Source: Candidatus Gottesmanbacteria bacterium UBA6580 (GTDB taxonomy: Bacteria > Patescibacteriota > Microgenomatia > UBA10105 > UBA927). Taken from it: a stretch of DNA of 64,000 nucleotides. The translations under genes were made by a program, and so were the position numbers. The DNA lies in NCBI GenBank assembly GCA_002433895.1, contig DJJA01000003.1, positions 447,745 through 511,744 on the forward strand, read 5' to 3'. Positions 1-64,000 of the stretch are shown piece by piece (the stretch's first letter is position 1; every line of letters begins with the position of its first letter). The notes under the pieces were generated by a model, which was not told where the DNA came from, searched no databases, and saw nothing but the letters and a program-made list of their open reading frames with translations.

Positions 1-1
1 A

Positions 2-358
2 AATACCGAGTGGCGCCGTTCAGAGGAAACCAACCGTCATGGATTGGTTGCGGCAGCAGTCTCACATCTTAATGCGCAGATATTGGAAGACGTAGGAAAT
101 TTACATCCTGCCATCATTGCCGAAACAAACTACCGGTCAGGCGCGCATCATGTGGGATTTGCGAGCGGCATGGAAGTTCCAACCCGCGAAATACAGGGGA
201 GAGCGTTGCCTCAGATGCTTATTCAGAATGTGCGTGTCGGTGATGGACTATCGCCGGACGGCAAAAGAGATTTCACCATGATGCATTTACCAGAGCCGGC
301 AATACAAACCCTCTATGATCCCGCGTCCCGGCGCGTGATCCTGAAAGGAGATATATGA
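2..358 (+). CDS. hypothetical protein, 5' partial (reading frame is open to the window edge; the ORF track starts it at TTG 44)
   Basis: Open frame from position 2 with no upstream stop. The stop overlaps the next start as ATGA. I do not recognise a family from the visible sequence. Confidence 0.4.
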   Translation, partial: NTEWRRSEETNRHGLVAAAVSHLNAQILEDVGNLHPAIIAETNYRSGAHHVGFASGMEVPTREIQGRALPQMLIQNVRVGDGLSPDGKRDFTMMHLPEPAIQTLYDPASRRVILKGDI

Positions 359-1356
359 TCATTGTTTATCCATCACATCATGTGCGTCACCGGCCGCCGT
401 CAGAGATTTTTAATGGCGAAAGTGAGCCGCACGCGGAGGTACCGGAGCGTATCGAGCAAATACACGCGGCGCTACGAGATATGTCAGGGGTGCGGGTAAC
501 GCTTCCGAAACGGTTTCCGCTTTCCTGGATAGAAGCAGTACACGACCGTGCGTATGTTAGTTATGTGGCAGAAGCGGGGAGACTCGCCGGGAGTACCTAT
601 ATGTATCCTTCGGTGTTTCCTTATGCAGGACATGGTGAGGTTTCAAATCCTATTGCATTGCGGGGGCAGTATGCATTTGACTTATATACACCGGTAAGTA
701 GTACCACCTACCAGGCTGCCTGCGGATCCGCGATGGCGGCGCTCACCGCAGCATCACTAGTGCGCCGCGGAGATATCCACGCGTATGCGCTTTGTCGGCC
801 ACCCGGTCATCACGCAGAGCGAAGCCGCATGGGAGGATATTGTTATTTTAACAATGCCGCGATCGCCGCCAATTATTTAAGTCACCGGGGGAAAGTGGTG
901 CTTCTGGATATCGACGTGCATCATGGCAACGGCTCACAGCATATTTTTTATGAGCGCCGTGACGTATTGGTTGTTAATATTCATGCTGACCCGTCGGAAA
1001 AATTCCCTTATTTCAGTGGTTCCGCGCAGGAAACCGGAGTAGGGAAGGGTATTGGATACAATATGAATTTTCCATTAGTGCTCGGTACGACTGATGAAGC
1101 ATATCATCCGGTGTTACAACAGGCGGTACGGCATATTGAGAAATATGCGCCGCAGTATTTAGTGGTTTCTGTAGGTTACGATGCACACATTGACGATCCG
1201 ATTGGAGGGCTCCGTCTGAGCACTGATTATTACCGCCGTATGGCGAGTACCATCGCATCATTGGGGTTGCCTACCGTATTGGTACAGGAAGGGGGGTATA
1301 ATACGGGAAAGCTCGCAACTGTCGCAAAAACATTTGTGAGCGGGTTTATGCAGTAG
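355..1356 (+). CDS. histone deacetylase family protein (acetoin utilization AcuC / acetylpolyamine amidohydrolase-like)
   Basis: Classic HDAC/arginase-fold motifs DIDVHHGNG and GGYCYFNNAAIA, with the PPGHHA pattern. Start overlaps the upstream stop as ATGA. Confidence 0.85.
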   Translation: MIIVYPSHHVRHRPPSEIFNGESEPHAEVPERIEQIHAALRDMSGVRVTLPKRFPLSWIEAVHDRAYVSYVAEAGRLAGSTYMYPSVFPYAGHGEVSNPIALRGQYAFDLYTPVSSTTYQAACGSAMAALTAASLVRRGDIHAYALCRPPGHHAERSRMGGYCYFNNAAIAANYLSHRGKVVLLDIDVHHGNGSQHIFYERRDVLVVNIHADPSEKFPYFSGSAQETGVGKGIGYNMNFPLVLGTTDEAYHPVLQQAVRHIEKYAPQYLVVSVGYDAHIDDPIGGLRLSTDYYRRMASTIASLGLPTVLVQEGGYNTGKLATVAKTFVSGFMQ

Positions 1357-1419
1357 CTGGCAGCTTGGACAACGGGTGATTTATTGTGGAGCGTAAAATA
1401 AGTTAAAATAGGAGGAGTT

Positions 1420-3723
1420 ATGTTTTGGTCAGATCGTATAGCACAGGAAATCATTACATCAGGGGTACACAAGCCGTACTGGGTAGACGATATGTTTACC
1501 CCATCCGGTTTCGCTCATATCGGGTCATTGCGCGGTCCGATTGTCCACGATTTGGTGTATCGCTCACTGATAGATGCAAACGCCAAAACGACATTTACCT
1601 ATGTCTTTAATGATTTTGATCCGGTAGACGGGCTGCCACCTGAGCTGGAACGCATGGCGGGTGAGTTAGGTAAACCGCTTCGTTTGGCAAAATCCCCCGA
1701 AGCCGGATTTACCAGTTTTGCCGAGTATTTCACAAAAGATTTTCAGCGCGTATTGCTTGATTTAGGGATACGGGCGGAGTTCCGTTATTCGTGGGACATG
1801 TATCATGAAGGATTGTTTGACGGAGTAATCCGCGAAGCGCTTGATAACGCGACACGAATTCAGGATATTTATCAGCGGGTCAGTGGAAGTAAAAAACGTG
1901 ATAAGGGATGGTTACCACTGCAGGTGATATGCGAAAAATGCGGCAAATTGGGAACAACCCGTGTACACAACTGGGACGGTGCCACGGTGGAATATACCTG
2001 TGAGCCAAGTATGGTAACCTGGGCAAAAGGGTGCGGATACACCGGGAGAACCAGTCCATTTACCGATAAAGAAAATCCAGCGCATCATCCGGGAAAACTC
2101 CCGTGGAAAGTAGATTGGCCGGCACACTGGAAAGTGCTGGGGGTTACTATCGAAGGCGCGGGTAAAGATCACTCGTCTGCGGGTGGATCACGGGATATCG
2201 CCAAAGAGCTCTGCCGTGAAGTATTTCACATCGATAATCCGTATAATCTTCCCTATGAATTTTTTCTTATCGGGGGCAAAAAAATGTCATCCTCCAAAGG
2301 TTTGGGACTCAAAGGCCGCGATCTTACTAAATTATTGCCGCCTGAAGTTGGCCGGTTTCTTTTTACCCGGACGGATTACCGTCAGGCTATAGAATTTGAT
2401 CCCATGGGTACTATGGCGATCCCGGATTTATTTGATGAATACGACCGGTGTTGGCAGGCGTATATCGACGGGTCGGATGAAAGTCTCGCCAGAGCGTTTG
2501 TGCTTTCGCAGATTACCGCGGTGCCGGAAAAAATCCCCACCTTTTTGCCCAGATTTCGGGATGTTGCGAACTTCGTACAGTTACCCAACGTGGATGTAGT
2601 TTCCAAACTCGAGCAGGTAAAAGGCGCCAAGCTCACCGCAAAAGAAAAAGAAATTATTGCGCTTCGCATGACATACGCGTCTGTCTGGCTTAATAGTTAC
2701 GCGCCTGATGAATACAGATATCAGATATCCCGCAAAACGAAAGATGACTACCAGTTTACTCCCGAACAATGGGCGTTTCTTAACGCACTCGCAGGGTTGT
2801 GGCCGCGGGTAGATGACCCTGAGAAAATGCAGTCAGAACTATTTCTTCTCGCCAAATCTCAGGGGCTAGATACCAAATCCGCATTTAAAGCACTGTATCT
2901 GGTGGTATTGGATAAAGAGCATGGGCCGAGAGCGGGGTGGCTACGCAAACAGTTTCCCGTTGACGTGGTAGTAGAAAGACTAACACTCAACACCCGTAAA
3001 ACCGAAGCGGCACAGAAATCCGCGGTAGCGACTATAGAAAAACCGGATTTTTTTGTGATAGATGCAGCGTTAAAAAAAGCAGTTCCAAGCATCTCGGTGG
3101 GTATAGCGCTTATAAACGGCGTGAACATTCAAAAAACGCACCCGCAGCTGGAGCAGGAAAAACAGGAGTTTCTCGCGGGGCTAAAAGGATTAACTACCGA
3201 GCAACTTAGCACGTATCCCGAGTTAGTAAGTTACCGGAGATTATATAAACAAATGGGTATCGACTGGCATTCGCGGCGTCCATCTCCGGAGGCGTTGTTA
3301 CGGCGGATTGCGGTCGGAAAAGATTTATATACCGTTAATACCTGTGTTGACGCGTACAACCTTATCGTGATGAAGCAACGCATATCCGTGGGCGCTTTTG
3401 ACGCGGACAATGTAGTGTTTCCTACCGTGCTCCGGTACGCAGGCGAGGGGGATGAGATATTGCTTTTAGGTGATAAGGAGCCCACTCAATATACTGCCGG
3501 TGAAATCGCGTATTATGATCGGGTGGGTGGATATAATATCGATTTTAATTACCGTGATGCACAACGTACGATGGTGACAGAGCAAACCAAAAACATCTGG
3601 ATAAATGTGGATGGGGTGCACGATATCACAGCGGAGAGTGTGCAAAAAACGCTGAAAGAATCAGTGGAAATAATAGTGAAATACTGCGGAGGAACCGTAG
3701 TGTTTGAAGGAATTGTCACATGA
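1420..3723 (+). CDS. lysK: class I lysyl-tRNA synthetase with a C-terminal extension of about 250 aa resembling a B3/4 (PheT-type) tRNA-binding/editing domain
   Basis: HIGS-type class I signature (FAHIGSLRGP) and a KMSKS variant (KMSSSKG). The tail carries the B3/4 pattern NTCVDAYNLIVMKQRISVGAFDADNV ... IAYYDRVGGYNIDFNYRD. AGGAGG RBS sits 6 nt upstream. Confidence 0.85.
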   Translation: MFWSDRIAQEIITSGVHKPYWVDDMFTPSGFAHIGSLRGPIVHDLVYRSLIDANAKTTFTYVFNDFDPVDGLPPELERMAGELGKPLRLAKSPEAGFTSFAEYFTKDFQRVLLDLGIRAEFRYSWDMYHEGLFDGVIREALDNATRIQDIYQRVSGSKKRDKGWLPLQVICEKCGKLGTTRVHNWDGATVEYTCEPSMVTWAKGCGYTGRTSPFTDKENPAHHPGKLPWKVDWPAHWKVLGVTIEGAGKDHSSAGGSRDIAKELCREVFHIDNPYNLPYEFFLIGGKKMSSSKGLGLKGRDLTKLLPPEVGRFLFTRTDYRQAIEFDPMGTMAIPDLFDEYDRCWQAYIDGSDESLARAFVLSQITAVPEKIPTFLPRFRDVANFVQLPNVDVVSKLEQVKGAKLTAKEKEIIALRMTYASVWLNSYAPDEYRYQISRKTKDDYQFTPEQWAFLNALAGLWPRVDDPEKMQSELFLLAKSQGLDTKSAFKALYLVVLDKEHGPRAGWLRKQFPVDVVVERLTLNTRKTEAAQKSAVATIEKPDFFVIDAALKKAVPSISVGIALINGVNIQKTHPQLEQEKQEFLAGLKGLTTEQLSTYPELVSYRRLYKQMGIDWHSRRPSPEALLRRIAVGKDLYTVNTCVDAYNLIVMKQRISVGAFDADNVVFPTVLRYAGEGDEILLLGDKEPTQYTAGEIAYYDRVGGYNIDFNYRDAQRTMVTEQTKNIWINVDGVHDITAESVQKTLKESVEIIVKYCGGTVVFEGIVT

Positions 3724-4286
3724 TTACCAAAAATCAGGCAACAGAGTTGCTGCATGAACACACAAAAAACCAAAATCTCCGCCGTCACATGTACGCGGTA
3801 GGTTTCGCAATGCGCGCGCTCGCCGAACGCCTTGGCGGTGACGGCGATATGTGGGAAACGCTGGGGCTTCTCCATGACGCGGATTGGGAAGAAACAAAGG
3901 ACACGCCAAACGAGCACACAAAACACACATTGCGGTGGCTTGCGGATATGGGTGAAACAGACGGACCTATTGTGCACGCGCTTATGTCTCACAACCGCAA
4001 ACATACGGGGCTCGCAGAGCTTGAGGGTAACATGGAGTGGGCGCTCGAAACGGTTGATGAGCTTACGGGTTTTATCGTCGCGGTCGCGTTGATGCGGCCG
4101 GACAAAAAACTGGCAACCGTGGAGTTGTCATCCATCATGAAGAAATGGAAAAACAAAGCGTTTGCTGCAGCCGTCGAGCGGGAACAGATTGCACAGTGCG
4201 AGGAAAAGTTGGGTATACCTCTTCCCGAATTTATTAATCTCACACTAAAAGCCATGCAGGATAACCATGAAGCGCTTGGGTTATAA
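3720..4286 (+). CDS. HD-domain metal-dependent phosphohydrolase
   Basis: HD motif (LLHDADW) and conserved His residues. ATGA-coupled to lysK. Confidence 0.7.
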   Translation: MITKNQATELLHEHTKNQNLRRHMYAVGFAMRALAERLGGDGDMWETLGLLHDADWEETKDTPNEHTKHTLRWLADMGETDGPIVHALMSHNRKHTGLAELEGNMEWALETVDELTGFIVAVALMRPDKKLATVELSSIMKKWKNKAFAAAVEREQIAQCEEKLGIPLPEFINLTLKAMQDNHEALGL

Positions 4287-4901
4287 ATGAAAAAACTTCT
4301 GATCGCCACTACCAATCCCGGAAAGCTAGAAGAAATCCGGCGGTTCCTCGCCGATATGCCACTAGAGCTAGTAAGCCTCAGAGACGTTGGGATTACGGCA
4401 CCAGTTGAGGAAACTGGAGCAACATTTGAAGAGAACGCAGTGTTAAAAGCAAAAACATATGCAGAGGCGTCGGGATTTATAACACTCGCTGACGATGGAG
4501 GGTTTGAAATTGATGCCCTTGGTGGAGAACCGGGGGTGAAGTCTCATCGGTGGGTGCATAGCGATCGGGATAGCACGGATGAAGAACTTATCGCGTATAC
4601 CTTTACCCGTATGAAGGATGTTCCCGAAAAAAAACGTGGCGCGAGGTTGGTCCTGGTGTTAGCGTTGGTGCAGCCGGGTAACCCGGTTGTGACAACCGTT
4701 AAAGAATCTATCCGCGGCATCGTGCCGCTCGAGCCCTCCAAGGTACGGCATGAAGGATTTCCATACCGCTCAATTTTATATTTACCGGAGTTGGGAAAGT
4801 TTTATGATCACGTCAGCTTTACGCCCGAGGAGACGGAGAGGTATAATCATAGAAAGAAAGCGTTGGAAAAATTAAAGCCAATTCTTGCGACGTTATGTTA
4901 G
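4287..4901 (+). CDS. rdgB: non-canonical purine NTP pyrophosphatase (RdgB/Ham1, dITP/XTP pyrophosphatase)
   Basis: N-terminal ATTNPGKLEE motif typical of the Ham1/RdgB family. Confidence 0.85.
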   Translation: MKKLLIATTNPGKLEEIRRFLADMPLELVSLRDVGITAPVEETGATFEENAVLKAKTYAEASGFITLADDGGFEIDALGGEPGVKSHRWVHSDRDSTDEELIAYTFTRMKDVPEKKRGARLVLVLALVQPGNPVVTTVKESIRGIVPLEPSKVRHEGFPYRSILYLPELGKFYDHVSFTPEETERYNHRKKALEKLKPILATLC

Positions 4902-6139
4902 ATATTAAGTTTATCCGGGACAATCTTGAGTTATGTAAAACCGCGGCGATCAATAAAAACCGCGTGGTGGACTGGGACACCCTGCTTACGCTTGACGATA
5001 CCCGCAAGGCGTTAATCCAGAAAACTGAAGTGCTGCGAGCCGAGAGAAACACCATAAGCCGTGAGCGGTCAGATGAAGGAGTAAAGCGCGGTAAGGCAAT
5101 CAAAGACGAACTAAAAAAACTTGAAGACGAATTGCGGAGCACTGAGGAGCAGTTTTCTCTCGCGATGCTTACGGTGCCGAATGTCCCCGACCCAAGTGTA
5201 CCCGTGGGCAAAGATGAAACGGGAAATGTGGAGATCAAAAAATGGGGTGAACCGACTGCGTTTGATTTTACACCCAAAGATCATATTGATTTAGCAAAAT
5301 CCCTCGATCTTATCGATTTTGAACGGGGAGCAAAGGTGGGTGGTTCACGGGCATATTTTTTGAAAAATGAAGCCGCGCAAATAGAAGTGGCACTTATGTT
5401 TTATACGCTGCAGAAGTTAGTGGCCAAAGGATACACGCCGCTTATCGCGCCCAGCTTAGTAAAGGAATTTACATTTGTCGGTAACGGCCAGTTTCCGTGG
5501 GGAAGAGAAGAGGTTTATAGCATCCCCAAAGATGATGTGTTTTTGGCGGGCACTGCTGAGGTGCCGGTGACCGCGTACTATAGCGATGAGATGCTGTACG
5601 AAAAAGATTTGCCCAAGAAATTTGTGGCTTACTCTCCATGTTTCCGCCGTGAAGCGGGAAGCTATGGAAAGGATACGAGAGGGGTTTACCGGTTGCATCA
5701 ATTTAACAAAATTGAACAAGTTATTATCTCGGATGCGGAAACGAGTACATCACTTACTCTACATGAAGAGTTGTTGGCAAACAGTGAAGAAATTCTGCAG
5801 GATCTGAAACTTCCATACCGCGTGCTTCTTATGTGTACCGGTGATATGGGTGAACCGCAGGTAAAAAAATATGACATAGAGACATGGATGCCCGGGCGAA
5901 ACGGCTACGGAGAAACGATGTCGAATTCATTTATGGGGGATTTTCAGTCCAGACGTCTCAAAATCCGGTACAAAGGGAAAGACGGCAATATAAAGTTTTG
6001 CCATACCCTCAATAATACCGCCGTCGCGAGTCCGCGAATTTTAGTGGCGATATTTGAAAACTACCAGCAATCAGACGGGTCTATACGTATTCCTGACGTG
6101 CTCCAACCATTTGTGGGCAAAAAAGAGATACGAAGATGA
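4895..6139 (+). CDS. serS: seryl-tRNA synthetase
   Basis: N-terminus MLDIKFIRDN, a coiled-coil arm and class II catalytic core motifs. 414 aa. Confidence 0.92.
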   Translation: MLDIKFIRDNLELCKTAAINKNRVVDWDTLLTLDDTRKALIQKTEVLRAERNTISRERSDEGVKRGKAIKDELKKLEDELRSTEEQFSLAMLTVPNVPDPSVPVGKDETGNVEIKKWGEPTAFDFTPKDHIDLAKSLDLIDFERGAKVGGSRAYFLKNEAAQIEVALMFYTLQKLVAKGYTPLIAPSLVKEFTFVGNGQFPWGREEVYSIPKDDVFLAGTAEVPVTAYYSDEMLYEKDLPKKFVAYSPCFRREAGSYGKDTRGVYRLHQFNKIEQVIISDAETSTSLTLHEELLANSEEILQDLKLPYRVLLMCTGDMGEPQVKKYDIETWMPGRNGYGETMSNSFMGDFQSRRLKIRYKGKDGNIKFCHTLNNTAVASPRILVAIFENYQQSDGSIRIPDVLQPFVGKKEIRR

Positions 6140-6777
6140 GTTGGCTTTCTTATATTTTCCCCCAAACTGTCGCGGAATTATCATCGCCATACAACCGTTC
6201 TATCCGGATAAATGAAGAAAAGGGGAGGTACAAGCTTCTGGTAAACGGCGCGCGTGAGTCGGGTGCGTATATAGAAGATTTATGGAGATATGCGTTCACG
6301 CACCTTCAATTCCCCGGTAAGAGAAAGATACGAAATATTTTAGTATTGGGAACCGCTGGGGGTACGGTCATTCATGTATTACATGAGTTGTTTCCAAGTT
6401 CTCGAATAACAGGGGTGGATATTGATGCGGTAATGATCAGTGTGGGGGAAACATATTTTGGATTAGCTGAAGTACCTGGTTTACGGCTTATTTGTAATGA
6501 CGCCAATGTATTTGTAAAGGACTATACCGGTAGCAAATTTGATCTTGTGGTCACTGATATTTTTGTCGGTCCTGATATACCGGATTTTGTGGTGACTCCT
6601 GTTTTTCAGCAGCGGGTAAAAAACATATTGCGTAAAAACGGTCTGACAATCATCAATTATCTCCGGCAGCCAGGCTACGAAAAGAAGGCACCGAAGCTTT
6701 TTGCGGTACTATCGTCACTGTATACAAAGGTGAGTTCAGTTGACCGCAATAACAATCGTTTTTTCCTCGCGCAGTAG
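6136..6777 (+). CDS. spermidine synthase-like / class I SAM-dependent methyltransferase-fold protein (short form)
   Basis: VLGTAGG Rossmann motif, an aspartate after the beta-2 strand (GVDID), and DLVVTDIF, matching the polyamine aminopropyltransferase fold. ATGA-coupled to serS. Confidence 0.6.
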   Translation: MSWLSYIFPQTVAELSSPYNRSIRINEEKGRYKLLVNGARESGAYIEDLWRYAFTHLQFPGKRKIRNILVLGTAGGTVIHVLHELFPSSRITGVDIDAVMISVGETYFGLAEVPGLRLICNDANVFVKDYTGSKFDLVVTDIFVGPDIPDFVVTPVFQQRVKNILRKNGLTIINYLRQPGYEKKAPKLFAVLSSLYTKVSSVDRNNNRFFLAQ

Positions 6778-6802
6778 CCATGGATTGTGCTAAAATTGGA
6801 TA

Positions 6803-9538
6803 ATGTTTAAGTTCCTCGGAAAACTTCTTGATAGCAATGAAAAAGAGATCGGTAGACTTCGCGCGCTGGTAGAGCATATTAACGCGCTTGAGCCGGAGAT
6901 AAAAAAAACGAAAGACACCGGATTTGCCAAAAAAACCGCAGAATTTAAAGAACGCCTGAAAGGCGGTCAGACGCTGGATGATCTCTTGCCGGAGGCATAC
7001 GCACTGGTACGTGAAGCAGCGCGGCGCACAATCGGCGAGCGGCATTATGATGTGCAGCTTATGGCCGCTGCCGTTTTGCACCAGGGCAAAGTCGCGGAGC
7101 AAAAAACAGGAGAAGGAAAAACATTGTCAGCCACCCCCGCTTTGTATTTAAACGCGCTTACCGGTAGAGGCGTGCACCTAGTCACCGTCAACGATTATTT
7201 GGCACGGCGGGACGCGGGCTGGATGGGCCAGATATATCATCTGTTAGGGTTGTCTGTTTCAGCGATGATCAGCGAGCAATCGTTTTTGTACGACCCTGAA
7301 TACAATGATCCCATGGCTTCTGACTGGCGGCTGCAACATTTAAAACCGGTAAGCCGAAAAGAAGCGTATGCCGCGGATATCACCTACGGCATAAATTCCG
7401 AATTCGGATTTGATTATCTTCGCGACAACATGGTGAGTGACATGAGCCAGTTGGTGCAGCGGGATTATCACTATGCAATCATCGACGAGGTAGATTCTAT
7501 TCTTATCGATGAGGCGCGGACACCACACATTATATCTGCTCCAGCCGCCGAAGCCACGAGTAAATATTACGATTACGCAAAGATGGTAGACAAGCTGACC
7601 GGCGAAACCGACTACGTCATCGACGAAAAACTCCGTACCGCCCATCTTACCGACCACGGCATACTCAAGGTCGAAAAAATGCTGGGACTTGGTAATATCT
7701 ATGAAACGAGCTTCGAAACCGTTCATCATATAGAAGCAGCGCTCAAAGCGCGCGCGCTGTTTCACCGCGAAAAAGAATACATCGTCAAAGACGGTCAGGT
7801 GGTGATCGTCGATGAGTTTACCGGGAGATTGCTTACTGGCCGGCGGTTTAGTGAAGGCATTCATCAGGCGATAGAAGCCAAAGAAGGGGTAGCGATACAG
7901 CAGGAAAGTAAGACGCTCGCGACCGTCAGTTTACAGAATTATTTCAGAATGTACGAAAAGCTTGCCGGTATGACGGGTACCGCGTCCACGGAGGCTGAGG
8001 AGTTTAAGAAAATATATAACCTGGATGTTGTTGTTATGCCAACGCACAAAGCACAGGTGCGCGAAGACTTTTCTGACATGGTCTATAAAACGACCAGAGC
8101 CAAGTATACCGCGGTGGTAAACGACATTATCGAGCACCATAAGAAAGGACAGCCGGTGCTGGTGGGCACGACATCTATTGATAAAAATGACGTTATTAGT
8201 GAGGCACTGAAACGAAAAGGTATTCCCCACGCTGTGCTGAACGCGAAAAATCATCTGAAAGAAGCCATGATTATTTCAGACGCAGGTAAATTGGGCGCCG
8301 TGACCGTCGCTACCAATATGGCGGGGCGGGGAGTCGATATTATATTGGGCGGACCCAAAAAAGAAAAATGGGAATACGACAACGAGAAAGAATGGGAAAA
8401 AGATCTGGCGGCATGGAAAAAAAGCCATGATGAGGTGCTTGCAGTCGGCGGACTTTATGTTATCGGCACAGAGCGGCATGAATCACGCCGGATAGACAAT
8501 CAGTTGCGCGGCCGAAGTGGCAGGCAGGGTGATCCGGGAGCGAGTAGGTTTTATGTATCACTCGAAGACGACATCATGCGGCTTTTCGGCGGTGATCAGG
8601 TATCCCGCCTTATGGATGTGTTTAAACTACCTGAAGATGTGCCACTGGAGCACCCGATGGTGTCGCGCGCGTTGGAGCAGGCACAGGTGAAAGTAGAAGG
8701 ATTTCATTTTGATAACCGGAAGCATCTCGTGGAGTATGACGATGTATTAAATAAACACCGGGAGATAGTGTATCGGAGGCGCCGAAAAATCCTGGAAGGG
8801 GAAAGTCAAAAAGAAGCGATACTCCAGAAGATTGGCAACGAGATAGCAAACTTCGTAAACGTGTTTAGTAGTGATGCAGGTAACATTGACCGGCAAAAAA
8901 TCGCTTCAGAATTTACGGCCATCATCCCATTTGATCCGGCAAGCGTTGAACAGCTCCTTAAGCAGCTTCAGCAACTGCATACAGCCGAAGACATTACCGA
9001 GTTCCTCACCAAAATTGCGGGGGATGTATACGCACAGCGGGAGAAACAACTTTCGGAAGAGGTGATGCGTCAGGTGGAGCGTTGGGTGAGCTTGCAGGTG
9101 ATTGATAATTTGTGGATGGATCATCTGGATGCAATCGACGATTTACGGGAAGGTATAGGGCTTCGGGGATATGGACAGCGCGATCCGCTTATTGAATATA
9201 AGAATGAGGCATTTTCCATGTTTGAACGGTTACTTGGTGGCATTGATACGGAAATTGCGCACCGCATTTTTAAAGTACAGGTGCAACTTTCGCCAAATCA
9301 GCAGGCCGGCCAGCAACTCAACCAAACCGCAGTAAATGCCCCGGTTGCGAGCGCGCTGGAATCGCCGTTAGCGCAAGCGGCAAAACGCATGCAGACTAAC
9401 GCGCAGTCTTCTGCAGTGTCACAAGTGCCAAAGGTATCCGCTGATGCCAAGATAGGGCGCAATGATCCGTGTCCCTGTGGTTCTGGATTGAAATATAAAA
9501 AATGCGGACTCATCAACGCGCCGCAACATAAGAAATAA
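6803..9538 (+). CDS. secA: preprotein translocase ATPase SecA
   Basis: N-terminus and DEAD-like motor motifs. C-terminal zinc-binding tail CPCGSGLKYKKC. 911 aa. Confidence 0.95.
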   Translation: MFKFLGKLLDSNEKEIGRLRALVEHINALEPEIKKTKDTGFAKKTAEFKERLKGGQTLDDLLPEAYALVREAARRTIGERHYDVQLMAAAVLHQGKVAEQKTGEGKTLSATPALYLNALTGRGVHLVTVNDYLARRDAGWMGQIYHLLGLSVSAMISEQSFLYDPEYNDPMASDWRLQHLKPVSRKEAYAADITYGINSEFGFDYLRDNMVSDMSQLVQRDYHYAIIDEVDSILIDEARTPHIISAPAAEATSKYYDYAKMVDKLTGETDYVIDEKLRTAHLTDHGILKVEKMLGLGNIYETSFETVHHIEAALKARALFHREKEYIVKDGQVVIVDEFTGRLLTGRRFSEGIHQAIEAKEGVAIQQESKTLATVSLQNYFRMYEKLAGMTGTASTEAEEFKKIYNLDVVVMPTHKAQVREDFSDMVYKTTRAKYTAVVNDIIEHHKKGQPVLVGTTSIDKNDVISEALKRKGIPHAVLNAKNHLKEAMIISDAGKLGAVTVATNMAGRGVDIILGGPKKEKWEYDNEKEWEKDLAAWKKSHDEVLAVGGLYVIGTERHESRRIDNQLRGRSGRQGDPGASRFYVSLEDDIMRLFGGDQVSRLMDVFKLPEDVPLEHPMVSRALEQAQVKVEGFHFDNRKHLVEYDDVLNKHREIVYRRRRKILEGESQKEAILQKIGNEIANFVNVFSSDAGNIDRQKIASEFTAIIPFDPASVEQLLKQLQQLHTAEDITEFLTKIAGDVYAQREKQLSEEVMRQVERWVSLQVIDNLWMDHLDAIDDLREGIGLRGYGQRDPLIEYKNEAFSMFERLLGGIDTEIAHRIFKVQVQLSPNQQAGQQLNQTAVNAPVASALESPLAQAAKRMQTNAQSSAVSQVPKVSADAKIGRNDPCPCGSGLKYKKCGLINAPQHKK

Positions 9539-9553
9539 ACGAGGAGGAAGGGT

Positions 9554-9952
9554 ATGTTTATAAAACTATACGCGATTGCCATTTCAGTTTTTATCGCAAT
9601 CGACATGGTATGGCTAGGGCTTGTCGCGAAAAATTTTTATAGCAAACATCTGGGGTCTCTGATGGCCAAAGAGGTAAACTGGCCTGCGGCTCTTATTTTT
9701 TATCTTCTTTTTATAGCCGGTTTGGTATTTTTTGTTATTACACCATCGTTGGAAAAAAGATTGTGGAGCCAAGCGTTGCTCACCGGCATGTTTTTTGGGC
9801 TTATTACCTACGCAACATATGACCTTACTAACCTCGCGACATTAAAAAACTGGCCGGTGATCGTGACCGTGGTGGATTTGTTGTGGGGTATGGTGTTATC
9901 AGGCACCGTGTCGGTGGTAAGCTTTTTTGTCGCGAAGAAACTGGGTGTATGA
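9554..9952 (+). CDS. DUF2177-like small integral membrane protein
   Basis: 132 aa with 4 predicted TM helices. GAGGAGG RBS sits upstream. Confidence 0.6.
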   Translation: MFIKLYAIAISVFIAIDMVWLGLVAKNFYSKHLGSLMAKEVNWPAALIFYLLFIAGLVFFVITPSLEKRLWSQALLTGMFFGLITYATYDLTNLATLKNWPVIVTVVDLLWGMVLSGTVSVVSFFVAKKLGV

Positions 9953-10725
9953 ATTATTTTTTCTCCTTGGCGGCCATTTTATTTATCTACATGACGTGTT
10001 GGTATTGTGTCGCGGTTTTTGTAAAACGTAACGACATTGCGGATATCGCATGGGGATTGGGCTTTATTTTGTTGTCATGGGTTTCCTATGTATGGTCACC
10101 ATCACCTACCATGGCAGGACTTGCTGTCAATGCGCTGATATCCGTTTGGGGTATCCGGTTGGCGTTGCATATCTATTTTCGAAACCGGAAAAAGGGTGAG
10201 GATCACCGGTATCTCGCATGGAGAAAAGAGTGGGGTTCATGGTTTTATGTACGATCCTATTTCCAGATATTTATGCTGCAGGGAGTATTGTTGTACATCA
10301 TTGTGTTTCCCGTGTTGTATATGAATTATTTCCGTACTGAACAAGCGCTTGGTTTATGGGATATAGCCGGATTTTTCGTGTGGTTGTTTGGATTTTGTTT
10401 TGAATCAGCCGCAGATTGGCAACTGAAACAGTTTATCGCCAACCCGGCAAACAAAGGCAAAATAATGACGCAAGGACTGTGGCGCTTTAGTAGACACCCG
10501 AATTATTTTGGAGAAGTGGTGCAGTGGTGGGGCATATTTTTATATGCCGTATCTGCACCAAGCGGGTATGTCTCCGTTGTGGGGCCTCTTACCATCACCC
10601 TGCTTATTCTTTTCGTTTCCGGCGTCCCGTTGTTGGAAAAAAAATACGCGGGCCGGGAGGATTTTGCGCGGTACGCACGGCAAACCAGCATATTCATTCC
10701 TTTTCCGCCGAAACGTATTTCATGA
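9949..10725 (+). CDS. DUF1295 / steroid 5-alpha-reductase-ICMT-like membrane protein
   Basis: C-terminal FSRHPNYFGE motif characteristic of the DUF1295/ICMT/PEMT family. Start is the internal ATG at 9949, overlapping the upstream stop as ATGA. Confidence 0.7.
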   Translation: MNYFFSLAAILFIYMTCWYCVAVFVKRNDIADIAWGLGFILLSWVSYVWSPSPTMAGLAVNALISVWGIRLALHIYFRNRKKGEDHRYLAWRKEWGSWFYVRSYFQIFMLQGVLLYIIVFPVLYMNYFRTEQALGLWDIAGFFVWLFGFCFESAADWQLKQFIANPANKGKIMTQGLWRFSRHPNYFGEVVQWWGIFLYAVSAPSGYVSVVGPLTITLLILFVSGVPLLEKKYAGREDFARYARQTSIFIPFPPKRIS

Positions 10726-11231
10726 AGCCGAAAAAAGTACTTGTTAACGACCGGATGCAGCGCGGATATGTTTATTACCGAACCGAACCGGAAGGCAAAG
10801 CTTTTGACCCCCGTTTTGTGCCGGAGTTGACGCCCAAGCAGATGCTCCGGTTGGGGGTGTTTGGCGGTAAATACATGACAGACTGCCGGGATGAATTCCC
10901 CAAAAGCTGGTTTATTGGCGCGAAACTTTCCCCTGAGTTTTCGGATCCGAAAATAAATTTTTTTGGCATAGAGGCGAGTCAACCACTTCGTGAATGGCGG
11001 CGGAAGGATTGGATTCACCCGGATGATCCGCGCGGATGGTTCCAGTGGTATTGCCGGTATTATTCGGGAAGGCGTATGCCTGATGAAGACGATAGGCAAA
11101 TTACCCGATGGATAGCAATACGCCGGCATATTGCCCAAATTAAGCATAATTGTACGCCGGGGGATTGGTCGTGCCGCCCCCGTCAACGGCAGGCGCTGTT
11201 GCATTGGGCGTATGATGCCCGCCGTCTGTAG
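10722..11231 (+). CDS. conserved hypothetical cytoplasmic protein (169 aa, Trp/Arg-rich)
   Basis: Internal ATG at 10722 overlaps the DUF1295 stop as ATGA. It fills the remaining space in the co-directional array. No family recognised. Confidence 0.5.
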   Translation: MKPKKVLVNDRMQRGYVYYRTEPEGKAFDPRFVPELTPKQMLRLGVFGGKYMTDCRDEFPKSWFIGAKLSPEFSDPKINFFGIEASQPLREWRRKDWIHPDDPRGWFQWYCRYYSGRRMPDEDDRQITRWIAIRRHIAQIKHNCTPGDWSCRPRQRQALLHWAYDARRL

Positions 11232-11280
11232 CGGTTGGTGGTTGTACAAATTCCTTGCGGCATTTTATAATCATCCCTAT

Positions 11281-12384
11281 ATGAATAGCGAAACAAAACT
11301 TTTTGCGGGGATGATTCTTGCCACTGTCGTTATTATTGCCGGTGCGGTGTTTGCGTTTAGCAGACCCACCAACGCGCCCAAGATTGATCCAAAATTATTG
11401 GTTGCCGAAGATAGTTATAAGTTGGGGTCTCCGTCCGCAACTGTCACTCTTGTGGAATTCGGGGATTATCAGTGTCCTGCCTGCAGCGCCTATCATACCG
11501 TGGTGAAGCGGCTTACTGAAACATACAAAGAATCGCTGACTCTCGTATTCCGTAATTTCCCATTGCCATCGCATCCAAACGCACTCCCTGCCGCCCGGGC
11601 AGTGGAAGCCGCTGGACTGCAGGGGAAGTTCTGGGAAATGTATGACAAAGTATATGAAACGCAGGCAGAATGGTCGACCGAGAAAAATGCGGCGGAAATA
11701 TTTGCAGGATACGCGAAAGACCTGGGTCTCGATGGCGAGAAGTTTTCCAAGGATATGAAAAGTGATGCGGTGCAAAAGCGAATTGACCGGGATATAAATG
11801 ACGCGAACGTATTGGGAGTTAACGCGACACCGACGTTTTACCTCAACAACGAAAAGATCCAAAATCCCGCGAGCTTCGAAGATTTTGAAACGCTTATAAA
11901 AGCAGCCATACTCAACGCTCCACAGCCGAGCGCGTCGGATGAAGCGTCATATCATATACACGCCAATATCCGCGTATTGGTAGACGGCACGCCGGTAAAT
12001 TTTTCCGAAAGTAAATATCAGTCAAAGGAAGGCGAAGAGCTTCATGAGTATATACATTTCCATGACGGGATAGGGAATGTGTTTCATGTTCACAAAAAGG
12101 GAATGAAGTTGAGTGATCTGTTCGGATCACTTGGTATGAACTTTAGCGGGAAGCCGTTTGCCATGTATGTTAATGGCAAGCTGCAGTCTTTAAATGAAGC
12201 ATATGAACCCCAGGATTTAGACCGCATATTGGTGGTTTCAGGCGGAAGCATGTCCGATACCGCGTTGCAATCGCAAATTGCCGCGGTTTCTGATGATGCG
12301 TGTATATATTCTGAAAAGTGCCCTGAACGAGGAACTCCTCCCTCAGAAGAATGCGTTGGTGGGCTAGGCACAAATTGCGAATAG
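11281..12384 (+). CDS. membrane-anchored DsbA-like thiol:disulfide oxidoreductase fused to a C-terminal His/Cys-rich domain of unknown function
   Basis: N-terminal TM anchor and a complete DsbA/thioredoxin domain (EFGDYQCPAC ... GVNATPTFYLN). The C-terminal ~170 aa carry His-rich motifs (HIHANI, HEYIHFHDG, FHVHKKG) and a terminal four-Cys cluster. Confidence 0.7.
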   Translation: MNSETKLFAGMILATVVIIAGAVFAFSRPTNAPKIDPKLLVAEDSYKLGSPSATVTLVEFGDYQCPACSAYHTVVKRLTETYKESLTLVFRNFPLPSHPNALPAARAVEAAGLQGKFWEMYDKVYETQAEWSTEKNAAEIFAGYAKDLGLDGEKFSKDMKSDAVQKRIDRDINDANVLGVNATPTFYLNNEKIQNPASFEDFETLIKAAILNAPQPSASDEASYHIHANIRVLVDGTPVNFSESKYQSKEGEELHEYIHFHDGIGNVFHVHKKGMKLSDLFGSLGMNFSGKPFAMYVNGKLQSLNEAYEPQDLDRILVVSGGSMSDTALQSQIAAVSDDACIYSEKCPERGTPPSEECVGGLGTNCE

Positions 12385-12387
12385 TTT

Positions 12388-12419
12388 GTCTCGAGAGAAA
12401 ACTAATGTTTTCTCTCGAC
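12388..12419. terminator. imperfect hairpin between convergent genes (possible bidirectional terminator, no clear U-tract)
   Basis: GTCTCGAGAGAAAAC-taat-GTTTTCTCTCGAC, about a 13-bp stem with a 4-nt loop. Confidence 0.35.
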
Positions 12420-12468
12420 GTGCCATCCGGCTTAGCCAGATGAAAACCAGCACTGCTCTCTTTCCTTG

Positions 12469-13668
12469 TTATTCATAACGGAGTGCCTCAATGGGGTCGA
12501 GGCGGGCAGCTCTGATGGCGGGCGCTACTCCGAAGATAATGCCGATTGCAGCGGAAAATCCAAACGATAACATGACTGACCAGGGGGTCACGGACGTTGT
12601 GACAAACTGATTAATTCCGAGCGCTCCGGCCGCCCCGATGCCTATACCAATGGCTCCTCCGAAGAGCGAGAGAATGACTGACTCGATCAGAAATTGCATA
12701 AGGATATCCCGCGGTGTCGCACCGACCGCTTTCCGAAGTCCAATTTCTCTGGTGCGTTCGGTGACGGACACGAGCATGATGTTCATAATCCCTATGCCAC
12801 CCACCAGAAGCGATATACCGGCAATACCACCGAGGGCTGCGGTAATCACATTGAGAAATTGTGTAATTGTTTCCAGAAGTTGAGTTGATTCAAGTACCGT
12901 AAACTCATCATCTTTGAGACGTCTTGCCAGTATGCGTTCCGCATCCTGCTGGGCTTGGGTCACTTCGTCGGCACTATTTGCTTCCACAAATATCATAAAT
13001 GGCCGGTCCTGATTAAACTGCCGCATGGCGGTTGTTAACGGTATAGCCGTAAAGTCATCCGCACTTCCCATTGCTCCACCGCCTCCTTTGGACTTGATGA
13101 CGCCGACTATCTCAAACTGTATGTCATTGAGGGTTAATTTTTTTCCCACCGGATTTACTCCTTCGCCGAACAGATCGGTCGCCGGTTTATTGCCCAGCAC
13201 AATGACGCGGCGGGTTCTTTCGACATCGTTTTGAGTAATGATCCTGCCGTACTCTGGTTCATATTTGGCTAAATCGAAGTAATTTTCCCAAAGTCCCCAC
13301 ACTTCTGTAGAGACGGTGTTTCCTCCATAGGAAAATGTACCAAACCCCTGCACCATGGGAGACGCCTGTTTGATCGCATCACTACCACTTTCGAGATCCG
13401 ATGCGTCAGAAATTTCGAATTTACTGGCAGACATCATAGCACCCCGTGGCCCTTGACTCACATCGACATCTCCTGCCATGACCATGATGGTGTTTGAACC
13501 CAAACTGGCAAATTGCTCAGTGACATAGTTTTGGAGGCCGGTGCCAATAGAAACGAGGAGGATAACGGATGAAACGCCGATGATGATGCCAAGCATGGTG
13601 AGGAGTGAGCGCACTTTGTTTGTGCGGAGTGCATTGAACGCGAGCTTGGTGTATTCGGCAAAGTTCAT
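12469..13668 (-). CDS. ABC transporter permease, MacB/FtsX family
   Basis: N-terminal TM, a large extracytoplasmic domain, and a C-terminal FtsX-type 3-TM bundle (LLVGGIGIMNIMLVSVTERTREIGLRKA). Confidence 0.88.
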   Translation of the reverse strand: MNFAEYTKLAFNALRTNKVRSLLTMLGIIIGVSSVILLVSIGTGLQNYVTEQFASLGSNTIMVMAGDVDVSQGPRGAMMSASKFEISDASDLESGSDAIKQASPMVQGFGTFSYGGNTVSTEVWGLWENYFDLAKYEPEYGRIITQNDVERTRRVIVLGNKPATDLFGEGVNPVGKKLTLNDIQFEIVGVIKSKGGGGAMGSADDFTAIPLTTAMRQFNQDRPFMIFVEANSADEVTQAQQDAERILARRLKDDEFTVLESTQLLETITQFLNVITAALGGIAGISLLVGGIGIMNIMLVSVTERTREIGLRKAVGATPRDILMQFLIESVILSLFGGAIGIGIGAAGALGINQFVTTSVTPWSVMLSFGFSAAIGIIFGVAPAIRAARLDPIEALRYE

Positions 13669-13805
13669 CCGGGAAGTGAAATTTCGACCATTGCGTATCT
13701 ACGCTGTTGAAAATTCAGTCTCCTTTCGTTTTGTATACATAATATTATTTAGATTATTTATTCGACTCGCAATGAACGAAAGCGTGTCGAAATTCTACTA
13801 CCCGG

Positions 13806-14501
13806 TCATGTCCGTTTGGGTGGTTTCCCGTCAGCAATTATTTTCCCGTCCGCTATCCGGACGATGCGTTTTGCGTGATGCGCGACGTCTTCATCATGGG
13901 TGACGAGCACGATAGTGCTACCCTTGTCATGAAGGTTTTGGAATATGTTCATGATATCGCGCCCTGACTTACTATCGAGATTACCGGTTGGTTCGTCTGC
14001 CAATATGATGCTGGGCTTGGTAACGAGCGCGCGGGCGATCGCTACCCGTTGTTGTTGTCCTCCGGAAAGCTGGGATGGGAAGTTGCCCATTTTTTCTGAT
14101 AATCCGACTTCGGTAAGCATGGCGCGTGCCCGTTCCTTCCGTTCTTTTGGGGTAACTTTGGCATATACAAGCGGAAGTTCAACATTAGAGAGCGCGCTGG
14201 TTTTTCTGAGTAAATTAAATTGTTGAAAGACAAATCCTATGTGGGTATTCCGGATTTCCGCGAGCTCTGCGTCATTTGCCGTAAATATGTCGTGTTCTTC
14301 TATATATACCTTGCCGCTTGTCGGCCGGTCCAGGCAGCCGATGATATGCATGAGTGTTGATTTGCCCGACCCTGACGGTCCCATGATAGCGACAAATTCA
14401 CCCTCTTTGATGGAGAGGGATACATTATCCAAAGCCTGGAAAACGACGCCATCCATTTTGTACTCTTTGGAGACATTAGCAATCTTGAGAAGTGTTGTCA
14501 T
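13806..14501 (-). CDS. ABC transporter ATP-binding protein (MacB/LolD-type)
   Basis: Walker [10 protein letters not shown], signature LSGGQQQR and Walker B ILADEPT. ATGA-coupled to the upstream adaptor gene. Confidence 0.92.
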
Positions 14502-15553
14502 TTTGGGATGCTCGTAAAGCCCTTAGTGACTACCAAATCATTTTCATTCAACCCAGAGGTAATGATGACGTCATCTTCGTTTTTGGCGCCTGTGGTTACC
14601 GTTACTTTCTGGTATGTTTTGCCTGTTTTTTTGTAAACATAGGTTGTATTATTTTCTTCCCGTAACGCTTCGGTTGGAATTGTGAGCACATTGTCCTGGC
14701 GGCCTGTTTCGATAGTTATATCACCGTTTAGCCCAACCCGTAATTGCTGCGGATCGGTAAACGCGACTTTAACGGGGAACACGGTGGCTCCGCCGCTCGA
14801 TTGTTCTGAGACATAGGATATGTGGGCGATGGTACCTGAAAATGTCGACTCGGGAAACGCGTCCAGCTTGATGATCGCCGGTTGGCCGATGCTGATACCC
14901 CCGACATCAACCTCATCCACATTTGCCTCGAATATCAGGCTTTCAGGGTCAGCGACAGCAAACACCGAGGTGGCAGGTGTGATGTTCACGCCGGCAATGG
15001 GGGTGTCGATGTGGGTTACAATACCGGCAATGGGTGTGGTTAATGATGCAAACTCTACTGCCAGGCTCTTGAGCTCTACATCAAGGACCGCTTTATCGAG
15101 ATCCCATTGGTTTTTTTCGAGTATCCGCGCGACGGTATCATTGAGCAGATTATTCACCGCGTCAGTTTTTCTTGTGCCATACGTAATCTGGCGGGCTTCT
15201 TCAAAATCATTCCGTTCGTTAGAATAGTCGCGGAGCGCCTTTTCCAGATTTTTTTGTACCTCCCGCACGTCTAACCCTGCAAGTGCCTGGTATGCCTGCA
15301 CCCGGTCGCCTTCCTTCACTCCTACCCATGCAAGTTTTCCTGATGTTTGGAATTTGAGCTCAACTGATTTATCCGCCTGGGTTTTGCCGGAAGATGAGAG
15401 CGTTTTTACGAAATTTCTTTGGGTAACTTTAGCGGTAGTGATAGAGGTGTTGGCCTTTTGCGCAGCCGTGTTTTTTGACCAAAAAATAATTCCTGCGACG
15501 ACAAACACGATAATCAGGGATATTTTCCAATAGCGTGTTAGTATCGCTTTCAT
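14498..15553 (-). CDS. efflux transporter periplasmic adaptor / membrane-fusion protein (HlyD/MacA-like)
   Basis: N-terminal TM, coiled-coil hairpin, and beta-barrel/lipoyl-type C-terminal segments. Confidence 0.8.
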   Translation of the reverse strand: MKAILTRYWKISLIIVFVVAGIIFWSKNTAAQKANTSITTAKVTQRNFVKTLSSSGKTQADKSVELKFQTSGKLAWVGVKEGDRVQAYQALAGLDVREVQKNLEKALRDYSNERNDFEEARQITYGTRKTDAVNNLLNDTVARILEKNQWDLDKAVLDVELKSLAVEFASLTTPIAGIVTHIDTPIAGVNITPATSVFAVADPESLIFEANVDEVDVGGISIGQPAIIKLDAFPESTFSGTIAHISYVSEQSSGGATVFPVKVAFTDPQQLRVGLNGDITIETGRQDNVLTIPTEALREENNTTYVYKKTGKTYQKVTVTTGAKNEDDVIITSGLNENDLVVTKGFTSIPK

Positions 15554-15599
15554 AGAAGAATTATAGCAGTAATGTATGCCTATTTCTATTGGATATCGT

Positions 15600-15632
15600 A
15601 CAAAAACTCAGCCCGCAGTGTGGCGGGCTGAG
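15600..15632 (-). terminator. rho-independent terminator of the hsp20 gene
   Basis: Perfect 10-bp stem CTCAGCCCGC/GCGGGCTGAG with a 6-nt loop, followed on the minus strand by a TTTTTG run. Confidence 0.65.
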
Positions 15633-15662
15633 TAGGCGAGAGCCGAGCATATGCGTATCGGC

Positions 15663-16073
15663 TTATTTTTCTTCACGCACGGAAATTTTTTTGGGTTGTG
15701 TTTTAGGGGATTTTGCAAAAGAAACAGTCATCACACCGTTTTTGACGGCCGCTTCCGGTTCTTTGTTGATATCAAGGTCGCCTGGTACCGCGACTCTATA
15801 TGAAAACATACTCGCCGCTTTGCGGTAGTATTTTTTTTCTTTTTCTTCGTTTTTGGCTTCGCCTTTGATCCAGACGACACCTTTGTCAAATGTTACCTCT
15901 ATGTCTTTGGGGTCAACTCCCGGAACCGCGACCTGTACGTATACATGGGTATTGTCCTCGGAAAGTGATAAGCCGCTCGGCCAATTGGTGAGCGTTCCCC
16001 AGTCTTCTTCATCTTCCCAAAGGTTTGGAACTGACGGGATCCGCCAGAATGAGCGGGGGACTAAATCTACCAT
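15663..16073 (-). CDS. Hsp20/alpha-crystallin family small heat-shock protein
   Basis: Alpha-crystallin domain pattern (VQVAVPG ... GVMTVSF). Start ATG at 16073 is preceded by AAGGAGGTGA 7 nt upstream. The ORF-track GTG start at 16097 is unlikely. Confidence 0.88.
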   Translation of the reverse strand: MVDLVPRSFWRIPSVPNLWEDEEDWGTLTNWPSGLSLSEDNTHVYVQVAVPGVDPKDIEVTFDKGVVWIKGEAKNEEKEKKYYRKAASMFSYRVAVPGDLDINKEPEAAVKNGVMTVSFAKSPKTQPKKISVREEK

Positions 16074-16122
16074 AATCGTATCACCTCCTTTCTTCACCCT
16101 TCTTCAATGTGTTAAGAAGGTC

Positions 16123-16149
16123 TTAGCACTCTTATACCATGAGTGCTAA
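16123..16149. promoter_or_regulatory. CIRCE element (HrcA operator), exact consensus TTAGCACTC-N9-GAGTGCTAA
   Basis: Perfect 9-9-9 inverted repeat directly upstream of the hsp20 RBS. Confidence 0.88.
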
Positions 16150-16160
16150 TTTCTTGTCAA
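16132..16160 (-). promoter_or_regulatory. sigma70-like promoter of hsp20 (TTGACA-17-GTATAA) overlapped by the CIRCE element
   Basis: On the minus strand: TTGACAagaaaTTAGCACTCatgGTATAA. Confidence 0.5.
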
Positions 16161-16260
16161 CCCTGTTTTTTGTGACGGATCTGTGGGAGATTGTGTGGAC
16201 GGCATAATGATGTTTTTTGTATCTTGCGTTACATTATTCGATTACTTACAATGCCTTTAT

Positions 16261-17034
16261 ATGAAAGAAAATGAAACCGCAGCCCGTCCGGCATGGCCAC
16301 AGATAACACTTGTCGTTTTACTCGTCATCGCTTCATTTATGTTGGGGTCCCTCTATACAAAAGTGCAATATCTTGAAGCAGGCGGTGCACCTGCCGCAGG
16401 TGGGGCAGTTAAGTCAAAATACAAATCTTTTGAAGACGCGATGGGCGCGTTTGCAAAGGCCGTAAAGATGGATTCAAAGAAGCTTCTTACGTGTATGGAA
16501 AGCGGCGAGAAAGCCGCGATAGTAAACGCGGAAACTGAGGAAGGGAGCACTGTGGGGGTGACCGGCACACCGGCTTTCCTTATCAACGGTAAGCTGTTGG
16601 GTGGGGCATTTCCTTATGAAAGTTTTAAGGAAGTAATCGATAAAGAATTGGCGGGTACGGGATCAGAAGATCCTGCTGATTATTCGAAAAACCTGCAGGA
16701 CGCAAATAAATCAGGAGCGTTCGATCCGAAGCCAAGAGTGGTTGCGGTGGGTAACTCGAGCGTGCGTGGCGGGAAAGCTGGCGCGCCGGTAACGATTATC
16801 GAATTTTCCGATTTTCAATGCCCATACTGCGGAAAAGCACATCCGACTGTGAAAAAAGTGCTGGCTGACTATGGCGATAAAGTAACACTGGTATTCAAGC
16901 ATTTCCCATTGGTAAGCATCCATCCGCGGGCCCAGAAATCCGCAGAAGCGGCTGAGTGTGCCAAGGATCAGGGTAAATTCTGGGAATTCCACGATCAGTT
17001 GTTTGATAACCAGACAGACTGGGCAAGTCTTTAA
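16261..17034 (+). CDS. membrane-anchored DsbA-like thioredoxin-fold protein with apparently circularly permuted domain order
   Basis: N-terminal TM anchor, then the C-terminal half of a DsbA domain (MDSKKLL ... GVTGTPAFLINGKLL), a linker, then the N-terminal half (IIEFSDFQCPYCGKAH ... QGKFWEFHDQLFDNQ) and a stop. Start chosen at ATG 16261; 16207 is an alternative. Confidence 0.65.
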   Translation: MKENETAARPAWPQITLVVLLVIASFMLGSLYTKVQYLEAGGAPAAGGAVKSKYKSFEDAMGAFAKAVKMDSKKLLTCMESGEKAAIVNAETEEGSTVGVTGTPAFLINGKLLGGAFPYESFKEVIDKELAGTGSEDPADYSKNLQDANKSGAFDPKPRVVAVGNSSVRGGKAGAPVTIIEFSDFQCPYCGKAHPTVKKVLADYGDKVTLVFKHFPLVSIHPRAQKSAEAAECAKDQGKFWEFHDQLFDNQTDWASL

Positions 17035-17124
17035 GAACATAATCGCGGATAAGTGCGGATGTGGTAAAGGGAAGAAATACCTAGTGCTAGTTTTCCAAGC
17101 GTGGTAACGTCCGTAAATCCCTTA

Positions 17125-18159
17125 TCAGAAGAGTTCTTCCTGTTGTTTCTTGGTTGGTGTCTTTCCTAAGTGCGTAAATGCTGCCTCTGTTGCTGAACGC
17201 CCCCGGGGTGTCCGTTTCAAAAACCCGATTTGCATAAGGTATGGTTCCAATACTTCCTCTACGGTGCCGGTGTCTTCCGACAACGCAGCGGCGAGTGTTT
17301 CTATGCCCACAGGGCCGCCGGAGAATTTATCAATAAGGATAGTGAGTAGTCTTCGGTCTGAATTGTCGAGTCCTACACTGTCGACTTCAAAAAGGGTAAG
17401 GGAGTGGTGAAGTATGGGTTCATCAATCGTCCCATTACCTTCAATTTGCGCGACATCCCGTACCCTTTTGAGCAACCGGAGCGCGATGCGCGGAGTGCCG
17501 CGGCTCCGTTTGGCAAGTTCGCGGCGCGCGATGGGATCAAGCGCAATATTGAGTTTTTTGGCTGCCCGGTCGAGAATTTCTTCGATTTCTTTTGGCTCGT
17601 AAAACGACAATCTGGTGACGACGCCAAAGCGGTCGCGCATAGGGGAAGAGAGGAGTCCCACCCTCGTCGTCGCGCCGATAATGGTAAATGGAGGCAAATC
17701 CAACCGTAGCGTCCGGGCTGCCGGACCTTTCCCCAAGACGATGTCGAGCGCGTAATCTTCCATCGCTGGATAAAGGGTTTCTTCTACTACTTTATTGAGC
17801 CGGTGTATTTCATCTATAAACAGGATGTCGTTGGGTTCCAGATTGGTAAGTATAGCGGCCAGATCGCCTGCCCGTTCTATCGCCGGTCCGCTGGTGACGC
17901 GGACATTAACATCAAGCTCTTTGCCGATGAGGTGGGCCAGCGTTGTTTTACCCAGTCCGGGAGGGCCATAGAGGAGGATATGCTCCAGTGCCTCTTTCCG
18001 TTTTTTGGCTGCCGCTATAGCGATGTGTAGAGTGCGCTTGACGTTTTCCTGACCTGCAAACTCCGGCCAGGTAGCCGCCCGGAGTGATACGAGAAGTGAT
18101 TGTTCTTCCGGAGTGACCGTCGTTTCCAGAATGTTTTGGGTAAGCGGAGATTTTTTCAT
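17125..18159 (-). CDS. ruvB: Holliday junction branch migration ATPase RuvB
   Basis: AAA+ Walker A GPPGLGKTT, DEIHRL, and a winged-helix C-terminus. Confidence 0.95.
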   Translation of the reverse strand: MKKSPLTQNILETTVTPEEQSLLVSLRAATWPEFAGQENVKRTLHIAIAAAKKRKEALEHILLYGPPGLGKTTLAHLIGKELDVNVRVTSGPAIERAGDLAAILTNLEPNDILFIDEIHRLNKVVEETLYPAMEDYALDIVLGKGPAARTLRLDLPPFTIIGATTRVGLLSSPMRDRFGVVTRLSFYEPKEIEEILDRAAKKLNIALDPIARRELAKRSRGTPRIALRLLKRVRDVAQIEGNGTIDEPILHHSLTLFEVDSVGLDNSDRRLLTILIDKFSGGPVGIETLAAALSEDTGTVEEVLEPYLMQIGFLKRTPRGRSATEAAFTHLGKTPTKKQQEELF

Positions 18160-18165
18160 AAGATA

Positions 18166-18732
18166 TTACCCGAGCATTTTGAGGGCAAACTTTACTTTTT
18201 GTTCCAGCGTTCCTTCTGCCGGTAGCTTTTTTACCGCCTCCCGTGCTTCTTTACGGTCAAATCCCATGGTAATAAGCGCGTCTATGATTTGTTTTGTGTC
18301 GCCGCTTGTTTCATCGGTGAGATCCAGGTCTGATGTGCTCCCCAGTTTGCTTTTGAGCTCTATGATAATTTTTTGCGCGTTTTTTTTGCCGAGACGAGGA
18401 ACGGCCATAAAAAATTCAACATCAGAAGCAATAATTGCCCGTTTTATGGCGGTTTCTCCGCGGTCAAGAACGGCGAGCGCGGTTTTGGGTCCGATACCCG
18501 AGACACTTAATAGCAGTTCAAAAAGAGACATTTCTTCTTCCGAAGAAAAACCAAATAATTGCAAAACGTCTTCCCGCACATGCAAGTACGTAAGAACAGT
18601 GAGCTGCTGTCCCACTGTGGTTGTTGCGAGAAGGCCTTGTGGTACATGCACGGCATATCCAACCCCATGCACATCCAGGACGAGCGGGTTGTGATGCATG
18701 CGGATAACCGTACCGGTGAGTTGGGCGATCAT
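18166..18732 (-). CDS. ruvA: Holliday junction DNA helicase subunit RuvA
   Basis: N-terminus MIAQLTGTV, an OB fold, and a tandem HhH pair (VSGIGPKTA). Confidence 0.92.
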   Translation of the reverse strand: MIAQLTGTVIRMHHNPLVLDVHGVGYAVHVPQGLLATTTVGQQLTVLTYLHVREDVLQLFGFSSEEEMSLFELLLSVSGIGPKTALAVLDRGETAIKRAIIASDVEFFMAVPRLGKKNAQKIIIELKSKLGSTSDLDLTDETSGDTKQIIDALITMGFDRKEAREAVKKLPAEGTLEQKVKFALKMLG

Positions 18733-18733
18733 A

Positions 18734-19303
18734 TTATTTATTCGTCATTCGGGATGTTATCCCATGCCGCAAAGGTTTGCTAAATGAATCCCGGCTCGGC
18801 GGACGGGATGACAAGGCTCTTAGTTTATACGAGAATCCATGAGTGACTGCAATAGCAAGTGCGTCTGCAGTGTCATCGGGGGTGGGTATTTCTTTGAGAC
18901 GGAGTAGTTTTGTGACCATTTTCCCGACCTGAGATTTTTCGGCTGCCCCACTGCCGCATATTGATTTTTTGACGGTCATGGGGCTATAGGAAGTCACGGG
19001 TATGTGTGCCTGCGCGCATGCCAAAAGTATGACGCCACGGGCTTGACCCACAGCGATGGCTGTTTTGGCATTTGTCGCAAAGAATAAATCTTCCACGCCA
19101 ATTTCTTTGGGTTTATAGGTTTTGATGAGTTTCGTAAACGCGGTATACAGTTGCGCGAGGCGTTCTGAAGGTGAATCTATTTTATCGGTCATGATACATC
19201 CGTATGCCTTAGCGGATATTTTGCCTCCGTTATCTTCAACGACTCCCCAACCAATACGCGCTGTTCCCGGATCAACACCAAGTATCGTCATCATATGTTC
19301 CAT
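18734..19303 (-). CDS. ruvC: crossover junction endodeoxyribonuclease RuvC (true start probably 9-12 nt inside, at MMTILG)
   Basis: ILGVDPGTARIGWGV N-terminal RNase-H-fold motif. Forms the ruvC-ruvA-ruvB order. Confidence 0.9.
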   Translation of the reverse strand: MEHMMTILGVDPGTARIGWGVVEDNGGKISAKAYGCIMTDKIDSPSERLAQLYTAFTKLIKTYKPKEIGVEDLFFATNAKTAIAVGQARGVILLACAQAHIPVTSYSPMTVKKSICGSGAAEKSQVGKMVTKLLRLKEIPTPDDTADALAIAVTHGFSYKLRALSSRPPSRDSFSKPLRHGITSRMTNK

Positions 19304-19335
19304 TATAAGCAGTCGGGCACTATAATAAAAATTAT

Positions 19336-19710
19336 ATGCCAGTATTGCAGTTTATCGCGGCAGCGGTTGGAGCAACGGTGATGCTTTCAATCACCAGCAT
19401 CGTATGGCCCAAGGTAACGAGTGAACCGCGTCCTGAAGCGCTCACCAAAGTGCACGACATGGTTATGGAAACGAAGGCGGGGCAGGATCTGGCAAATACG
19501 TTGGGCGTAAGCGATGAACGGGCCGTCCAACCGGTGAGTATTTCATCCGTCGCGTCATCCGCCGTGCAAAATGCCGTTACTGCCGTTTCTTCCCAGGCGC
19601 AAAGTGCCGTAACGACGCACGTGCTTGAGGTGGTGGTAAAACAAGTAGAACAATTATCACCGCAAGATCAGGAAAAATTCCGTCAGCTTATTTGTGCGCC
19701 CGCCGAGTAA
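19336..19710 (+). CDS. hypothetical small protein with an N-terminal TM segment
   Basis: 124-aa ORF in an otherwise empty interval. Ala/Ser/Val-rich helical repeat region. No homolog recognised. Confidence 0.35.
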   Translation: MPVLQFIAAAVGATVMLSITSIVWPKVTSEPRPEALTKVHDMVMETKAGQDLANTLGVSDERAVQPVSISSVASSAVQNAVTAVSSQAQSAVTTHVLEVVVKQVEQLSPQDQEKFRQLICAPAE

Positions 19711-20806
19711 GGTGCCACGCGGCAATCGCGGTGGTAAGCGGGACAGCCGCAATAAGCCCAAAACTTCCTGAAAGTGTCCGCACGATTTCTTCTGTTATTG
19801 TTTCGCTGTTTATTATCGACCACAGCGGATAGTTGTTTGGATTGGTGATGAGGATAATAAAAATCGGTAGTGAGGCACCGGCATACGCAAGAACCAGAGT
19901 GTTGACGAGTGAGGACACGTGCTCCCGCCCTACCCGGAGTCCTGCACTAAAAAGTTCGGAAAACGAGAGATTCGCGTTTGCCCGCTTGAGCTCAAAAACA
20001 GAAGCGGTTAGTCCGGTGGTTACGTCGTCGAGCACCCCGAGGGCTCCTATCAATATGCCTCCCAATAACAGTCCTTTGAAATTTACTATCGTGGTAAGTC
20101 CGAGTTTGAGAGAATACGCGTCCTCACTCCCGAGTCCGGTCAAATGGGTGGCTTTTACCAGGAGCACAGAAAGACCTCCGGTAAACAACAGGGTGAGTAA
20201 TGTGGAGACAAGCGCGATGCTTGTTTGCAGGGAAAATCCGTGCGCTAAATAAATAGTCGTCAGCATGATACACATGCTTCCCGCGATGCTAATAATAAGC
20301 GGATCATTGCCAGCAAGAATTTGGGGAACGATAAACTGTACGATAACAATGACACTTACAGCCATTCCGATCATTGATCCGATGCCACGCCAACCGCTGA
20401 GCAATACTACCGCCACCGCGAACGCGATAAGAAACGGGAGGAGTGTGGGTAAGCGGTAGGAGTCGATAATCTGAAAAATAGGGGAAAGATCGGGACCGGT
20501 TGTCCGTACGACAACCACCGGTTGTCCGGGTTTCACAAATTTATCTTTATCGATACTGAATATGGTACCGTGATCAATGGTAAATTCTTTTCCGCGGAGG
20601 TTTCCGTCCAGGATTTCTATATGCACAATCTGGTAAGGGACGGTTACTCCGTTTGCGTCCTTGGATCCCTCTTCTATTATCTGTTCTACCCGTGCTTTGT
20701 AGTAGGTATCCTGAAACGACAGGCTATCTTGGGCTTGCAATCGGGATAAAGGCGTGAGTAAAAGAACCATGAAAAATACGATGGGGAGACTGAAACGCCG
20801 GAGCAT
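19688..20806 (-). CDS. YibE/F-family integral membrane protein
   Basis: Signal/TM start MLRRFSLPIVFF, a soluble N-domain, then about 8 TM helices typical of YibE/F. The ORF-track TTG start at 20830 is less likely. Confidence 0.7.
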   Translation of the reverse strand: MLRRFSLPIVFFMVLLLTPLSRLQAQDSLSFQDTYYKARVEQIIEEGSKDANGVTVPYQIVHIEILDGNLRGKEFTIDHGTIFSIDKDKFVKPGQPVVVVRTTGPDLSPIFQIIDSYRLPTLLPFLIAFAVAVVLLSGWRGIGSMIGMAVSVIVIVQFIVPQILAGNDPLIISIAGSMCIMLTTIYLAHGFSLQTSIALVSTLLTLLFTGGLSVLLVKATHLTGLGSEDAYSLKLGLTTIVNFKGLLLGGILIGALGVLDDVTTGLTASVFELKRANANLSFSELFSAGLRVGREHVSSLVNTLVLAYAGASLPIFIILITNPNNYPLWSIINSETITEEIVRTLSGSFGLIAAVPLTTAIAAWHLTRRAHK

Positions 20807-20828
20807 ATATGTATTATAGTAGACCACC

Positions 20829-20854
20829 AAAAATCCCGCTATGGCGGGATTTTT
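20829..20854. other. perfect palindrome/hairpin AAAAATCCCGC-tatg-GCGGGATTTTT in a divergent intergenic region
   Basis: 11-bp arms flanked by A- and T-runs. Lies between the YibE/F start and the zur promoter. Confidence 0.5.
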
Positions 20855-20912
20855 GGATGTATTGTGTAAAATGGCGCCAGGAATTGGCTATACACCGTTA
20901 TATCATGGTGTA

Positions 20913-20941
20913 TTGACAAATGCAAGTTACTTGCATATACT
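20913..20941 (+). promoter_or_regulatory. sigma70 consensus promoter TTGACA-17-TATACT with a perfect 17-bp palindrome (ATGCAAGT-T-ACTTGCAT, 20920-20936) in the spacer; candidate Fur/Zur box
   Basis: Direct sequence reading. The -10 ends 7 nt before the zur ATG, so the transcript is nearly leaderless. Confidence 0.6.
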
Positions 20942-20948
20942 GAACCTC

Positions 20949-21377
20949 ATGAAACCCGTTGCAAAACATGATTGTAAAGAAGAGCTGCATAATGCAAAGC
21001 TCCGTGTAACCCCCGCGCGGCTTGGGGTGCTCGCCATGTTGGAGCAGACAGATGTGCCGGTAGACGTATCGATGATTGCTGATTATCTTAAAAAACAAAA
21101 AATTGCTGCAGACGAAGTCACCGTGTTCCGGATACTCAACACCTTCACCGATAAGGGAATTACCAAACCCATACAACTTAATGAAGGCAAGCTCCGGTAT
21201 GAATATGCTCATAAAGCGAAGCATCATCATTTTTTCTGTGAAAAGTGTAAAACGATTACCGATGTAGAAGGGTGCACAGTGAGTGGTCTTGAGCGGCAGA
21301 TAGAGGAGACCACCGGTGGAAAAGTGACCAGGCATTCATTGGAATTTTTTGGGCTTTGCCGGAGGTGTATATCATGA
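20949..21377 (+). CDS. zur: Fur-family metalloregulator (probably Zur)
   Basis: Winged-helix N-domain, HHHFFCEKCK and C-terminal CxxC motifs. Followed by a ZIP transporter gene. Confidence 0.85.
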   Translation: MKPVAKHDCKEELHNAKLRVTPARLGVLAMLEQTDVPVDVSMIADYLKKQKIAADEVTVFRILNTFTDKGITKPIQLNEGKLRYEYAHKAKHHHFFCEKCKTITDVEGCTVSGLERQIEETTGGKVTRHSLEFFGLCRRCIS

Positions 21378-22120
21378 CAAATTTGTACGTTATCGTATCG
21401 GTGGTCATCGTCAGTTTACTTTCACTTTTGGGTGCGGTACTTATGGTTGTCCAGCGTCAAAAGTTGAATTTTATGATTACGTATGCGTTGGCGTTTTCTT
21501 CGGGTGTTATGTTGGGTGCGACGTTTTTTGATTTGCTGCCAGAGGCAGTGGAATTGCTGCCGGAGAGCGCGTTTTCGTGGGTACTTATCGGATTTGTCGG
21601 ATTTTTTGCGTTAGAAAAACTGATCGCATGGCATCATCACATAGAGGGGCGACATACTCACGAAGAGAAGCCATTGGCATATCTCACCCTTATCGGGGAC
21701 GGTATTCATAATTTTGTTGACGGGGCTGTTATTGCCGGCGCGTATCTTGTGTCCGTGCCGTTGGGAATAACCACAACGCTCGCGGTTATTGCACACGAGA
21801 TACCCCACGAACTGAGCGACTTTATGGTACTTATCCATGGCGGTTTGTCTTATAAGAAGGCACTCATGTATAATTTTGCGTCCGCCGCGACTGCTATCGT
21901 CGGAGCAATACTCGTATTGTTTGTATCTGAGCAGTTTTCACTGCTTGAGCAATACCTTGTCCCGCTCGCCGCAGGAAACTTTCTCTACATTGCGGCAAGT
22001 GATTTGATCCCGGAGTTGCTCACGAGCCGCAAAGGTGTGGAGTCAGTTCGGCAGATAGTGTTACTTATTGCGGGATTATGTGTGGTGCCGGTTGTGGGTA
22101 TGCTATTTGGTCACGCATAA
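21374..22120 (+). CDS. zupT: ZIP-family divalent metal (zinc) transporter, ZupT-like
   Basis: HEIPHELSDFMVL signature and 8 TM helices. ATGA-coupled to zur. Confidence 0.85.
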   Translation: MTNLYVIVSVVIVSLLSLLGAVLMVVQRQKLNFMITYALAFSSGVMLGATFFDLLPEAVELLPESAFSWVLIGFVGFFALEKLIAWHHHIEGRHTHEEKPLAYLTLIGDGIHNFVDGAVIAGAYLVSVPLGITTTLAVIAHEIPHELSDFMVLIHGGLSYKKALMYNFASAATAIVGAILVLFVSEQFSLLEQYLVPLAAGNFLYIAASDLIPELLTSRKGVESVRQIVLLIAGLCVVPVVGMLFGHA

Positions 22121-22190
22121 ATACGCTAGGTTGTGCGAGTGCTGCTTCGTTATTTACCTCCGATCATCCGTGTTACAATAAGAAGCTATT

Positions 22191-23198
22191 ATGGACGAAG
22201 AACTCAAAAAACGCGCGACAGAACTTCTTGAACGGCTCGACCTTGACGGTATGCGCAAGCATATCCGAGAGTTGGAAGCTGAAACGATGCATGAAAATTT
22301 TTGGAAAGATTCTGAAAGCGCCGCGCGCAAGATGCAGGATTTGGCTGCATTGCAAAAAGAACTTGCCGAAGGAGAAGAATTTTCTTTGCTTCTTGAGTTA
22401 GGGGAAGAAGAAAAGCTCAAATCAGAAATTACGCGGCTGGAATTTGCTCTTTACCTCTCTGGCCCGTATGACAAAGGAAATGCCATATTGGCGCTTCATG
22501 CCGGGCAAGGGGGGACAGAGGCGATGGATTGGACTGGTATGCTCTACCGTATGTATACGCGGTACATAGAGCAAAAGGGCTGGAAAATGGAAGAAATGGA
22601 CTATACCGCGGGTGATGAGGCGGGAATAAAAAGTGTCACCATAGAGGTGACTGGCCGTTTTGCGTTCGGGTTTTTGAAAGCGGAGGCGGGTGTACACCGG
22701 TTGGTGCGGCAATCCCCGTTTAACGCAGACAAATTACGCCAGACATCTTTTGCCATGGTAGAAGTATTGCCCATCGTCGATGAAGTGGGAGTTGATATTA
22801 AAGAAGAAGATCTCGTATGGGAATTTTACCGGAGTGGCGGCAAAGGCGGACAAAACGTCAATAAAGTCTCGACGGCGGTACGGCTTAAACATATTCCCAC
22901 GGGCATTATTGTCACCAGTCAAGCGCAGCGGTATCAGGGGCAGAATAGGGAGTTTGCGCTCAAAGTGCTTCGTGCCAAGCTGTGGGAAGTAGAAGAGGCA
23001 AAGCGGAAGAGTCAGGATAAAGCGTTCCGCGGCGAATACAAAACGCCGGGCTGGGGAAATCAAATCCGTTCGTATGTTTTGCACCCCTATCATATGGTCA
23101 AAGACCTGCGAACGGAATATGAAACATCAGCAACAGATAGGGTGCTTGACGGGGATTTGGAAGATTTCATATTGGCATACTTGAAAAAATATTCCTGA
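22191..23198 (+). CDS. prfB: peptide chain release factor 2
   Basis: SPF tripeptide (RF2-specific) and GGQ motif (SGGKGGQNVNKV). Single uninterrupted frame. Confidence 0.9.
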   Translation: MDEELKKRATELLERLDLDGMRKHIRELEAETMHENFWKDSESAARKMQDLAALQKELAEGEEFSLLLELGEEEKLKSEITRLEFALYLSGPYDKGNAILALHAGQGGTEAMDWTGMLYRMYTRYIEQKGWKMEEMDYTAGDEAGIKSVTIEVTGRFAFGFLKAEAGVHRLVRQSPFNADKLRQTSFAMVEVLPIVDEVGVDIKEEDLVWEFYRSGGKGGQNVNKVSTAVRLKHIPTGIIVTSQAQRYQGQNREFALKVLRAKLWEVEEAKRKSQDKAFRGEYKTPGWGNQIRSYVLHPYHMVKDLRTEYETSATDRVLDGDLEDFILAYLKKYS

Positions 23199-23207
23199 AC
23201 CCAGATA

Positions 23208-23684
23208 ATGGATAGTATGAGAATAACTACTCCCCATCCTGCTGCATCACCAGTACTGAGGCCGGTCGATATGAAAGATCAATCACAGGATATGAATACA
23301 CTTAAGAAAGATGCACGGGTGGTGCTTGTTGTTTATGTCATTTTGCTTTTGTTAGGTGTGGGCACCGGCTATCTTTTGAGCCAAAAAGGTTCTGGTCCGC
23401 TTGCCCCCAAAGGGACGCCAGTCTCTACCAATAAGATAATCGGAGTGCAGGATGCTTCAACGTTTAAAGACTGCGCGACCGGGACTATTGAAAAGGACGG
23501 TGTGGAGGGTGAAGGAACCCATAAGCTCGTGCGTGACGGAGGCCCGAGCCAGACAGCGTACTTAGTTTCGTCAATTATTGATATGGATCAGTATGTCGGT
23601 TTAAAAGCAAAAGTATGCGGTCAGACGCTTGCTGCCAAAAAAGTATCATGGCTCATGGATGTTGGCAGGATTGAACTTGAATGA
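23208..23684 (+). CDS. hypothetical membrane-anchored protein
   Basis: One TM segment (VVLVVYVILLLLGVGTGYLL). ATGA-coupled to ftsE. Confidence 0.45.
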   Translation: MDSMRITTPHPAASPVLRPVDMKDQSQDMNTLKKDARVVLVVYVILLLLGVGTGYLLSQKGSGPLAPKGTPVSTNKIIGVQDASTFKDCATGTIEKDGVEGEGTHKLVRDGGPSQTAYLVSSIIDMDQYVGLKAKVCGQTLAAKKVSWLMDVGRIELE

Positions 23685-24415
23685 TTTACTTTTCCAACGT
23701 CTCCAAATATTATCCGGGGAACATTCCTGGTCTTGTCGATGTAACCGTAGAAATACCGGCAGGGGAATTTGTGTTTTTGATTGGTCCTTCCGGAAGCGGT
23801 AAAACCACTTTTTTGCGGTTGCTTATCCGTGATTTATTACCTTCGAGCGGTGTTATTACCATAGAAAACGCGGATATATCTAAATTTAACGCTTCCAATA
23901 TCCATATACTGCGGAGAAAAGTAGGTATCGTATTTCAGGATTTTAAATTGCTCTTGGACCGCACGGTATATGAAAATATCGCGATGGTGCTTGAGATTTT
24001 GGGTAAACCTGAGCGTGATATCGAAAAAGGGGTAATGAATGTGCTTGAGCTCGTGGGGCTTCCTGACAAAAGAAATTTATTCCCGATGCAGCTATCTGCA
24101 GGTGAAATGCAGCGGACGAGTATCGCCCGCGCGATCGTGGGCGGGCCTAAAATACTACTTGCCGACGAGCCTACCGGTAATCTGGATCCCGACACCGCTT
24201 GGGGTATTATGGAAATACTCAAAGAGGTAAATGACCTCGGCACTACCGTTATCGTCGCCAGTCATAATGCGGACATCGTCAATAAGATGAAAAAGCGGAC
24301 GCTCACGATCAAAGGCGGTGGCGTTGTACGGGATGAAGCCCGTGGTCATTATCACTTGGAAAAGCACGAAAAGAAAAATGTAGCCAAAGGGGGAAAACAC
24401 GATGCCGATCACTAG
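23681..24415 (+). CDS. ftsE: cell-division ABC ATP-binding protein FtsE
   Basis: Walker A GPSGSGKTT, LSAGEMQR and Walker B LLADEPT. Immediately upstream of ftsX. Confidence 0.92.
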   Translation: MIYFSNVSKYYPGNIPGLVDVTVEIPAGEFVFLIGPSGSGKTTFLRLLIRDLLPSSGVITIENADISKFNASNIHILRRKVGIVFQDFKLLLDRTVYENIAMVLEILGKPERDIEKGVMNVLELVGLPDKRNLFPMQLSAGEMQRTSIARAIVGGPKILLADEPTGNLDPDTAWGIMEILKEVNDLGTTVIVASHNADIVNKMKKRTLTIKGGGVVRDEARGHYHLEKHEKKNVAKGGKHDADH

Positions 24416-25295
24416 AGATGTCAAAACCCATATAAGAAGAAGCCCATATCAGGCGATGGCGGCCACGCTCACGATGTTTTTGACCTTTCTTGTAGGTGGC
24501 GTGTTTTTTCTGGCAACGATGACGTCGGTGATGGTATTGGGGTACTTTGAGGGAAAGCCACAGATTACGGTATTTTTGGCACCTAAGGCTGGCCAGTTGG
24601 AAGCTGATAATCTCAAGGCGAAATTAGAAAGTACCGGAAAAGTCGCGTCAACCCAATATGTTTCCAAAGAAGAGGCGCTCACTATTTACCGCCAGCAAAA
24701 CCAAAATGACCCACTGCTCCTAGAGATGGTTACCGCAGATATTCTCCCCGCGTCTCTGGAGGTGTCCGCTACCGATCCCCAGTATCTATCAGACCTGGTG
24801 ACCGCCATTGAGGGCACCGAAGGGGTAGATGAGGTTGTGTACCAGCGTGATGTGGTCGACTCATTGCTTTCGTGGACTAATGCTATCCGGTGGGTTGGCG
24901 GGACACTCGCATTGCTTTTGGTCATCGATTCACTCCTTATTATCGGTACGGTGATCGCCATGAAAATCGCGCTGAAACGAGATGAGATTGAAATACTGAT
25001 GTTGGTAGGCGCTTCACCCTGGACAATACGCGCGCCTTTCGTGCTTGAAGGCGGTGTGTATGGCTTGGCGGGGGCAGGGATAGCCTCGGTTATACTGAGC
25101 GCACTCATCGCCTGGCTACGTCCGTATCTGTTTTCATTCTTGGGATCCATTCCTCCGTTTGGTATGCTCCTCGGCAGTCTCACGTCGCCTGCTTTCCTTA
25201 TTTCCATTGCCGTATTTATCGCGGCAAATCTACTGATTGGATTTATTTTAGGAGCAATAGGGAGCTCCATCGCGCTAAGAAGATACCTGAAATAA
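24402..25295 (+). CDS. ftsX: cell-division permease-like protein FtsX
   Basis: N-terminal TM, a periplasmic domain, and the C-terminal FtsX 3-TM bundle. Confidence 0.9.
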   Translation: MPITRDVKTHIRRSPYQAMAATLTMFLTFLVGGVFFLATMTSVMVLGYFEGKPQITVFLAPKAGQLEADNLKAKLESTGKVASTQYVSKEEALTIYRQQNQNDPLLLEMVTADILPASLEVSATDPQYLSDLVTAIEGTEGVDEVVYQRDVVDSLLSWTNAIRWVGGTLALLLVIDSLLIIGTVIAMKIALKRDEIEILMLVGASPWTIRAPFVLEGGVYGLAGAGIASVILSALIAWLRPYLFSFLGSIPPFGMLLGSLTSPAFLISIAVFIAANLLIGFILGAIGSSIALRRYLK

Positions 25296-25304
25296 CCTGA
25301 TGTA

Positions 25305-26447
25305 TTGCGCATGAGAATGTTTCTTCGGATAGCTGCCACCGTTATACTTGTTTTGCTCGTCACCGTGCGGGTTTCTGCTGCTACCGTAGAAGAGAAGGAC
25401 TCCGAAATCCAGAAGCTCAAGGACAAAATTACCGGTCTGCAGTCCGAACAAAATACCCTCTCGAAGCAGATTACCTTGCTGGATTCACAGATTAAGCTTA
25501 CGACACTGCAGATGCAGGATACGGAACGAAAGGTGGAGGTATTAGAAAATGAGATAAAGGAGTTAACCGGGGAAATCAGCCGGCTTGAAGAGCTCAAAAC
25601 CAAACGGTTGGAGTTGGTGCTTCACCGGATACCGCAATCGTATAAGCGGTCTTCGTCTTCGCAATTCGGCTGGTTACTGTTTAGCCAGAATTTTTCCGAT
25701 TTACTGACCCGCGCAAAATATCTAGTGCAGGTGCAGGAAGAAGATACTCAGCTGTATAAGCAGCTGCAGCTGACGCAAATAAATTATAATGAGCGGCGCG
25801 ACGTGCGTGAAGAAAAACGTCTGGAGCAGGAAGCGCTTCGTAAGCAGCTCGAGAAGCATACGGTGGATTTGGCAAACCAAAAAAAACAAAAGCAGGCACT
25901 TCTTGATCAGACAAGAAACAGTGAGTCGGTGTACCAGCGCTTACTCGCGCAGGCGTTGGCCGAGAAACAGGCATTGGAACGCGCGTTGGTCGACTCAGTC
26001 AAGGTGGGTCCGGTGAAAAAAGGCGACCCGATTGCGCTGGTCGGCAACACCGGGTATCCATCCTGTTCGACGGGAGCGCATCTTCATTTTGAAGTGCGGC
26101 AGGGCGGATCATGGGTTGATCCTTCGGGATATCTTTCCAACAAAACGATACGGGATGATCAGGCGGGTGGAGATTGGACGTTGGGGAGCGGTAGTTGGAG
26201 TTGGCCGCTTGCCGATACCATACGCATGACACAGCACTTTGGCAAAACTCCCTGGTCGTGGCGGTATAGTTATTCCGGGGGTATCCATACCGGCTTTGAT
26301 ATGGTTTCAACAGGTGGTGATGTTATCCGCGCACCATCTGATGGCGAATTATATTCTTCTAGCCAATCATGCGGTTCGAGTATTATCAAGATTAAGTATA
26401 TAGATCACGGCGGTGGCACCATCAGCTTTTATCTTCATGTGCAATAA
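25305..26447 (+). CDS. EnvC-like coiled-coil murein hydrolase activator/peptidase with an M23 (LytM) domain whose conserved motifs are in permuted order
   Basis: Signal peptide and about 200 aa of coiled coil. Then GNTGYPSCSTGAHLHFEVRQGG (normally the C-terminal M23 motif) precedes WPLADTIRMTQHFG ... GGIHTGFDM ... IDHGGGTISFYLH (normally the N-terminal HxGxD and H-containing motifs). Confidence 0.75.
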   Translation: MRMRMFLRIAATVILVLLVTVRVSAATVEEKDSEIQKLKDKITGLQSEQNTLSKQITLLDSQIKLTTLQMQDTERKVEVLENEIKELTGEISRLEELKTKRLELVLHRIPQSYKRSSSSQFGWLLFSQNFSDLLTRAKYLVQVQEEDTQLYKQLQLTQINYNERRDVREEKRLEQEALRKQLEKHTVDLANQKKQKQALLDQTRNSESVYQRLLAQALAEKQALERALVDSVKVGPVKKGDPIALVGNTGYPSCSTGAHLHFEVRQGGSWVDPSGYLSNKTIRDDQAGGDWTLGSGSWSWPLADTIRMTQHFGKTPWSWRYSYSGGIHTGFDMVSTGGDVIRAPSDGELYSSSQSCGSSIIKIKYIDHGGGTISFYLHVQ

Positions 26448-26492
26448 ATCTTACTGAAAAGCCTCATGATGGCTGCTATACTGTGAACCCAA

Positions 26493-27335
26493 ATGTCCTG
26501 CCGGGGTTTTCTGTTGTACTGCGGGTTGGCGCTTTGTGCCACCGGTTTTTTCCGTTCTCCGGTGGTTGCCGCATTTTCCTTTCGTGTCGCGTCTGTGACA
26601 CCCGCCTCCCTGACTTCCAAGGAGCAGGAAGTACAGGTGGTACTGGATTTTTCTGGATTACCAAGCGCTTCATATTTCCGTGTAGCTTTCCAAAAGGAGG
26701 GGAGCGATAGTTATATTGGATATCTCAAAAATGACCGCGATGAATGGACAAAAATTGCTTCGTTGGGCACGTCTGACTGCGTGAACTATTTTAGTGTGTC
26801 CGATGTGAGTTCGACCAGCGCTACGTTATATATAAAAATAGGTGAGGATCAGGCGGTAGAGTCGGGTACGTATGTGATAAAGGCTCACCGATATACCAGT
26901 TCTTGTAAATCATACTCGGCCGCAAGTGATGCGACACCCCAAAAAGTGATACTCACGATTCCCACTCCAACCGCTACCCCAACATCAGTTCCGACTCCAA
27001 CCCTGACCAACCCAACCCCAACTTCTTATCCGGCATATACCCCAACTCCCGTAACGATAACCCCTCCGTGGCACCCGACCCCGTACCGCACGCATACGCC
27101 AACGAGGGTGCCCACATTGCCATATACCTCTGATATACTGGGAATAGAACAGGAAGCAACTGCCGGAGCAGCAGTTCCTCATGTTCGTCTGGAAGCGACA
27201 ACCAGCGGGAATACCGTGGCGGGTAAGGAGCGGTTAGTATTGATTGCGTTGCTTGTGATGAGTGTTGGCGTAGGTTTACTCTCATTTGCCTTAGCTATGA
27301 AGAAGGTAGAAATATGGAAAACAATCATGGAATAA
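26493..27335 (+). CDS. hypothetical surface protein with a Pro/Thr-rich linker and a C-terminal TM anchor
   Basis: Hydrophobic N-terminus, a globular region, about 60 aa of PTPT low complexity (nt ~26950-27130), and a C-terminal hydrophobic helix. Confidence 0.5.
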   Translation: MSCRGFLLYCGLALCATGFFRSPVVAAFSFRVASVTPASLTSKEQEVQVVLDFSGLPSASYFRVAFQKEGSDSYIGYLKNDRDEWTKIASLGTSDCVNYFSVSDVSSTSATLYIKIGEDQAVESGTYVIKAHRYTSSCKSYSAASDATPQKVILTIPTPTATPTSVPTPTLTNPTPTSYPAYTPTPVTITPPWHPTPYRTHTPTRVPTLPYTSDILGIEQEATAGAAVPHVRLEATTSGNTVAGKERLVLIALLVMSVGVGLLSFALAMKKVEIWKTIME

Positions 27336-27769
27336 ACAATGCGGTATCCAGGAAAATAATTGGGGTATATTGGGCGCCGGTCGTGGTATGGATGATAATT
27401 ATTTTTTTGTTATCGAGTAGGCAGAGTGTTACTGTTTCACCCGAGTATTTTCTCAACTTCCTGTTTTTTAAAACGCTTCATATTATTGAATACTCGATAT
27501 TGTTTGCGTTGACCGCGAGAGCATTGTACCGAGGCGGGAGAGGGGAAGTGAAGCGCGATGTATACGTGTGGGCATTTATCATGACAGTTGTGTATGCGAT
27601 GAGTGATGAGTTACATCAGCAGTTCGTGCCGAGCAGGCAGGGGCACCTGCGCGATGTTATAATTGATGGCATCGGAGCGGGACTTACATGGTTTTACCTC
27701 GTACAATTATTACCAAAAGCGCCGAAGAAACTAAAAAATTTGGCGAGAAATTTGGACATTCCTTTTTAG
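27314..27769 (+). CDS. VanZ-family membrane protein
   Basis: 4 TM helices and the conserved DELHQQFVPSRQGHLRDVIIDGIGAG motif. Confidence 0.75.
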   Translation: MENNHGINNAVSRKIIGVYWAPVVVWMIIIFLLSSRQSVTVSPEYFLNFLFFKTLHIIEYSILFALTARALYRGGRGEVKRDVYVWAFIMTVVYAMSDELHQQFVPSRQGHLRDVIIDGIGAGLTWFYLVQLLPKAPKKLKNLARNLDIPF

Positions 27770-28143
27770 CAGGGGAGGATGCGAAGCGCCCCCGTGTTAT
27801 TTGTTTATGGGGAGAATTAGGCAGCGGTAAAACAACATTCGTACAGGGGGTAGCGAAGGAGTTCGGGATTACCACACGATTGCTCTCCCCCACTTTTATT
27901 ATTGTGCGACATTATCAAATTCCAGATAGCACGCGGAGTATCTACCATTTAGATTTATATCGGATTAATCATGAAGAGGATGCAGTCGCTGTCGGTTTTC
28001 CGGATATGATTGCTGACCCTCATGCAATTGTTATTGTCGAATGGCCGGAGCGTTTAGGGAGGTTGCTGCCGGATAACAGGGTAGACATTCGTTGTGAAAC
28101 CCACGATAATGGGCAACATTCGTTTACTATAACGTATGGATAA
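27688..28143 (+). CDS. tsaE: tRNA threonylcarbamoyladenosine (t6A) biosynthesis ATPase TsaE
   Basis: P-loop GELGSGKTTFVQG and the YHLDLYR motif. The N-terminus aligns with YjeE/TsaE, giving an 82-nt overlap with vanZ. Confidence 0.85.
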   Translation: MVLPRTIITKSAEETKKFGEKFGHSFLAGEDAKRPRVICLWGELGSGKTTFVQGVAKEFGITTRLLSPTFIIVRHYQIPDSTRSIYHLDLYRINHEEDAVAVGFPDMIADPHAIVIVEWPERLGRLLPDNRVDIRCETHDNGQHSFTITYG

Positions 28144-28726
28144 ATCACTTAGAGAAGCGGTTACGGTGCTCAACGCGGGTGGGATAGTTATTTATCCCAC
28201 TGATACCGCTTTTGGCATAGGGTGTAGAATTGATAAACCGGAGGGTGTCGACCGACTTTTTCGAATACGCCAGAGACCGCTTACGCAGGCAACACCGGTA
28301 TTAGTATCCTCGATGGAAATGGCACTCGCCCACTTCGATCACCCCGGGGATATTGTGCGACGTTTAATGAAAATATATTGGCCGGGGGCTCTCACGATTG
28401 TTTCGTCAGCCAAAACATCATTATTCTACTCCCCTATCCGCGGCGGCACTGATACCGTGGGTCTCCGTATGCCTGACCATGTGATGGCGTTGTCACTGAT
28501 AAAAGGAGCGGGTGTGCCGATTTTGGGGCCATCCGCGAATTTCCACGGGCATCCCACACCATTTTTTTATAAAGACTTGGATCCTGAACTGATCGCGCTT
28601 GTTGATTATGTGCTCCCCGGGGAGTGTAAGACGGGCGCCGCGTCAACAGTTGTTGATGTCACGACGGTGCCACCAACGATACTGCGTGACGGGGCGGTGA
28701 AGCTCAAAGAGGGGGATTTGGCGTGA
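28136..28726 (+). CDS. tsaC: L-threonylcarbamoyladenylate synthase TsaC/YrdC (Sua5/YciO/YrdC family)
   Basis: VIYPTDTAFGIGC and SANFHGHPTP motifs. Confidence 0.85.
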   Translation: MDKSLREAVTVLNAGGIVIYPTDTAFGIGCRIDKPEGVDRLFRIRQRPLTQATPVLVSSMEMALAHFDHPGDIVRRLMKIYWPGALTIVSSAKTSLFYSPIRGGTDTVGLRMPDHVMALSLIKGAGVPILGPSANFHGHPTPFFYKDLDPELIALVDYVLPGECKTGAASTVVDVTTVPPTILRDGAVKLKEGDLA

Positions 28727-29043
28727 ATAAACAAGCCGCAGTATTACACATAGATACATCAAAAACCCGGGAAGTACGGGTGAGCCTTAATTATGGGGGA
28801 GCGGTGGCGGAGCGGGAAGCAACACATGAAAACACCAAGGCGCAGGAAGTGTTGGCGTTGATTGAAGACCTGTGCCGCGAGCAGCACATCCGGGTTTCCG
28901 ACATTACGGAAATTACGGTAGCCGTTGGCCCCGGATCATTTACCGGCCTCCGTGTCGGTGCCGCAGTGGCAAACACTTTGGGCACGCTTCTTGATGTTCC
29001 CATAAACGGGAAGAAAACCCTTGCTACCCCGGTCTATTCGTGA
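28723..29043 (+). CDS. tsaB: TsaB/YeaZ-like protein, short form (N-terminal half only, 106 aa)
   Basis: GPGSFTGLRVG motif of the TsaB/Kae1 ASKHA N-lobe. The ORF ends where the second lobe would begin. ATGA-coupled to tsaC. Confidence 0.7.
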   Translation: MNKQAAVLHIDTSKTREVRVSLNYGGAVAEREATHENTKAQEVLALIEDLCREQHIRVSDITEITVAVGPGSFTGLRVGAAVANTLGTLLDVPINGKKTLATPVYS

Positions 29044-29106
29044 TACCAATATACATGGTAAATATTCCCCGCCGCTTATATATTTGGTGGGATAAAGGAG
29101 TTATTT

Positions 29107-29694
29107 ATGGCTACAAAGAAAGCAGAAAGCACGTCCCCAAAGAAATCGGCAAATCCTTTGGTTTTTGTAGGCGTTGGATGTCTCGTCCTTTTGGTGTTAT
29201 TGGGTGTCGGAGGCACGATAGTCATGAAGTTTTTCGCCAAAAATATCGGGGAAAACCTCGTCGAAAAGGCTATTGAAAGTAAAACAGGCGTAAAAACCAA
29301 TATTGAAGATTTAGAAAAAGGAAAGATGACATTCACCGACAGTAAAACCGGTGCAACCGTTGACATCGGGTCCAACTCAGTTCCGGAAGATTTCCCGAAG
29401 GACTTTCCTTTGTATAAGGGGGCGAAAGTAACCAGCTCACTTTCCGGGGCACAGGCAGGGAAGAGCAACGGGTATTGGCTGACCATGTCTACTCCGGATG
29501 CCGCCGATAGCGTTGTGAGCTTTTACAAAACGGAGCTTCCAAAAAACGGTTGGACGGTGGAGTCCACATTTGCGGCAAATGAAATGACGAACTTTGGTGT
29601 ATCCAAAGGCACGTGGAAAGGCTCAGTCTCGGCCGGTAAAAACGGTGACGAGGGTGAAACGCAGATTATCATCATACTTGGTGAAGAAGAATAA
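29107..29694 (+). CDS. hypothetical membrane-anchored extracytoplasmic protein
   Basis: One N-terminal TM. AAGGAG RBS 8 nt upstream. No family recognised. Confidence 0.5.
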   Translation: MATKKAESTSPKKSANPLVFVGVGCLVLLVLLGVGGTIVMKFFAKNIGENLVEKAIESKTGVKTNIEDLEKGKMTFTDSKTGATVDIGSNSVPEDFPKDFPLYKGAKVTSSLSGAQAGKSNGYWLTMSTPDAADSVVSFYKTELPKNGWTVESTFAANEMTNFGVSKGTWKGSVSAGKNGDEGETQIIIILGEEE

Positions 29695-29752
29695 CCGTTT
29701 TGGGTGATACCCCCTTGCAGTCGTAGTGGCTTATGATGGAGTATAGATATAT

Positions 29753-30721
29753 ATGCGTTTTTTTCGCATCCTCTATCATTGGCTAGTCCCTCATGAGGGA
29801 AATAACCACCGTGCGAAGGCACTGCATCACGATGCGTTATTCGCGTACGTATTATTACTGTGCGTATTTAATCTCGGTATCCGTTATTTTCACGGGAAAG
29901 CGCCGGATGTATTGGGATACGCCATTGATATTCGGGTAGAGCAGTTATTAGCCGCGACAAATGCGCAACGTGAGGCGGCGGGGTTGCCGCCGCTTAAGCT
30001 CGACAATACATTGTCGGCCGCAGCAGCAGCAAAAGCATCGGACATGTTTGCACATAATTATTGGGCACATAACAGTCCGCTTGGGAAAACACCGTGGGAT
30101 TTTATTATATCCTCGGGATACCAATACACATTAGCTGGCGAGAATTTAGCAAAAAATTTCCAAACGAGTGACGGAGTCGTGAGCGCGTGGATGAACTCTC
30201 CTACGCACAAAGCAAATATTGTGAAAAGTGGCTATAAAGACGTCGGATTTGCGATCGTAAACGGAGTCTTAAACGGCGAAGAAACGACGCTCGTCGTGCA
30301 GATGTTCGGCGCGACCAACGCTGCTCCAGTCGCACAAATTCCGAAAGCCCAGGCAGCCGCACCAGCGCCAGTTGCGTCGCCGGAAGTTGCTTTGGAAGAG
30401 CCAATTACCGTGGTGCCGGCTGAGCCAGCGGCGATAAATGACGAGCCGAAATCCGAACCGGCGATTGCTCTGCTGCCGTCATTTATGTCCAATACCGCAT
30501 TTGAGCGGGTTGTCGCTTCACCCAAGGTCAATATTCCCGGTCTTACCAATACCATGGCCATCATAGTGGTGGGAGTGCTTATAGGACTGTTGGCAGTAGA
30601 CGCATTTGTGGTGAGTAAGCACCGGGTCGTTCGTCTTACGGGACACAATATGGCGCATATATTATTTTTAGGTACGATTATTGTGAGTGGCTTGATGATC
30701 TCACGCGGGAGTCTTATATGA
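29753..30721 (+). CDS. CAP/SCP/PR1-like domain protein with a C-terminal Ala/Pro-rich linker and a TM anchor
   Basis: CAP-domain motifs (HNYWAHNSP, YTLAGENLA, SAWMNSPTHKANI). Confidence 0.7.
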   Translation: MRFFRILYHWLVPHEGNNHRAKALHHDALFAYVLLLCVFNLGIRYFHGKAPDVLGYAIDIRVEQLLAATNAQREAAGLPPLKLDNTLSAAAAAKASDMFAHNYWAHNSPLGKTPWDFIISSGYQYTLAGENLAKNFQTSDGVVSAWMNSPTHKANIVKSGYKDVGFAIVNGVLNGEETTLVVQMFGATNAAPVAQIPKAQAAAPAPVASPEVALEEPITVVPAEPAAINDEPKSEPAIALLPSFMSNTAFERVVASPKVNIPGLTNTMAIIVVGVLIGLLAVDAFVVSKHRVVRLTGHNMAHILFLGTIIVSGLMISRGSLI

Positions 30722-30966
30722 AAAATGGCGCGTTTCTGCATACCATAGTGCTTTTTACCATTCTTTTCGGGGGCGCCTTTACGTTTTGGTTTGCGCGGGG
30801 AAATACCGCGCTGCAGCTTGCTATCGGCGTGGTTACCACCATCGCGTATGTGGCATGGGGAATTATTCATCATAGCCTGAAAGGCGATCTGCACCGCAAG
30901 GTTGTGATAGAATATGTGCTCGTGGGTTTGATAGCCATTGTATTGTTAACGACATTGGCGTTGTAA
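30718..30966 (+). CDS. small integral membrane protein (82 aa, 3 TM)
   Basis: ATGA-coupled to the CAP-domain gene. Confidence 0.45.
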   Translation: MKNGAFLHTIVLFTILFGGAFTFWFARGNTALQLAIGVVTTIAYVAWGIIHHSLKGDLHRKVVIEYVLVGLIAIVLLTTLAL

Positions 30967-30987
30967 CCCGAAAGGAGTAACAAAACT

Positions 30988-31737
30988 ATGAAAGGTGTTA
31001 TACTTGCCGGTGGTCTCGCAACGAGGCTTCGCCCCCTAACCGCCGTAACCAACAAGCATCTTCTGCCGGTCTATAACAAGCCGATGATTTATTACCCGTT
31101 GGAAATGATGAAACGGGTAGGCATGAAAGAGGTGTTGCTCATTACCAGCGGCGGACATGTCGGTGATTTTGCCAACCTCTTATTGTCCGGAGAAGAATTC
31201 GGGCTCAGGCTTTATTATGCGATACAACAAAACCCAACAGGCGGTATTGCGGATGGTCTCAAACTCGCTGAAGAGTTTGCCCAAAAAGAACCTATCCTGG
31301 TGATTTTGGGAGATAACATATTTAATTTTGATCTTACCGCATCACTTAAACGGTTTGAGGATGCCGTCGCGAAGGACAAAAAGGGTGCTATGGTTTTTGG
31401 TGTGCACCGCGAAACGCTCGCGCAACAGTATGGTGTGATAGAGATGGATGCGGAAGGGAAGGTGGTAAGCATTGAAGAAAAGCCGGAGAAACCAAAAAGC
31501 GATATTGCGCAAACGGGTATTTACGTATATGACAACCGGGCATTTGATTTCGTGCGTCAGTTGGTTCCATCAGCACGGGGCCAGTTAGAAGTCACTGATC
31601 TCAATAATATGTATCTCGCGGAGAAATCACTCCGCTGTGAGCTCATTGATTGGTGGGTAGATGCGGGCACGTCTCATGATGAACTATTGCAGGCAAATGT
31701 ACAGGTGGCAGAATTTGTAAAGCAGGGGAAACTCTAA
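30988..31737 (+). CDS. rmlA: glucose-1-phosphate thymidylyltransferase-like sugar nucleotidyltransferase (short form)
   Basis: GGLATRLRPLT ... KHLLPVYNKPMIYYPLE N-terminal nucleotidyltransferase signature. AAAGGAG RBS. Confidence 0.8.
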   Translation: MKGVILAGGLATRLRPLTAVTNKHLLPVYNKPMIYYPLEMMKRVGMKEVLLITSGGHVGDFANLLLSGEEFGLRLYYAIQQNPTGGIADGLKLAEEFAQKEPILVILGDNIFNFDLTASLKRFEDAVAKDKKGAMVFGVHRETLAQQYGVIEMDAEGKVVSIEEKPEKPKSDIAQTGIYVYDNRAFDFVRQLVPSARGQLEVTDLNNMYLAEKSLRCELIDWWVDAGTSHDELLQANVQVAEFVKQGKL

Positions 31738-32753
31738 TGCGTATACTCGTAACAGGAGGAGCCGGGTTTATCGGGGCTAACTTTATCATCTATTGGCTCA
31801 AAAACCACCCTGATGATGAGATCATCAACTTTGATAAACTGACGTACGCCGGTAATCTCGAAAACCTCGCGGCAGTTGACAAAAACCCCCGCTACCGGTT
31901 TATCCAAGGGGATATTTGTGCGGTGGATGCGGTAACATCTGCCATGCAGGGAATTGATACCGTGGTGCATTTTGCCGCAGAAAGCCACGTGGACCGGTCT
32001 ATCCTTGAGGCAGCCCCGTTTGTGATGACCAATGTCGTCGGTACACAGGTGTTGCTGGATGCCGCGCTCAAGGCGAATGTGAAGCGGTTTCACCATGTAT
32101 CAACGGATGAAGTATTCGGCGCGCTTTCATTGGAGACATTAGATAAATTCAACGAGGCTACGCCGTATAATCCGCGGAGCCCATACTCAGCAAGCAAAGC
32201 CGGATCCGATCATTTGGTGCGCGCGTATTACCATACGTTTGGATTGCCGATTACGATCACTAACTGTTCCAACAACTACGGCCCGTACCAATTTCCAGAA
32301 AAACTTATTCCCCTTGCGATCACCAATATTCTTGAAGGCAAAAAAGTGCCGGTATATGGCGATGGGAAATATGTCCGCGATTGGTTGTATGTGGATGACC
32401 ATTGTGAGGCGATCGATGCAGTACTCCAAAACGGTACAGTAGGTGAAACATATTGTGTCGGAGGGGTCACGGAGGATATTAATAATCTGGATATTATTAG
32501 GCTCATTTTAAAGATAATGAATAAAGACGAATCAAGCATTGAGTATGTCACTGACAGGCCGGGGCATGACCGACGTTATGCTGTGGATTGGTCAAAGATC
32601 AAACGGGAGTTGGGGTGGAAGCCAAAAAATGATTTCTATACCTGGCTTATCCAAACAGTTCACTGGTATCAGGAAAACGAAAGCTGGTGGAAGCGGGTGA
32701 AAAGCGGTGCGTATAAAACATACTATGAGAAGCAGTACAAAAACGCAGTATGA
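31737..32753 (+). CDS. rmlB: dTDP-glucose 4,6-dehydratase
   Basis: ILVTGGAGFIGANF, the YSASKAGSDHLV catalytic motif, and the typical C-terminus. 338 aa. Confidence 0.9.
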   Translation: MRILVTGGAGFIGANFIIYWLKNHPDDEIINFDKLTYAGNLENLAAVDKNPRYRFIQGDICAVDAVTSAMQGIDTVVHFAAESHVDRSILEAAPFVMTNVVGTQVLLDAALKANVKRFHHVSTDEVFGALSLETLDKFNEATPYNPRSPYSASKAGSDHLVRAYYHTFGLPITITNCSNNYGPYQFPEKLIPLAITNILEGKKVPVYGDGKYVRDWLYVDDHCEAIDAVLQNGTVGETYCVGGVTEDINNLDIIRLILKIMNKDESSIEYVTDRPGHDRRYAVDWSKIKRELGWKPKNDFYTWLIQTVHWYQENESWWKRVKSGAYKTYYEKQYKNAV

Positions 32754-33646
32754 AATTCATTGGAACCGGACTTTCAGGATTAGTCGGATCTCGGATTGTT
32801 GAACTTCTTTCTCCTAAGCACGCCTTCACGAACTATAGCTTGGAAAATGGGATAGATATCACTGACCGTGAAGGTATTTTATCCCGGATTGCCGGCGAAA
32901 CCGGGGCATCCTGGGTATTACATCTGGCAGCCTATACTAATGTGCAGCAGGCGGAGAAAGACCGGTTGTTGGGTGAAAAAAGCACTGCTTGGAAAGTGAA
33001 TGTGGAGGCGACGCAAAACATTATTGACGCGTGTATAGCGTCTGACAAACGGTTGTTGTATGTCGATACAGACTACGCGTTCGACGGAACCCAAAAAACA
33101 TATAACGAAGATGATACGCCGAATCCACAGGGATGGTATGCCATCACCAAATCAGAAGGAGCCAAGCGCGTACTCGCTATGGGTAAGCAGGGCTTGGTCA
33201 TCCGTATATCCAATCCTTACCGGGCGAATCCGGTGGGTAAGACTGATTTTGCCCATAAAATGCTTGAGCGGCTTATGGCAGGAGAAGCAATTGTTGCTCC
33301 GGTTGATCAGTTGTTTGTGCCGACATTTGTCGACGATATTGCCGCAGGCATCGATGCTCTTACTTCAGGTAATGCAACGGGTATTTACCATGTGGTGGGA
33401 AGCGAGGCGATTTCGCCGTTTGACGCGGCGCGTGCGGTTGCACGTACGTTTGGATTCAATGAGGGCTTAGTAAAAGAAACGTCATTTGCCGCGTATTTTT
33501 CCGGGCGGGCGCCGGTGCCGCAGTACGCGGTGCTTACCAATAACAAAATCCGGGCGCTGGGAGTTGACCTGAGAGGATTTAATGACGGTATCGCGGAAGT
33601 AAAAAAACAGGAAATTTCCGCACCAAAAACTACGGAGCAACACTGA
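32750..33646 (+). CDS. rmlD: dTDP-4-dehydrorhamnose reductase family protein (RmlD-like)
   Basis: RmlD_sub_bind pattern (YVDTDYAFDG, YAITKSEGA). ATGA-coupled to rmlB. Confidence 0.75.
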   Translation: MKFIGTGLSGLVGSRIVELLSPKHAFTNYSLENGIDITDREGILSRIAGETGASWVLHLAAYTNVQQAEKDRLLGEKSTAWKVNVEATQNIIDACIASDKRLLYVDTDYAFDGTQKTYNEDDTPNPQGWYAITKSEGAKRVLAMGKQGLVIRISNPYRANPVGKTDFAHKMLERLMAGEAIVAPVDQLFVPTFVDDIAAGIDALTSGNATGIYHVVGSEAISPFDAARAVARTFGFNEGLVKETSFAAYFSGRAPVPQYAVLTNNKIRALGVDLRGFNDGIAEVKKQEISAPKTTEQH

Positions 33647-33698
33647 AAGTATCCGTATTCTGTACAGGCACTCTTTTTTTTCGTATACTAACAAGATT

Positions 33699-34994
33699 AT
33701 GACTATTTCTTTTATCGGTCATGGTTATGTGGGTCTCGTGACCGCCGCAGTATTTGCGGACTTAGGGAATACGGTATGGGTGGTAGGCCGCACGAAAGAA
33801 AAAATAGAGCGTCTTAAAAAAGGCGACCCTCTGATTTACGAGCCCGGGCTGGAAGAGTTGCTGAAGCGAAACCTCGCCGCAGGAAGACTGAAATTTACTC
33901 TCGATTATAAGGAAGCCGTCGTCGCGTCAGAAGTGGTGTTTATTGCCGTCGGGACGCCATCAAAAGTAAATGGCGAGGCTGATCTGAGCCAAGTATTTGC
34001 CGCAGCTGAAGAAATCGGTAAATCATTGGTGGGATACAAAGTAGTGGTGACCAAAAGCACCGTGCCGCCCGGAACCGGCAAAAAAGTTGCCCAGATTATC
34101 GAACGGGTGCATCCTGCGGGGTCTTCATTTGCGATCGCATCGGCGCCGGAGTTTTTGCGTGAGGGTACAGGCCTATCGGACACGCTTCACCCTGACCGGG
34201 TGGTTATCGGCACTAACTCCGATAGAGCGCGGGATATACTGGTTGAGCTGCATAAGCCGATCGACGGGAAAAAAGTGCTCTGTAATGTAGAAACGGCGGA
34301 GCTTATCAAATACGCGTCAAACTCCATGTTGGCCACCAAGATTTCATTTGCCAATGCTATTTCGTTTTTGGCAGAGAAGGTTGGTGCTGATGTGGAACGC
34401 GTCCTTGAGGGAGTTGGTCTTGACAACCGGATCGGGAGAAGTTTTCTTTACCCCGGAGTTGGATATGGCGGGAGCTGTTTTCCTAAAGATGTGAAAGCCT
34501 TAATCGCGATAGCGCACGAATATAAATATGACTTTACCCTGCTTAAAGCAGTCCACGAAATAAATATGGAGGCAAGGGAGAATTTTGTTAAAAAAATAGT
34601 ATCGCATTTCGGTTCACTGAAAGGAAAACGGATTGCTGTCCTTGGTCTTGCCTTTAAGCCGGATACCGATGACATGCGGGAAGCGCCGTCACTGGATATT
34701 ATTTCATCGCTTATCGATAAAGGAGCTGAGATTGTCGCGTTTGATCCCATCGCCATGAAAAAAGCGAAGGATAAGCTCCCGAAGTCGGTAGGCTTTGCAT
34801 CTGACCCGTATGATGCGGCAAAAGGGGCCGACGCAGTGGCGATTATTACCGAGTGGAACGAGTTCCGGCAAATTGATCTCGTGCGTCTAGCCAAAGGCAT
34901 GAAACATTTGGTATTATTCGATGGGAGAAATATTTATGAACCCACCAAAGTGCGGGAGCTAGGGTTCATGTATTACGGTGTTGGTAGAATGTAA
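33699..34994 (+). CDS. ugd: UDP-glucose 6-dehydrogenase (UDP-glucose/GDP-mannose dehydrogenase family)
   Basis: N-terminal GxGYVG Rossmann motif, GGSCFPKD catalytic Cys motif, and a C-terminal UDP-binding domain. Confidence 0.9.
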   Translation: MTISFIGHGYVGLVTAAVFADLGNTVWVVGRTKEKIERLKKGDPLIYEPGLEELLKRNLAAGRLKFTLDYKEAVVASEVVFIAVGTPSKVNGEADLSQVFAAAEEIGKSLVGYKVVVTKSTVPPGTGKKVAQIIERVHPAGSSFAIASAPEFLREGTGLSDTLHPDRVVIGTNSDRARDILVELHKPIDGKKVLCNVETAELIKYASNSMLATKISFANAISFLAEKVGADVERVLEGVGLDNRIGRSFLYPGVGYGGSCFPKDVKALIAIAHEYKYDFTLLKAVHEINMEARENFVKKIVSHFGSLKGKRIAVLGLAFKPDTDDMREAPSLDIISSLIDKGAEIVAFDPIAMKKAKDKLPKSVGFASDPYDAAKGADAVAIITEWNEFRQIDLVRLAKGMKHLVLFDGRNIYEPTKVRELGFMYYGVGRM

Positions 34995-35016
34995 TAATTT
35001 TTTTAAGGAGGAAAAT

Positions 35017-35973
35017 ATGGCTAAAAAAGCATTGATCACTGGTATTGCAGGTTTTGTCGGCAGTCATATGGCAGAGCTTTTGCTTTCCAAAGGTTTTGAA
35101 GTATATGGACTGAGCCGCTCACGAAGCAAAATGGATCATATCGAGTCTATTAAATCCCAGCTTCAGCTGGAAGACGCGGATTTGCTCGATAGCCACAGTC
35201 TGTATACGACGATCAATAAGATCAAACCGGATTATATATTCCATCTTGCTGCACAGTCATTTGTGCCGACCTCATGGGGGTCACCCGCAGTAACGCTTGA
35301 AGTAAACATCGTGGGAAGTGCGAACGTCTTTGAAGCGGTCCGTCAAGTCGGCATTGATCCCGTTATCCAAATTGCCTGTTCTTCCGAAGAATACGGATTA
35401 GTGTACGAAAACGAAATCCCCATTAAAGAAACAAACCCGTTGCGCCCGCTTTCACCATACGCGGTAAGTAAGCTGGCAATGGATTATTTGGGATACCAGT
35501 ATTACGAATCATATAAGATGCGTATTATCAGAACGCGCGGATTTAATCATACCGGTCCGCGGCGCGGCGATACGTTCGCGGAATCGACATTCGCGAAGCA
35601 AATAGCGCTTATTGAGAAGGGTAAGCAGGAGCCGGTTATCTATGTCGGTAATCTGGAGGCATCACGCGACTATACGGATGTCCGCGACATGGTAAAAGCG
35701 TATCTTTTGGCAGTAGAAAAATGTGATCCGGGCGAAGTGTACAACATTGCAACCGGCACAACCATCAAGATTTCTGACGTCTTAAAAATGATGTTGGGGA
35801 TGAGTAAGGTGAAAGTGGAAATTAAGGAAGATCCAAAGAGGATGAGACCTTCAGATGTCCCCATTCTTATTGGTGACAACACGAAGTTTGTTGAAAAAAC
35901 CGGATGGAAGCCTGAAGTGCCCTTCACCAAGACTGCTGAGGACCTTCTCAACTACTGGAGAGAGCGAGTGTAA
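35017..35973 (+). CDS. GDP-mannose 4,6-dehydratase/Rmd-like NAD-dependent epimerase-dehydratase
   Basis: GIAGFVG, SPYAVSK, FNHTGPRRGDTF, RDYTDVRD and DPKRMRPSDV align with the Gmd/Rmd subfamily. AAGGAGG RBS. Confidence 0.8.
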   Translation: MAKKALITGIAGFVGSHMAELLLSKGFEVYGLSRSRSKMDHIESIKSQLQLEDADLLDSHSLYTTINKIKPDYIFHLAAQSFVPTSWGSPAVTLEVNIVGSANVFEAVRQVGIDPVIQIACSSEEYGLVYENEIPIKETNPLRPLSPYAVSKLAMDYLGYQYYESYKMRIIRTRGFNHTGPRRGDTFAESTFAKQIALIEKGKQEPVIYVGNLEASRDYTDVRDMVKAYLLAVEKCDPGEVYNIATGTTIKISDVLKMMLGMSKVKVEIKEDPKRMRPSDVPILIGDNTKFVEKTGWKPEVPFTKTAEDLLNYWRERV

Positions 35974-37100
35974 TGGTCTCTGCCAATATGAAAGCAGTTA
36001 TAATCCTCCCGACGTATAACGAGCGGGAAAACATTAAAGCCATGCTCACAAAGCTTGTGAGCGTGACCCGTCTCATAAAAGGATACACATTTACGTATCT
36101 TATCGTGGATGACACATCTCCTGACGGTACGCAGGATGTTGTGAATGAATTTGCCAAAAGCAACCCTCAGGTAAAAATTCTAAGCGGGCAAAAAGAAGGA
36201 TTAGGTAAAGCATTACTTCGTGGTATGACGTATGCCATCGATACATTAGGTGCCGACGTTATCGCCCAGATGGATGCGGACTTGTCACATGACCCTGAGC
36301 GTTTGCCAGAGTTTTTCAAAAAAATATCCGAGGGTGATGATTTTGTGGTCGGAAGCAGATATATACATGGCGGATCCATACCGGAAAACTGGGGTATACA
36401 CCGGAAGATTTTCAGCGTCGTCGGAAACGCGATCGTGCGGTTCGGACTAGGATTTCCATATGTGCATGATTGGACCGGCGGGTATCGGGTATTTAAGAAA
36501 GAGTATTTCGAAAAATCCAAAGCGAAGGTATCCCGTTATAGCGGTTACGTGTATCAGATAGCATTTCTTCACAATGCCATAATTGAGGGTGCGCGTGTCG
36601 GCGAAGTTCCTATCCATTTTACCGATCGAAGATACGGCAGGTCAAAGATAGCGCCGCTGCAGTATATTCGGAATGTATTTATGTATGTCGGAACAGCGAG
36701 GGCAAAACAACTCCGTCATGGCCCGTTTGCGAAATTTGCCGTCGTCGGCAGTGTTGGGTTTGTCATAAACACTACGATATTAGAGCTTATGGTGGGCAAT
36801 GGGTTTCATCCCGCTATGGGAAGCGCCATCGGGGCCGAATGTGCAATCATTTCTAATTTTTTCTTTAACAACAACTGGACGTTCAGGGGGAAACGGATTC
36901 AGGGCCTCCGGGTGATCCCCAAATTTTTGCAGTTTAACGCAACAAGTATTGGCGCCCTGCTTATTCAGTCTGGAACTGTAGCGCTCGGCACGGCACTGTT
37001 CGGAGTTTCTCTGTACCGGTGGTTTTATCTTCTTGGGGTCGGCATCGGACTCGTATGGAACTACACGATGTATTCGAAAGTCATCTGGAAGAATAAATAA
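35973..37100 (+). CDS. GT2 polyprenol-phosphate sugar (mannose/glucose) synthase with a C-terminal GtrA-like 4-TM domain
   Basis: IILPTYNEREN ... DDTSPDGT ... QMDADLSHDP (Dpm1-like DxD) plus a GtrA-type tail. Confidence 0.85.
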   Translation: MVSANMKAVIILPTYNERENIKAMLTKLVSVTRLIKGYTFTYLIVDDTSPDGTQDVVNEFAKSNPQVKILSGQKEGLGKALLRGMTYAIDTLGADVIAQMDADLSHDPERLPEFFKKISEGDDFVVGSRYIHGGSIPENWGIHRKIFSVVGNAIVRFGLGFPYVHDWTGGYRVFKKEYFEKSKAKVSRYSGYVYQIAFLHNAIIEGARVGEVPIHFTDRRYGRSKIAPLQYIRNVFMYVGTARAKQLRHGPFAKFAVVGSVGFVINTTILELMVGNGFHPAMGSAIGAECAIISNFFFNNNWTFRGKRIQGLRVIPKFLQFNATSIGALLIQSGTVALGTALFGVSLYRWFYLLGVGIGLVWNYTMYSKVIWKNK

Positions 37101-38698
37101 TGACCAAGATACCTGCAATTTTCAAACGCATATCTCCTTTTCTACCGGCGATAGTACTGTTTTGTATATTGCTCCTCGGGGCGTACTTACGGTTGTACAG
37201 AATTCCTGAATACATGACATTCCTGGGTGATGAAGGCAGGGATATGCTTGTTATTAAGCGGATGATTGTCGATCATAAATTTACCCTTTTGGGTCCAACT
37301 GCATCGGTCGGGGGATTTTTCTTAGGTCCTATCTATTACTACTTCATGTTGCCGTTCGTATGGATATCCGGTTTAAATCCTGCAGGTGCCGCGGTTATGG
37401 TGGCGCTATTCGGAGTTGCCACCATTTACATGGTGTATCGTTTAGGCCGCGATGTTTTTGGCGTAGGAGTAGGCCTCGTTGCCGCCGCTTTATATAGCCT
37501 TTCACCCGTTGTTATCGCATACTCACGTTCATCCTGGAATCCCAATTTGGTTCCGTTCTTTTCTACTGTCCTTATATGGCTCATGTGGCGGTCGGTCATC
37601 AAGAATGAGCGGAAATTATTGTTTTGGGTAGGGGTATGTCTCGGGGTTGGGTTACAGCTTCACTATCTTTTTCTTTTTCTGTTTCCCGTGGTCGGCTTAT
37701 GGTATTTACTGTATGGCAGAAGCAGTACCTGGATCAGGTATTACGCACTGGGGTTGGCGGGATTTATTGTAGGGTATGGGCCATTTTTGGCTTTTGAATT
37801 ACGGCATGGGTTTCCCAATACCATATCGATATACAATTTTTTGAGAGAAGGTGAAGGAACGGGCTTGGTTGTTGCGACATTTTGGAAAAATATAGCGGAT
37901 GTTTCGTACCGTTTATTTGGCCGTCTCGTATTCCGACTTCCTCCTCCCGAGCAGTATGTAAATATTTCTGCGATGGGTCAGGCGCTGTGGACAACCGGTA
38001 CCAAATTTGCACTCTACACATCAGTCGCGCTATTAGGAGCATTTATTATTTTCCCGCGTCGTTTCGTGCTGTATTTTAAAGAAAAAACGGCAGCATACCC
38101 GCAGTTCCGGCAGAGCGCTGTGCTATTTTTATTATGGCTTGCCGTGCCCGTATTCCTCTTCGGGTTATATAAAAAAGGAATTTATGACTATTATTTTGGA
38201 TTGTTTTTCGCGCTTCCATTTTTGCTGACGGCGCTTATTATAAAAAGCGCGAGCATGAACACATTAGGAAAAGTTTTCGCGACAATTGCCGTCACCGGTC
38301 TTATATATCTAAATTGGGAAGGACGTCCGTTTAAATTCGAACCCAATAACCAGCTTGCACAGGCAAAAATGATTGCTGCCGCAGCATACGAAAAAGCAGA
38401 GGGAAAGCCATACAATTTCGCGCTTATTACAGGCGGAAACTCAGATCATGCGTACCGGTATTTTTTTGAAATTTGGGGAAATCCGCCGGTCACGATAGAA
38501 AATACGGACATAGATCCGGAGCGTCGCAGTGTGACTGATCAGTTGATTATCATTTGTGAATCCGCTGAGTGTAAGCCGTTGGGGCACCCACTCTGGGAGA
38601 TAGCGGGATTTGGGAGAGCTGAGATTATTGGCGAATGGCATGTATCATTTGTTAAAATTATGAAGCTTGTTCATTACAAGGGGGATGACTCGTTATGA
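37100..38698 (+). CDS. GT-C glycosyltransferase, ArnT/PMT-like (GT39/GT83-type)
   Basis: First-loop DE motif (FLGDEGRD), many TM helices, and a soluble C-terminal domain. Confidence 0.75.
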   Translation: MTKIPAIFKRISPFLPAIVLFCILLLGAYLRLYRIPEYMTFLGDEGRDMLVIKRMIVDHKFTLLGPTASVGGFFLGPIYYYFMLPFVWISGLNPAGAAVMVALFGVATIYMVYRLGRDVFGVGVGLVAAALYSLSPVVIAYSRSSWNPNLVPFFSTVLIWLMWRSVIKNERKLLFWVGVCLGVGLQLHYLFLFLFPVVGLWYLLYGRSSTWIRYYALGLAGFIVGYGPFLAFELRHGFPNTISIYNFLREGEGTGLVVATFWKNIADVSYRLFGRLVFRLPPPEQYVNISAMGQALWTTGTKFALYTSVALLGAFIIFPRRFVLYFKEKTAAYPQFRQSAVLFLLWLAVPVFLFGLYKKGIYDYYFGLFFALPFLLTALIIKSASMNTLGKVFATIAVTGLIYLNWEGRPFKFEPNNQLAQAKMIAAAAYEKAEGKPYNFALITGGNSDHAYRYFFEIWGNPPVTIENTDIDPERRSVTDQLIIICESAECKPLGHPLWEIAGFGRAEIIGEWHVSFVKIMKLVHYKGDDSL

Positions 38699-39447
38699 CC
38701 AAACCATTTCTTTCCATTGTGATACCTTCCTATAATGAAGAGACGAATATCCGTCTGGGCGCACTCGATAAAGTATCACGGTATTTGGAGCGCCAGTCAT
38801 ACGCATGGGAAGTGATTGTCGTCGACGACGGTTCCCGTGACAACTCACCGAGAATACTTGATAATTTTGTCAAAGCGAACAAAGGATTTCGTGTGATGCA
38901 CGAACCCCATCGTGGAAAGGCGGCAACTGTTATTGCCGGAGTGACTGAGGCACAAGGCGCGCTTGTCGTATTTACGGATTTGGATCAGGCGACTCCTATC
39001 TCGCAACTGGAAAAAATCCTTCCCTGGTTTGACCGGGGGTTTGATGTGGTGATAGGAAGCCGTAATAGAAGACGGGAGGGGGCTCCGATTTCGCGGGTTC
39101 TGATGGCGAGGGGATTTATGATACTGCGGAGTGTGTTGTTGGGTCTCCGGGGCATAACCGATACACAATGTGGATTTAAGGGGTTCCGGCGGTCTGCCGC
39201 ACGTGAGATCTTTTCAAAATTAGAGCTGTACGGGCATAATCACCAGGTAAATGGCCCGATGGTGACCGCAGGATTTGATATTGAGTCGTTGTTTTTGGCG
39301 AAAAAATTGGGATACAAAATAAAAGAAGTGCCGGTGGAGTGGCATTACGTAGAAACCCGCAGAGTAAATCCCATAAAAGATTCCTGGCAGGGACTGATGG
39401 ATATGTTACGGATCCGCCTCAATGCGTGGCAGGGAAAATACCGATAA
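38695..39447 (+). CDS. GT2 family glycosyltransferase
   Basis: SIVIPSYNEE, VVDDGSRDNS, and a DxD-like DLDQ motif. Confidence 0.85.
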   Translation: MTKPFLSIVIPSYNEETNIRLGALDKVSRYLERQSYAWEVIVVDDGSRDNSPRILDNFVKANKGFRVMHEPHRGKAATVIAGVTEAQGALVVFTDLDQATPISQLEKILPWFDRGFDVVIGSRNRRREGAPISRVLMARGFMILRSVLLGLRGITDTQCGFKGFRRSAAREIFSKLELYGHNHQVNGPMVTAGFDIESLFLAKKLGYKIKEVPVEWHYVETRRVNPIKDSWQGLMDMLRIRLNAWQGKYR

Positions 39448-39479
39448 CGGGAGCGTGCCCCCGGTAAAGATATATCGAC

Positions 39480-40631
39480 ATGATAATGCGTAAAGAGAAA
39501 CATAATTTTCTGTTTTTTAGTTTTATTGCCGCGTCTGTAGCATTGGTACTGTTTAGCTATACACAGGTTGACTTAAATCTCACTCTCTCGAGAGTGGGAG
39601 TATGGCAGAGCATCCAGAAGTCTTTCCAATATATCGGGTTTTACCAACGTCCACTCGCTACCCTCATATACGCCGGCATTATTGTATCGATGTATGCGGT
39701 GTACCTGCTATTGCTTCGGTATATACAGCAGGGAAAAGCGGGCATTGGGTTAGTCCGAAAAATAGTTATGGCAGTTACTGTCATTACTGTATTTTCGTAT
39801 CCCGCCGCTTTTTCTTATGATTTTTTTAACTATTTATTTACGGCAAAAACCGTGTTGGTATATCACCAGAATCCCTACGCAGTGACGCCGTTACAGTTTA
39901 GCGGCATCGATCCGTGGACAAATTTTATGCGCTGGACACATTTATCCAGTGCGTATACTCCCTTTTGGATACTGATAAGTCTTGTTCCTTATATTATCGG
40001 ATTGGGGTATTTTATCCTTGTGTTGTTTGCGACGAAATTCATGATCGCGGGCTTTTATCTTCTCGCTTGTTGGGCGCTTAGTAAGGCATTATTGGCAGGT
40101 AATCCAAAGCAGCGCGCGTACGGCGTCGCATTATTTTCACTTAACCCACTTATCCTCATAGAATCGCTGGTAAGCGGACACAATGATATTGTACTGGTGG
40201 CCTTTGCCATGCTGTCCGTTATCGCGTATGTCAAAAAAGACATGTTACGGTCATGGATTTACCTGTCATTTTCAATTGCCGCGAAATTTATGACCATATT
40301 TCTCGTTCCCGTGTATGTATTCAAAAAAGGAAGCGTATGGATGTTGGCTGCCATGGCGGTAGGGTTATCCCTCGTGTTGCTGCGGCGGGAATTTTTACCA
40401 TGGTATTGGGTGTGGTTGCTGCCATTTGTGGCACTGAACGCGGAAAAAGAAAAAATAGTGAGGATGGCTGTGGTGATTTCGGCCGGGCTGGTGACAAGTT
40501 ATGCCGCGTATATATATTTCGGTGAGTATTCCGCAGTTATGCAGACATGGAAAACCGGGATTATATGGACGGGTGTAGGCGTGGGATTTATGACCGCGTT
40601 ACTGCCACTTACAAAGAGACGGAATGTCTGA
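39480..40631 (+). CDS. polytopic membrane protein, possible GT-C-type glycosyltransferase (DUF2029/GT87-like)
   Basis: About 11 TM helices with little soluble domain. Located inside the glycosylation island. Confidence 0.5.
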   Translation: MIMRKEKHNFLFFSFIAASVALVLFSYTQVDLNLTLSRVGVWQSIQKSFQYIGFYQRPLATLIYAGIIVSMYAVYLLLLRYIQQGKAGIGLVRKIVMAVTVITVFSYPAAFSYDFFNYLFTAKTVLVYHQNPYAVTPLQFSGIDPWTNFMRWTHLSSAYTPFWILISLVPYIIGLGYFILVLFATKFMIAGFYLLACWALSKALLAGNPKQRAYGVALFSLNPLILIESLVSGHNDIVLVAFAMLSVIAYVKKDMLRSWIYLSFSIAAKFMTIFLVPVYVFKKGSVWMLAAMAVGLSLVLLRREFLPWYWVWLLPFVALNAEKEKIVRMAVVISAGLVTSYAAYIYFGEYSAVMQTWKTGIIWTGVGVGFMTALLPLTKRRNV

Positions 40632-40938
40632 ATATCCCCAGTACAATAAATCCCTGTACAGCGATAAGCGCTGCATTGACCGTAATGATTGGCTTTTCCC
40701 TGTGAAGCAGTCCATAACAAAGCCAAAAGCAGGAGCCGAGAAAAAACCCGATCCACGATACAAGTGAGACACCCGAAACATCCCGAGATGTCCAGACAGT
40801 GATAAGCTGGGGAACATTTACTGCTACCGTAACAGCACCCATAAGATACGCGGATCTATCAAAAAGTTGTAATAACGTGGATTTTGCCCGGTTTTTGTGC
40901 GCATGCCTATGTATGGCGTGGTGCATTCCTGTTTGCAT
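40609..40938 (-). CDS. SemiSWEET-like PQ-loop (MtN3/saliva) small sugar transporter
   Basis: 3-TM protein with a PQ motif (NVPQLITVWTSRDVSGVSLVSW) and the WLCYG ... IITVNAALIAVQGFIV pattern. Only minus-strand gene in the ~39-kb + array. The true start may be an internal Met. Confidence 0.6.
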   Translation of the reverse strand: MQTGMHHAIHRHAHKNRAKSTLLQLFDRSAYLMGAVTVAVNVPQLITVWTSRDVSGVSLVSWIGFFLGSCFWLCYGLLHREKPIITVNAALIAVQGFIVLGIFRHSVSL

Positions 40939-40985
40939 AGCTCAGACCAGTGTAGCATATGGTTCTCCTGCCTACAGCGTTCGGC

Positions 40986-41015
40986 TTCACTGTTTTGCCG
41001 TGAGTAGGATATAAT
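40986..41015 (+). promoter_or_regulatory. candidate promoter TTCACT-18-TATAAT, 9 nt upstream of the 41025 ATG (near-leaderless)
   Basis: Sequence reading only. Confidence 0.3.
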
Positions 41016-41024
41016 TGGATAGGT

Positions 41025-42551
41025 ATGCGCTTCTTGTCTAAACAATGGCTCTGGATCGTTTTTGGATTAGGGCTACTCCTTATCCTGTACGCCGTATTAC
41101 GGCTCACAAACCTTACCGGTTTACCCATATTTACCGATGAGGCGATATATATACGGTGGTCTCAGATAGGGTATAGGGATGCTGCGTGGCGGTTTATATC
41201 GCTAACCGACGGCAAACAGCCGATGTTTACCTGGATAATGATGGGGCTTTTCAAGTTGTTTGAGGGGGCGGACCCGCTTTTTGTCGGCAGGTTAACCTCA
41301 GTAGTCGCGGGCGCTGGTACCCTTATAGGGTTATGGGTGTTATCATATGAGCTTTTCCGTGATAAACGGATAGCATGGCTTTCGAGCTTCATCTATGTCG
41401 TGTTGCCGTTTAGTATGTGGTATGACCGTATGGCGCTGTACGATTCCCTGGCTGCGACGTTTTTTGTCTGGGGTCTGTATGTCGGTGTACTGCTTGCGCG
41501 GTACGTGCGTCTGGATTTGGCGCTCATATTGGCAATGGTCTTGTCGGCAGGAATGCTCAATAAAAGCTCAGGCTTTTTGACGCTTTATTTTATCCCGGTT
41601 ACGTTGCTGGTTTTTGACTGGCAGGCAAAACATTGGGTAAAGCGGTTGGGGCGGTGGATACTTTTTGTCCTAATTGCCGCCGTGCTTTCACAGCTCTTTT
41701 ATAGCGTCCTCCGGCTGTCGCCCTTTTTTCATCTTATCGGCCAGAAAGATAACGTATTTGTGTTTACATTTTCTGAGTGGCTTAGCCAGCCATTCCGGTT
41801 TTTTGCGGGGAACCTGCGTGGCATGTTCGATTGGTTGCGTGTCTATATGACGCTCCCAATGTTTATTTTGGCGTTTGTCCCTCTGTTTGCCAGATGGCCG
41901 AAATTCCGCGAGAGCCTACTGCTGTATTTTTTCTGGGGTTTGCCCTTTGTGGCACTCGCGAATTTTGGAAAAATTCTTTACCCGCGGTACATTTTATTTA
42001 TGGCTATGCCGCTCATCATCATAGCGGCACACGCGTTTGTACGTTTATGGGAACGTAACCACACACTGTTTCGTCGGCTAGTACTGGCGGGTTTGGTATT
42101 TATACCGAGTGTGTATATATCGGGTGTTATTATGATGAACCCGAAGGAAGCACTCATCCCGCTTGCCGACCGGGGGCAGTTTATTGATGATTGGCCGGCA
42201 GGCGGAGGCGTGAAAGAGGTGGTTTCCTATCTCAACGCGGCAGCAAAACAGCAAAAAATACATGTGTTTACCGAAGGAACATTTGGACTTATGCCCTACG
42301 CCCTCGAAATATATCTTATTGATAATCCGGATATAAAAATTACCGGTATTTGGCCGCTTCCTGTCGCGATGCCTGACCAGATAGTGCAGTCTGCATCGGT
42401 GAGCGCAACATATTTTGTGCTCAACGAGACGCAGATAGCACCGGAGAAATGGCCAATTACCCTCATCGGGGAATATGAAAAAGGGAAGAGGGCAGACCGC
42501 AAGAAACTCCGTTTTTTTAGGGTAGGACAGTCTTCATCGACCTTACCATGA
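41025..42551 (+). CDS. GT-C glycosyltransferase, ArnT/PMT-like
   Basis: PIFTDEAIY first-loop motif and about 12 TM helices. Paralogous to 37100 and to the minus-strand genes at 61715 and 63390. Confidence 0.75.
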   Translation: MRFLSKQWLWIVFGLGLLLILYAVLRLTNLTGLPIFTDEAIYIRWSQIGYRDAAWRFISLTDGKQPMFTWIMMGLFKLFEGADPLFVGRLTSVVAGAGTLIGLWVLSYELFRDKRIAWLSSFIYVVLPFSMWYDRMALYDSLAATFFVWGLYVGVLLARYVRLDLALILAMVLSAGMLNKSSGFLTLYFIPVTLLVFDWQAKHWVKRLGRWILFVLIAAVLSQLFYSVLRLSPFFHLIGQKDNVFVFTFSEWLSQPFRFFAGNLRGMFDWLRVYMTLPMFILAFVPLFARWPKFRESLLLYFFWGLPFVALANFGKILYPRYILFMAMPLIIIAAHAFVRLWERNHTLFRRLVLAGLVFIPSVYISGVIMMNPKEALIPLADRGQFIDDWPAGGGVKEVVSYLNAAAKQQKIHVFTEGTFGLMPYALEIYLIDNPDIKITGIWPLPVAMPDQIVQSASVSATYFVLNETQIAPEKWPITLIGEYEKGKRADRKKLRFFRVGQSSSTLP

Positions 42552-44080
42552 CGAAAAAAAAATCTCCGTTTCCGTGGATAGCGGGCATTCTTCTAATGCT
42601 TTCATTGGGGTTGGTGTTGTGGCCGTTTTTCCGGCCGGGTTTTTTCATTACCGATGACGGCGAGTGGATGGTGATACGCCTGTCGGCATTTTATCAAAGT
42701 TTGGCATCCGGACAGTTTCCCGTGCGATTCTTAGGCAGGCTGAATAATAGCTATGGCTATCCGGTGGCAAATTTTCTTTACCCTGGTTTTCTCTATATAG
42801 GATCGGTTTTGCATGTTATCGGCATTTCTTTTGTCGACGCGGTGAAAGTTATATTAGGTGTTTCGGTGGCGGGAGGGGCAGCAGCGACATTTATGACGCT
42901 CCGGTCACGTTTCAAAATGGTACCCAGCATATTGGGAACAATGAGTTTTATTTTTTCACCATACTTACTCTACGATGTGTACCGGAGGGGTTCGGTCGGA
43001 GAATTGCTGGGTATTTTCGCCGCGGCGATCGCGCTACTTGCGCTTTCGAAAGGGTGGGTGTGGCTGATGGCTCCCAGTATCGCTTTTCTAATTGTCAGCC
43101 ATAACACTGTGGCATTGATTGCTGGTCTTGGTATAGCCGTGCTCATTTTCCTGCATCAGAAAAGATTAGCCATGATAATAAGCGCTGCATGGGGGGTCGG
43201 GATGGCGGCGTTTTTTTGGCTACCCGCTTTACTCGAAAAGCGCTTTGTACGGTTTGACGCGACGATTGTGTCAAATCCATCGTTTTATTTCGTGAACGTT
43301 GAAAACGCTGCGTTATTGGGCGCAGGAGTTATTGTAGCGTTGGCGGTTATATTAGGGCTCCGTAAAAAACTGGCTGGCCAGGACAAAATTATAACTATAC
43401 TGGCGGTAACGGGTATTGTATTGAGCGTTGCCATAAGTGCGCCGCTTTGGAGCATGCCGCTATTGGGTAAACTTGTGCAGTTTCCTTACCGGTTTTTGGT
43501 ACTTACCGTTCTTTTTGGCCCATGGGTGGTCGCGCTCGCGGTTGAACATGTACGCGGATGGCAGCAAAAACTCCTCGGCGTTATTCTATTGGTAATATTT
43601 TCGCACGGGCTTATCATGCAGCTCGGAGATGTCCGTTTTGTAGAACGGCCAGAAGGGTATTACACCACAAATGAGGCGACAACGAATGTCGCAAATGAAT
43701 ACATGCCGCTGTGGGTAACTGATATTCCGCTGTCGAGACCCGTCGAAACGCTGGAGGTTATAGAAGGCGATGTTAAAATTCTTCACCGTACATTTTTGGG
43801 GGAATATATGAAAGTCGATATAGATGCGAAAAAGGACAGTGTCGTACAAATAAATAAAATCTATTATCCAGGATGGGGTATTACATTAGATAATAAACTG
43901 ATGCGGATTAATTACCAGAATCCATTGGGAGTGATGCGGGTTGAGGTTCCCGCAGGAGTCCATACGTTAGTCGCGACATTCCGTGAGACCCCTATGCGGT
44001 TATTTTCGGATATTGTGAGTCTTGTGTGTGTTATCGGGTATCTCATATTTGTGAAACGGCTGAAACCACGTGTCACATGA
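42548..44080 (+). CDS. large polytopic membrane protein (PTPS-related/YfhO-like superfamily), paralog A
   Basis: N-terminal motif FITDDGEW ... GQFPVRF ... GYPVANFLYP, shared with the next gene. Confidence 0.6.
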   Translation: MTKKKSPFPWIAGILLMLSLGLVLWPFFRPGFFITDDGEWMVIRLSAFYQSLASGQFPVRFLGRLNNSYGYPVANFLYPGFLYIGSVLHVIGISFVDAVKVILGVSVAGGAAATFMTLRSRFKMVPSILGTMSFIFSPYLLYDVYRRGSVGELLGIFAAAIALLALSKGWVWLMAPSIAFLIVSHNTVALIAGLGIAVLIFLHQKRLAMIISAAWGVGMAAFFWLPALLEKRFVRFDATIVSNPSFYFVNVENAALLGAGVIVALAVILGLRKKLAGQDKIITILAVTGIVLSVAISAPLWSMPLLGKLVQFPYRFLVLTVLFGPWVVALAVEHVRGWQQKLLGVILLVIFSHGLIMQLGDVRFVERPEGYYTTNEATTNVANEYMPLWVTDIPLSRPVETLEVIEGDVKILHRTFLGEYMKVDIDAKKDSVVQINKIYYPGWGITLDNKLMRINYQNPLGVMRVEVPAGVHTLVATFRETPMRLFSDIVSLVCVIGYLIFVKRLKPRVT

Positions 44081-45741
44081 AGAAATTATTGCCATTATTT
44101 TTCGTTATATGTCTTAGCCTGCTCACGATCCGCGGACTGTGGACAGACGGATACTTCCCCATGCATGACGATACCCAGGTGTCCAGGGTGATTGTGATGG
44201 GAAGAGCATTGAAAGAGGGGCAGTTTCCCGTGCGTTGGGTGTCTGATTTAGGGTATGGGTATGGATACCCGATTTATAATTTTTACGGGCCATTACCTTA
44301 TTATGCTGGTGGTGCCCTCTACGCGCTCGGTGTCCCCGCGCTGCTTGCCACAAAAATCATGTTTTCGGTCGGGATAATCCTGCCAGCGGTTTTATTGTAT
44401 ATAGTGCTTGCGTCGGGTGTGGGCTGGCAAACGGCGCTACTGGGTTCACTTCTGTATGTCTTTGCGCCCTATCATGCGGTACAGATTTACGTCCGTGGGG
44501 CGGTGGGTGAATACTGGATTCTTATGTTTTGGCCGCTTATTGTATATGGATTTTGGGGATTGTCGCACGCGCGTCAACGGTTTAGCCGGATAGCGATCGG
44601 AGCCATCGGGATGAGCGGGGCGGTTTTGTCCCATACGTTGCTGGGTTATGTCACTGTCCTTTTTTGTGTGGCGGGGGCCGCCGCGTATTGGGGGTACAGT
44701 ATAGTAGCAAAAAAATTTGACCGCGCAGTTGCGTTCGGGACGTTAGCGCTGATAGTCCTGGGACTGGGTCTTTCTTCATTTTTTTGGGCGCCAGCTGCTT
44801 TGGAAATGGGCTATACGAGTGTCGCAGGCCAGGTGAGTGCCACTGCGGACTACCGTGATCATTTTGTGTGTGTGGGGCAGTTATGGAGTTCGTTATGGGG
44901 TTTTGGAGGGTCAGTTCCTGGCTGCCTTGACGGCATGTCGTTTGTTTTGGGGAAGCTGCATGTGGCATTGGCTGTCGCGGGACTTGCCGTGTGGTTTACC
45001 GGGCGCCGGGAAAAAGGAAAACATGTTGTACTGACGGGCCTCGTGCTTGCGGCTGTGAGCGTATTTTTTATGACTCAATACGCTCAATTTGCATGGGCAA
45101 CCTTGCCGGGTTTTGCCTTTTTACAGTATCCTTGGCGGTTTTTAGCGGTAGCCGCGTTTGGATTATCACTCTTGGGAAGTCTGACTGTCGAGGGTATTAA
45201 AAAACCCGTCATAAAAGCCGTATGCACGACGTTGTTCGTGTTGTTGCTGGTGTTAGGTAATAGTAAATGGTTCACGCCTCAATATACGTATGAAAAAGAC
45301 ACCAGCACGTTTGAAACAGCGTCGGATTTGCGGTGGCGAGCATCAAGAATATCTGACGAATATTTGCCTCCCGGTATAATCCGTCCGACAGAGGAATCAC
45401 AGGTTATTTTTGATACAATAAGGAAACGGGACGGTCTGGCTGTCACCGGTATTACGGATACGGCGACACACATGCGTATGGCTGTAGAAACAACACAGTC
45501 AGCGTCGATTGTCCTCAATGCTGCGTATTTCCCGGGATGGCAGTATACAGTGAATAACCGGGAGGTACAGCCGGAGGTGCAAAACGGTTTACCGGTTATT
45601 CAGATAGCAGCAGGCGTATCTGTTATTGACGCGCGTTTTACGGACACACCCGTAAGAACGGTTGCCAATATAGTGTCAATGATTACATTATTGATCGTAG
45701 GAGGGATGTATTATGACGGAAAAAGAAAAACCAAGCGTTAA
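44077..45741 (+). CDS. large polytopic membrane protein, paralog B of 42548
   Basis: PMHDDTQ ... GQFPVRW ... GYGYPIYNFYGP. Start ATG at 44077 overlaps the upstream stop as ATGA. Confidence 0.6.
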   Translation: MKKLLPLFFVICLSLLTIRGLWTDGYFPMHDDTQVSRVIVMGRALKEGQFPVRWVSDLGYGYGYPIYNFYGPLPYYAGGALYALGVPALLATKIMFSVGIILPAVLLYIVLASGVGWQTALLGSLLYVFAPYHAVQIYVRGAVGEYWILMFWPLIVYGFWGLSHARQRFSRIAIGAIGMSGAVLSHTLLGYVTVLFCVAGAAAYWGYSIVAKKFDRAVAFGTLALIVLGLGLSSFFWAPAALEMGYTSVAGQVSATADYRDHFVCVGQLWSSLWGFGGSVPGCLDGMSFVLGKLHVALAVAGLAVWFTGRREKGKHVVLTGLVLAAVSVFFMTQYAQFAWATLPGFAFLQYPWRFLAVAAFGLSLLGSLTVEGIKKPVIKAVCTTLFVLLLVLGNSKWFTPQYTYEKDTSTFETASDLRWRASRISDEYLPPGIIRPTEESQVIFDTIRKRDGLAVTGITDTATHMRMAVETTQSASIVLNAAYFPGWQYTVNNREVQPEVQNGLPVIQIAAGVSVIDARFTDTPVRTVANIVSMITLLIVGGMYYDGKRKTKR

Positions 45742-46462
45742 TATCGTATTACCGGTATACAACGAAGAAGTAGAGCTTGCGGCGAGTGTGACGACGCTTT
45801 CGCGTTTTTTACGTAAACAGCTCGAGGATTTCTCGTGGCACATCACCATCGCGGATAATGCCAGCACAGATAAAACGCTTGCAATAGCCCGTTCATTGAG
45901 CCATAAATACTCCTTTGTGTCTGTCGATCACCTGTCGAGGAAGGGGAGAGGAAGAGCAGTAAAGCATGTATGGCGCAAGGGAGAATATGACTATCTCGCG
46001 TACATGGATATTGACTTATCGACTGATTTACGTCATCTGCCTCAGCTTCTGCGTTCGCTCGAGCGTGGATACGATATCGCGATCGGTAGTCGGAATGCGC
46101 GGGGGGCACGGGTGTATGGAAGGGGTCTGCTCCGGTCTCTTACGTCAAAAGGATACATTATCCTCATTAAATTTATATTTTGGGTAGGTTTTACGGATGC
46201 GCAGTGCGGATTTAAGGCAGTAAATAGGAAAGTAATTACCAATCTGTTACCGCACATTAAGGATAACGAATGGTTTTTCGACAGCGAATTGTTGATCGTC
46301 GGCGAAAAAAGCGGATACCGGATTTATGAAGAGCCGGTGACATGGATTGATAACCCCGGATCTACCGTGCGGGTTATGAAAACCGCTATCGGAGATCTCA
46401 AAGGATTGCTCCGGTTGTTCTTGGGCAGGCCATGGAGAAAGTTACAATATGGCAGAAATTGA
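45713..46462 (+). CDS. GT2 family glycosyltransferase
   Basis: NIVLPVYNEE, IADNASTD, and a DIDLSTD DxD motif. Confidence 0.85.
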   Translation: MTEKEKPSVNIVLPVYNEEVELAASVTTLSRFLRKQLEDFSWHITIADNASTDKTLAIARSLSHKYSFVSVDHLSRKGRGRAVKHVWRKGEYDYLAYMDIDLSTDLRHLPQLLRSLERGYDIAIGSRNARGARVYGRGLLRSLTSKGYIILIKFIFWVGFTDAQCGFKAVNRKVITNLLPHIKDNEWFFDSELLIVGEKSGYRIYEEPVTWIDNPGSTVRVMKTAIGDLKGLLRLFLGRPWRKLQYGRN

Positions 46463-47900
46463 TATAGAGCTTATTAAGCGGCGTTCTGTCGTCGGGGTGG
46501 TTGCGCTGACTGCACGCACATTCCTGTTACAGATAATTGCCTTTGGTGCCACGTTTTTACTTACGCTCTTTTTATCACCGGAAACGTTCGGCGTATTTTA
46601 TGTTGTATCGGCCATTATTTCTTTTTTGGCGTATTTTTCGGATATTGGTCTGGCAGCAGCATTAGTACAAAAAAAAGAAGAAGTAACGCGTGAAGACTTG
46701 GGGACAACTTTTGTTATTCAACAGGTATTAGTAATTACCCTGGTGACCGTCTCGCTTGTGTTGTCCGGACGGATTGCCTCGTTTTACCGCCTGGATGAGA
46801 TGGGCGTTTGGTTATTTAGGGCGCTGGCGGTATCCTTTTTCTTTTCATCGTTAAAAACAATTCCGTCAGTGCTTCTCGAACGGCGGTTGGCGTTTGACCG
46901 GCTTGTGATTCCTCATATTATCGAAACTGTCGGATTTTATGGCGTGGCGGTGTATCTTGCGTGGCAGGGACACGGTATCGCGAGTTTTACGTGGGCAGTA
47001 ATGGTGCGTGGACTATTGGGACTTATTGCCATGTATATTGTTGAGCCGTGGTTACCCGTTTTAGTCATCAATAAACAAAGCGCCAGGAGGCTTATGCGTT
47101 TTGGTTTGCCGTTCCAGTTAAATTCTTTTCTTGCACTCCTTAAGGATGATTTGCTTACCGTGTTTTTGGGAAGAGTGCTTCCTTTTGCTGAAGTGGGTTA
47201 TATCGGATGGGCAAAAAAATGGGCGGAGGTTCCACTCCGGCTTATTATGGACTCAGTAATTAGAGTAACGTTCCCGACTTTCTCACGGTTGCAGCATGAC
47301 AGACAATTGCTCCAAAAAGCGATAGACAAAACGCTATTCGGGTTGTCTATGGCAATCCTGCCTATTTCCGCAGGGCTTCTTTTCTTTGTTCATCCCATGG
47401 TGGAACTTATTCCAAAGTACGGGAAATGGGAGCCTGCGCTTGTATCATTTTACCTTTTTGTATTTTCTTCAGCGTTTGCGGCGTTATCTACCCCACTCAT
47501 GAACGCGCTCAACGCGATGGGAAAAATTCGTACGACGCTCAAATTTATGGTTGGCTGGACGGTGAGTACATGGTTTTTTACCGTGCTATTTATTAGTTTG
47601 TTTGGATTTAACGGCGTCGCGGTATCGCTATTTGTCGTGTCGACATCAGTTTATTTTGTTGTACGCGTGACGAAGACAATTGCGGATTTTTCGTTTATTG
47701 CAAATGTCCGGGGTCCGGTTATTTCAGCAGTCGTACAGGGTGGAGCGTATGCACTTATGTTAAGCGTGGTACCCCATACCTTTATGTGGCTTTTTGTATC
47801 AGGCGTTTTGGGAGTTATACTGTATGGGAGCATGCTGTACGCGATTGAAACCAGTCGGATAAAAGCATTTATAGGAACTATCAGGAGGAGCACCACATGA
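46449..47900 (+). CDS. wzx: Wzx-like oligosaccharide flippase (MOP superfamily polysaccharide biosynthesis protein)
   Basis: About 12-14 TM helices and an N-terminal pattern typical of PF01943 flippases. Confidence 0.75.
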   Translation: MAEIDIELIKRRSVVGVVALTARTFLLQIIAFGATFLLTLFLSPETFGVFYVVSAIISFLAYFSDIGLAAALVQKKEEVTREDLGTTFVIQQVLVITLVTVSLVLSGRIASFYRLDEMGVWLFRALAVSFFFSSLKTIPSVLLERRLAFDRLVIPHIIETVGFYGVAVYLAWQGHGIASFTWAVMVRGLLGLIAMYIVEPWLPVLVINKQSARRLMRFGLPFQLNSFLALLKDDLLTVFLGRVLPFAEVGYIGWAKKWAEVPLRLIMDSVIRVTFPTFSRLQHDRQLLQKAIDKTLFGLSMAILPISAGLLFFVHPMVELIPKYGKWEPALVSFYLFVFSSAFAALSTPLMNALNAMGKIRTTLKFMVGWTVSTWFFTVLFISLFGFNGVAVSLFVVSTSVYFVVRVTKTIADFSFIANVRGPVISAVVQGGAYALMLSVVPHTFMWLFVSGVLGVILYGSMLYAIETSRIKAFIGTIRRSTT

Positions 47901-48802
47901 AATTAAGCATTGTCATAAGCACATACAACAGGGCGAAAAGCCTTTCGAGAACATTAGCGTCCGTAAAGTCTGTGGCAGACGAGATTATCGTTGTCGATAA
48001 TGAGTCACCCGATGACACGGCTGCCGTTGCTAAAAAATTCGGCGCGAAAGTATATATTCGGCCAAATAATCTCATGCTCAATGTCAACAAAAATTACGGA
48101 TTTACGAAAGCATCAGGTGATTGGATATTATGCCTCGACGACGATGAAGAAATTACGGCAGAACTTGCGCGGGAAATAAAGGAAGCCATGAATACCCTCG
48201 ATGTGGCCGGATATTGGATTCCACGGAAAAATATCATTTTCGGACGCTTTATACAGCATGGTATTTGGTGGCCGGATCAACAATTGAGGTTAATTAAGAA
48301 AGGCAGTGGTAAATATCCGGAAAAACATGTGCACGAATATATAGAAGTAGAAGGTGCCACACGGGTATTGAAAAATCCTTATATACATTATAACTACGAT
48401 ACGCTCGCCCAGTTTTTAGACAAGATGCAGCGGGTTTATACCGACAGTGAAGTTAATAAATACATAGCCGCGGGGTACAGGGTACACTGGAGCGATGCCA
48501 TCCGCTTTCCTGTTTCCGATTTTCTTAAATTGTACTTTGCTCAGGGTGGATATAAAGACGGGTTGCACGGATTAGTATTGGCAATGCTACAGGGGTTTTA
48601 CTCGTTTATTATTTTTGTAAAGCTATGGGAGCGGGAAAAGTTCCGTGAGATAGACGTAAGCCCGGCGCAGTTGTTTGATGAAATACGCAGATCAGGCAGG
48701 GAAGTGGCGTACTGGGTATACACCACCAAGATAAAAGAAGAAAAAAACCCGGTCGTACGATTGTGGTACCGGTTATTGCGGAGGGGGCTGCGCTTGTCAT
48801 GA
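47897..48802 (+). CDS. GT2 family glycosyltransferase
   Basis: LSIVISTYNR, VVDNESPD, and a DDDE motif. Confidence 0.85.
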   Translation: MKLSIVISTYNRAKSLSRTLASVKSVADEIIVVDNESPDDTAAVAKKFGAKVYIRPNNLMLNVNKNYGFTKASGDWILCLDDDEEITAELAREIKEAMNTLDVAGYWIPRKNIIFGRFIQHGIWWPDQQLRLIKKGSGKYPEKHVHEYIEVEGATRVLKNPYIHYNYDTLAQFLDKMQRVYTDSEVNKYIAAGYRVHWSDAIRFPVSDFLKLYFAQGGYKDGLHGLVLAMLQGFYSFIIFVKLWEREKFREIDVSPAQLFDEIRRSGREVAYWVYTTKIKEEKNPVVRLWYRLLRRGLRLS

Positions 48803-49719
48803 AAAAAGTAGCTCTCGTTATTGTGAATTGGAACGGTATTGAAGATACACGCAGGTGCCTTGCCTCCGTGCGGGCCATGCGGCCCGACGGTAACACGCTT
48901 GAAATCATCGTTGTGGACAACGGGTCAACTGATAACTCGGTGGCGTGTATCGCCAAGGAATTTCCTGAAGTGCGGTTGTTGGCGCTTGATACCAATTTAG
49001 GCTTTACTGGGGGGAATAATGCCGGCATCAAGTATGCAATGCTCAATAATGCTGACTATGTCTGGTTGTTGAATAATGACACGCTCGTTGATCAGCGCGC
49101 GCTGTCAATCCTCGGTGTTTTTGAGGATCCAAACGTGGGAATTGCCGGTTCGAAAATATTTTTTGCGGCAGGACACGAATACCATAAAAAAAGGTACAGC
49201 GCTTCACAAAAAGGTAAGGTGTTTTGGTATGCCGGGGGTCTTGTTGATTGGGACAATATGTACGCAAGTCACCGGGGTGTTGACGAGGTAGATAAAGGGC
49301 AGTATGAGACGGTTGAGCAGACAACATTTGTTACCGGGTGTTCAATGATGATACGGCGGAACGTTATAGAAAAAATCGGCGTTTTGGATGACGCGTACTA
49401 TTTATATCTGGAAGATCTGGATTTTTGCCTGCGGGCGCGTAATGCCGGTTTTTTGCTCATGTATTATCCGCGGTCTATTGTGTGGCATGTGAACGCTGGT
49501 TCTTCGGGTGGCGCAGGAAACCCTTTACATGACTACTACATAACGAGAAACAGGTTGCTTGTGGGTTTCCGTTTCGCGCCAACACGCACGAAATTCGCGC
49601 TTATCCGCGAGGCTGTCCGTTTTTTGAGGGGCAATAATCCTGAAAAAAAACAAGCGGTCACGGATTTTTTGACGGGTAGGCTGGGGAGACAGTATGAGCC
49701 AAAAAAAGCTATCACTTAG
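48799..49719 (+). CDS. GT2 family glycosyltransferase (rhamnosyltransferase-like)
   Basis: VALVIVNWNG, VVDNGSTD, and YLEDLDFC. Internal ATG at 48799 overlaps the upstream stop as ATGA. Confidence 0.85.
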   Translation: MKKVALVIVNWNGIEDTRRCLASVRAMRPDGNTLEIIVVDNGSTDNSVACIAKEFPEVRLLALDTNLGFTGGNNAGIKYAMLNNADYVWLLNNDTLVDQRALSILGVFEDPNVGIAGSKIFFAAGHEYHKKRYSASQKGKVFWYAGGLVDWDNMYASHRGVDEVDKGQYETVEQTTFVTGCSMMIRRNVIEKIGVLDDAYYLYLEDLDFCLRARNAGFLLMYYPRSIVWHVNAGSSGGAGNPLHDYYITRNRLLVGFRFAPTRTKFALIREAVRFLRGNNPEKKQAVTDFLTGRLGRQYEPKKAIT

Positions 49720-50458
49720 TGTCATTATTATCGCCAAAAATGAAGAGGCGCGTATAGGCGCCTGCCTTGACGCAGTGCAGTTTGCGTCTGAACGTCTCGT
49801 ATTGGACAACGGTTCGACCGACAAAACGCCTGACATCGCCAAAAACCGGGGCGTGCAGGTGAAAACATTCCGGTCAGACAGTTTTGCGGAGCTTCGGAAT
49901 AAAGCAGCAACGCTCGTTCACGGGGATTGGATTCTTTATATAGACGCGGACGAAAGAGTGAGCGAACCGCTTGCTGAGAATATAGAAAAAATCATCCGCG
50001 GATGGAGGCCGGGTGATAAGGCAGGGTTTGAAATTCTCCGAGAGAATTACTATCTCGGACGCCGTTGGCCCAAAAGCGAGTGGATGCTCAGGTTGTTTAA
50101 AACAGACGCGTTTAACGGTTGGCATGGCGTGTTGCATGAAACGCCCAAAATACAGGGTGAAATAGGCCGCATTGACGGATTACTCATCCATAACACCCAC
50201 AGGACACTAGCAGAAATGGTTGAGAAAACGAATGAATGGAGCGAGGTTGAAGCACAATTGCGGTTATCATCGAGACACCCAGAGATACACTGGTGGCGGC
50301 TATTGCGTGTCATGGGCACGGGTTTTTGGAATTCTTTTGTCGTCCAGGGCGGGTGGCGCGCAGGTACTGCCGGGTGGATAGAAAGCATATATCAGGGATT
50401 TAGCATGTTTATTACATACGCGAAGTTATGGGAAATGCAGCACCAAAAAAAATCATGA
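49694..50458 (+). CDS. GT2 family glycosyltransferase (WaaE/KdtX-like)
   Basis: LSVIIIAKNEE, LDNGSTD, and YIDADE. Confidence 0.8.
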   Translation: MSQKKLSLSVIIIAKNEEARIGACLDAVQFASERLVLDNGSTDKTPDIAKNRGVQVKTFRSDSFAELRNKAATLVHGDWILYIDADERVSEPLAENIEKIIRGWRPGDKAGFEILRENYYLGRRWPKSEWMLRLFKTDAFNGWHGVLHETPKIQGEIGRIDGLLIHNTHRTLAEMVEKTNEWSEVEAQLRLSSRHPEIHWWRLLRVMGTGFWNSFVVQGGWRAGTAGWIESIYQGFSMFITYAKLWEMQHQKKS

Positions 50459-52767
50459 AGAACATTGTATCCCGGTGGTGGCCCGCATTGGTTGTCGTGA
50501 TAGCGTGGTTTGTTTTTGGAGCCCCTTATTTTACAAAGGGAAGGGTGCCTTTTCCCTCGACATACCTTGTAACATTTTTTCCGCCCTGGAGCGCAACAAA
50601 CGGCATGCCCGTAAAAAATAACGCGATGCCGGACGTGATTACCCAGATTTATCCTTGGAAACGAGTAACGGTTGACGCATGGAAAAACGGGGAAATACCT
50701 TTATGGAACCCATATAGTTTTTCAGGTACAAGTCATGTAGGCAATTATCAAAGCGCGGTATTTTCGCCGGTAAATTTGTTGTTTTTTCTGTTGCCCGAGG
50801 TGCACGCGTGGAGCATCATGATTTTGCTGCAGCCGCTACTCGCCGGACTTTTTATGCTTTTGTTCATGCGGGCGATAGGGGTAAGCCGCGTGGGAAGTGT
50901 TTTGGGATCAGTCGCGTTTATGTTTTGCGGATTTATTGTCGTATGGATGGCTTACGGAACACTTTCCTATGCCGCCCTTTTGTTGCCGCTTATTCTCTAT
51001 GGCATCCATACGTATGTATATCACGCCAAAAAATGGGCGCTCGCGGTGGGGAGCATCGCGGTAGGATTGTCGTTCGTATCAGGTCATTTTCAGATAAGTT
51101 TGTATGTACTGATGTACGTTGTGGCTTATCTTGTGTATCTTTTTTTTACTTCACCGGAAAAACGAAGAGTGTGGATGGCAGTATTATTAGTATGTATAGG
51201 CATATTGTTGGCCGCTCCCCAGATATTCCCCGCGTTTAGGGCGTATTCTTTGGCTGTCCGCAGTAGTCTGTTTCTTAAGGGTGAGGTTATCCCGTGGCAA
51301 TATCTGGTAACGATATTTTCTCCTGATTTTTTCGGTAATCCGGTTACCAGGAATGATTGGTTTGGCCACTATGCTGAATGGGCGAGTTTTATTGGCGTTG
51401 TACCGCTATTTCTCGCGTTATTTGCGATGTGGTACGCGAGGCGCCAGCCGGTAATAACATACTTTCTGCTGATGAGCGTACTTCCGTTACTTATGGCGTA
51501 TCAAACTCCGCTGATAGATGCGATTTTCGCGTTAAAAATACCGGTGCTATCGACAAGCGCCGCGTCAAGGATTATTGTGTTATGTAGTTTTTCACTCGCG
51601 GTGCTTTCCGGGTTGGGTCTGGATGCATTGATTAAGGCGTGGGAGTCCCGTGAACGGAAAAAAATAATCATTTTTTCTGCCGCAAGCTTTATTTTGGTGG
51701 TAGTCATCTGGAGCATCCTTATTGTCGTGCGGCCGATGTCGCCGGAGCACCTTACGGTTGCGATCCGCAACACCGTATTACCCACGTTATTTTGGTGTGT
51801 TGCCATCGGTGCGATGGTGGCCGGAAGTGTTATACCGAAACGGTTCAGGACGGTGTTATGTTACATGCTCGTAGTGGTGGCGGTATTTGATTCGTATCGG
51901 TTCGCGTCGAAATGGATGCCGTTTGATCCTGTAAACCTCGTGTATCCGCAAATTCCGTTTATTACTAAGCTTCAGTCACTTGTTGACGGCGGGCGTTTTA
52001 GAGTATTCGGCAATATAGGTAACGAAGTTGGTTCCGCATTTGGCATACCGCTTATTGAAGGGTACGACGCGGTATATCAACAGCGGTATGGTGAACTTAT
52101 TTCCGCGGCAGGCAACGGAAAAATTATGGGTGCGGGTAGGTCAGTGGTAAGTATGGAAAAGCACGGGACATATACAGAATTCATACTTCAGTTGTTGGGG
52201 GTGAGGTATTACGCGCATAAAAAGAGTGATGGGAGATTGCCATGGGCGTATCCGTTTTGGGAGTATCCCCAGTACAACAGGATTTGGGAAGATGAACACT
52301 TTGAGATTTTTGAAAATACACAAAGTTATCCTAAGGCATTGTTAGCAGGGTCGTATATAGTGGCGACGGACAAACAGGAAATAGTGAATGCGCTATTTTC
52401 AAACGAAATAAACCCCCGCGAAACAATTATTTTAGAAGAGAAACCAGTATTTGATCCGGCACCGGGTGATGGTACTGTTACGATTTCATCATATAGACCG
52501 ACGGAATTAGTCATGCATGTCTCTGCTGACGCTCCCAAGTTATTATTTGTTTCTGATGTGTATGACGACGGGTGGCAGGTCGCGATAGACGGTACATCAT
52601 CGGAGATATACCGTGCTCACTATGATTTCAGGGCGGTTGCAGTTCCGAAAGGGGCACATACAGTCCGTATGTGGTACTCACCCAAAAGTGTGAACACGGG
52701 ATTATTGGTGGCAGGAATTGCTACACTGGGAATAGCCGGATTTTTACTTATGAAAAAACGCATATGA
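50455..52767 (+). CDS. YfhO-family large membrane protein (putative GT-C glycosyltransferase), paralog 1
   Basis: N-terminal pattern DVITQIYPW ... DAWKNGEIPLWNPYSFSG ... FSPVNLLFFLL and more than 12 TM helices. 770 aa. ATGA-coupled start. Confidence 0.7.
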   Translation: MKNIVSRWWPALVVVIAWFVFGAPYFTKGRVPFPSTYLVTFFPPWSATNGMPVKNNAMPDVITQIYPWKRVTVDAWKNGEIPLWNPYSFSGTSHVGNYQSAVFSPVNLLFFLLPEVHAWSIMILLQPLLAGLFMLLFMRAIGVSRVGSVLGSVAFMFCGFIVVWMAYGTLSYAALLLPLILYGIHTYVYHAKKWALAVGSIAVGLSFVSGHFQISLYVLMYVVAYLVYLFFTSPEKRRVWMAVLLVCIGILLAAPQIFPAFRAYSLAVRSSLFLKGEVIPWQYLVTIFSPDFFGNPVTRNDWFGHYAEWASFIGVVPLFLALFAMWYARRQPVITYFLLMSVLPLLMAYQTPLIDAIFALKIPVLSTSAASRIIVLCSFSLAVLSGLGLDALIKAWESRERKKIIIFSAASFILVVVIWSILIVVRPMSPEHLTVAIRNTVLPTLFWCVAIGAMVAGSVIPKRFRTVLCYMLVVVAVFDSYRFASKWMPFDPVNLVYPQIPFITKLQSLVDGGRFRVFGNIGNEVGSAFGIPLIEGYDAVYQQRYGELISAAGNGKIMGAGRSVVSMEKHGTYTEFILQLLGVRYYAHKKSDGRLPWAYPFWEYPQYNRIWEDEHFEIFENTQSYPKALLAGSYIVATDKQEIVNALFSNEINPRETIILEEKPVFDPAPGDGTVTISSYRPTELVMHVSADAPKLLFVSDVYDDGWQVAIDGTSSEIYRAHYDFRAVAVPKGAHTVRMWYSPKSVNTGLLVAGIATLGIAGFLLMKKRI

Positions 52768-53825
52768 AAATAGGATTTTATAATCCATATTATGACGGCT
52801 TGGGTGGTGGAGAGCGGTATACGCTTACGCTCGCGAGTCACTGGTCAAAGCATCACGACGTCGTGTTGTTTTGGGATGATCCGAATATTATCGGACTGTC
52901 TGAAAAGCGGTTTGGTATTGACCTGACCCGGGTGCGTGTGACCCCAAACATTTTCAAAAATGCGAACATATTCGCGAAATTATGGGAGTCACGGAAATAT
53001 GACCTTATTTTTTTCTTAAGTGATGGCAGTATTCCCGCGACGCTCGCAAAACACAACATTTTACATTTTCAAGTGCCGTTTTCTTCACTGTTGGTTGACC
53101 CGTGGAAGCGCAACCGGTTTGACGTGGTGGTATGTAATTCGCAATTTACCAAAAATGAACTGGATCCGCAGTTGGGTGACCAAGCAGTAGTCATATATCC
53201 TCCGGTGCAACACGTGGGCAAGCCAACCACCAGACGGCCAAAAAAGAAACAGATATTGTCAGTGGGTCGGTTTACCGGTTATTTCCAAGCGAAAAAACAG
53301 GAAGTACTTATTGACGCATTTATACAAGGTCATACACAGGGAATTTTTACGGGATGGGAACTGGTGCTCGCCGGAGGACTTATTCCTTCGGATCAAGCAT
53401 ATTTTGATAAACTCACAAAAATGGTTGCGGGTACGTCGGTGCGGCTTATGCCCAACATTACCAACGATGAACTTGTCCGCTTGTACCAATCAAGTGCGTT
53501 GTACTGGCATGCTGCCGGCTTTGGCACTGATAACCCTACACAAATGGAACACTTTGGTATAACAACCGCGGAAGCAATGAGCGCGGGTCTTGTACCGGTC
53601 GTGAATGCCGCCGGCGGTCAGTTGGAAATAGTAACCGACAATGTGAACGGCATGTTGTGGCGCACGCAGGATGAGCTTATTGCAAAAACGGCAGCGCTTA
53701 TCCGTGATAGCAAGATGTATGACTCGCTTTCGAAAGAAGCGGTGGTGAGGTCTCAGGATTTTGATGAAGTGCAGTTTACCCGGGGATTTGACGCCCTCAT
53801 TGCGGGTTGGTCAGAAAAACGCTGA
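52764..53825 (+). CDS. GT4 family glycosyltransferase
   Basis: GT-B fold with the C-terminal EHFGITTAEAMSAGLVPV (E-X7-E-like) motif. ATGA-coupled start. Confidence 0.85.
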   Translation: MKIGFYNPYYDGLGGGERYTLTLASHWSKHHDVVLFWDDPNIIGLSEKRFGIDLTRVRVTPNIFKNANIFAKLWESRKYDLIFFLSDGSIPATLAKHNILHFQVPFSSLLVDPWKRNRFDVVVCNSQFTKNELDPQLGDQAVVIYPPVQHVGKPTTRRPKKKQILSVGRFTGYFQAKKQEVLIDAFIQGHTQGIFTGWELVLAGGLIPSDQAYFDKLTKMVAGTSVRLMPNITNDELVRLYQSSALYWHAAGFGTDNPTQMEHFGITTAEAMSAGLVPVVNAAGGQLEIVTDNVNGMLWRTQDELIAKTAALIRDSKMYDSLSKEAVVRSQDFDEVQFTRGFDALIAGWSEKR

Positions 53826-53862
53826 GGAATATATTTGTCGCACAACATACAACATTATCAAT

Positions 53863-56211
53863 ATGAAAAATTTACCCCGCCACACTATGCTCCGATCATC
53901 AGTTTTGTGGTTATTTTCATCAGCAAGAGTAAAGTTCGCTAATGCCTCGACGGTGTGGTCGTGGGTGCGGGGTGTACGAATATGGGGTGTCATCGCGTTG
54001 TTTACCGTCCTTGTGCTCGGATTTTTTTATAAGACGGTCATATACCAGCATTTACCAGTGCCATCCGACACGCTCGTCGGGCTATATCATCCATGGAGAG
54101 ACCGGTATGCGAATGATTATCCCCGCGGAGTGCCGTTTAAAAATTTTTTGATTACGGATCCCATACGCCAGCAAATTCCCTGGCGAAAAGTCGTCATTGA
54201 TGCCTGGCAAGCGGGAACCAGGCCTTCGTTTAATCCGTATACATTCGCGGGGGTACCTCTTGACGCAAATATTCAGGCGGCTCCGTTTTATCCGTTTAAC
54301 GTTTTGTTTTTGATCTTTAGATTCCCGGTGGCCTGGACAATTCTTATCGTGCTTCAGCCGTTACTATCCGGCATTTTTTTCTATTTATTTATCAAAAAAC
54401 AACACGCCGGTGATATCGCCGCAGCCGTAGGCGCGTGTACGTGGGCATTTAGCGGATTTGCGGTATCCTGGTTGACCTGGGGCACAATCGTGCATGTATC
54501 GTTATGGCTGCCGCTGCTGCTTCTTGCTATAGACGAGCTGTACATTGTGAACAAGCCTCTCAGGCATTATGTCCGATGGGCGGCTTTGTTATCGGTGGCT
54601 GCGGTTATGACCTTGCTCGCGGGACATATACAGGTGGCGCTCTATGCGTATGTTGCTGCGACCGGGTTTGTTGTATGGAAACACCGGGCGGCAAAACATG
54701 CAATACCGGTGCGGTGGCTTATGCTATCCGGTATTACCGCGTTGGTGGTGAGTGCTTTTCAATGGGTGCCGCTTGTCAGATATCTGTCTGAAACCGGCAG
54801 GATTGCGGCGACTGAGTCATGGAAAGCGGTAGGTTGGTTTTTGCCGTGGCAGCATCTTATCCAGTTTATTGCTCCCGATTTTTTTGGTAACCCCGCCACG
54901 CTTAACTACTGGGGAGTGTGGAATTATGGTGAATTTGTCGGATATATCGGAGTTATTCCACTGCTTCTTGCACTCAGTGTTTCCGCGCTTCCCGGCTTGC
55001 CCCGATTTTTTGTAAGCGTTTTGGGTATCAGCCTGTTGTGCATGTTGCCAAATCCCATCAGCACGCTCGTCTACGCTATGCATGTTCCGGTATTATCGGT
55101 ACTGCAGCCCACCCGGCTTATGGTGTTGGTCGACTTATCATTAGCGGTACTCTCTGTATACGCGTTTGACAGGTTGATAAAGGGTGAAAAACTACCGGTA
55201 AAAACAAGCATCGCCGGATTCGGCCTTATCATGGCGGTATTGTGGGCGGCCGTATTGGGCGGGCGCTTTGTGATCACTCTTCCTGAGATGCTGGCAAATT
55301 TGGAAATAGCAAAGAGGAATTTAATTATCCCAACGCTTCTTTATTCCGGATTTGTATGCTGGTGGGTTATATTTGGCGTACTCCGGCGGAAATTGTATAA
55401 AACGTTATGGACGGGTGTACTGTTCGTTGTCATAATTGCCGATCTTTTCCGGTTTGGATGGAAATTCACACCCTTTACTCCCGAAAAATATTTTTTTCCT
55501 CGAACGCAGATTATCACATTTCTCCAAAATCAACAGAAACCGTTTCGCGTGATGAGTCTGGACGACCGGATACTTCCGCCAAATGTAAGCGCCTATTTTG
55601 GTATCGAAACAATAGAGGGATATGATCCGTTGGCTCCGAAACAATACGAAGAATTTTTGGCGGCCAGTGAGCGTGGCAACGCGGATGCCGATAGCCCTAC
55701 GGGGTTTAACCGGATATACACGGCGCATAATATTGATTCGTTGGTACTGCCGTATATGAACGTACGGTACGTGCTTACCATGGGTGAAATAAAACGGCCG
55801 TTTCTTCGGGAAGTGATGAGGGAAGGAGACACATTCGTGTATGAATATACACGCGCATTGCCGCGGGTGTATTTAGCCGACCATATAGAGGTTATGTCCC
55901 AGGAAAAAACGCTCGCTTCGTTATTTGACCGTTATGTCTCCTATCGGGCGGTATACGACGGCTCTGTGAATACGATAAACGCTCCGCTTACCGGGGACGA
56001 ATTCGCGGAAATAGTTTCCTATTCGTCAAGGAATATGACTATCCGGACACGTGCAATAAATACACGCTTGCTCGTCATCCTTAACCGTTTTGACCCCCGT
56101 TGGAAAATCCACGTGGATGGTGTGGTTACCCCGGGATTACGCGTCAATCATTTGTTTATGGGAGTGGCGGTACCCGCAGGCAATCATGATATTATACTGA
56201 CATACCGTTGA
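53863..56211 (+). CDS. YfhO-family large membrane protein, paralog 2
   Basis: DPIRQQIPW ... DAWQAGTRPSFNPYTFAG ... FYPFNVLFLIF, and C-terminal similarity to 50455. Confidence 0.7.
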   Translation: MKNLPRHTMLRSSVLWLFSSARVKFANASTVWSWVRGVRIWGVIALFTVLVLGFFYKTVIYQHLPVPSDTLVGLYHPWRDRYANDYPRGVPFKNFLITDPIRQQIPWRKVVIDAWQAGTRPSFNPYTFAGVPLDANIQAAPFYPFNVLFLIFRFPVAWTILIVLQPLLSGIFFYLFIKKQHAGDIAAAVGACTWAFSGFAVSWLTWGTIVHVSLWLPLLLLAIDELYIVNKPLRHYVRWAALLSVAAVMTLLAGHIQVALYAYVAATGFVVWKHRAAKHAIPVRWLMLSGITALVVSAFQWVPLVRYLSETGRIAATESWKAVGWFLPWQHLIQFIAPDFFGNPATLNYWGVWNYGEFVGYIGVIPLLLALSVSALPGLPRFFVSVLGISLLCMLPNPISTLVYAMHVPVLSVLQPTRLMVLVDLSLAVLSVYAFDRLIKGEKLPVKTSIAGFGLIMAVLWAAVLGGRFVITLPEMLANLEIAKRNLIIPTLLYSGFVCWWVIFGVLRRKLYKTLWTGVLFVVIIADLFRFGWKFTPFTPEKYFFPRTQIITFLQNQQKPFRVMSLDDRILPPNVSAYFGIETIEGYDPLAPKQYEEFLAASERGNADADSPTGFNRIYTAHNIDSLVLPYMNVRYVLTMGEIKRPFLREVMREGDTFVYEYTRALPRVYLADHIEVMSQEKTLASLFDRYVSYRAVYDGSVNTINAPLTGDEFAEIVSYSSRNMTIRTRAINTRLLVILNRFDPRWKIHVDGVVTPGLRVNHLFMGVAVPAGNHDIILTYR

Positions 56212-56231
56212 CCGGTGGAATTATTGTGATT

Positions 56232-57146
56232 ATGAAAAGTACATGTACGGTGAGTATCGTTATACCAAATTGGAACGGCAGTCACTTACTGGAGAAGAAT
56301 TTGCCATTTGTGTTGACGGCGGCACCTGATGCCCAAATTATCGTCGCAGATGACGCTTCGAGCGATAACTCACTGTCTCTGCTAAGGGAGAAATTTCCAT
56401 CAGTGACAGTTGTTTCCAGCAAAAAGCAGCAGGGGTTTGCCGGAAATGTTAATGCGGGCGTTGCCCGCGCTTCCGGTGAGATCATCGTATTGCTGAATAC
56501 CGATGTGCGTCCCGAAAAGGATTTCCTGAAGTTTTTAACCGCCCGGTTTAGTGACCCCCATGTCGCCGCTGTCGGGTGTTTAGAAAAAAGCCATGAGGCG
56601 GGAGGTGTGATTCTCCGTGGAAGGGGTATTGCAAGCTGGAAAAAAGGATATTTTATTCATAAGAAAGGGGAAGTTGATGAAGAAGACACCGCATGGGTGT
56701 CCGGGGGGAGCGCAGCGTACCGCCGGTCTATCTGGAATGAGCTTGGGGGAATGGACACGTTATATAACCCGTTTTACTGGGAGGATATAGATCTTTCCTA
56801 TCAAATGCTGAAGGCCGGTCACCGTATTGTATTTGAGAATAAAAGCGTCGTTGGTCATTTTCATGAGGAAGGAAAGATAAAAACCACCTATACTTCCCGG
56901 GATGTTAAAAAAATTGCATACAGAAACCAGTTTATTTTTATGTGGAAAAATATATCAGACATACGCCTATGGCTTCTTCATTGTTTTTGGACGCCCATAC
57001 GCCTGCTTCAGGCGGCCACCAAAGGAGACTGGCTTATGCTTAATGGATATCTTATGGCTGCGGTAAAATTACCTCAGGTTATACAAAGCAGAAGGCGCGC
57101 TTCTATGCATTGGCGTCTTCGGGATATGGCAATTTTTCCTTCATAA
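56232..57146 (+). CDS. GT2 family glycosyltransferase
   Basis: VSIVIPNWNG, VADDASSDNS, and LNTDV. A TTG at 56208 is an alternative start. Confidence 0.85.
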   Translation: MKSTCTVSIVIPNWNGSHLLEKNLPFVLTAAPDAQIIVADDASSDNSLSLLREKFPSVTVVSSKKQQGFAGNVNAGVARASGEIIVLLNTDVRPEKDFLKFLTARFSDPHVAAVGCLEKSHEAGGVILRGRGIASWKKGYFIHKKGEVDEEDTAWVSGGSAAYRRSIWNELGGMDTLYNPFYWEDIDLSYQMLKAGHRIVFENKSVVGHFHEEGKIKTTYTSRDVKKIAYRNQFIFMWKNISDIRLWLLHCFWTPIRLLQAATKGDWLMLNGYLMAAVKLPQVIQSRRRASMHWRLRDMAIFPS

Positions 57147-57151
57147 GCACT

Positions 57152-58018
57152 ATGCAATGTCTTCTTTGTATCAAGCCACTTGAGAAGTATCTCTATAAGA
57201 ATGGTTACTGGATATACCGGTGCCCCATTTGCCATCTGGGACAAACCGATCTTAAAAAAAATTATAAGCAATTTGTAAAGGAGTTTTATTCTAAAGGCTA
57301 CTACGAAGGCGATCCTACACGCAGCGCGTATGCGGATTATGAGCTTGATAAGCCGTTGATCGTAAGAAATATGAGCAAGCTCCTTTCCTTTGTCGTTCCT
57401 AAAAAGAAAACAGGAAGGTTGCTCGATGTCGGATGTGCATTTGGTTATTTTGTAGAGCTCGCCCTTTCCCGGGGATACGACGCCTACGGATTTGATCCAT
57501 CATCATTTGCGGTTTCACAAGCGAGGAAGCTTGTAGGGAAAAAACGTATCACTGAAGGAACTATCGGAGATGTTGCGTATCCCACAGCGAGTTTTGACAT
57601 TATCACTATGTTTGATGTGTTTGAACACCTTGAAGATCCGCTTAACGATATGAAGAAATTGTCCGCCCTTCTTAAGCCTGATGGCGTTATTATTATCGCG
57701 ACCGGCGATACCCGGAGTCTGGCTGCTAAAATTATGAAGCGCCGTTGGACATTTTTCATACCTCCCCAGCATATTTTCTTTTTTGACAGAGAAAACGTTG
57801 CCTCGCTTTTGAAGCGCGCAAAATTACGGCCTGGCGCGTGGTATCGGGTAGGAAAGTGGTTGAGCTTGGGGTATATTCTCCATTTAGCCAGAACGACCGG
57901 AGAAAGCAGCGCCGCTCAGCTGATCTATAAGCTGGTGAACAAGACTATCCTCATGCGGTTGCCATTGTATGTTCCTATGAAAGATAATATGGTCATTCTT
58001 GCGAACAAGCTGCCATAA
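57152..58018 (+). CDS. class I SAM-dependent methyltransferase with an N-terminal Cys4 zinc ribbon
   Basis: CLLC ... CPIC ribbon, then LLDVGCAFGYF (motif I) and ITMFDVFEHLEDP (Methyltransf_11/23-like). Confidence 0.8.
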   Translation: MQCLLCIKPLEKYLYKNGYWIYRCPICHLGQTDLKKNYKQFVKEFYSKGYYEGDPTRSAYADYELDKPLIVRNMSKLLSFVVPKKKTGRLLDVGCAFGYFVELALSRGYDAYGFDPSSFAVSQARKLVGKKRITEGTIGDVAYPTASFDIITMFDVFEHLEDPLNDMKKLSALLKPDGVIIIATGDTRSLAAKIMKRRWTFFIPPQHIFFFDRENVASLLKRAKLRPGAWYRVGKWLSLGYILHLARTTGESSAAQLIYKLVNKTILMRLPLYVPMKDNMVILANKLP

Positions 58019-58041
58019 GGATTATTATTGATGAGTTACAT

Positions 58042-59745
58042 ATGAATTTATTCCGAACGTATTGGAGGCCCACGCTTATTTTTCTTCTGCTCCTTAGTAT
58101 TTTTTTAACCAACGCATTCCACGAAAAATATCCTGACGAGTTTGACAGTATTGTGGGTGGGAGATATATCACCGAAGGGAAATTGCCGTACCGGGATTGG
58201 TTTCAGCATCATCAACCGGGAGCCTATGTCATGGCGGCGACCATCCTCCCGTTTAGCGGCCAGTCATTCGTAAAGTTTAGGATAGGGTGGGAAGTAATGT
58301 TATTTGCCATGCTTGTGGGTTCGTATTTTTTGCTCAAAGCAAGGCTTCCGAAGCGCGATATATCGTTTTACCTCGTGCTTTTATTTGTTTTGGGAATTTC
58401 TGCAACCTATTTTTGGGGGCACATGCTGCTTGCGGATACGTTGGCCGGGTATTTTATGTTGCCGGCATTCGCGCTTCTTTTTCTTAAGGATTACTACAGG
58501 GAAAAATTCGGGGCAACCGATCTCGTTATTGTTGGATGGTTCGCGTTTTTGAGCTGGTTTACCTCCATGACATATATATTTATCGTGGTTGCACTATCGC
58601 TTTACGCGCTCTACCTGTTTATTGCTACTAATACTCAAAAAGCTGTGTTTATGAGGTTGCTTCACGGTATTGGTTTGCTCGCTGTGCCGTATGTGGTGTT
58701 TGGACTTTATTTGCTCTTAAGCGGCAGTATCAAGGATTATTATTGGGCAAACGTTGTTTACAATACTAATTATTATATTTATAACTACCCTCACGAACCG
58801 GGAGCGCCCATTAATCCAATCCGGTATGCCGCGGTCATTTTTGATACATTTATCAATAACTACACGCTTGCGGTGTGGGGCGCAAAAGAGTTTCCGTTAA
58901 GCAACCCCGTGCAGGTGACCATAGCGTTTTCATCCGTGGTTGCGATCATACTGGTGATACTACGCAAACGCTGGTTATTTTTATTCCCGCTTCTGACGAC
59001 GCTTATTTTTTCTAACGCGAGAAGTAATCCCCAGTCCATACGGGAGACCGATTACCAGGCGTTTGTCTATATTATTACTTCGATGTTTAACGGGCTTTTT
59101 TCACTATGGGCAATCCGTGAGCTCATCGATGAGGAAAAAGTAGCCTTCTCTAAAAAAATAACGCTTTCGTTACTCTTTATGGCTCTTACGTTATATTGGA
59201 TTGCAACTCCCATTTACTTCGTGATGAAGATGGAGCAGAAATTTTTTCCGAAATATATGGGAAAGTTGCCGCTAATTTATGACCGGCCACAAGTGGCGCC
59301 ATACATAAACGCGATTGTTTCTCCCGATGATTTAGTTTTTATTGGCCCGTTTGAATTTGAGGAATTGTTTTATCTTCACACCAAACGGCAACCGAGTAAA
59401 TATCACTGGTTTCTAAATCACGCAGCAACGAGCAAAATTAAAGACGAGCTGATAGAGGATTTATCCCGGAACCGCCCGAAGATAGTCGTATTTAACCGGG
59501 GGTTTGCTCCATGGGGCGGAGACGCCACTACCTATAATTGGTGGATGTCGGATTTCCTCGATGAACATTATTTCAGATTATTTTCGCTTAACGAAACACT
59601 TACTGACAAGCAGTACCGCTGGAAGATAGGAAAGACCGAAAATTTCGACATAGATGGGATGTTTAATTTTGATAAACGGTATCAGGCAGAACTTCTGGAT
59701 AAGATGATTTCATTGGGCTATATTGAGGTTATCCCCGGTAAATAA
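58042..59745 (+). CDS. hypothetical polytopic membrane protein with a C-terminal soluble domain
   Basis: About 10 TM helices. No family recognised. Inside the glycosylation island. Confidence 0.5.
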   Translation: MNLFRTYWRPTLIFLLLLSIFLTNAFHEKYPDEFDSIVGGRYITEGKLPYRDWFQHHQPGAYVMAATILPFSGQSFVKFRIGWEVMLFAMLVGSYFLLKARLPKRDISFYLVLLFVLGISATYFWGHMLLADTLAGYFMLPAFALLFLKDYYREKFGATDLVIVGWFAFLSWFTSMTYIFIVVALSLYALYLFIATNTQKAVFMRLLHGIGLLAVPYVVFGLYLLLSGSIKDYYWANVVYNTNYYIYNYPHEPGAPINPIRYAAVIFDTFINNYTLAVWGAKEFPLSNPVQVTIAFSSVVAIILVILRKRWLFLFPLLTTLIFSNARSNPQSIRETDYQAFVYIITSMFNGLFSLWAIRELIDEEKVAFSKKITLSLLFMALTLYWIATPIYFVMKMEQKFFPKYMGKLPLIYDRPQVAPYINAIVSPDDLVFIGPFEFEELFYLHTKRQPSKYHWFLNHAATSKIKDELIEDLSRNRPKIVVFNRGFAPWGGDATTYNWWMSDFLDEHYFRLFSLNETLTDKQYRWKIGKTENFDIDGMFNFDKRYQAELLDKMISLGYIEVIPGK

Positions 59746-59751
59746 ATACCG

Positions 59752-61713
59752 CTATTGCATGAGTAAGGGCGGAGGTAAGCGCTCCAGATCAATCTTCATG
59801 AGGGTGACATGTTCTGTTTTTAGTTCGGGTACCAGCCAGTAAGCAGACTTGGTCGCTTGCACCGCGACACTGGTATCTAATATCAGATAGTCGATCCCTG
59901 AAAGCTTCAGAAGTTTTTTTATTACCCTGGGCGAGCCGGGCTTTGTGATGACGTTCAGGGTATGCTCACGGTCAAGAGTGCGGGCGCCAAATTGCCGGAG
60001 AAGCCCGGGTGAAGACAGATATTGCTGACGGCCGGTGAGAAGATACAAGTACGGGCCGTTTTGATCCGGGCTGATATACCGGGCGGCATTGGCGATAAGC
60101 GAGTCTTCCGGAGTCGTGCGCAGATAATCGATGACCTTTTGTGTATCCGGTTCAACGATCGGGTAAAGATCCCTGACGCGTTTGATATGCTCATTCATTT
60201 CATACGCGGCTCTTGGAAGTGTCATGACAATCACGATAATGGTAATAAATGCATATATAAGTTTGCGTTTGATGAGGATTTCCTGCAGCTTGGTCAGCAC
60301 GAGGGCCGCGTAAAGTGAAAGGAAGAGAAATACGTTGACATGGAAGTTGAATGTATTGCTTCCTCCCGTATTTTGCTGGAAGAATGATCCGATAATAAAG
60401 TGAATGATGAGTGAAGTTACCAGGATGAGGTGCATGTAAAACGGGAACCGTGATGATGTGCCCCGAATAGGGATGAGACCGATAAGTTTGGTGCCAAATA
60501 TGCAGACCATGTAAATCGCCATAAACAGGAGGTCGTATAGCAGCGCCTTGAAGTGTTTATTATCCTGCTCAAAAATCATCCGCGCCATGTCGAGGTGTAT
60601 GAGCGAAAAGCCCGGTTGGGAGATAAAGTTTTCGAACCGCCAAAATTTTACGAAATATAATCCGCCGGCTTCAGCGTTTACAGGGAGATATACAATAGCG
60701 CTTAGTATGAGCGAAACTGTAAGCAGCATCAGCGTGTTCCGTTTTCCTTTTATAAAGTCGTATAACGCGAGCGCGACGAGACCGGTGAGTAAAAAAAATG
60801 CAAGATACACCTTAAGTCCTACCGTGGCTGATAAAAGAAGTGAAAGCGTTATTATTTTCCTGACGTCCAGCTTTTCCCGCCAGAGTGAGTAAAGCGAGAG
60901 CCATACGAGTACGATGACTACGGCATAGCTCCGCGGAGGGTTGCTAAGGAACCGGATACCATCTTCAAGTGAGCTCCCCGGGAACGAAAGGACGCGTTCC
61001 TGTATAAGCGGAATAAGGTAAATCATGTCGCCGCCAAAATAGAAAAAGAAAAGAAGCCATCGGGTGAACACAGGCTTCACGCTAAGGCGCCACGAAAGCG
61101 CGATAAGCGCAAGTCCTAAGGATAACGAAAGTAAAACACCCGAATAACGGAATTGGAGCAATATCTGATCGACATGAAATACCCTTACCGTGTCGGCGAT
61201 GACCAAATTAGACCAGTAATGGTAGTTATGGAGTGTTTGCCCTGTTATACCCGGGTAGTGAGGTGGAAAGGATTCAAGAATCGACTTTGTTATGGATGCG
61301 TACCAAATATTATCGTTTGGGTCGCCGCAGCAAGAAACCCAGGTGTTTCCAGAAGGTTGGAGAACATTCCAGAGCACTATGCTTTGACAGGCAACCCCGA
61401 TAATAAGGAGAATTAATGTTGGTTTATCTTTCCCTATCCCGATGATTGAGTCCCGGATTTCACTGAGAACCTTAGGGTGTTTTATTGTAATCCAAAGAAA
61501 AGCAGCGACACATACCCCCAGATATCCATATACTGCCAAAGGCAGGTGAAGCCATCCAAAAATCCATGCCTGCCATCCCCAAAGCGCTATTCCCAACGGG
61601 GCGGCGAGCACCGTTTGGTATGCCGGCGGCGTCTTCGTTAGTCTGAGCAGGAGCCATCCGGGAATCCAGTATGTGACTGTAAAAATAAGGAGGATATAAA
61701 AAAATACTTCCAT
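59752..61713 (-). CDS. hypothetical large polytopic membrane protein with a C-terminal soluble domain (start chosen at MEVFFYIL, clearing the upstream gene)
   Basis: More than 12 TM helices. The ORF-track start at 61818 would overlap the upstream gene by 104 nt. No family recognised. Confidence 0.5.
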   Translation of the reverse strand: MEVFFYILLIFTVTYWIPGWLLLRLTKTPPAYQTVLAAPLGIALWGWQAWIFGWLHLPLAVYGYLGVCVAAFLWITIKHPKVLSEIRDSIIGIGKDKPTLILLIIGVACQSIVLWNVLQPSGNTWVSCCGDPNDNIWYASITKSILESFPPHYPGITGQTLHNYHYWSNLVIADTVRVFHVDQILLQFRYSGVLLSLSLGLALIALSWRLSVKPVFTRWLLFFFYFGGDMIYLIPLIQERVLSFPGSSLEDGIRFLSNPPRSYAVVIVLVWLSLYSLWREKLDVRKIITLSLLLSATVGLKVYLAFFLLTGLVALALYDFIKGKRNTLMLLTVSLILSAIVYLPVNAEAGGLYFVKFWRFENFISQPGFSLIHLDMARMIFEQDNKHFKALLYDLLFMAIYMVCIFGTKLIGLIPIRGTSSRFPFYMHLILVTSLIIHFIIGSFFQQNTGGSNTFNFHVNVFLFLSLYAALVLTKLQEILIKRKLIYAFITIIVIVMTLPRAAYEMNEHIKRVRDLYPIVEPDTQKVIDYLRTTPEDSLIANAARYISPDQNGPYLYLLTGRQQYLSSPGLLRQFGARTLDREHTLNVITKPGSPRVIKKLLKLSGIDYLILDTSVAVQATKSAYWLVPELKTEHVTLMKIDLERLPPPLLMQ

Positions 61714-61714
61714 A

Positions 61715-63388
61715 TTATTTCGAAAGTGCGGTGACAAACACCGCCGGCGCGTTTCTTCCTGATAGGGTGTCGATATACTGGTATTTGTCACGGTTTTTTT
61801 CAAATTCAATACGGGCAAGGATGAATAGCGTTTTCTCCCGGCTGGTCGCGATTAATTTTTTAGGATCAACCGTTGTGTCATAGAGAAATATTTCATTTTT
61901 ATCCCATTCGGCGCCGGTAAACATATACTTACCCCAACCCCGGGTTGTTCCCTCTCTCTGGTAAAGTCGGGGATCGGTATTGCCCCAGTACAGCATAAAA
62001 ATATAAGGCCGCCAGTGGTATCCTGAGATGACGATACGGTCGTATGACGACTCATTCGCTTTTACGTACCGGATCATTTGCTCATATCCGTCTCCAAACG
62101 CAAGTGCATTTTGTGTGGGATTGACGATTAAATATGAGTGATAGAAAGCATAGAAGAAATACACAAGGAGGAGGGCAAACGGAATTACTCCATAAAATAG
62201 CCTCCGCTTTCGTTCAATAGCAAGCATTAGTTCCGCCGCTCCGAGTCCGGAGCAAATAGCAAGAAATGGGGAAGCAAGCAGTGTCCGGAGCGCGTTGGGT
62301 TGATTTGTGCTTAATGCTCCCGGCAGAAACGCTGCTAAAAACCAGGAGATAAGCAGCCATTTTGAGGGGTGTGAGAAGTTAATAATATACAGGACTCCAA
62401 TTGCTATGGTGACGATCTCAAACGGGTGCTGCAGCCCGTACGCGCTTGTGCCGCTTTCAAATACATGTAGCGGCGCTATGTTTTTCCAGTAATTATCCGC
62501 GGCAGCGGCAATAAGTGCGGTTTTTTGGTTATACAATATTTTGGTAACTATGGTGGGGCTTTCGGCATATTTTTTGATAAACGTGTCTTTCCACGCAAGA
62601 TAGTTCGGATCATTGACGATGCTGACGATAGATATCCGTTCTAATCCTCCGGGGGTTATCATCTGATTGCCAATAGGAAGGAGGGTGATGACAAATAAAA
62701 AGATCGAAGTAAAAATTATGCCTTTATATGAGGCAAGCTTGTTTCGTTGTACCAGTACATATGAAAGGAGGACAAACGGAATTACCAGTCGCACAGAATA
62801 ATAGAAGTACACCGATACGCTCAATAAAAGTGCCGCAAGTATAAGCGCGCGATGTTTTCGTAATGAAAGGAGTAACATATAGGTGCCGAAGCTCAAAAAA
62901 AACAGCGCGCCGTTTGATTCAAATAACTGCCGGGAAAAATTGATATGCCAGGGCGATATCGCGAAGAAAAAAGCGGCTGATAAAGCATATACCTGTGCGG
63001 GTAGTATGCTTGTTGATTTACCTGAGTGATCCCGGTACTGTTTTATAAGTTCATATACCAGCAGATAGACGATAAGTATTGTCAATGATCCGAGTAACGC
63101 TGAAGGGACACGGGCGCCCAACGCAGTGCGTCCGAATAGCAGCACCGAGGGGATAGTGGCGTACACCATGCCGGGAAGTTTATAGTCGTCAAAAGATTTA
63201 AATAGGAGTGGATACGGCTGTCCATATTCATCTTTTCCGGTTACTGCAAGGGAATACGCGTTGTACGCGATTGCTGTTTCATCATGCGAAAGAGATGGCG
63301 GTACGGTGGTGATCCGGTAAAAGCGCAGGAACGTACCCAATAAAACGATTCCCAAAAGTAAGAGTAGATAGGTATATTTTGGTTTCAT
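61715..63388 (-). CDS. GT-C glycosyltransferase, ArnT/PMT-like (GT39-type)
   Basis: YRITTVPPSLSHDETAIAYNAYSL first-loop DE motif and about 12 TM helices. C-terminal domain paralogous to the next gene. Confidence 0.75.
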   Translation of the reverse strand: MKPKYTYLLLLLGIVLLGTFLRFYRITTVPPSLSHDETAIAYNAYSLAVTGKDEYGQPYPLLFKSFDDYKLPGMVYATIPSVLLFGRTALGARVPSALLGSLTILIVYLLVYELIKQYRDHSGKSTSILPAQVYALSAAFFFAISPWHINFSRQLFESNGALFFLSFGTYMLLLSLRKHRALILAALLLSVSVYFYYSVRLVIPFVLLSYVLVQRNKLASYKGIIFTSIFLFVITLLPIGNQMITPGGLERISIVSIVNDPNYLAWKDTFIKKYAESPTIVTKILYNQKTALIAAAADNYWKNIAPLHVFESGTSAYGLQHPFEIVTIAIGVLYIINFSHPSKWLLISWFLAAFLPGALSTNQPNALRTLLASPFLAICSGLGAAELMLAIERKRRLFYGVIPFALLLVYFFYAFYHSYLIVNPTQNALAFGDGYEQMIRYVKANESSYDRIVISGYHWRPYIFMLYWGNTDPRLYQREGTTRGWGKYMFTGAEWDKNEIFLYDTTVDPKKLIATSREKTLFILARIEFEKNRDKYQYIDTLSGRNAPAVFVTALSK

Positions 63389-63389
63389 A

Positions 63390-64000
63390 CTATTTGTCCG
63401 TATCGATGACTACAAACTGCGCTGTATTATCCGGCAGGCGTATGGTTGCGGTTATTTTTGGTCCGAGGGTATCCGGCGCTTCATCGCGGTTAACAATAAG
63501 CAGTGTGTTAGGGCGGGCCATATCCTTATCCCAATCGATAGCACGGAATGAAAACCTTCCAAATCCTGCAACATCAGTAAATCCGTCCCGTGAAATAGGG
63601 TAGCGCACGGCTTGTTGCTGATAATCCCGGGGGTTATAGCCGCTATAAAACAATACATAGATATAGGGTGATGTTTCAGGGTGCGTCATAATAACATCTT
63701 TACCGCTGTTTTCTGGGCGCATAAGTAGCGGTGTGAGCATCTTGTATGCGTATCCCCAATTGGCGGCTTCCTTGACGGGGAAGTGGGCATAATACCTATC
63801 AAGATAGTATCCCATGGTACTTCCATAAAAAATAATAAGAATTGCACAAAGTGCAGCGCTTGCTTTTTTGGGTATCTGATGCATGAGTTCATTTATTCCT
63901 GCGGCCGTAGCGAGCGCGAGCGCCGGGACAATGGCCAGCATGCGGTTGCTATGGGGCGCGTCTTTGGTAATCGCCGCGGCAACTCCGCCAATGATGAGCC
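63390..64000 (-). CDS. ArnT/PMT-like GT-C membrane protein, 3' portion (N-terminus lies beyond the window end)
   Basis: The frame stays open to position 64000. The C-terminal soluble domain resembles that of 61715 (PYIYVLFYSGYNPRDYQ versus PYIFMLYWGNTDPRLYQ). Confidence 0.6.
   Translation of the reverse strand, partial: LIIGGVAAAITKDAPHSNRMLAIVPALALATAAGINELMHQIPKKASAALCAILIIFYGSTMGYYLDRYYAHFPVKEAANWGYAYKMLTPLLMRPENSGKDVIMTHPETSPYIYVLFYSGYNPRDYQQQAVRYPISRDGFTDVAGFGRFSFRAIDWDKDMARPNTLLIVNRDEAPDTLGPKITATIRLPDNTAQFVVIDTDK

Follow-up and report, generated by a model that had tools for sequence, protein, structure and literature searches.

A class I lysyl-tRNA synthetase fused to a CtdA-like B3/4 module in Candidatus Gottesmanbacteria: a candidate editing module for lysyl-tRNA synthetases

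Organisation of the fused gene and its neighbourhood

The window analysed here is a stretch of 64,000 nucleotides (64 kb) from Candidatus Gottesmanbacteria bacterium UBA6580. In the open reading frame (ORF) listing of the window, positions 1420-3723 of the forward strand form a single unbroken frame of 767 amino acids (aa) plus stop, with the RBS-like sequence AGGAGGAG upstream of its ATG. The frame joins a class I lysyl-tRNA synthetase (LysRS) body, a short linker and a B3/4 module that resembles the deacylase CtdA (Table 1), and GC content and skew are uniform along its whole length.

Table 1. Features of the LysRS-B3/4 gene and of the gene downstream, in window coordinates.
Feature	Position	Strand	Basis
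Whole gene: class I LysRS, linker and CtdA-like B3/4 module	1420-3723	+	ORF, domain matches, recurrence in relatives
Class I LysRS body, aa 1-522	1420-2985	+	TIGR00467, PF01921, high AF2 pLDDT
Rossmann catalytic domain, aa 2-357 (remaining LysRS body: helical anticodon-binding part)	1423-2490	+	PF01921
HIGH-type class I signature HIGS, aa 33-36	1516-1527	+	Read off sequence
KMSKS-type class I signature KMSSS, aa 288-292	2281-2295	+	Read off sequence
Flexible linker, ~17 aa, about aa 523-539	2986-3036	+	Low pLDDT, low conservation, homology boundary
CtdA-like B3/4 aminoacyl-tRNA deacylase module (predicted), 228 aa, aa 540-767	3037-3720	+	Pfam core inside
Pfam B3_4 core, aa 605-748	3232-3663	+	PF03483
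N647 (CtdA N105, PheRS N254)	3358-3360	+	Alignments
G658 (CtdA G116, kept) and F660 (CtdA E118, changed), motif SVGAFD	3391-3399	+	Alignments
N706 (CtdA C166) and D713 (CtdA Q173), motif GGYNIDFNYRD	3535-3558	+	Alignments
N729 (CtdA I189), sixth pocket position	3604-3606	+	Alignments
HD-domain gene, 188 aa	3720-4286	+	ORF; PF01966, E 8e-6

The body aligns with positions 1-512 of the 515 in the NCBIfam profile TIGR00467 (lysS_arch) at 322.7 bits (cut-off 147.55), and the Pfam match to PF01921 (tRNA-synt_1f) reaches 273 bits (cut-off 27; E 3.6e-81). It thereby shares with the canonical class I LysRS of archaeal type, about 520 aa long, both a full-length match and the two class I signatures. Across 75 homologues, residues His33, Gly35 and Ser36 of HIGS are invariant or nearly so, and residues Lys288, Met289, Ser292, Lys293 and Gly294 of KMSSSKG (aa 288-294) are invariant. 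No second LysRS, ArgRS, further B3/4 copy or tRNA gene was found within the 64-kb window. The fused gene encodes a class I LysRS, presumably the working one of the cell.

The C-terminal part matches PF03483 (B3_4) with an E value of 5.2e-21, scoring 75.4 bits against a gathering cut-off of 29.3. An initial annotation, made from the sequence alone, had described the protein as a class I LysRS fused to a B3/4-type domain, and the profile matches, all above their cut-offs and including the B3_4 check that it proposed, bear this out. Both signatures are where it read them, both peptide stretches that it quoted for the B3/4 pattern occur in the protein, and 245 aa extend beyond the canonical ~520 aa. 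Its starting point for the extension, near nt 2980, corresponds to the beginning of the linker, not to that of the module.

In the full-length AF2 model, the LysRS body is predicted at high pLDDT and the KMSKS loop at low pLDDT, as expected for a loop that is mobile. The linker falls below a pLDDT of 50 at aa 527-534 in this model and lies at about 52-69 in the domain model; it is also the least conserved stretch of the protein, with a mean column identity of 0.38. Residues 601-745 of the module match the LysRS active-site regions in their level of conservation, and by this measure the B3/4 module is under strong purifying selection. The pTM of the full-length model is just 0.65 despite two confident domains, and the inter-domain geometry is not confident. 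A disordered linker together with a pTM of this size between confident domains fits a tethered module.

Downstream, the HD-domain gene overlaps the LysRS stop codon by 4 nt (ATGA). About 27 of the 80 loci surveyed have an HD homologue no further than about 3 kb downstream, and HD is fused in frame behind B3/4 in three class I proteins (P0062, L035 and L054) and one class II protein (P0141). The HD protein is a recurrent partner and possibly part of a LysRS-B3/4 system; a single-sequence PDB search with it returned no significant match. DUF2000 is likewise a recurrent partner, either fused or adjacent. SerRS and SecA are neighbours of the LysRS-B3/4 genes in a housekeeping block.

Recurrence of the module on synthetases of both classes

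The initial annotation had suggested a survey of relatives for the same fusion. In 80 loci from as many species-level genomes, retrieved with a peptide pattern that spans two pocket positions, the LysRS body and B3/4 share one open frame in 76 independent genomes, and the class I architecture was seen at 62 loci. More than 120 protein clusters share the ~760-aa length and both Pfam domains, at identities down to 53%. Organism names in these clusters include Anaerolineae, Aggregatilineales and Gracilibacteria, the first two being among the carriers of class I fusions. The fusion is the standard form of LysRS across Microgenomates. At one locus (L066) the module forms a separate frame of 218 aa behind a class I LysRS, and at another (L069) it is free-standing.

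Furthermore, the survey brought to light a class II counterpart. The same module is fused to a class II LysRS in 15 species genomes, and all ten such proteins tested score above the TIGR00499 cut-off. Class II-fused modules are up to 57-70% identical to the window module, and in the module tree the domains of the two classes intermingle. This module type has become linked to lysine-specific synthetases, class I and class II alike, repeatedly and independently. At locus L008, a class II fusion stands in the gene order of the window (deacetylase, LysRS-B3/4, HD, Ham1, SerRS), and its homology to the window protein begins exactly at the module boundary, aa 540. The module at this locus compares with that of the window at 67% and SerRS at 77%, so that the divergence of the one fits that of the other. 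L008 offers a clean example of a module retained through the replacement of a class I by a class II synthetase at one locus.

The module also occupies the N-terminus in other fusions and occurs on its own. One free-standing relative with a Phe/Asp pocket lies 68 nt downstream of a class II lysS, which itself follows a saccharopine dehydrogenase gene; of the 13 contigs read that carry this relative, three places are shown, with lysS directly upstream in all three. Another free-standing Phe/Asp-pocket relative adjoins a BesD-like lysine halogenase homologue, a single case in which the neighbour scores below its family cut-off (98 versus 450 bits). Free-standing relatives are also found in operons with GNAT acetyltransferases, and the neighbourhoods of four of them (P0160, P0164, P0190 and P0256) are short, uninformative contigs.

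The occurrence of one deacylase fold both free-standing and fused to a synthetase follows the same logic as the INS domain of ProRS with YbaK/ProXp, and as AlaRS and ThrRS with AlaX and ThrRS-ed. Those editing modules belong to a different fold family from B3/4. Unlike them, the B3/4 module is carried by two non-homologous synthetases of the same specificity, and by ArgRS with a different pocket.

Pocket residues compared with CtdA and PheRS

CtdA is a free-standing, trans-acting canavanyl-tRNA(Arg) deacylase (PMC10018355, PMC12449066). The CtdA-type B3/4 fold is present over the whole window module, including the helical part specific to CtdA, at about 16-19% identity to CtdA (PDB 9f7e and 9mkl). 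The formats differ: CtdA is a free-standing protein of ~230 aa linked to arginine, whereas the window module is covalently fused in one ORF, to LysRS and not to ArgRS. The guanidine-riboswitch context of CtdA is not visible at the window locus.

According to PMC12449066, CtdA is inactivated by the mutation N105A and by either G116H or G116W, and its residues Cys166 and Gln173 face the side chain and determine specificity. The counterparts of Asn105 and Gly116, Asn647 and Gly658, are invariant in 75 class I fusions and in the 80 genome loci. All six pocket positions are invariant and read NGFNDN here, against NGECQI in CtdA; the uniformity of Asn706 and Asp713 in the 80 loci is partly imposed by the search, whose pattern includes these two positions. 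Four of the six CtdA residues are replaced (E118F, C166N, Q173D and I189N), and in place of the CtdA specificity pocket of Glu118, Cys166, Gln173 (or Glu) and Ile189 the module has Phe660, Asn706, Asp713 and Asn729. With four of six residues different, CtdA activity cannot simply be carried over to the module.

PMC12449066 also describes a CtdA-2 clade that lacks Cys166 and is reported in Chloroflexi, Bacillota and archaea; the specificity of this second clade is left explicitly open by the published work on CtdA. The window module may belong to this clade or lie near it, a placement of which the class I fusions in Anaerolineae and Aggregatilineales are suggestive at most.

The initial annotation had also likened the extension to the B3/4 domain of the PheRS beta subunit (PheT). 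Kinship to free-standing proteins of the COG3382 type holds, and the PheT match is insignificant (E 0.6), TIGR00472 scoring 11.7 bits (cut-off 402). The window module lacks the PheRS-specific helices as well as the B1, B2 and B5 domains of PheT. In PMC12449066, the editing-site residues of E. coli PheRS are given as Arg244, Asn254, Tyr255, His265, Phe267, Ala312, Gly318 and Glu334. As to their conservation, a point that the annotation had raised, Asn alone is common to both proteins and the other seven are not conserved; by way of the CtdA correspondences and the alignment, His265 aligns to Gly and Gly318 to Asp. PheT-type editing was rejected on both counts, the insignificant match and the loss of all editing-site residues except Asn. 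According to PMC12449066, CtdA is itself unable to substitute for PheRS editing. As the window pocket is unlike those of both PheRS and CtdA, a specificity for Tyr-tRNA(Phe) or for canavanyl-tRNA(Arg) is not transferable to it.

Among LysRS-fused domains, the NGFNDN pocket is common to class I and class II fusions. Of 35 such domains sampled from both classes, 31 conform to N[GA][FY]xDx, with Phe or Tyr at the Glu118 position in most LysRS-linked domains of the sample. All six ArgRS-fused domains have an NGEC[EQ][VI]-like pocket. Pocket type thus distributed largely tracks the fusion partner. The exceptions are three class II LysRS fusions (P0206, P0207 and P0254) with a CtdA-like NG[ED]CEV pocket, and the fusion partner is therefore not always predictive of the pocket.

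Predicted function and competing explanations

LysRS is normally counted among the synthetases without a separate editing domain, and a post-transfer editing domain is not known to have been described for either class. No description of a LysRS linked to a B3/4 or CtdA domain was found in the searchable literature. Term searches within papers on aminoacyl-tRNA deacylases likewise turned up no such LysRS, those on CtdA speaking neither of fusions nor of LysRS, and a literature search on analogue discrimination by LysRS1 and LysRS2 returned nothing. A deacylase-mining paper (Nat Chem 2026) has AlaX, not B3/4, as its subject.

It is proposed, with a probability of roughly 0.6, that the tethered B3/4 module acts in post-transfer editing and hydrolyses tRNA(Lys) charged with a lysine analogue. 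A proof-reading role, raised in the initial annotation, is the reading best supported by the sequence comparisons, from which we infer both hydrolytic activity and tRNA(Lys) as the carrier. The presence of the same module on the unrelated class II LysRS suggests that its probable task is to clear tRNA(Lys) of a lysine look-alike. In the proposed mechanism, the LysRS body would aminoacylate tRNA(Lys). When the amino acid loaded is a lysine analogue, near-cognate and basic, the tethered module would catch the 3′ end of that tRNA, either before the tRNA leaves the enzyme or shortly afterwards. The Asn647/Gly658 site would then cleave the ester bond, as CtdA and the PheRS editing domain do, and the pocket of Phe660, Asn706, Asp713 and Asn729 would pick the wrong side chain and reject lysine. 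That the module is C-terminal on two unrelated scaffolds, N-terminal elsewhere and also free-standing suggests a loosely tethered resampling unit and not a rigid CCA-flip.

The noncognate substrate could be thialysine (AEC), 4-oxalysine, a halogenated or hydroxylated lysine, ornithine, or else arginine or homoarginine. Thialysine is a weaker candidate in that class I LysRS distinguishes it well from lysine. In a broader form of the editing proposal, for which the odds are about even, a lysine-dedicated CtdA/B3-4 branch would edit for both LysRS classes against a natural lysine antimetabolite; it would be a portable cassette that stayed in place through exchanges of the LysRS body between the two classes, with the CtdA versions on ArgRS as its counterpart for arginine.

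A conserved deacylase module would alter the picture of LysRS as a synthetase without an editing domain and, if the proposal is true, LysRS would gain its first known editing module. Lysine and tRNA(Lys) are all that class I and class II LysRS have in common, and the presence of the module on both is a natural experiment that points to a lysine-linked role of a CtdA-family branch as yet uncharacterised. The lysS, acetyltransferase and BesD-like neighbours suggest a handle on producers of lysine-derived antimetabolites and on resistance to them. Candidate-phyla bacteria scavenge amino acids from their surroundings, and the module hints at a specific fidelity problem there.

Several other explanations were weighed against editing of mischarged tRNA(Lys). 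The module might have lost hydrolysis and act as an additional tRNA-binding or chaperoning domain through which LysRS would bind tRNA(Lys) more tightly, much like the RNA-binding appendages of other synthetases and the B3/4-fold domains of TilS and LRRC47. Such a non-catalytic appendage is rather unlikely: the positions that line the CtdA pocket, including the two residues essential in CtdA, do not vary among the 75 to 80 divergent fusions compared, which a surface-binding role can hardly explain. In addition, the module's nearest structural relative by far is an active deacylase, and the operons shared by free-standing relatives with GNAT acetyltransferases and lysS have the look of a detoxification context.

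Alternatively, the module could be an active deacylase that serves another tRNA in trans, fused to LysRS for co-expression only. Its substrate would be canavanyl- or homoarginyl-tRNA(Arg), or else Tyr-tRNA(Phe), in which case it would compensate for a degenerate PheRS editing site. CtdA itself acts in trans (PMC10018355, PMC12449066), and the CtdA-like pockets of P0206, P0207 and P0254 imply that fusion to LysRS alone does not dictate a Lys-linked specificity. This explanation is nevertheless quite unlikely, since ArgRS-fused domains keep the CtdA pocket and the window type has a distinct, invariant one. The NGFNDN module is, moreover, retained when the LysRS body switches class, the pattern expected if what matters is lysine or tRNA(Lys), the sole items shared by the two bodies. 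Against Tyr-tRNA(Phe) in particular, Asn is the sole PheRS editing residue retained, and Asp occupies the Gly318 position, where a bulky residue blocks Tyr.

It is very improbable that the module acts as a hydrolase or regulator on the cognate product or another lysyl ester, whether Lys-tRNA(Lys), lysyl-adenylate or a non-translational lysyl donor. LysRS paralogues do feed non-translational lysyl transfer, LysX and EpmA/GenX appear as secondary profile matches, and an HD hydrolase and DUF2000 recur as fused or adjacent partners. The LysRS bodies nonetheless score above equivalog cut-offs as bona fide lysS, their genes lie in the housekeeping block, and an enzyme that hydrolysed its own cognate product in cis would run a futile cycle, exactly what CtdA avoids.

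Finally, a join of two genes by frameshift, read-through or chimeric assembly, which the initial annotation had named as a possible refutation and which the separate module of L066 and the free-standing one of L069 might recall, has a negligible chance and was excluded, as the same continuous frame recurs in 76 of 80 genomes and in >120 clusters from many projects, with uniform composition and purifying selection.

The fused gene and the type of its module

The initial annotation described a class I lysyl-tRNA synthetase (LysRS) fused to a C-terminal B3/4 editing-like domain. The fusion is borne out: a single open reading frame carries the class I LysRS matches, the HIGS and KMSSS signatures and a significant B3_4 profile match in its C-terminal part (see table). 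The ribosome-binding motif AGGAGGAG precedes the ATG of this gene. Its stop codon shares bases with the start codon of the HD-domain gene that follows (ATGA), and base composition and skew are even along its length. No tRNA or tmRNA genes were found by ARAGORN in the whole 64-kb window (1–64000).

Features of the LysRS–B3/4 gene, its protein and its neighbourhood in the window
Feature	Position	Strand	Details
LysRS–B3/4 gene	1420–3723	+	one unbroken ORF, 767 aa
Class I LysRS catalytic domain	aa 2–357		Pfam PF01921, E 3.6e-81
HIGS signature	aa 33–36		read in the protein
KMSSS signature	aa 288–292		read in the protein
Archaeal-type lysS equivalog	aa 1–522		NCBIfam, essentially end to end, 322.7 bits (cut-off 147.55)
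B3_4 domain	aa 605–748		Pfam PF03483, E 5.2e-21, 75.4 bits (gathering score 29.3)
HD-domain gene	3720–4286	+	188 aa
Housekeeping block	355–9538		retained at many loci in Microgenomates; histone-deacetylase-family protein, LysRS–B3/4, HD, Ham1/RdgB-type NTP pyrophosphatase, SerRS, spermidine-synthase-like methyltransferase, SecA

The annotation had likened the domain both to that of PheT, the PheRS beta subunit, and to stand-alone COG3382 proteins. By sequence, the C-terminal 249 residues match the free-standing deacylase CtdA (Pseudomonas canavaninivorans, 9f7e, E 4e-4; Salmonella, 9mkl, E 4e-3); similarity to PheT falls short of significance (E 0.6). An AlphaFold2 model of the module built from 75 homologues reached pLDDT 92.4 and pTM 0.88, with the first ~20 residues poorly ordered. 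In a Foldseek search with this model the top-ranked structure was CtdA (E 1e-15, TM 0.74–0.81 over ~232 columns), followed by PheRS beta (E 1e-10). The annotation's interpretation holds in part: the B3/4 assignment stands, the module belongs with CtdA and not with PheT, and editing is a predicted function. Trans-editing by CtdA, which hydrolyses canavanyl-tRNA(Arg), has been characterised experimentally (PMC10018355; PMC12449066).

The aminoacyl pocket and a proposed function

The aminoacyl pocket of Salmonella CtdA is formed by N105, G116, E118, C166, Q173 and I189; the enzyme is inactivated by N105A, G116H/W and Q173G, and its specificity is tuned by C166 (PMC12449066). Alignment places N647, G658, F660, N706, D713 and N729 of the window protein at these positions, with both scaffold residues kept and all four side-chain-facing residues replaced. 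The six residues are invariant in 75 class I fusions with only 53–90% overall identity, and also in 80 of 80 genome loci recovered with a search pattern that itself contained N706 and D713. Module residues 601–745 are as conserved as the synthetase active-site segments, and the linker is the least conserved stretch of the protein. Such conservation is what a working ligand pocket would show, one whose specificity differs from that of CtdA.

It is proposed, with a probability of about 0.6, that the module is a deacylase of tRNA(Lys) charged with lysine analogues. The LysRS body would aminoacylate tRNA(Lys), and the tethered module would hydrolyse tRNA(Lys) bearing a near-cognate basic analogue. 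A lysine-like side chain, cationic or polar, would find a fitting environment in Asp713, Asn706, Asn729 and the aromatic wall formed by residue 660. Candidate substrates, drawn from LysRS misactivation and natural antimetabolites, are thialysine, 4-oxalysine, halogenated or hydroxylated lysine, ornithine and arginine/homoarginine. AEC (thialysine) is noted to be toxic via LysRS (PMC11477304). In a full-length model both domains are confident, but the pTM is 0.65 and the linker is disordered at residues 527–534; the module also occurs at either terminus, on two different scaffolds and as a protein by itself. From the linker, the pTM and these varied placements, we infer that it may act as a loosely tethered 'resampling' deacylase rather than as a rigidly docked CCA-flip site.

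Beside the invariant pocket, it seems unlikely that the module is instead a non-catalytic tRNA-binding appendage. LysRS is not known to have an editing domain. The deacylase fold and the cis/trans editing logic are known; the attachment to LysRS, with a new pocket, is new. LysRS–B3/4 proteins are already in public databases, labelled merely 'lysine--tRNA ligase', and no description of a class I LysRS–B3/4, class II LysRS–B3/4 or ArgRS–B3/4 fusion was found in 7.7 million PMC papers, the bioRxiv preprints or the CtdA papers.

Distribution and gene neighbourhood of the fusion

A protein-cluster search over 5.8 billion proteins with the window protein as query listed at least 120 matching clusters, with identity down to 53%. 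All clusters among the matches listed contain both PF01921 and PF03483, nearly all are ~740–780 residues long, and those with named sources come from Gottesmanbacteria, Levybacteria or the 'Patescibacteria group'. A module-profile scan of one genome per GTDB species gave 80 loci, 76 of which join LysRS and module in one open frame (61 class I, 15 class II). The remaining four are a split-frame locus (L066), a free-standing module (L069) and two loci interrupted by contig ends, one of which (L049) retains a visible class I remnant. The module of L066 is a separate 218-residue frame (3947–4603) just 3' of a class I LysRS; either a frameshift or a genuine split could account for this. The L069 gene (3980–4684) encodes 234 residues with the same six pocket residues, NGFNDN, and has no LysRS within 4 kb upstream. 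As the genome and protein surveys recover the same fusion repeatedly, an assembly artefact is excluded.

By record title, the scanned loci include Gottesman-, Levy-, Roizman-, Woese- and Dojkabacteria, CPR3 and Microgenomates; farther out, Gracilibacteria and the Chloroflexota groups Anaerolineae and Aggregatilineales also have class I fusions. The nearest relative of the window is Gottesmanbacteria UBA5942 (L001), with 85–94% protein identity over six matched segments. The Patescibacteria-type gene block also lies in many MAGs labelled 'uncultured Gammaproteobacteria' and in a few labelled Methylomirabilota, Eisenbacteria, Vitreimonas or Deltaproteobacteria (L005, L006, L008–L011 and many others in all); these labels are probably placeholder or wrong taxonomy, or reflect contaminated bins.

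Several neighbouring genes in the housekeeping block overlap by a few bases. One of the MAG loci above, L008 (contig CAZKLT010000003.1), has deacetylase, LysRS–B3/4, HD, Ham1 and SerRS in exactly the order of window positions 355–6139, with a class II LysRS body as against class I in the window. Identity to the window is 67% for the module, 81% for the HD protein and 77% for SerRS; class I relatives at similar SerRS distance have modules that diverge equally, with 76% and 67% (L009) and 76% and 74% (L003) for SerRS and module. In BLASTP, real similarity between the two fusion proteins begins only at residue 540 ('KPDFFVID' against 'KPSHFSID'). The module therefore appears to have tracked the organism, and the synthetase body seems to have been exchanged in place for one of a non-homologous class. 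Since the two bodies have nothing but their substrates in common, it can be argued that lysine and tRNA(Lys) are what the module deals with. Set beside this argument, a trans-acting deacylase for some other tRNA is quite improbable.

An HD homologue lies within ~3 kb downstream of the LysRS–B3/4 gene in ~27 of 80 genomes (L001, L008 and L046 among them), including 12 of 15 class II fusions. In at least four proteins, drawn from both LysRS classes (P0062, P0141, L035, L054), it continues the module's reading frame as an added C-terminal part. Its profile match to YqeK-type symmetrical Ap4A hydrolases is weak and covers the HD motif only (8jja, E 9e-4). As LysRS is a classical source of Ap4A, a functional link between the two proteins is conceivable. 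Some class II fusions (P0134; L077, 4664–5131; L078, 4631–5119) carry a third C-terminal domain, DUF2000 (PF09391, E 1e-27 to 1e-35).

The wider family and its pockets

The module was compared exhaustively with 1.84 billion representative proteins by phmmer; of the 1983 relatives recovered, 635 had E <= 1e-10. Among the best 150, which were classified, the module is C-terminal on class I LysRS in 24, fused to class II LysRS in 15 (mostly C-terminal; N-terminal in P0206 and P0207), N-terminal on ArgRS in six (P0197, P0203, P0217, P0250, P0269, P0270; two tandem copies in P0269) and free-standing in 99 (~220–240 residues), some of these probably being gene fragments. All ten class II fusions tested scored above the lysS_bact equivalog cut-off. 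The other six exceed 270 residues and have no synthetase match: P0257 (409 residues) combines B3/4 with ankyrin repeats and a Tyr/Asp pocket, P0264 is probably an ArgRS-fusion fragment, and four bear short N-terminal extensions, at least three of these probably being truncated class I fusions.

By sequence comparison, the pocket signature largely sorts by fusion partner. The pocket of characterised CtdA reads NGECQI, and the six ArgRS fusions, which all cluster with it, show NGECEV, NGECEI or NGETQI. The LysRS-fusion pocket is N[GA][FY]xDx in 31 of the 35 sampled domains of both classes, and exactly NGFNDN in nine class I domains (eight representatives and the window protein) and six class II representatives. 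Exceptions are the class II fusions P0206, P0207 (both N-terminal) and P0254, with a CtdA-like NG[ED]CEV pocket. Class I- and class II-fused domains interleave within one clade of a neighbour-joining tree, which pairs, for example, P0126 (class II) with P0128 (class I) as sisters; the P0126 module is 57% identical to that of the window, and many class I-fused modules are less close. ArgRS with an N-terminal CtdA-like B3/4 and a canavanine-type pocket would carry out CtdA editing in cis; no mention of such fusions was found in the CtdA papers.

Three free-standing B3/4 proteins with a Phe/Asp pocket have suggestive neighbours. For P0235 (NGFSDV; L087–L089), the gene 68 nt upstream is a class II lysS (TIGR00499, 586 bits), in the order saccharopine dehydrogenase, lysS, P0235, then a GNAT acetyltransferase and a CHAT protease (CHAT/C25); lysS is directly upstream in all three places shown, from 13 contigs carrying P0235. 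P0182 (L083) adjoins a gene for an Fe/2OG enzyme resembling BesD, a lysine 4-chlorinase (98 bits, where the equivalog cut-off is 450), and P0198 (L085/L086) has acetyltransferases on both sides within an 8.2-Mb contig. In this small sample, the clusters may be lysine-analogue resistance or producer-immunity islands. Hydrolysis of cognate or non-translational lysyl esters is, of the readings weighed against tRNA(Lys)-analogue deacylation, very unlikely. In contrast to these resistance- or immunity-like settings, true CtdA genes are reported to lie under guanidine riboswitches (PMC11477304; PMC3766115).

What the first reader, a model, noticed from the sequence alone, without database searches (positions are those of the whole stretch)
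16261..17034. DsbA-like protein with the two halves of the thioredoxin/DsbA domain in swapped (circularly permuted) order
After a TM anchor, residues ~50-130 match the C-terminal part of a DsbA domain (helical insert plus the cis-Pro loop region GVTGTPAFLINGKLLGGAFPYESFKEVIDKEL). A linker follows. Then the segment that normally opens the domain appears (PVTIIEFSDFQCPYCGKAHPTVKKVL ... AAECAKDQGKFWEFHDQLFDNQ), and the ORF stops. Only 90 nt of non-coding DNA lie downstream, before convergent ruvB, so a missing C-terminal half cannot be encoded there. The canonical unpermuted DsbA domain in the same window (11281-12384) is a direct comparison. The cause could be a genuine circular permutation (duplication then truncation at both ends) or a decayed tandem duplicate.
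Basis: seen in the sequence. Interest (0 to 1): 0.6.

Follow-up and report, generated by a model that had tools for sequence, protein, structure and literature searches.

The report
Natural circularly permuted DsbA oxidoreductase
This gene encodes a membrane-anchored disulfide-bond enzyme (DsbA type) whose two halves are in swapped order yet are predicted to fold into the normal shape; it is a conserved natural version of a circular permutation so far known only as a laboratory construct.

Summary
ORF 16261-17034 (+), 257 aa, reads: TM anchor, then the C-terminal half of a DsbA/Thioredoxin_4 domain (aa 56-131, cis-Pro loop GTP), then a 33-aa linker, then the N-terminal half (aa 165-257, CPYC), then stop. 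It is not an artefact and not decay. More than 110 protein clusters from independent assemblies share the same order and the same ends. Synteny holds in six Gottesmanbacteria-type contigs. dN/dS against the closest ortholog is 0.014. No leftover half-domain lies nearby. AlphaFold2 (pLDDT 93) gives one compact domain. Its only significant PDB match is 1UN2, the engineered E. coli permutant cpDsbA_Q100T99, aligned end to end; natural DsbAs align over only half. A canonical-order control protein gave the opposite pattern. The cut lies in the H3-H4 loop of the helical insert. A covarying Cys pair (C78/C233), placed like the H2-H5 structural disulfide of M. tuberculosis DsbA, would bridge the two chain ends. 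The linker matches the N-terminal extension of canonical relatives, which fits duplication followed by loss at both ends. Two further permuted groups exist (Kerfeldbacteria, Woesebacteria). The Woesebacteria group clusters with canonical proteins at 99% bootstrap, which suggests independent permutations. Enzyme activity is inferred, not shown.

The parts
16261..17034 (+). Complete gene for the permuted DsbA-like protein (257 aa plus stop)
   Evidence: ORF list and sequence; full-length homologs at 53-96% identity; dN/dS 0.014 against L001
16294..16386 (+). N-terminal signal-anchor helix (aa 12-42; hydrophobic core aa 15-32; conserved KVQYLE-GG motif after it)
   Evidence: AF2 helix 12-42. The anchor motif is shared with Woesebacteria-type permuted and canonical proteins. 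Outside-facing topology is inferred.
16387..16425 (+). Gly/Ala-rich flexible tether (aa 43-55) between the anchor and the folded domain
   Evidence: The only low-confidence stretch of the model (pLDDT about 50)
16426..16653 (+). Segment 1 = C-terminal half of a canonical DsbA domain (aa 56-131): helices H4-H6 of the helical insert, cis-Pro loop, two strands, last helix
   Evidence: Pfam DSBA positions 120-190 of 191; half-domain HMM hit 16426-16653, E 9e-41; AF2 elements H57-67, H72-81, H85-97, E105-108, E111-114, H119-131
16492..16494 (+). Cys78 (helix H5 equivalent), inferred partner of Cys233 in a structural disulfide
   Evidence: Invariant in 112 family members. It covaries with the other Cys over 729 domain units: both 299, neither 426, one only 4. 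The H2-H5 position matches the M. tuberculosis DsbA Cys140-Cys192 disulfide (PMC3792642).
16567..16572 (+). Thr103-Pro104 of the cis-Pro loop (GTP)
   Evidence: G102, T103 and P104 are invariant
16654..16752 (+). Linker (aa 132-164) joining the old C-terminus to the old N-terminus; well ordered, with a short helix at aa 143-150 (DYSxxLQDA)
   Evidence: pLDDT 92-98; dN/dS 0.015. In the Woesebacteria-type pair the equivalent linker aligns with the pre-domain segment of the canonical protein P0373.
16753..17031 (+). Segment 2 = N-terminal half of a canonical DsbA domain (aa 165-257): first strands, active-site helix, third strand, helices H2-H3
   Evidence: Pfam Thioredoxin_4 positions 7-94 of 165; HMM hit 16768-17031, E 2e-51; AF2 elements E177-183, H188-207, E208-214, H224-236, H240-254
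16819..16830 (+). Active-site Cys187-Pro-Tyr-Cys190
   Evidence: Read from the sequence; both Cys invariant
16957..16959 (+). Cys233 (helix H2 equivalent), inferred partner of Cys78
17035..17124 (.). 90-nt spacer before convergent ruvB; encodes no DsbA remnant
11281..12384 (+). Canonical-order DsbA paralog in the same window, used as comparator (not part of the permuted gene)
   Evidence: Pfam Thioredoxin_4 positions 6-165 of 165 as one stretch; BLASTP gives two HSPs in swapped order

Best explanation
The gene encodes a functional, naturally circularly permuted member of the DsbA/BdbD (Pfam Thioredoxin_4) family of extracytoplasmic thiol:disulfide oxidoreductases. An N-terminal signal-anchor helix and a flexible tether hold it at the outer face of the membrane. 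The first folded segment supplies helices H4-H6 of the helical insert, the cis-Pro loop, the last two strands and the last helix. The second segment supplies the first strands, the CPYC active-site helix, the third strand and helices H2-H3. Together they form one ordinary DsbA fold. The chain ends lie in the H3-H4 loop of the helical insert. This is the same loop that was opened in the engineered E. coli permutant cpDsbA_Q100T99. A Cys78-Cys233 (H5-H2) disulfide probably ties the two chain-terminal segments together. Catalysis should proceed as in DsbA, by disulfide exchange from the CPYC pair to substrate cysteines, assisted by the cis-Pro loop. The re-oxidising partner was not identified. 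The arrangement most likely arose from a tandem duplication of the domain behind one anchor, followed by loss of the first N-half and the last C-half. The second copy's N-terminal extension was kept and became the linker. Shown here: the order of the halves, conservation, purifying selection and the predicted fold. Inferred: topology, the disulfide, oxidase activity and the evolutionary route.
For: The halves are in swapped order with an exact junction. The family has at least 113 permuted clusters among the top 120 hits, and all keep CxxC, GTP, C78 and C233. The gene order macB/ABC/HlyD, (hsp20), this gene, ruvB-ruvA-ruvC holds in L001-L006. For the window gene against L001, dN is 0.025, dS is 1.84 and dN/dS is 0.014; each of the C-half, linker and N-half gives 0.015 or less. 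AF2 gives pLDDT 93.2 overall and about 98 across the domain. In Foldseek against the PDB, the only hit with E<=0.001 is 1UN2 (cpDsbA_Q100T99), over 203 columns with TM 0.66. Natural DsbAs align over only 85-105 columns. In the control, the canonical relative P0373 gives 193 hits with E<=0.001, natural DsbAs aligned over 175-205 columns, and 1UN2 absent from the 50 best matches listed. The Cys pair covaries and sits at the H2/H5 positions of the solved M. tuberculosis DsbA structural disulfide. The permuted P0346 equals the anchor plus residues 173-254 plus residues 66-167 of the canonical P0373, at 55-60% identity. Tandem DsbA arrays are common.
Against: No experiment and no solved structure exist for this family; the fold is a prediction. 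The model coordinates could not be inspected, so the C78-C233 distance was not measured. No VKOR- or DsbB-like partner was seen in the window, although the screen was crude. No tandem intermediate from the same lineage was recovered. Oxidase versus reductase or isomerase cannot be decided from sequence.
Confidence: 0.85

Rival explanations
1. It is a decayed tandem duplicate or pseudogene: the remains of two adjacent DsbA domains that lost their outer halves and no longer make a working protein.
For: The architecture is what such decay would leave. Tandem DsbA proteins are common. One relative (L008, Amesbacteria) does look truncated, with in-frame stops upstream.
Against: dN/dS is 0.014 with saturated synonymous sites. 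The catalytic residues are invariant and the termini identical across at least 113 clusters. No half-domain remnants occur in any frame. The model is a confident single domain.
Confidence: 0.02
2. It is a misassembly or frameshift artefact in this window.
For: None was found.
Against: Independent assemblies from NCBI, JGI, ENA and Logan give the same order. Some of these contigs reach 1.2 Mb. Synteny is conserved.
Confidence: 0.01
3. The two half-domains do not pair within one chain. Instead they complement halves of a second chain, giving a domain-swapped dimer or oligomer, as happens in some trimeric or dimeric DsbA-like isomerases.
For: The 33-aa linker could allow swapping. Oligomeric DsbA-like proteins are known (ScsC, alpha-DsbA2; they appear among the hits). 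Only a monomer could be modelled.
Against: The monomer model is compact with pLDDT about 98, including the linker. It superposes end to end on the monomeric engineered permutant 1UN2. The linker corresponds to a segment that is already part of the monomeric canonical fold.
Confidence: 0.07
4. The fold is as described, but the protein acts as a reductase or isomerase (like CcmG, ScsC or DsbC) rather than as a DsbA-type oxidase.
For: Sequence alone does not fix the redox potential. ScsC-type proteins are among the sequence and structure neighbours. No DsbB or VKOR was seen nearby.
Against: The closest solved sequence relatives are oxidases: BdbD and the C. diphtheriae DsbA-type protein (PDB 4PWO/4PWP). 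There is no dimerisation or trimerisation arm, only one domain on a membrane tether. From memory, the same CPYC motif occurs in the oxidase S. aureus DsbA; this was not tested here.
Confidence: 0.15

Closest known systems
Engineered E. coli cpDsbA_Q100T99 (PDB 1UN2; from the random circular permutation study of Hennecke, Sebbel and Glockshuber 1999, cited in PMC13552848 and PMC3281007)
   Same: Same chain topology: the new termini lie in the H3-H4 loop of the helical insert and the old termini are joined. It is the only significant PDB match of the model and aligns end to end (203 columns, TM 0.66).
   Different: 1UN2 is a laboratory construct of a soluble gamma-proteobacterial DsbA with a short artificial linker, at 15% identity. 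The window protein is natural, membrane-anchored and belongs to the Thioredoxin_4/BdbD branch. It uses a 33-aa ordered linker derived from a native N-terminal extension, and it has an extra Cys pair.
BdbD (B. subtilis, 3EU3), C. diphtheriae DsbA-type protein (PDB 4PWO/4PWP) and TsdA, M. tuberculosis DsbA (Rv2969c): membrane-associated DsbA-like oxidases of Pfam PF13462
   Same: Best sequence relatives once the halves are put back in order (E 2.7e-17 to 1e-14). They share the CxxC, the cis-Pro loop and the helical insert. MtbDsbA has an H2-H5 structural disulfide at the equivalent positions.
   Different: All have the canonical N-to-C order. None is permuted.
Canonical Woesebacteria-type anchored DsbA (P0373, P0306 and at least 114 clusters) and their permuted relatives (P0329, P0331, P0333, P0346, P0358, P0364)
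   Same: They share the signal-anchor motif (..G.L..KV..LE.GG) and the Cys pair, and they show what the domain looks like before and after permutation.
   Different: The window protein (type A) lacks their two lineage-specific insertions (EIGGxDxFW and GTPGxFVxNxKGE). Its chain ends 7 residues later in the H3-H4 region. It never groups with them in bootstrap trees.
Tandem multi-DsbA proteins (two to six domains, 375-1196 aa; for example P0064, P0078, P0121-P0270)
   Same: They contain the same C-half to N-half junction, which is why they match the permuted profile. Domains of P0064 and P0078 are the nearest non-family neighbours of the window protein.
   Different: They keep complete domains at both ends, most lack the Cys pair, and their anchors differ.

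Membership tests
DsbA / Thioredoxin_4 (PF13462, PF01323) thiol:disulfide oxidoreductases | Significant sequence match to the family profile | tested here: met
   Thioredoxin_4 at 100.7 bits (cut-off 23.2) and DSBA at 70.5 bits (cut-off 25.6), each as two stretches
DsbA / Thioredoxin_4 (PF13462, PF01323) thiol:disulfide oxidoreductases | CxxC active site at the start of the first helix of the thioredoxin fold | tested here: met
   C187-P-Y-C190 sits at the start of AF2 helix 188-207; both Cys are invariant in 112 sequences
DsbA / Thioredoxin_4 (PF13462, PF01323) thiol:disulfide oxidoreductases | cis-Pro loop (Thr/Val-Pro) before the fourth strand | tested here: met
   G102-T103-P104 is invariant and precedes strand 105-108. 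The cis conformation itself cannot be tested here.
DsbA / Thioredoxin_4 (PF13462, PF01323) thiol:disulfide oxidoreductases | Thioredoxin fold with an inserted helical domain, as one compact unit | tested here: met
   AF2 pLDDT 93; Foldseek hits are all DsbA-type; full-length match to 1UN2. This is a prediction, not an experiment.
DsbA / Thioredoxin_4 (PF13462, PF01323) thiol:disulfide oxidoreductases | Colinear order of the domain as in the family model (strand-CxxC helix-strand, helical insert, cis-Pro, strands, last helix) | tested here: not met
   Profile positions 120-190 come before positions 7-94. Natural DsbA structures align over only half of the model. It is therefore a permuted variant, not a standard member.
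DsbA / Thioredoxin_4 (PF13462, PF01323) thiol:disulfide oxidoreductases | Extracytoplasmic location | tested here: inconclusive
   An N-terminal hydrophobic helix (aa 12-42) is followed by a flexible tether, and the same anchor occurs on canonical relatives. Orientation was not tested.
DsbA / Thioredoxin_4 (PF13462, PF01323) thiol:disulfide oxidoreductases | Oxidising redox potential, and re-oxidation by DsbB or VKOR | not testable with these tools
   No DsbB- or VKOR-like ORF was noticed in the 64-kb window by a crude TM plus CxxC screen. The rest of the genome is not available.
Circularly permuted DsbA with termini in the H3-H4 loop (so far only the engineered cpDsbA_Q100T99) | Old termini joined, new termini between helices H3 and H4 of the helical insert, global DsbA fold preserved | tested here: met
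   The junction is exact against canonical DsbA and BdbD. The chain ends after AF2 helices 240-254 (H3) and starts with helix 57-67 (H4). The alignment to 1UN2 is colinear over 203 columns. The canonical control behaves oppositely.
DsbA proteins with a second, structural H2-H5 disulfide (M. tuberculosis DsbA, Wolbachia alpha-DsbA1) | Non-catalytic Cys pair linking helices H2 and H5 of the helical insert | tested here: inconclusive
   C233 lies in the H2 equivalent and C78 in the H5 equivalent. The two Cys covary strictly. MtbDsbA Cys140-Cys192 links H2 and H5. The Cys-Cys distance in the model could not be read and no residue-level alignment to those structures was obtained.

The most novel reading that the evidence does not exclude
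DsbA has been circularly permuted more than once in nature. This happened at least twice, perhaps three times, within Patescibacteria (Gottesman/Levy type, Woesebacteria type, Kerfeldbacteria type). Each time the chain was opened in the same H3-H4 loop that laboratory permutation showed to be tolerant. Each time the background carried an H2-H5 disulfide that staples the new chain ends. The rearrangement is kept because it moves the membrane tether from the thioredoxin-sheet edge to the helical insert. That move would change how the active site faces the membrane or an unknown re-oxidising partner. It would also change the order in which the halves emerge during secretion.
Probability: 0.35. 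Interest if true: 0.7.

Novelty: new variant of a known kind. Interest (0 to 1): 0.55.

Why it matters
DsbA is the textbook disulfide-bond catalyst and a classic subject of protein-folding work, and its circular permutants were made in the laboratory. A conserved natural family with the same cut site shows that evolution has used this solution. The family comes with close canonical relatives, abundant tandem arrays and possibly several independent origins. That makes it an unusually complete natural system for studying how circular permutations arise by duplication and loss at both ends. It also allows tests of how a structural disulfide can compensate for a broken helical bundle, and of whether chain order matters for a secreted, membrane-tethered enzyme. 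In practice, these proteins are currently annotated only as 'thioredoxin domain-containing' or 'DsbA family' proteins, and linear domain models split them in two.

Tried and rejected

The profile search of 1.84 billion representatives was swamped by proteins with 3-8 tandem DsbA domains. It could not be used to count permuted clusters.

The look-up of encoding contigs had no record for the tandem protein P0064 and only a 1-kb contig for P0373, so neither gave context.

A synthetic 'anchor-N-C-N-C' query built from P0373 recovered 114 canonical relatives and four unrelated triple-domain proteins. It recovered no two-domain intermediate from the same lineage.

A crude TM plus CxxC screen of all window ORFs found no DsbB- or VKOR-like candidate.

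The promoter and terminator scan around the gene did not exceed shuffled expectation.

No solved homolog carrying both extra cysteines appeared among the printed sequence alignments. The disulfide therefore rests on covariation and on the equivalence of helix positions.

Five full-text literature searches found the engineered cpDsbA but no natural permuted DsbA. The library does not cover subscription-only papers, so an earlier description cannot be excluded.

The misassembly, frameshift and pseudogene readings were considered and rejected (see the rival explanations).

Full report
**1. What is in the sequence**

The + strand carries an ORF that ends at 17034. The ATG at 16261 gives a 257-aa protein whose start (MKENE...) agrees with the homologs.

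Pfam places aa 169-255 on positions 7-94 of the 165-position Thioredoxin_4 model. It places aa 57-126 on positions 120-190 of the 191-position DSBA model. The part that normally closes the domain therefore comes first, and the part that opens it comes last.

BLASTP against the canonical DsbA encoded at 11281-12384 in the same window gives two HSPs in swapped order. They are cp 154-256 against canonical 35-133, and cp 52-126 against canonical 132-206. The junction is exact to within one residue.

When the two parts are put back in canonical order, the sequence aligns as a single ungapped-in-register stretch to B. subtilis BdbD (query 18-186, chain 25-193, E 2.7e-17). No part of the domain is missing or duplicated.

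The stop codon is followed by 90 nt and then the end of convergent ruvB. A six-frame scan of the whole window with half-domain HMMs finds only four half-domains: N then C in the canonical gene, and C then N here. There is no remnant next to the gene.

**2. Not an artefact and not decay**

A search of 5.8 billion proteins returned more than 110 clusters of 240-295 aa at 53-96% identity and 91-100% coverage. They come from NCBI, JGI, ENA and Logan assemblies, and where named they are Gottesmanbacteria or 'Patescibacteria group'.

All 113 short proteins among the top 120 classify as C-half followed by N-half. They end at the same place (...NQxDWSSL). In an alignment of 112 of them the following are invariant: the CxxC pair (C187, C190), the cis-Pro loop G102-T103-P104, and two further cysteines, C78 and C233.

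Six genome contigs (L001-L006) keep the gene in the same place: after a macB-like permease, an ABC ATPase and a HlyD-like gene (plus hsp20 in some), and before ruvB-ruvA-ruvC. A Levyibacteriota genome (L007) has a full-length copy in another context.

Against the closest ortholog (L001, Candidatus Gottesmanbacteria UBA5942), dN is 0.025 and dS is 1.84, so dN/dS is 0.014. Each of the C-half, the linker and the N-half gives 0.015 or less. The gene is under strong purifying selection along its whole length.

**3. Predicted structure**

AlphaFold2 on the 112-sequence alignment gives mean pLDDT 93.2 and pTM 0.79. The model has these parts:

- a long N-terminal helix (aa 12-42), the signal anchor;
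- a disordered Gly/Ala tether (aa 43-55);
- one compact domain at pLDDT about 98.

In chain order the domain elements are three helices (57-67, 72-81, 85-97), two strands after the cis-Pro (105-108, 111-114) and a helix (119-131). An ordered linker with a short helix (143-150) follows. Then come strands (167-169, 177-183), the active-site helix (188-207), a strand (208-214) and helices 224-236 and 240-254.

Read in canonical order, the helices are H2, H3 | H4, H5, H6. The cut therefore lies between H3 and H4 of the helical insert.

Foldseek against the PDB found exactly one match with E<=0.001. It is 1UN2, 'circularly permuted cpDsbA_Q100T99', aligned over 203 columns with TM 0.66 normalised to the target. 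All natural DsbA-like structures (BdbD, 3GYK, PaDsbA2, BcfH and others) align over only 85-105 columns, that is, over one half.

As a control I modelled P0373, a canonical-order relative, from 70 sequences (pLDDT 86.6; about 98 in the domain). It gave 193 matches with E<=0.001. Natural DsbAs align to it over 175-205 columns, and 1UN2 is not among the 50 best matches listed. The ranking of 1UN2 first is therefore specific to the permuted chain order.

**4. The extra cysteine pair**

C233 lies in the H2 equivalent and C78 in the H5 equivalent. I extracted 729 DsbA domain units from all proteins fetched and counted the two positions:

| Domain order | Both Cys | Neither | One only |
|---|---|---|---|
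| Canonical | 152 | 426 | 2 |
| Permuted | 147 | 0 | 2 |

This is the pattern expected of a disulfide-bonded pair.

[quoted passage not shown] Wolbachia alpha-DsbA1 has a second disulfide in its helical domain (PMC3839904) and is the best structural match of the canonical control.

I infer that C78-C233 is the same structural disulfide. In the permuted chain it would tie the N-terminal folded segment to the C-terminal one, right next to the new ends. This is an inference, because I could not read the model coordinates.

**5. Origin**

Two more permuted groups turned up:

- Type B (Kerfeldbacteria; L010 and P0272-P0299, at least 29 clusters) has a different anchor and a 15-aa linker.
- Type C (Woesebacteria; P0329, P0331, P0333, P0346, P0358, P0364) has a linker of about 30 aa.

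Type C has close canonical relatives. P0346 (permuted) equals the anchor of P0373 (canonical), plus P0373 residues 173-254, plus P0373 residues 66-167, at 55-60% identity. The type C linker (KYSADKAAKLPKLTSSDHVRG) aligns with the segment that precedes the domain in P0373 (KLSAEEVKNIPPVSVDDHVRG). In the P0373 model that pre-domain segment is ordered and part of the fold. So the linker is not new sequence. It is the N-terminal extension of a second domain copy. This is what duplication followed by loss of the outer halves predicts.

The canonical family with this anchor is large: at least 114 clusters, of which 105 carry the WQKV-type motif. The window protein (type A) carries a recognisably similar anchor (GSLYTKVQYLEAGG, against GVLWQKVQYLEKGG in P0333).

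Tandem DsbA proteins with two to six domains are very common. All of the top 150 of 9,754 strong hits (E<=1e-30) in the representative library are such arrays. Domains of the two-domain proteins P0064 and P0078 are the nearest non-family neighbours of type A. I found no tandem intermediate carrying the type A/C anchor.

**6. One origin or several?**

I ran bootstrap neighbour-joining on 125 de-permuted domains (164 columns, 100 replicates).

| Grouping tested | Bootstrap support (of 100) |
|---|---|
| Type A monophyletic | 100 |
| Type C with canonical P0373 and P0306 | 99 |
| A+C | 0 |
| B+C | 0 |
| A+B+C | 0 |

Type C and its canonical relatives share two insertions that type A lacks. The type A chain also ends 7 residues later than types B and C: FWEFHDQLFDNQTDWASL against ...VFSG and ...VFGS.

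This favours independent permutations in the same loop, and I put that at roughly 65%. The caveats are that the tree is a distance tree on a short alignment, and that differential trimming after a single event is not excluded.

**7. Function**

All catalytic hallmarks of a DsbA-type oxidoreductase are present and invariant. The nearest solved relatives by sequence are extracytoplasmic oxidases (BdbD and the C. diphtheriae DsbA-type protein 4PWO/4PWP).

The most likely function is a membrane-tethered disulfide oxidase acting on secreted and envelope proteins. It would work as DsbA does. The only mechanical difference is that the tether enters at the helical insert rather than at the first strand, and that the CxxC half is made and exported last.

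The activity, the redox potential and the re-oxidising partner are not established. A crude screen found no DsbB- or VKOR-like ORF in the window.

**8. Novelty**

Five full-text searches found the engineered permutants (Hennecke et al. 1999, as cited in PMC13552848 and PMC3281007; PDB 1UN2) but no description of a natural permuted DsbA. The sources call these proteins 'thioredoxin domain-containing', 'DsbA family' or 'protein-disulfide isomerase'. NCBIfam has no model that covers them.

I class this as a new variant of a known kind. It is a clean and well-supported case, of moderate rather than high surprise. Natural circular permutations are known in many folds, and laboratory work had already shown that DsbA tolerates this one.

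Noticed in passing
window 11281-12384 (+): The canonical DsbA paralog carries a C-terminal extension of about 160 aa after the domain. It is His-rich (HIHANIRV..., HEYIHFHDGIGNVFHVH) and has a Cys-rich tail (CIYSEKCPERGTPPSEECVGGLGTNCE). The only Pfam hit there is a weak ThiS-like match. The extension is conserved in L001 and L002. Its function is unknown. It also lacks the H2-H5 Cys pair.
   Followed up: no
L010 3758-4507 (Candidatus Kerfeldbacteria JACQKH010000025.1); proteins P0272-P0299: A second permuted DsbA group (at least 29 clusters) with a different anchor, a 15-aa linker and a chain end 7 residues earlier than the window type. It is possibly an independent permutation.
   Followed up: partly
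proteins P0329, P0331, P0333, P0346, P0358, P0364 compared with P0373, P0306, P0388-P0505: A third permuted group (Woesebacteria type) nested among a large canonical family with the same signal anchor. This gives matched permuted and canonical proteins at about 60% identity.
   Followed up: yes
L008 4046-4531 (Candidatus Amesbacteria, 6.7-kb contig): Directly after a trxB-like gene lies a 161-aa ORF in permuted order. It lacks the anchor and the first helices, and in-frame stops lie upstream. It could be a truncated or decaying copy, or an assembly problem.
   Followed up: no
proteins P0121-P0270: There are very many proteins with three to six tandem DsbA domains (427-1196 aa), mostly lacking the extra Cys pair. 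A few start or end on a half-domain (NCNCN, CNCNC); these may be contig-edge fragments or real truncations.
   Followed up: partly
L002 (CAZNKB010000011.1) and L004 (CAZHOQ010000037.1): Both MAGs are labelled 'uncultured Gammaproteobacteria'. Yet they carry the same gene order as the Gottesmanbacteria contigs, with 67-93% identical neighbouring proteins. The taxonomic labels look wrong.
   Followed up: no
window 15663-16097 (-): An Hsp20/alpha-crystallin-like small heat-shock gene is transcribed divergently from the permuted DsbA gene. It is present in L001 and L004 but absent from L002, L003, L005 and L006.
   Followed up: no

Follow-up and report, generated by a model that had tools for sequence, protein, structure and literature searches.

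The DNA analysed here (64,000 nucleotides, the window) belongs to the genome of an uncultivated Candidatus Gottesmanbacteria (Microgenomates, CPR/Patescibacteria). Positions 30988-64000 hold about two-thirds, on the left side, of a locus that spans at least 54 kb and gathers approximately 21 genes for GT-C-type membrane glycosyltransferases in a single cluster. This cluster accounts for about 4-5% of the DNA of a small genome (~1.13-1.23 Mb). Its genes within the window are listed below with the matches or other grounds for their assignment.

30988..31737, plus: g01, RmlA-like sugar-1-phosphate nucleotidyltransferase (NTP_transferase), 249 aa; PF00483 2e-54
31737..32753, plus: g02, dTDP-glucose 4,6-dehydratase RmlB; TIGR01181 1e-145
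32750..33646, plus: g03, RmlD-like 4-ketoreductase; RmlD_sub_bind 3.8e-50
33699..34994, plus: g04, UDP-glucose 6-dehydrogenase-type NDP-sugar dehydrogenase; three UDPG_MGDP_dh domains
35017..35973, plus: g05, Gmd/Rmd-family SDR; GDP_Man_Dehyd 3.7e-86
35973..37100, plus: g06, polyprenyl-phosphate hexose (mannose-type) synthase, GT2 with 4-TM GtrA/DPMS domain; PF00535 2e-28, PF04138 4e-19
37100..38698, plus: g07, GT-C, PMT_2 family (group A); PF13231 2.5e-11
38695..39447, plus: g08, soluble GT2, polyprenyl-phosphate-sugar-synthase-like; PF00535 1e-28
39486..40631, plus: g09, GT-C, MptA/B-family (GT87-like) membrane mannosyltransferase-like; precomputed PF26314 MptA_B_family
40609..40938, minus (antisense): SemiSWEET-type small sugar transporter, 109 aa, between g09 and g10; MtN3_slv 2.3e-8, PQ-loop 1.9e-6
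41025..42551, plus: g10, GT-C, divergent PMT_2 (GT39/ArnT-like); homologs and hhalign, no Pfam match of its own
42548..44080, plus: g11, GT-C, PTPS_related/YfhO superfamily; g12 paralog
44077..45741, plus: g12, GT-C, PTPS_related/YfhO superfamily; PF10131 3e-11, PF09586 5e-8
45713..46462, plus: g13, soluble GT2, polyprenyl-phosphate-sugar-synthase-like; PF00535 2e-21
46449..47900, plus: g14, MOP-family (Wzx-type) flippase; Polysacc_synt_3 1e-52, MOP flippase NF007773 1e-31
47897..48802, plus: g15, GT2; PF00535 4e-26
48799..49719, plus: g16, GT2; PF00535 2e-19
49694..50458, plus: g17, GT2, g15 paralog (BLASTP 2e-28); PF00535 3e-15
50428..52767, plus: g18, GT-C, YfhO family, 779 aa; PF09586 1.5e-22
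52764..53825, plus: g19, GT4; Glycos_transf_1 1.5e-19, start per L006 gene call
53887..56211 (alternative start 53761), plus: g20, GT-C, YfhO family, 774-816 aa by start choice; PF09586 2.6e-17
56232..57146, plus: g21, GT2, g16 paralog (BLASTP 1e-24); PF00535 4.5e-21
57152..58018, plus: g22, SAM-dependent methyltransferase with N-terminal CxxC...CxxC zinc ribbon; Methyltransf_23 1.6e-27, cysteine motif in translation
58042..59745, plus: g23, GT-C fold protein, 567 aa, family without Pfam model; AlphaFold2 and Foldseek
59752..61713, minus: g24, GT-C fold protein, 653 aa, weak DUF6541 link; AlphaFold2 and Foldseek
61715..63388, minus: g25, GT-C, PMT_2 group B, 557 aa; weak TMEM260-like/PMT_2 matches 3.5e-4, 4.8e-4
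63390..64000, minus: g26, GT-C, PMT/PMT_2, 544 aa when complete, of which the window includes the C-terminal 203 codons; frame open to 64000

The cluster runs on beyond position 64000, a continuation that the preliminary description of this DNA had missed. L006, a second record of this locus, matches the window at 100% identity across the overlap and supplies six further GT-C genes of the same genome, and L091, from a relative whose proteins are 87% identical, shows another four together with GT2/GT4 genes; the tally of ~21 is thus composed of 11 genes in the window, six from the same genome and four seen only in the relative. The 11 large polytopic membrane proteins between 30988 and 64000 occupy 18.1 kb of 33.0 kb. 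At 14 of the 22 plus-strand junctions, counting g18/g19 with the L006-based start at 52764, neighbouring genes overlap by 1-31 bp, which makes the preliminary term "largely translationally coupled" a fair one, though the array is not fully co-directional as had been stated: g24-g26 are encoded by the minus strand and run towards g23, from which a gap of 6 bp separates them. Neither a priming phosphoglycosyltransferase nor a Wzy-type polymerase or an LCP-type ligase turned up in a scan of nearly all upstream ORFs of at least 120 aa and of all genes of the locus and its continuation, a result that speaks against the glycan pathway proposed below.

Among the sugar-nucleotide genes, g02 passes the NCBIfam equivalog TIGR01181 (485 bits, cut-off 365 bits), and g04 reaches 455 bits with TIGR03026 (cut-off 190 bits) and matches TuaD at 1.7e-160. 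The NCBIfam scores of g01, g03, g05 and nearly all transferases are far under the equivalog cut-offs and do not fix sugar specificities. For g01 the rmlA model TIGR01207 gives 6e-69 and 232 bits, under its 361-bit cut-off, while g03 scores 163 bits with the rmlD model, under the 224-bit cut-off, and matches the RmlD structure 3SC6 at 1e-20. As rmlC was not found anywhere in the window, nor adjoining g03 in this lineage, the dTDP product is uncertain. The closest relative of g05 is GDP-6-deoxy-D-lyxo-4-hexulose reductase (PDB 2PK3, RMD, 8.7e-84, full length), and this gene is the most conserved of the locus, with a median identity of 81% across relatives.

Three GT2 genes, g06, g08 and g13, have polyprenyl-phosphate-sugar synthases as their best matches. 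The first aligns over its full length (residues 5-368 of 375) with the solved Pyrococcus dolichol-phosphate-mannose synthase (PDB 5MLZ, 6.8e-40) and shares its architecture; a separate GtrA gene adjoins a GT2 in the related locus L090. In NCBIfam, g08 scores best with PgfS, Dol-P-hexose transferase and ArnC, each far under its cut-off, and its paralog g13 (BLASTP 5.6e-28) with PgfS, Dol-P-hexose transferase and AglJ. A weak likeness to the rhamnosyltransferase subfamily is seen in g16 (TIGR01556 5e-18, 65 bits, under the 201-bit cut-off). The SemiSWEET gene, which the preliminary description also overlooked, occupies this spot in only six of 80 related loci and is a lineage-specific insert, probably outside the core system. 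The rmlA-like, rmlB, rmlD-like, ugd and Gmd/Rmd-like genes reported earlier are present as g01-g05 (Pfam, NCBIfam and PDB matches), as are a synthase with a GtrA tail (g06, GtrA_DPMS_TM), a Wzx-like flippase (g14), a zinc-ribbon methyltransferase (g22) and eleven large polytopic membrane proteins; the six GT2/GT4 genes counted besides the synthase are actually seven (GT2 at 38695, 45713, 47897, 48799, 49694 and 56232; GT4 at 52764).

All 11 large membrane proteins are GT-C-type glycosyltransferases and not transporters, nine being placed by Pfam, NCBIfam or profile comparison and two (g23, g24) by AlphaFold and Foldseek, and the whole locus contains at least seven GT-C subfamilies. An acidic dyad after TM1, a hallmark of GT-C enzymes (PMC8035078), is conserved in g07 (D44/E45/D48, invariant across 41 sequences), g10 (D38/E39, invariant), g11 (D36/D37), g12 and g23 (D32/E33/D35, with D132 also conserved). 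PF13231 is found in nearly all of the 120 g10 homologs listed, which are named as GT39/ArnT family, and the g10 profile aligns with the g07 family over its full length (hhalign 96.6%). The paralogs g11 and g12 (BLASTP 5e-32, hhalign 100%) align with the YfhO family at 99.1% and 99%, respectively, and g20 resembles g18 at 1.9e-84 (BLASTP). With TIGR03459, g09, which has about nine hydrophobic peaks, scores 7e-10 and 38 bits, far under the 439-bit cut-off. A phmmer search with g25 recovers full-length g26 (9e-57) and h32 (2e-63), and the complete g26 gene in L006 matches PF02366 and PF13231. The two YfhO-like (g18, g20) and two PTPS-related-like (g12 and its paralog g11) proteins had been recognised correctly. 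Of five supposed ArnT/PMT-like enzymes, those at 37100, 41025, 61715 and 63390 are PMT_2-related and the one placed at 39480 is of MptA/B type (PF26314, TIGR03459), and the 183-aa gene drawn at 63390-63941 is really the end of the 544-aa g26 protein.

The two proteins left unclassified, at 58042 and 59752, indeed match no Pfam model above threshold; it is their predicted structures that identify them as GT-C. For g23, which has no Pfam or NCBIfam match and whose 397 homologs are all "hypothetical" where named (the close ones being unnamed or Patescibacteria/Gottesmanbacteria/Roizmanbacteria records), the AlphaFold2 model has a pLDDT of 92.7 and all 11 Foldseek PDB matches with E < 1e-3 are GT-C enzymes. 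Distant relatives carry a fused N-terminal GtrA domain and one passes the PMT_2 GA threshold; the g23 family is distantly tied to PMT_2. In g24 (pLDDT 91.7), where DUF6541 matches weakly (0.006, with a weak match in nine of 44 family members), the same holds for 17 of 17 matches, among them DPY19 at 7.5e-9, STT3, AglB and AftA at TM 0.49. Together the two lists comprise STT3/AglB/PglB, DPY19, ArnT, AftA and ALG12, and although the TM-scores against solved GT-C enzymes are moderate (0.40-0.49), both lists are exclusively GT-C.

Conservation differs between the two halves of the locus. Genes g02-g17 are contiguous and in identical order in 37 of 47 loci (species representatives having full flanks), even as g10 identity falls to ~48% among the loci compared, and the left 20 kb, a module closed by g18, is among the lineage's most syntenic features; its core, g08-g14, is also found in Levy-, Roizman- and Woesebacteria. 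In the right half, by contrast, gene content and order differ among relatives, with rearrangement, paralog expansion and the gain and loss of tandem PMT_2 paralogs.

The analysis demonstrates which family or fold each protein has, how far the locus extends and how it is conserved. On this footing the gene content moderately favours, judged on sequence, a locus for the synthesis and elaboration of a cell-envelope glycoconjugate at the external side of the cytoplasmic membrane. In the order of steps we infer, the activated sugars made in the cytoplasm would be a dTDP-6-deoxyhexose (g01-g03), UDP-glucuronate (g04) and a 6-deoxyhexose derived from GDP-mannose (g05), from which the soluble GT2/GT4 enzymes g15-g17, g19 and g21, with the methyltransferase g22, may assemble a lipid-linked glycan for export by g14. 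The DPMS/GtrB/ArnC/PgfS-type enzymes g06, g08 and g13 would charge polyprenyl phosphate with single sugars, transferred outwards by the GtrA-type domain of g06 or by g14, and the ~21 GT-C enzymes would use these extracellularly in extending, branching and decorating an acceptor, presumably a polymer or lipoglycan and not a protein. The fixed module g01-g18 may produce a lineage-wide core structure and the shifting PMT_2/YfhO/PTPS paralogs of the right module species-specific elaborations.

Since enzymes of the PMT_2 and YfhO types are capable of protein glycosylation as well, the acceptor could nonetheless be a protein. The enzymes of the PMT_2, YfhO and PTPS_related families would then move polyprenyl-phosphate sugars onto secreted or surface proteins (S-layer, pili, lipoproteins), as in the precedents of Pmt in actinobacteria and the Pgf system of Streptococcus mutans (PgfS/PgfM1/PgfE/PgfM2), and the reason for so many paralogs would be that each handles its own sugar or target protein. 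PgfS is the top NCBIfam match of g06, g08 and g13, and PgfM1/PgfM2 are the sole ones of g18, all far under cut-off; g26 and g31 match PF02366 (PMT), and the enzymes that g23 and g24 resemble most in structure (STT3/AglB/PglB, DPY19) modify proteins. The gene set also parallels the Haloferax Agl genes for N-glycosylation, which comprise a nucleotidyltransferase, UDP-Glc dehydrogenase, Dol-P GT2s, a methyltransferase, a Wzx-like flippase and a GT-C enzyme, and models for AglF, AglM and AglJ match g01, g04 and g06 under cut-off. However, the structural likeness is generic to GT-C, g23 has no visible WWDYG-type motif, neither the locus nor its surroundings within the window, where the upstream genes are housekeeping, contain a gene for a candidate target, MptA/B and GT87 are polysaccharide-building families, and ~21 GT-C genes are far above any known system of this kind. 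Protein O-glycosylation is rather unlikely.

Less probable still are several merely clustered GT-A/flippase/GT-C units, each adding one sugar to polymers, teichoic-acid-like or polysaccharide, whose synthesis is encoded elsewhere in the genome. The GT2-GT-C adjacencies g06-g07 and g08-g09 do resemble CsbB-YfhO, GtlA-GtlB and GacI-GacL, listed as decoration pairs (PMC8035078), and YfhO and PMT_2 are domains of these enzymes, but the nucleotide-sugar genes, five more GT2/GT4 genes, methyltransferase and MOP flippase constitute a backbone pathway, ~21 GT-C genes are served by only three synthase-like GT2 genes, and 16 genes that stay collinear between species point to a single integrated pathway. 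The earlier word "island" implies a surface-antigen locus like those for O-antigen or capsule, acquired horizontally and variable between strains. This is very improbable and, for the left module, largely refuted: from g18 rightward the variation fits, but the left 20 kb is highly syntenic, which makes that word misleading, the G+C content (0.44-0.49) matches the remainder of the window, and the flanks are housekeeping with mobility genes absent. That the membrane proteins are transporters or unrelated proteins beside a conventional cytoplasmic polysaccharide pathway, as the absence of a Pfam match above threshold in six of 11 (four with none at all, two weak and sub-threshold) might suggest, is refuted by profile-profile, paralogy and structure searches that put all 11 in GT-C, transporters appearing for g23 and g24 only at Foldseek probability <0.2; these HMM and structure results support the lipid-linked extracytoplasmic glycosylation proposed at the outset, which the three synthase-like GT2 genes on the donor side fit as well.

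Literature searches found no published description of the locus, in agreement with the earlier statement that no single characterised pathway contains this combination. Two further features favour an envelope glycoconjugate. The MptA/B and GT87 families polymerise actinobacterial lipomannan, and here the MptA/B-type g09 and GT87-type g30 share a locus with a Pren-P-mannose-type synthase. Whereas classical decoration systems pair synthase and GT-C enzyme 1:1 (PMC8035078), three synthase-like GT2 genes stand here against ~21 GT-C genes, a ratio that points to the building of a structure and not to the addition of single side-chain sugars.

The large membrane proteins that fill the locus from 30988 onward are glycosyltransferases of the GT-C type. 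The preliminary description had proposed this for most of them, and when transporters and unrelated families were considered as the alternative by profile HMM, paralogy and structure, all eleven turned out to be GT-C. Members of the GT-C superfamily cross the membrane with 8-13 or more helices, and a hydropathy scan gives 6-12 peaks in each of the ten full-length proteins and 2 in the truncated g26 fragment (genes are numbered g01 to g26 from left to right across the window).

GT-C genes of the window, with acidic residues that are 94-100% conserved in the family alignments
37100, plus strand: g07, PMT_2; D44/E45/D48
39486, plus strand: g09, MptA/B-type; single Asp, D31
41025, plus strand: g10, PMT_2-related; D38/E39
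42548, plus strand: g11, PTPS-related-like; D36/D37
44077, plus strand: g12, PTPS_related and YfhO; D31/D32
50428, plus strand: g18, YfhO; single Asp, D69
53887, plus strand: g20, YfhO
58042-59745, plus strand: g23, family lacking a Pfam model; D32/E33/D35
59752, minus strand: g24, family lacking a Pfam model (weak DUF6541 link)
61715, minus strand: g25, PMT_2-related
63390, minus strand: g26, PMT/PMT_2 type

Four of these proteins pass the Pfam gathering thresholds directly (26.1 bits for PMT_2, PF13231; 28.5 for YfhO, PF09586; 26.4 for PTPS_related, PF10131), namely g07 as PMT_2 (44.5 bits), g18 and g20 as the two YfhO-like proteins already proposed (80.3 and 62.9 bits), and g12 as both PTPS_related (42.9 bits) and YfhO (32.3 bits). 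The second protein that had been called PTPS-related-like, g11, has no direct match and keeps that name through its hhalign alignment with g12 (100%), both proteins also aligning with the YfhO family (99%). The protein at 39480 had been taken as a possible ArnT/PMT enzyme and is instead of MptA/B type, matching the MptA model TIGR03459 and, in precomputed matches, PF26314 (MptA_B_family); g09 had no match in our own Pfam scan, the copy of which apparently lacks PF26314. Its 38 bits against an equivalog cut-off of 439 bits, together with a PF26314 match at family level only, make g09 a relative within the MptA/B family and not an MptA ortholog. The PMT_2 threshold is failed by g10 (no match), g25 (20.8 bits) and g23 (no match). 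Nearly all of the 120 homologs listed for g10 carry PF13231 and are named as GT39 or ArnT family; its family profile aligns over the full length with that of g07 (96.6%) and finds no real match among PDB sequences, only GABA receptors by chance at E ~0.05. A tight paralog group (E 1e-50 to 1e-95) joins g25 with g26 and with g31, h32 and h33, GT-C genes beyond the right end of the window, and members of this group pass PMT_2; g25 and g26 are assigned to GT-C by this paralogy. The 63390 gene, described earlier as ArnT/PMT-like, is of PMT/PMT_2 type, and the size of 183 aa given for it was wrong, the fragment being the tail of a 544-aa gene cut at the window end. As g10, g25 and g23 are placed through homolog annotation, hhalign, paralogy or transitive matches alone, they should be called PMT_2-related and not members by the curated threshold.

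An acidic pair lies directly after the first transmembrane helix in g07, g10, g11, g12 and g23. An acidic motif (DxD/DE/DD) in the first extracytoplasmic loop is a hallmark of GT-C enzymes (PMC8035078). The GT-C enzymes are predicted to draw on sugars linked to lipid phosphate at the outer face of the membrane, a prediction supported by context: the locus has three GT2 genes resembling Pren-P-sugar synthases as well as a GtrA domain, and relatives of g23 carry GtrA fusions.

The two proteins at 58042 and 59752 had been left unclassified. The g23 family comprises 397 homologs, all 'hypothetical' where named and, where the source is named, from Patescibacteria, Gottesmanbacteria or Roizmanbacteria; the g24 family comprises 110, and DUF6541 is weakly matched by 9 of 44 g24-family members. 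AlphaFold2 models of both (mean pLDDT 92.7 for g23 and 91.7 for g24) show some 12-14 long helices followed by a C-terminal alpha/beta domain, and every Foldseek match to the PDB at E < 1e-3 is a GT-C enzyme (11 for g23, 17 for g24). These include STT3, AglB, PglB, DPY19, ArnT, AftA and ALG12 and, further down the list, PIGU, ALG6, AftD and Emb; no transporter reaches a probability of 0.2. TM-scores of 0.40-0.49 point to a fold shared with GT-C enzymes and to no specific family. Profiles of the two families found nothing real among PDB sequences (chance GABA receptor matches, E ~0.05), and hhalign showed no significant similarity to the other families of the locus; both are classified by structure, with transitive matches in addition for g23. 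Membership of g23 in the oligosaccharyltransferases was considered and rejected: it has no STT3 Pfam match, its profile finds no oligosaccharyltransferase among PDB sequences, and it shows no WWDYG motif in the C-terminal domain, its likeness to STT3, AglB and PglB being one of fold (TM 0.40-0.45).

A profile search with the g23 family among 1.84 billion proteins returned 1442 cluster representatives. Three of ten distant relatives tested (P0416, P0422 and P0447, of 670-710 aa) have a GtrA_DPMS_TM domain at the N-terminus, joined to a body resembling the 58042-59745 protein, and one of the ten passes PMT_2. We know of no earlier description of a flippase-like GtrA domain fused to a GT-C transferase body, and this fusion ties the g23 family to polyprenyl-phosphate-sugar chemistry. 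Proteins of the g24 family share an almost invariant Cys-Cys pair (C129-C130) with an invariant Asp after it, giving CCGDxxDN in a predicted extracytoplasmic loop, and acidic residues deeper in the protein (D135, E251/D252). Judged from its sequence, this loop may be a catalytic or metal-binding one that replaces the acidic dyad after the first transmembrane helix.

The sugar-nucleotide genes described earlier are all present in the ORF listing and in the Pfam and NCBIfam matches: an RmlA-like nucleotidyltransferase (g01), RmlB (g02), an RmlD-like reductase (g03), a UDP-glucose-type dehydrogenase (g04) and a Gmd/Rmd-family SDR (g05). RmlB reaches equivalog level in NCBIfam, the RmlA-like and RmlD-like genes score under their cut-offs, and the nearest solved structure to g05 is the GDP-6-deoxy-D-lyxo-4-hexulose reductase 2PK3 (8.7e-84). 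The set is incomplete as RmlABCD, rmlC being found nowhere in the 64-kb window. At the g01/g02 junction (31737) rmlA directly adjoins rmlB with a 1-bp overlap, and an RmlC-like gene lies between the two in more distant Gottesmanbacteria loci (L052, L066, L062 and L035, at ~500-1200). In the lineage of the window, either rmlC has been relocated elsewhere or a different dTDP-6-deoxyhexose is now made. The synthase g06 has the GT2 domain and GtrA/DPMS tail ascribed to it and aligns end to end with the dolichol-phosphate-mannose synthase of Pyrococcus (5MLZ, 6.8e-40); a MOP/Wzx flippase gene (g14) and a methyltransferase with an N-terminal CxxC...CxxC zinc ribbon (g22) are likewise as described, and the six GT2/GT4 transferases once counted are seven besides g06. 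Three proteins, g06, g08 and g13, are candidates for loading sugar onto polyprenyl phosphate, and their top NCBIfam matches are PgfS, ArnC, AglJ, Dol-P-hexose transferase and PpgS, all under cut-off. No match to Bac_transf, Glycos_transf_4, Wzy_C or LCP occurs in the scanned ORFs of the window and its continuation, the upstream scan (bases 1-30988) covering almost every ORF of 120 aa or more. Of the parts of a Wzx/Wzy-dependent pathway (priming phosphoglycosyltransferase, Wzx flippase, Wzy polymerase, chain-length regulator or ligase) only the MOP/Wzx-type flippase is seen among these ORFs, which does not make the locus a member of that pathway.

The array is tightly packed, with 14 of 22 plus-strand junctions overlapping, which bears out the translational coupling reported before; it is not co-directional throughout, the last three genes lying on the minus strand and converging on g23. 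Its only large gap, 393 bp between g09 and g10, holds an antisense gene missing from the earlier account.

40609-40938, minus strand: SemiSWEET-type sugar transporter, 109 aa (MtN3_slv 2e-8, PQ-loop 2e-6)

Of 80 related loci, only 6 carry this gene between g09 and g10, all of them from close relatives, and it thus appears to be a recent insertion into an otherwise fixed order. To the right, the array runs beyond the window. Locus L006 is identical to the window over 12.3 kb (100%) and continues for 9.4 kb, and locus L091, on a 1.17-Mb contig of a relative with 87% protein identity, continues past the content of L006.

Continuation of the array, in order
L006, after the rest of g26: YfhO, 745 aa (g27, by precomputed match)
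L006: PTPS_related, 544 aa
L006: PMT_2, 496 aa
L006: GT87-like, 419 aa (g30)
L006: PMT/PMT_2, 540 aa
L091, further GT-C genes: three PMT_2-type (one at 25.7 bits, below 26.1) and one PTPS/YfhO-like (YfhO 25.5 bits, sub-threshold)
L091, thereafter: GT2, GT4, GT2

The PMT_2 threshold is passed by the L091 proteins of 496 aa (ortholog of g29), 540 aa (ortholog of g31), 558 aa and 546 aa; for the window genome's own g26, g29 and g31 the PMT_2 assignment comes from precomputed matches. Counting both continuations, the locus spans at least 54 kb and holds about 21 GT-C genes, which fall into seven or more subfamilies; the size is a lower bound, as the array has not ended at the right edge of the L091 DNA examined. 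It takes up ~4-5% of a genome of ~1.13-1.23 Mb.

Conservation was followed with one genome per species in 543 loci that hold a g10 relative, the best 80 of which were compared. In these 80 the order from g01 to g18 recurs nearly unchanged, and g02-g17 are contiguous, in the same order and on the same strand, in 37 of the 47 loci with full flanks, g10 identity within collinear loci falling to ~48%. A core of g08-g09-g10, an extra GT-C gene, g11-g12, GT2 and Wzx also occurs in Levy-, Roizman- and Woesebacteria. Median identities are 81% for g05, 74% for g04, 70% for g02 and 44-56% for the GT-C genes. From g18 rightward, gain, loss and reshuffling of PMT_2 paralogs leave only small blocks intact (g31-h32, h35-h36), and tandem runs of five to seven PMT_2 group-B paralogs (resembling g26, g31 and h32) occur in metagenome loci L162, L155 and L166, with up to seven in L162, which suggests that GT-C genes of this right module arise and are lost quickly. 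Loci of distant g23 relatives are rearranged and still rich in GT-C genes. Since the left order is fixed across species and the right part varies, the locus is not an island in the usual sense, as it had been termed, and consists instead of a deeply conserved core and a changeable periphery. The closest GTDB species representative, Candidatus Gottesmanbacteria UBA5942, shows 88% protein identity in g10 and ~79-82% at the DNA level, which places the organism in the Microgenomates group of the CPR bacteria.

Proteins of the window are found at 100% identity on sludge-bioreactor metagenome contigs (the genome occurs in samples SRR5325083, SRR1506987 and JGI 3300005689), and G+C is flat across it (0.44-0.50). 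The 31 kb upstream of the locus are housekeeping (LysRS, SerRS, SecA, RuvABC, RF2, FtsEX, M23 peptidase, TsaE, Sua5) and hold several genes of separate interest.

Genes upstream of the locus
1420-3723, plus strand: 767-aa protein with a class I LysRS domain (tRNA-synt_1f, 3.6e-81) and a C-terminal B3_4 domain (5e-21)
11131-12384, plus strand: DsbA/Thioredoxin_4 protein
12469-15553, minus strand: MacB/HlyD-type ABC export system, near both DsbA-like genes
16183-17034, plus strand: second DsbA/Thioredoxin_4 protein, matched by models in two stretches, as though duplicated or rearranged
28723-29043, plus strand: gene called as TsaD, only 87-106 aa, adjoining TsaE and Sua5

The LysRS-B3_4 fusion is unusual because B3_4 normally resides in the beta subunit of phenylalanyl-tRNA synthetase. 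A normal TsaD has ~340 aa, and the short gene is perhaps a fragment, or else a remnant resembling TsaB.

From the gene content, the locus most likely belongs to the known class of multi-component transmembrane glycosylation systems, in which a GT-A enzyme loads a sugar onto polyprenyl phosphate, a flippase of GtrA or Wzx type carries the sugar outwards and a GT-C enzyme of YfhO/PMT_2 type attaches it to a polymer of the envelope (PMC8035078, PMC5836110). Within this class, the locus probably assembles and elaborates a conserved envelope glycan and builds much of it on the outside of the membrane. Sugars would be loaded by g06, g08 and g13, GT-C enzymes would build the glycan largely on the outer side, and a common core would come from the left module, species-specific additions from the right one. 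In actinobacteria, lipomannan and arabinogalactan are built outside the membrane in this way by MptA/B, GT87, Aft and Emb enzymes. The main rival, which we consider rather unlikely, is that proteins are O-glycosylated, as by Pmt or by the Pgf system of Streptococcus mutans: PMT_2 and YfhO enzymes are capable of both reactions, and among solved structures g23 and g24 most resemble protein-modifying enzymes (STT3/AglB/PglB and DPY19). Envelope-glycan assembly is favoured on account of the scale and ratio that set the locus apart from known systems, ~3 loaders for ~21 GT-C enzymes, and of the co-linear array that also holds a full set of nucleotide-sugar genes, five further soluble GT2/GT4 transferases, a methyltransferase and the MOP flippase. 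A bolder form of the envelope-glycan reading, improbable as a joint proposition, is that the locus is a complete extracytoplasmic polymerisation machinery for a lineage-defining Microgenomates envelope glycopolymer, in which the glycan would be primed on polyprenyl monophosphate by the DPMS-like GT2 enzymes in place of a classical phosphoglycosyltransferase, mostly polymerised by GT-C enzymes and moved en bloc to the final acceptor by g23 or g24. By analogy, such a machinery would be a counterpart of mycobacterial lipomannan/arabinogalactan or archaeal Dol-P glycan assembly. Every model shares the same weak points: a priming phosphoglycosyltransferase, a Wzy polymerase and an LCP ligase were not found in the scanned proteins, nor rmlC in the window.

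Literature searches on glycosyltransferases of Gottesmanbacteria, Microgenomates or CPR bacteria turned up no description of the locus; Peregrinibacteria are mentioned in passing for their copies of Dol-P-Man synthase (PMC4736985), and Saccharibacteria for transferases of PIM type (PMC6031116). A length of at least 54 kb, ~4-5% of the genome, ~21 GT-C paralogs and 16-18 genes fixed across dozens of species argue that an elaborate surface glycan is central to the biology of these organisms. To our knowledge, CPR bacteria (Patescibacteria) do not synthesise lipids, nucleotides or amino acids, and their envelope chemistry is essentially uncharted, as almost none are cultivated. An elaborate surface glycan could serve in host attachment, protection or recognition, and the conserved core and variable periphery predict a shared glycan core with species-specific decoration. 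As the organisms are uncultivated, this is hard to test; the two GT-C families lacking a Pfam model and g06, with the architecture of a solved Dol-P-Man synthase, are concrete targets. The locus, among the densest GT-C arrays known to us, offers a lead into CPR envelope chemistry that would mildly surprise specialists and is useful for the study of how specificity diversifies by tandem duplication.

Among known systems, those of Gram-positive bacteria (CsbB/GtcA/YfhO, GtlA/GtlB, L. lactis CsdAB/CD/EF and S. pyogenes GacI/J/K/L; PMC8035078, PMC5836110) use the same GT-A, flippase and YfhO/PMT_2 GT-C parts. They differ in having one GT-A per GT-C and a single side-chain sugar, whereas the Gottesmanbacteria locus combines ~3 loaders with ~21 GT-C enzymes of at least seven subfamilies, in a CPR host of ~1.13-1.23 Mb, and an ABC exporter, priming transferase and LCP ligase are not seen in it. 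The gac (group A carbohydrate) and lactococcal cwps loci likewise cluster Rml and GT2/GT4 genes, the cwps locus also having a conserved and a variable part. The S. mutans Pgf system (PgfS, PgfM1, PgfE, PgfM2) shares a GT2 synthase, two YfhO-type GT-C enzymes and a sugar-nucleotide-modifying SDR, and in NCBIfam g06, g08, g13 and g18 match models of PgfS, PgfM1 and PgfM2 best or exclusively; scores of 25-75 bits against cut-offs of 500-1500 mean that these are not orthologs. Pgf, moreover, consists of four genes and targets adhesins, whereas no target protein is evident at the Gottesmanbacteria locus. The Arn pathway (Ugd, ArnA-D, ArnE/F, ArnT) resembles the run g04-g07, which has Ugd, SDR, GT2 (ArnC-like matches of 1e-13 to 3e-15) and a PMT_2/ArnT-like GT-C in the same logical order. 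Unlike Arn, the locus lacks an aminotransferase, a formyltransferase and a deformylase, g05 is Rmd/Gmd-like and not an ArnA decarboxylase, and g06 is nearest to Dol-P-Man synthase and not to ArnC; as far as we know, a lipid A acceptor is not expected in an organism with a CPR envelope.

The N-glycosylation set of Haloferax volcanii (AglF, AglM, AglJ/G/I/E/D, AglP, AglR, AglS, AglB) consists of a nucleotidyltransferase, UDP-glucose dehydrogenase, Dol-P-dependent GT2, methyltransferase and Wzx-like flippase, with no pyrophosphate-priming enzyme, one GT-C that adds a sugar outside and one GT-C transferase. This parts list matches the Gottesmanbacteria locus, the AglF, AglM and AglJ models matching g01, g04 and g06, although all Agl matches are under cut-off and the locus has no STT3/AglB member by sequence. 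In actinobacterial assembly (Ppm1, PimE, MptA/MptB/MptC, EmbA-C, AftA-D), many GT-C enzymes polymerise a whole domain from polyprenyl-phosphate monosaccharides. The Gottesmanbacteria locus is similar in placing the MptA/B-family g09 and the GT87-family g30 beside the Pren-P-mannose-type synthase g06, and in the presence of AftA, AftD and Emb among the structural matches of g23 and g24. It differs in that an arabinose donor pathway (UbiA/DprE type) is not seen, in similarity far under equivalog level (38 against 439 bits for TIGR03459) and in the packing of its genes in one locus, whereas the mycobacterial lipomannan/arabinogalactan genes are scattered over a 4.4-Mb genome. Since every component falls in a known superfamily, the Gottesmanbacteria locus is not a new kind of system. 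It is a distinct variant, set apart by its density of GT-C paralogs, its ratio of loaders to GT-C enzymes, two families lacking a Pfam model, the collinearity of 16-18 genes across a CPR order and a cost of ~4-5% of a minimal genome.
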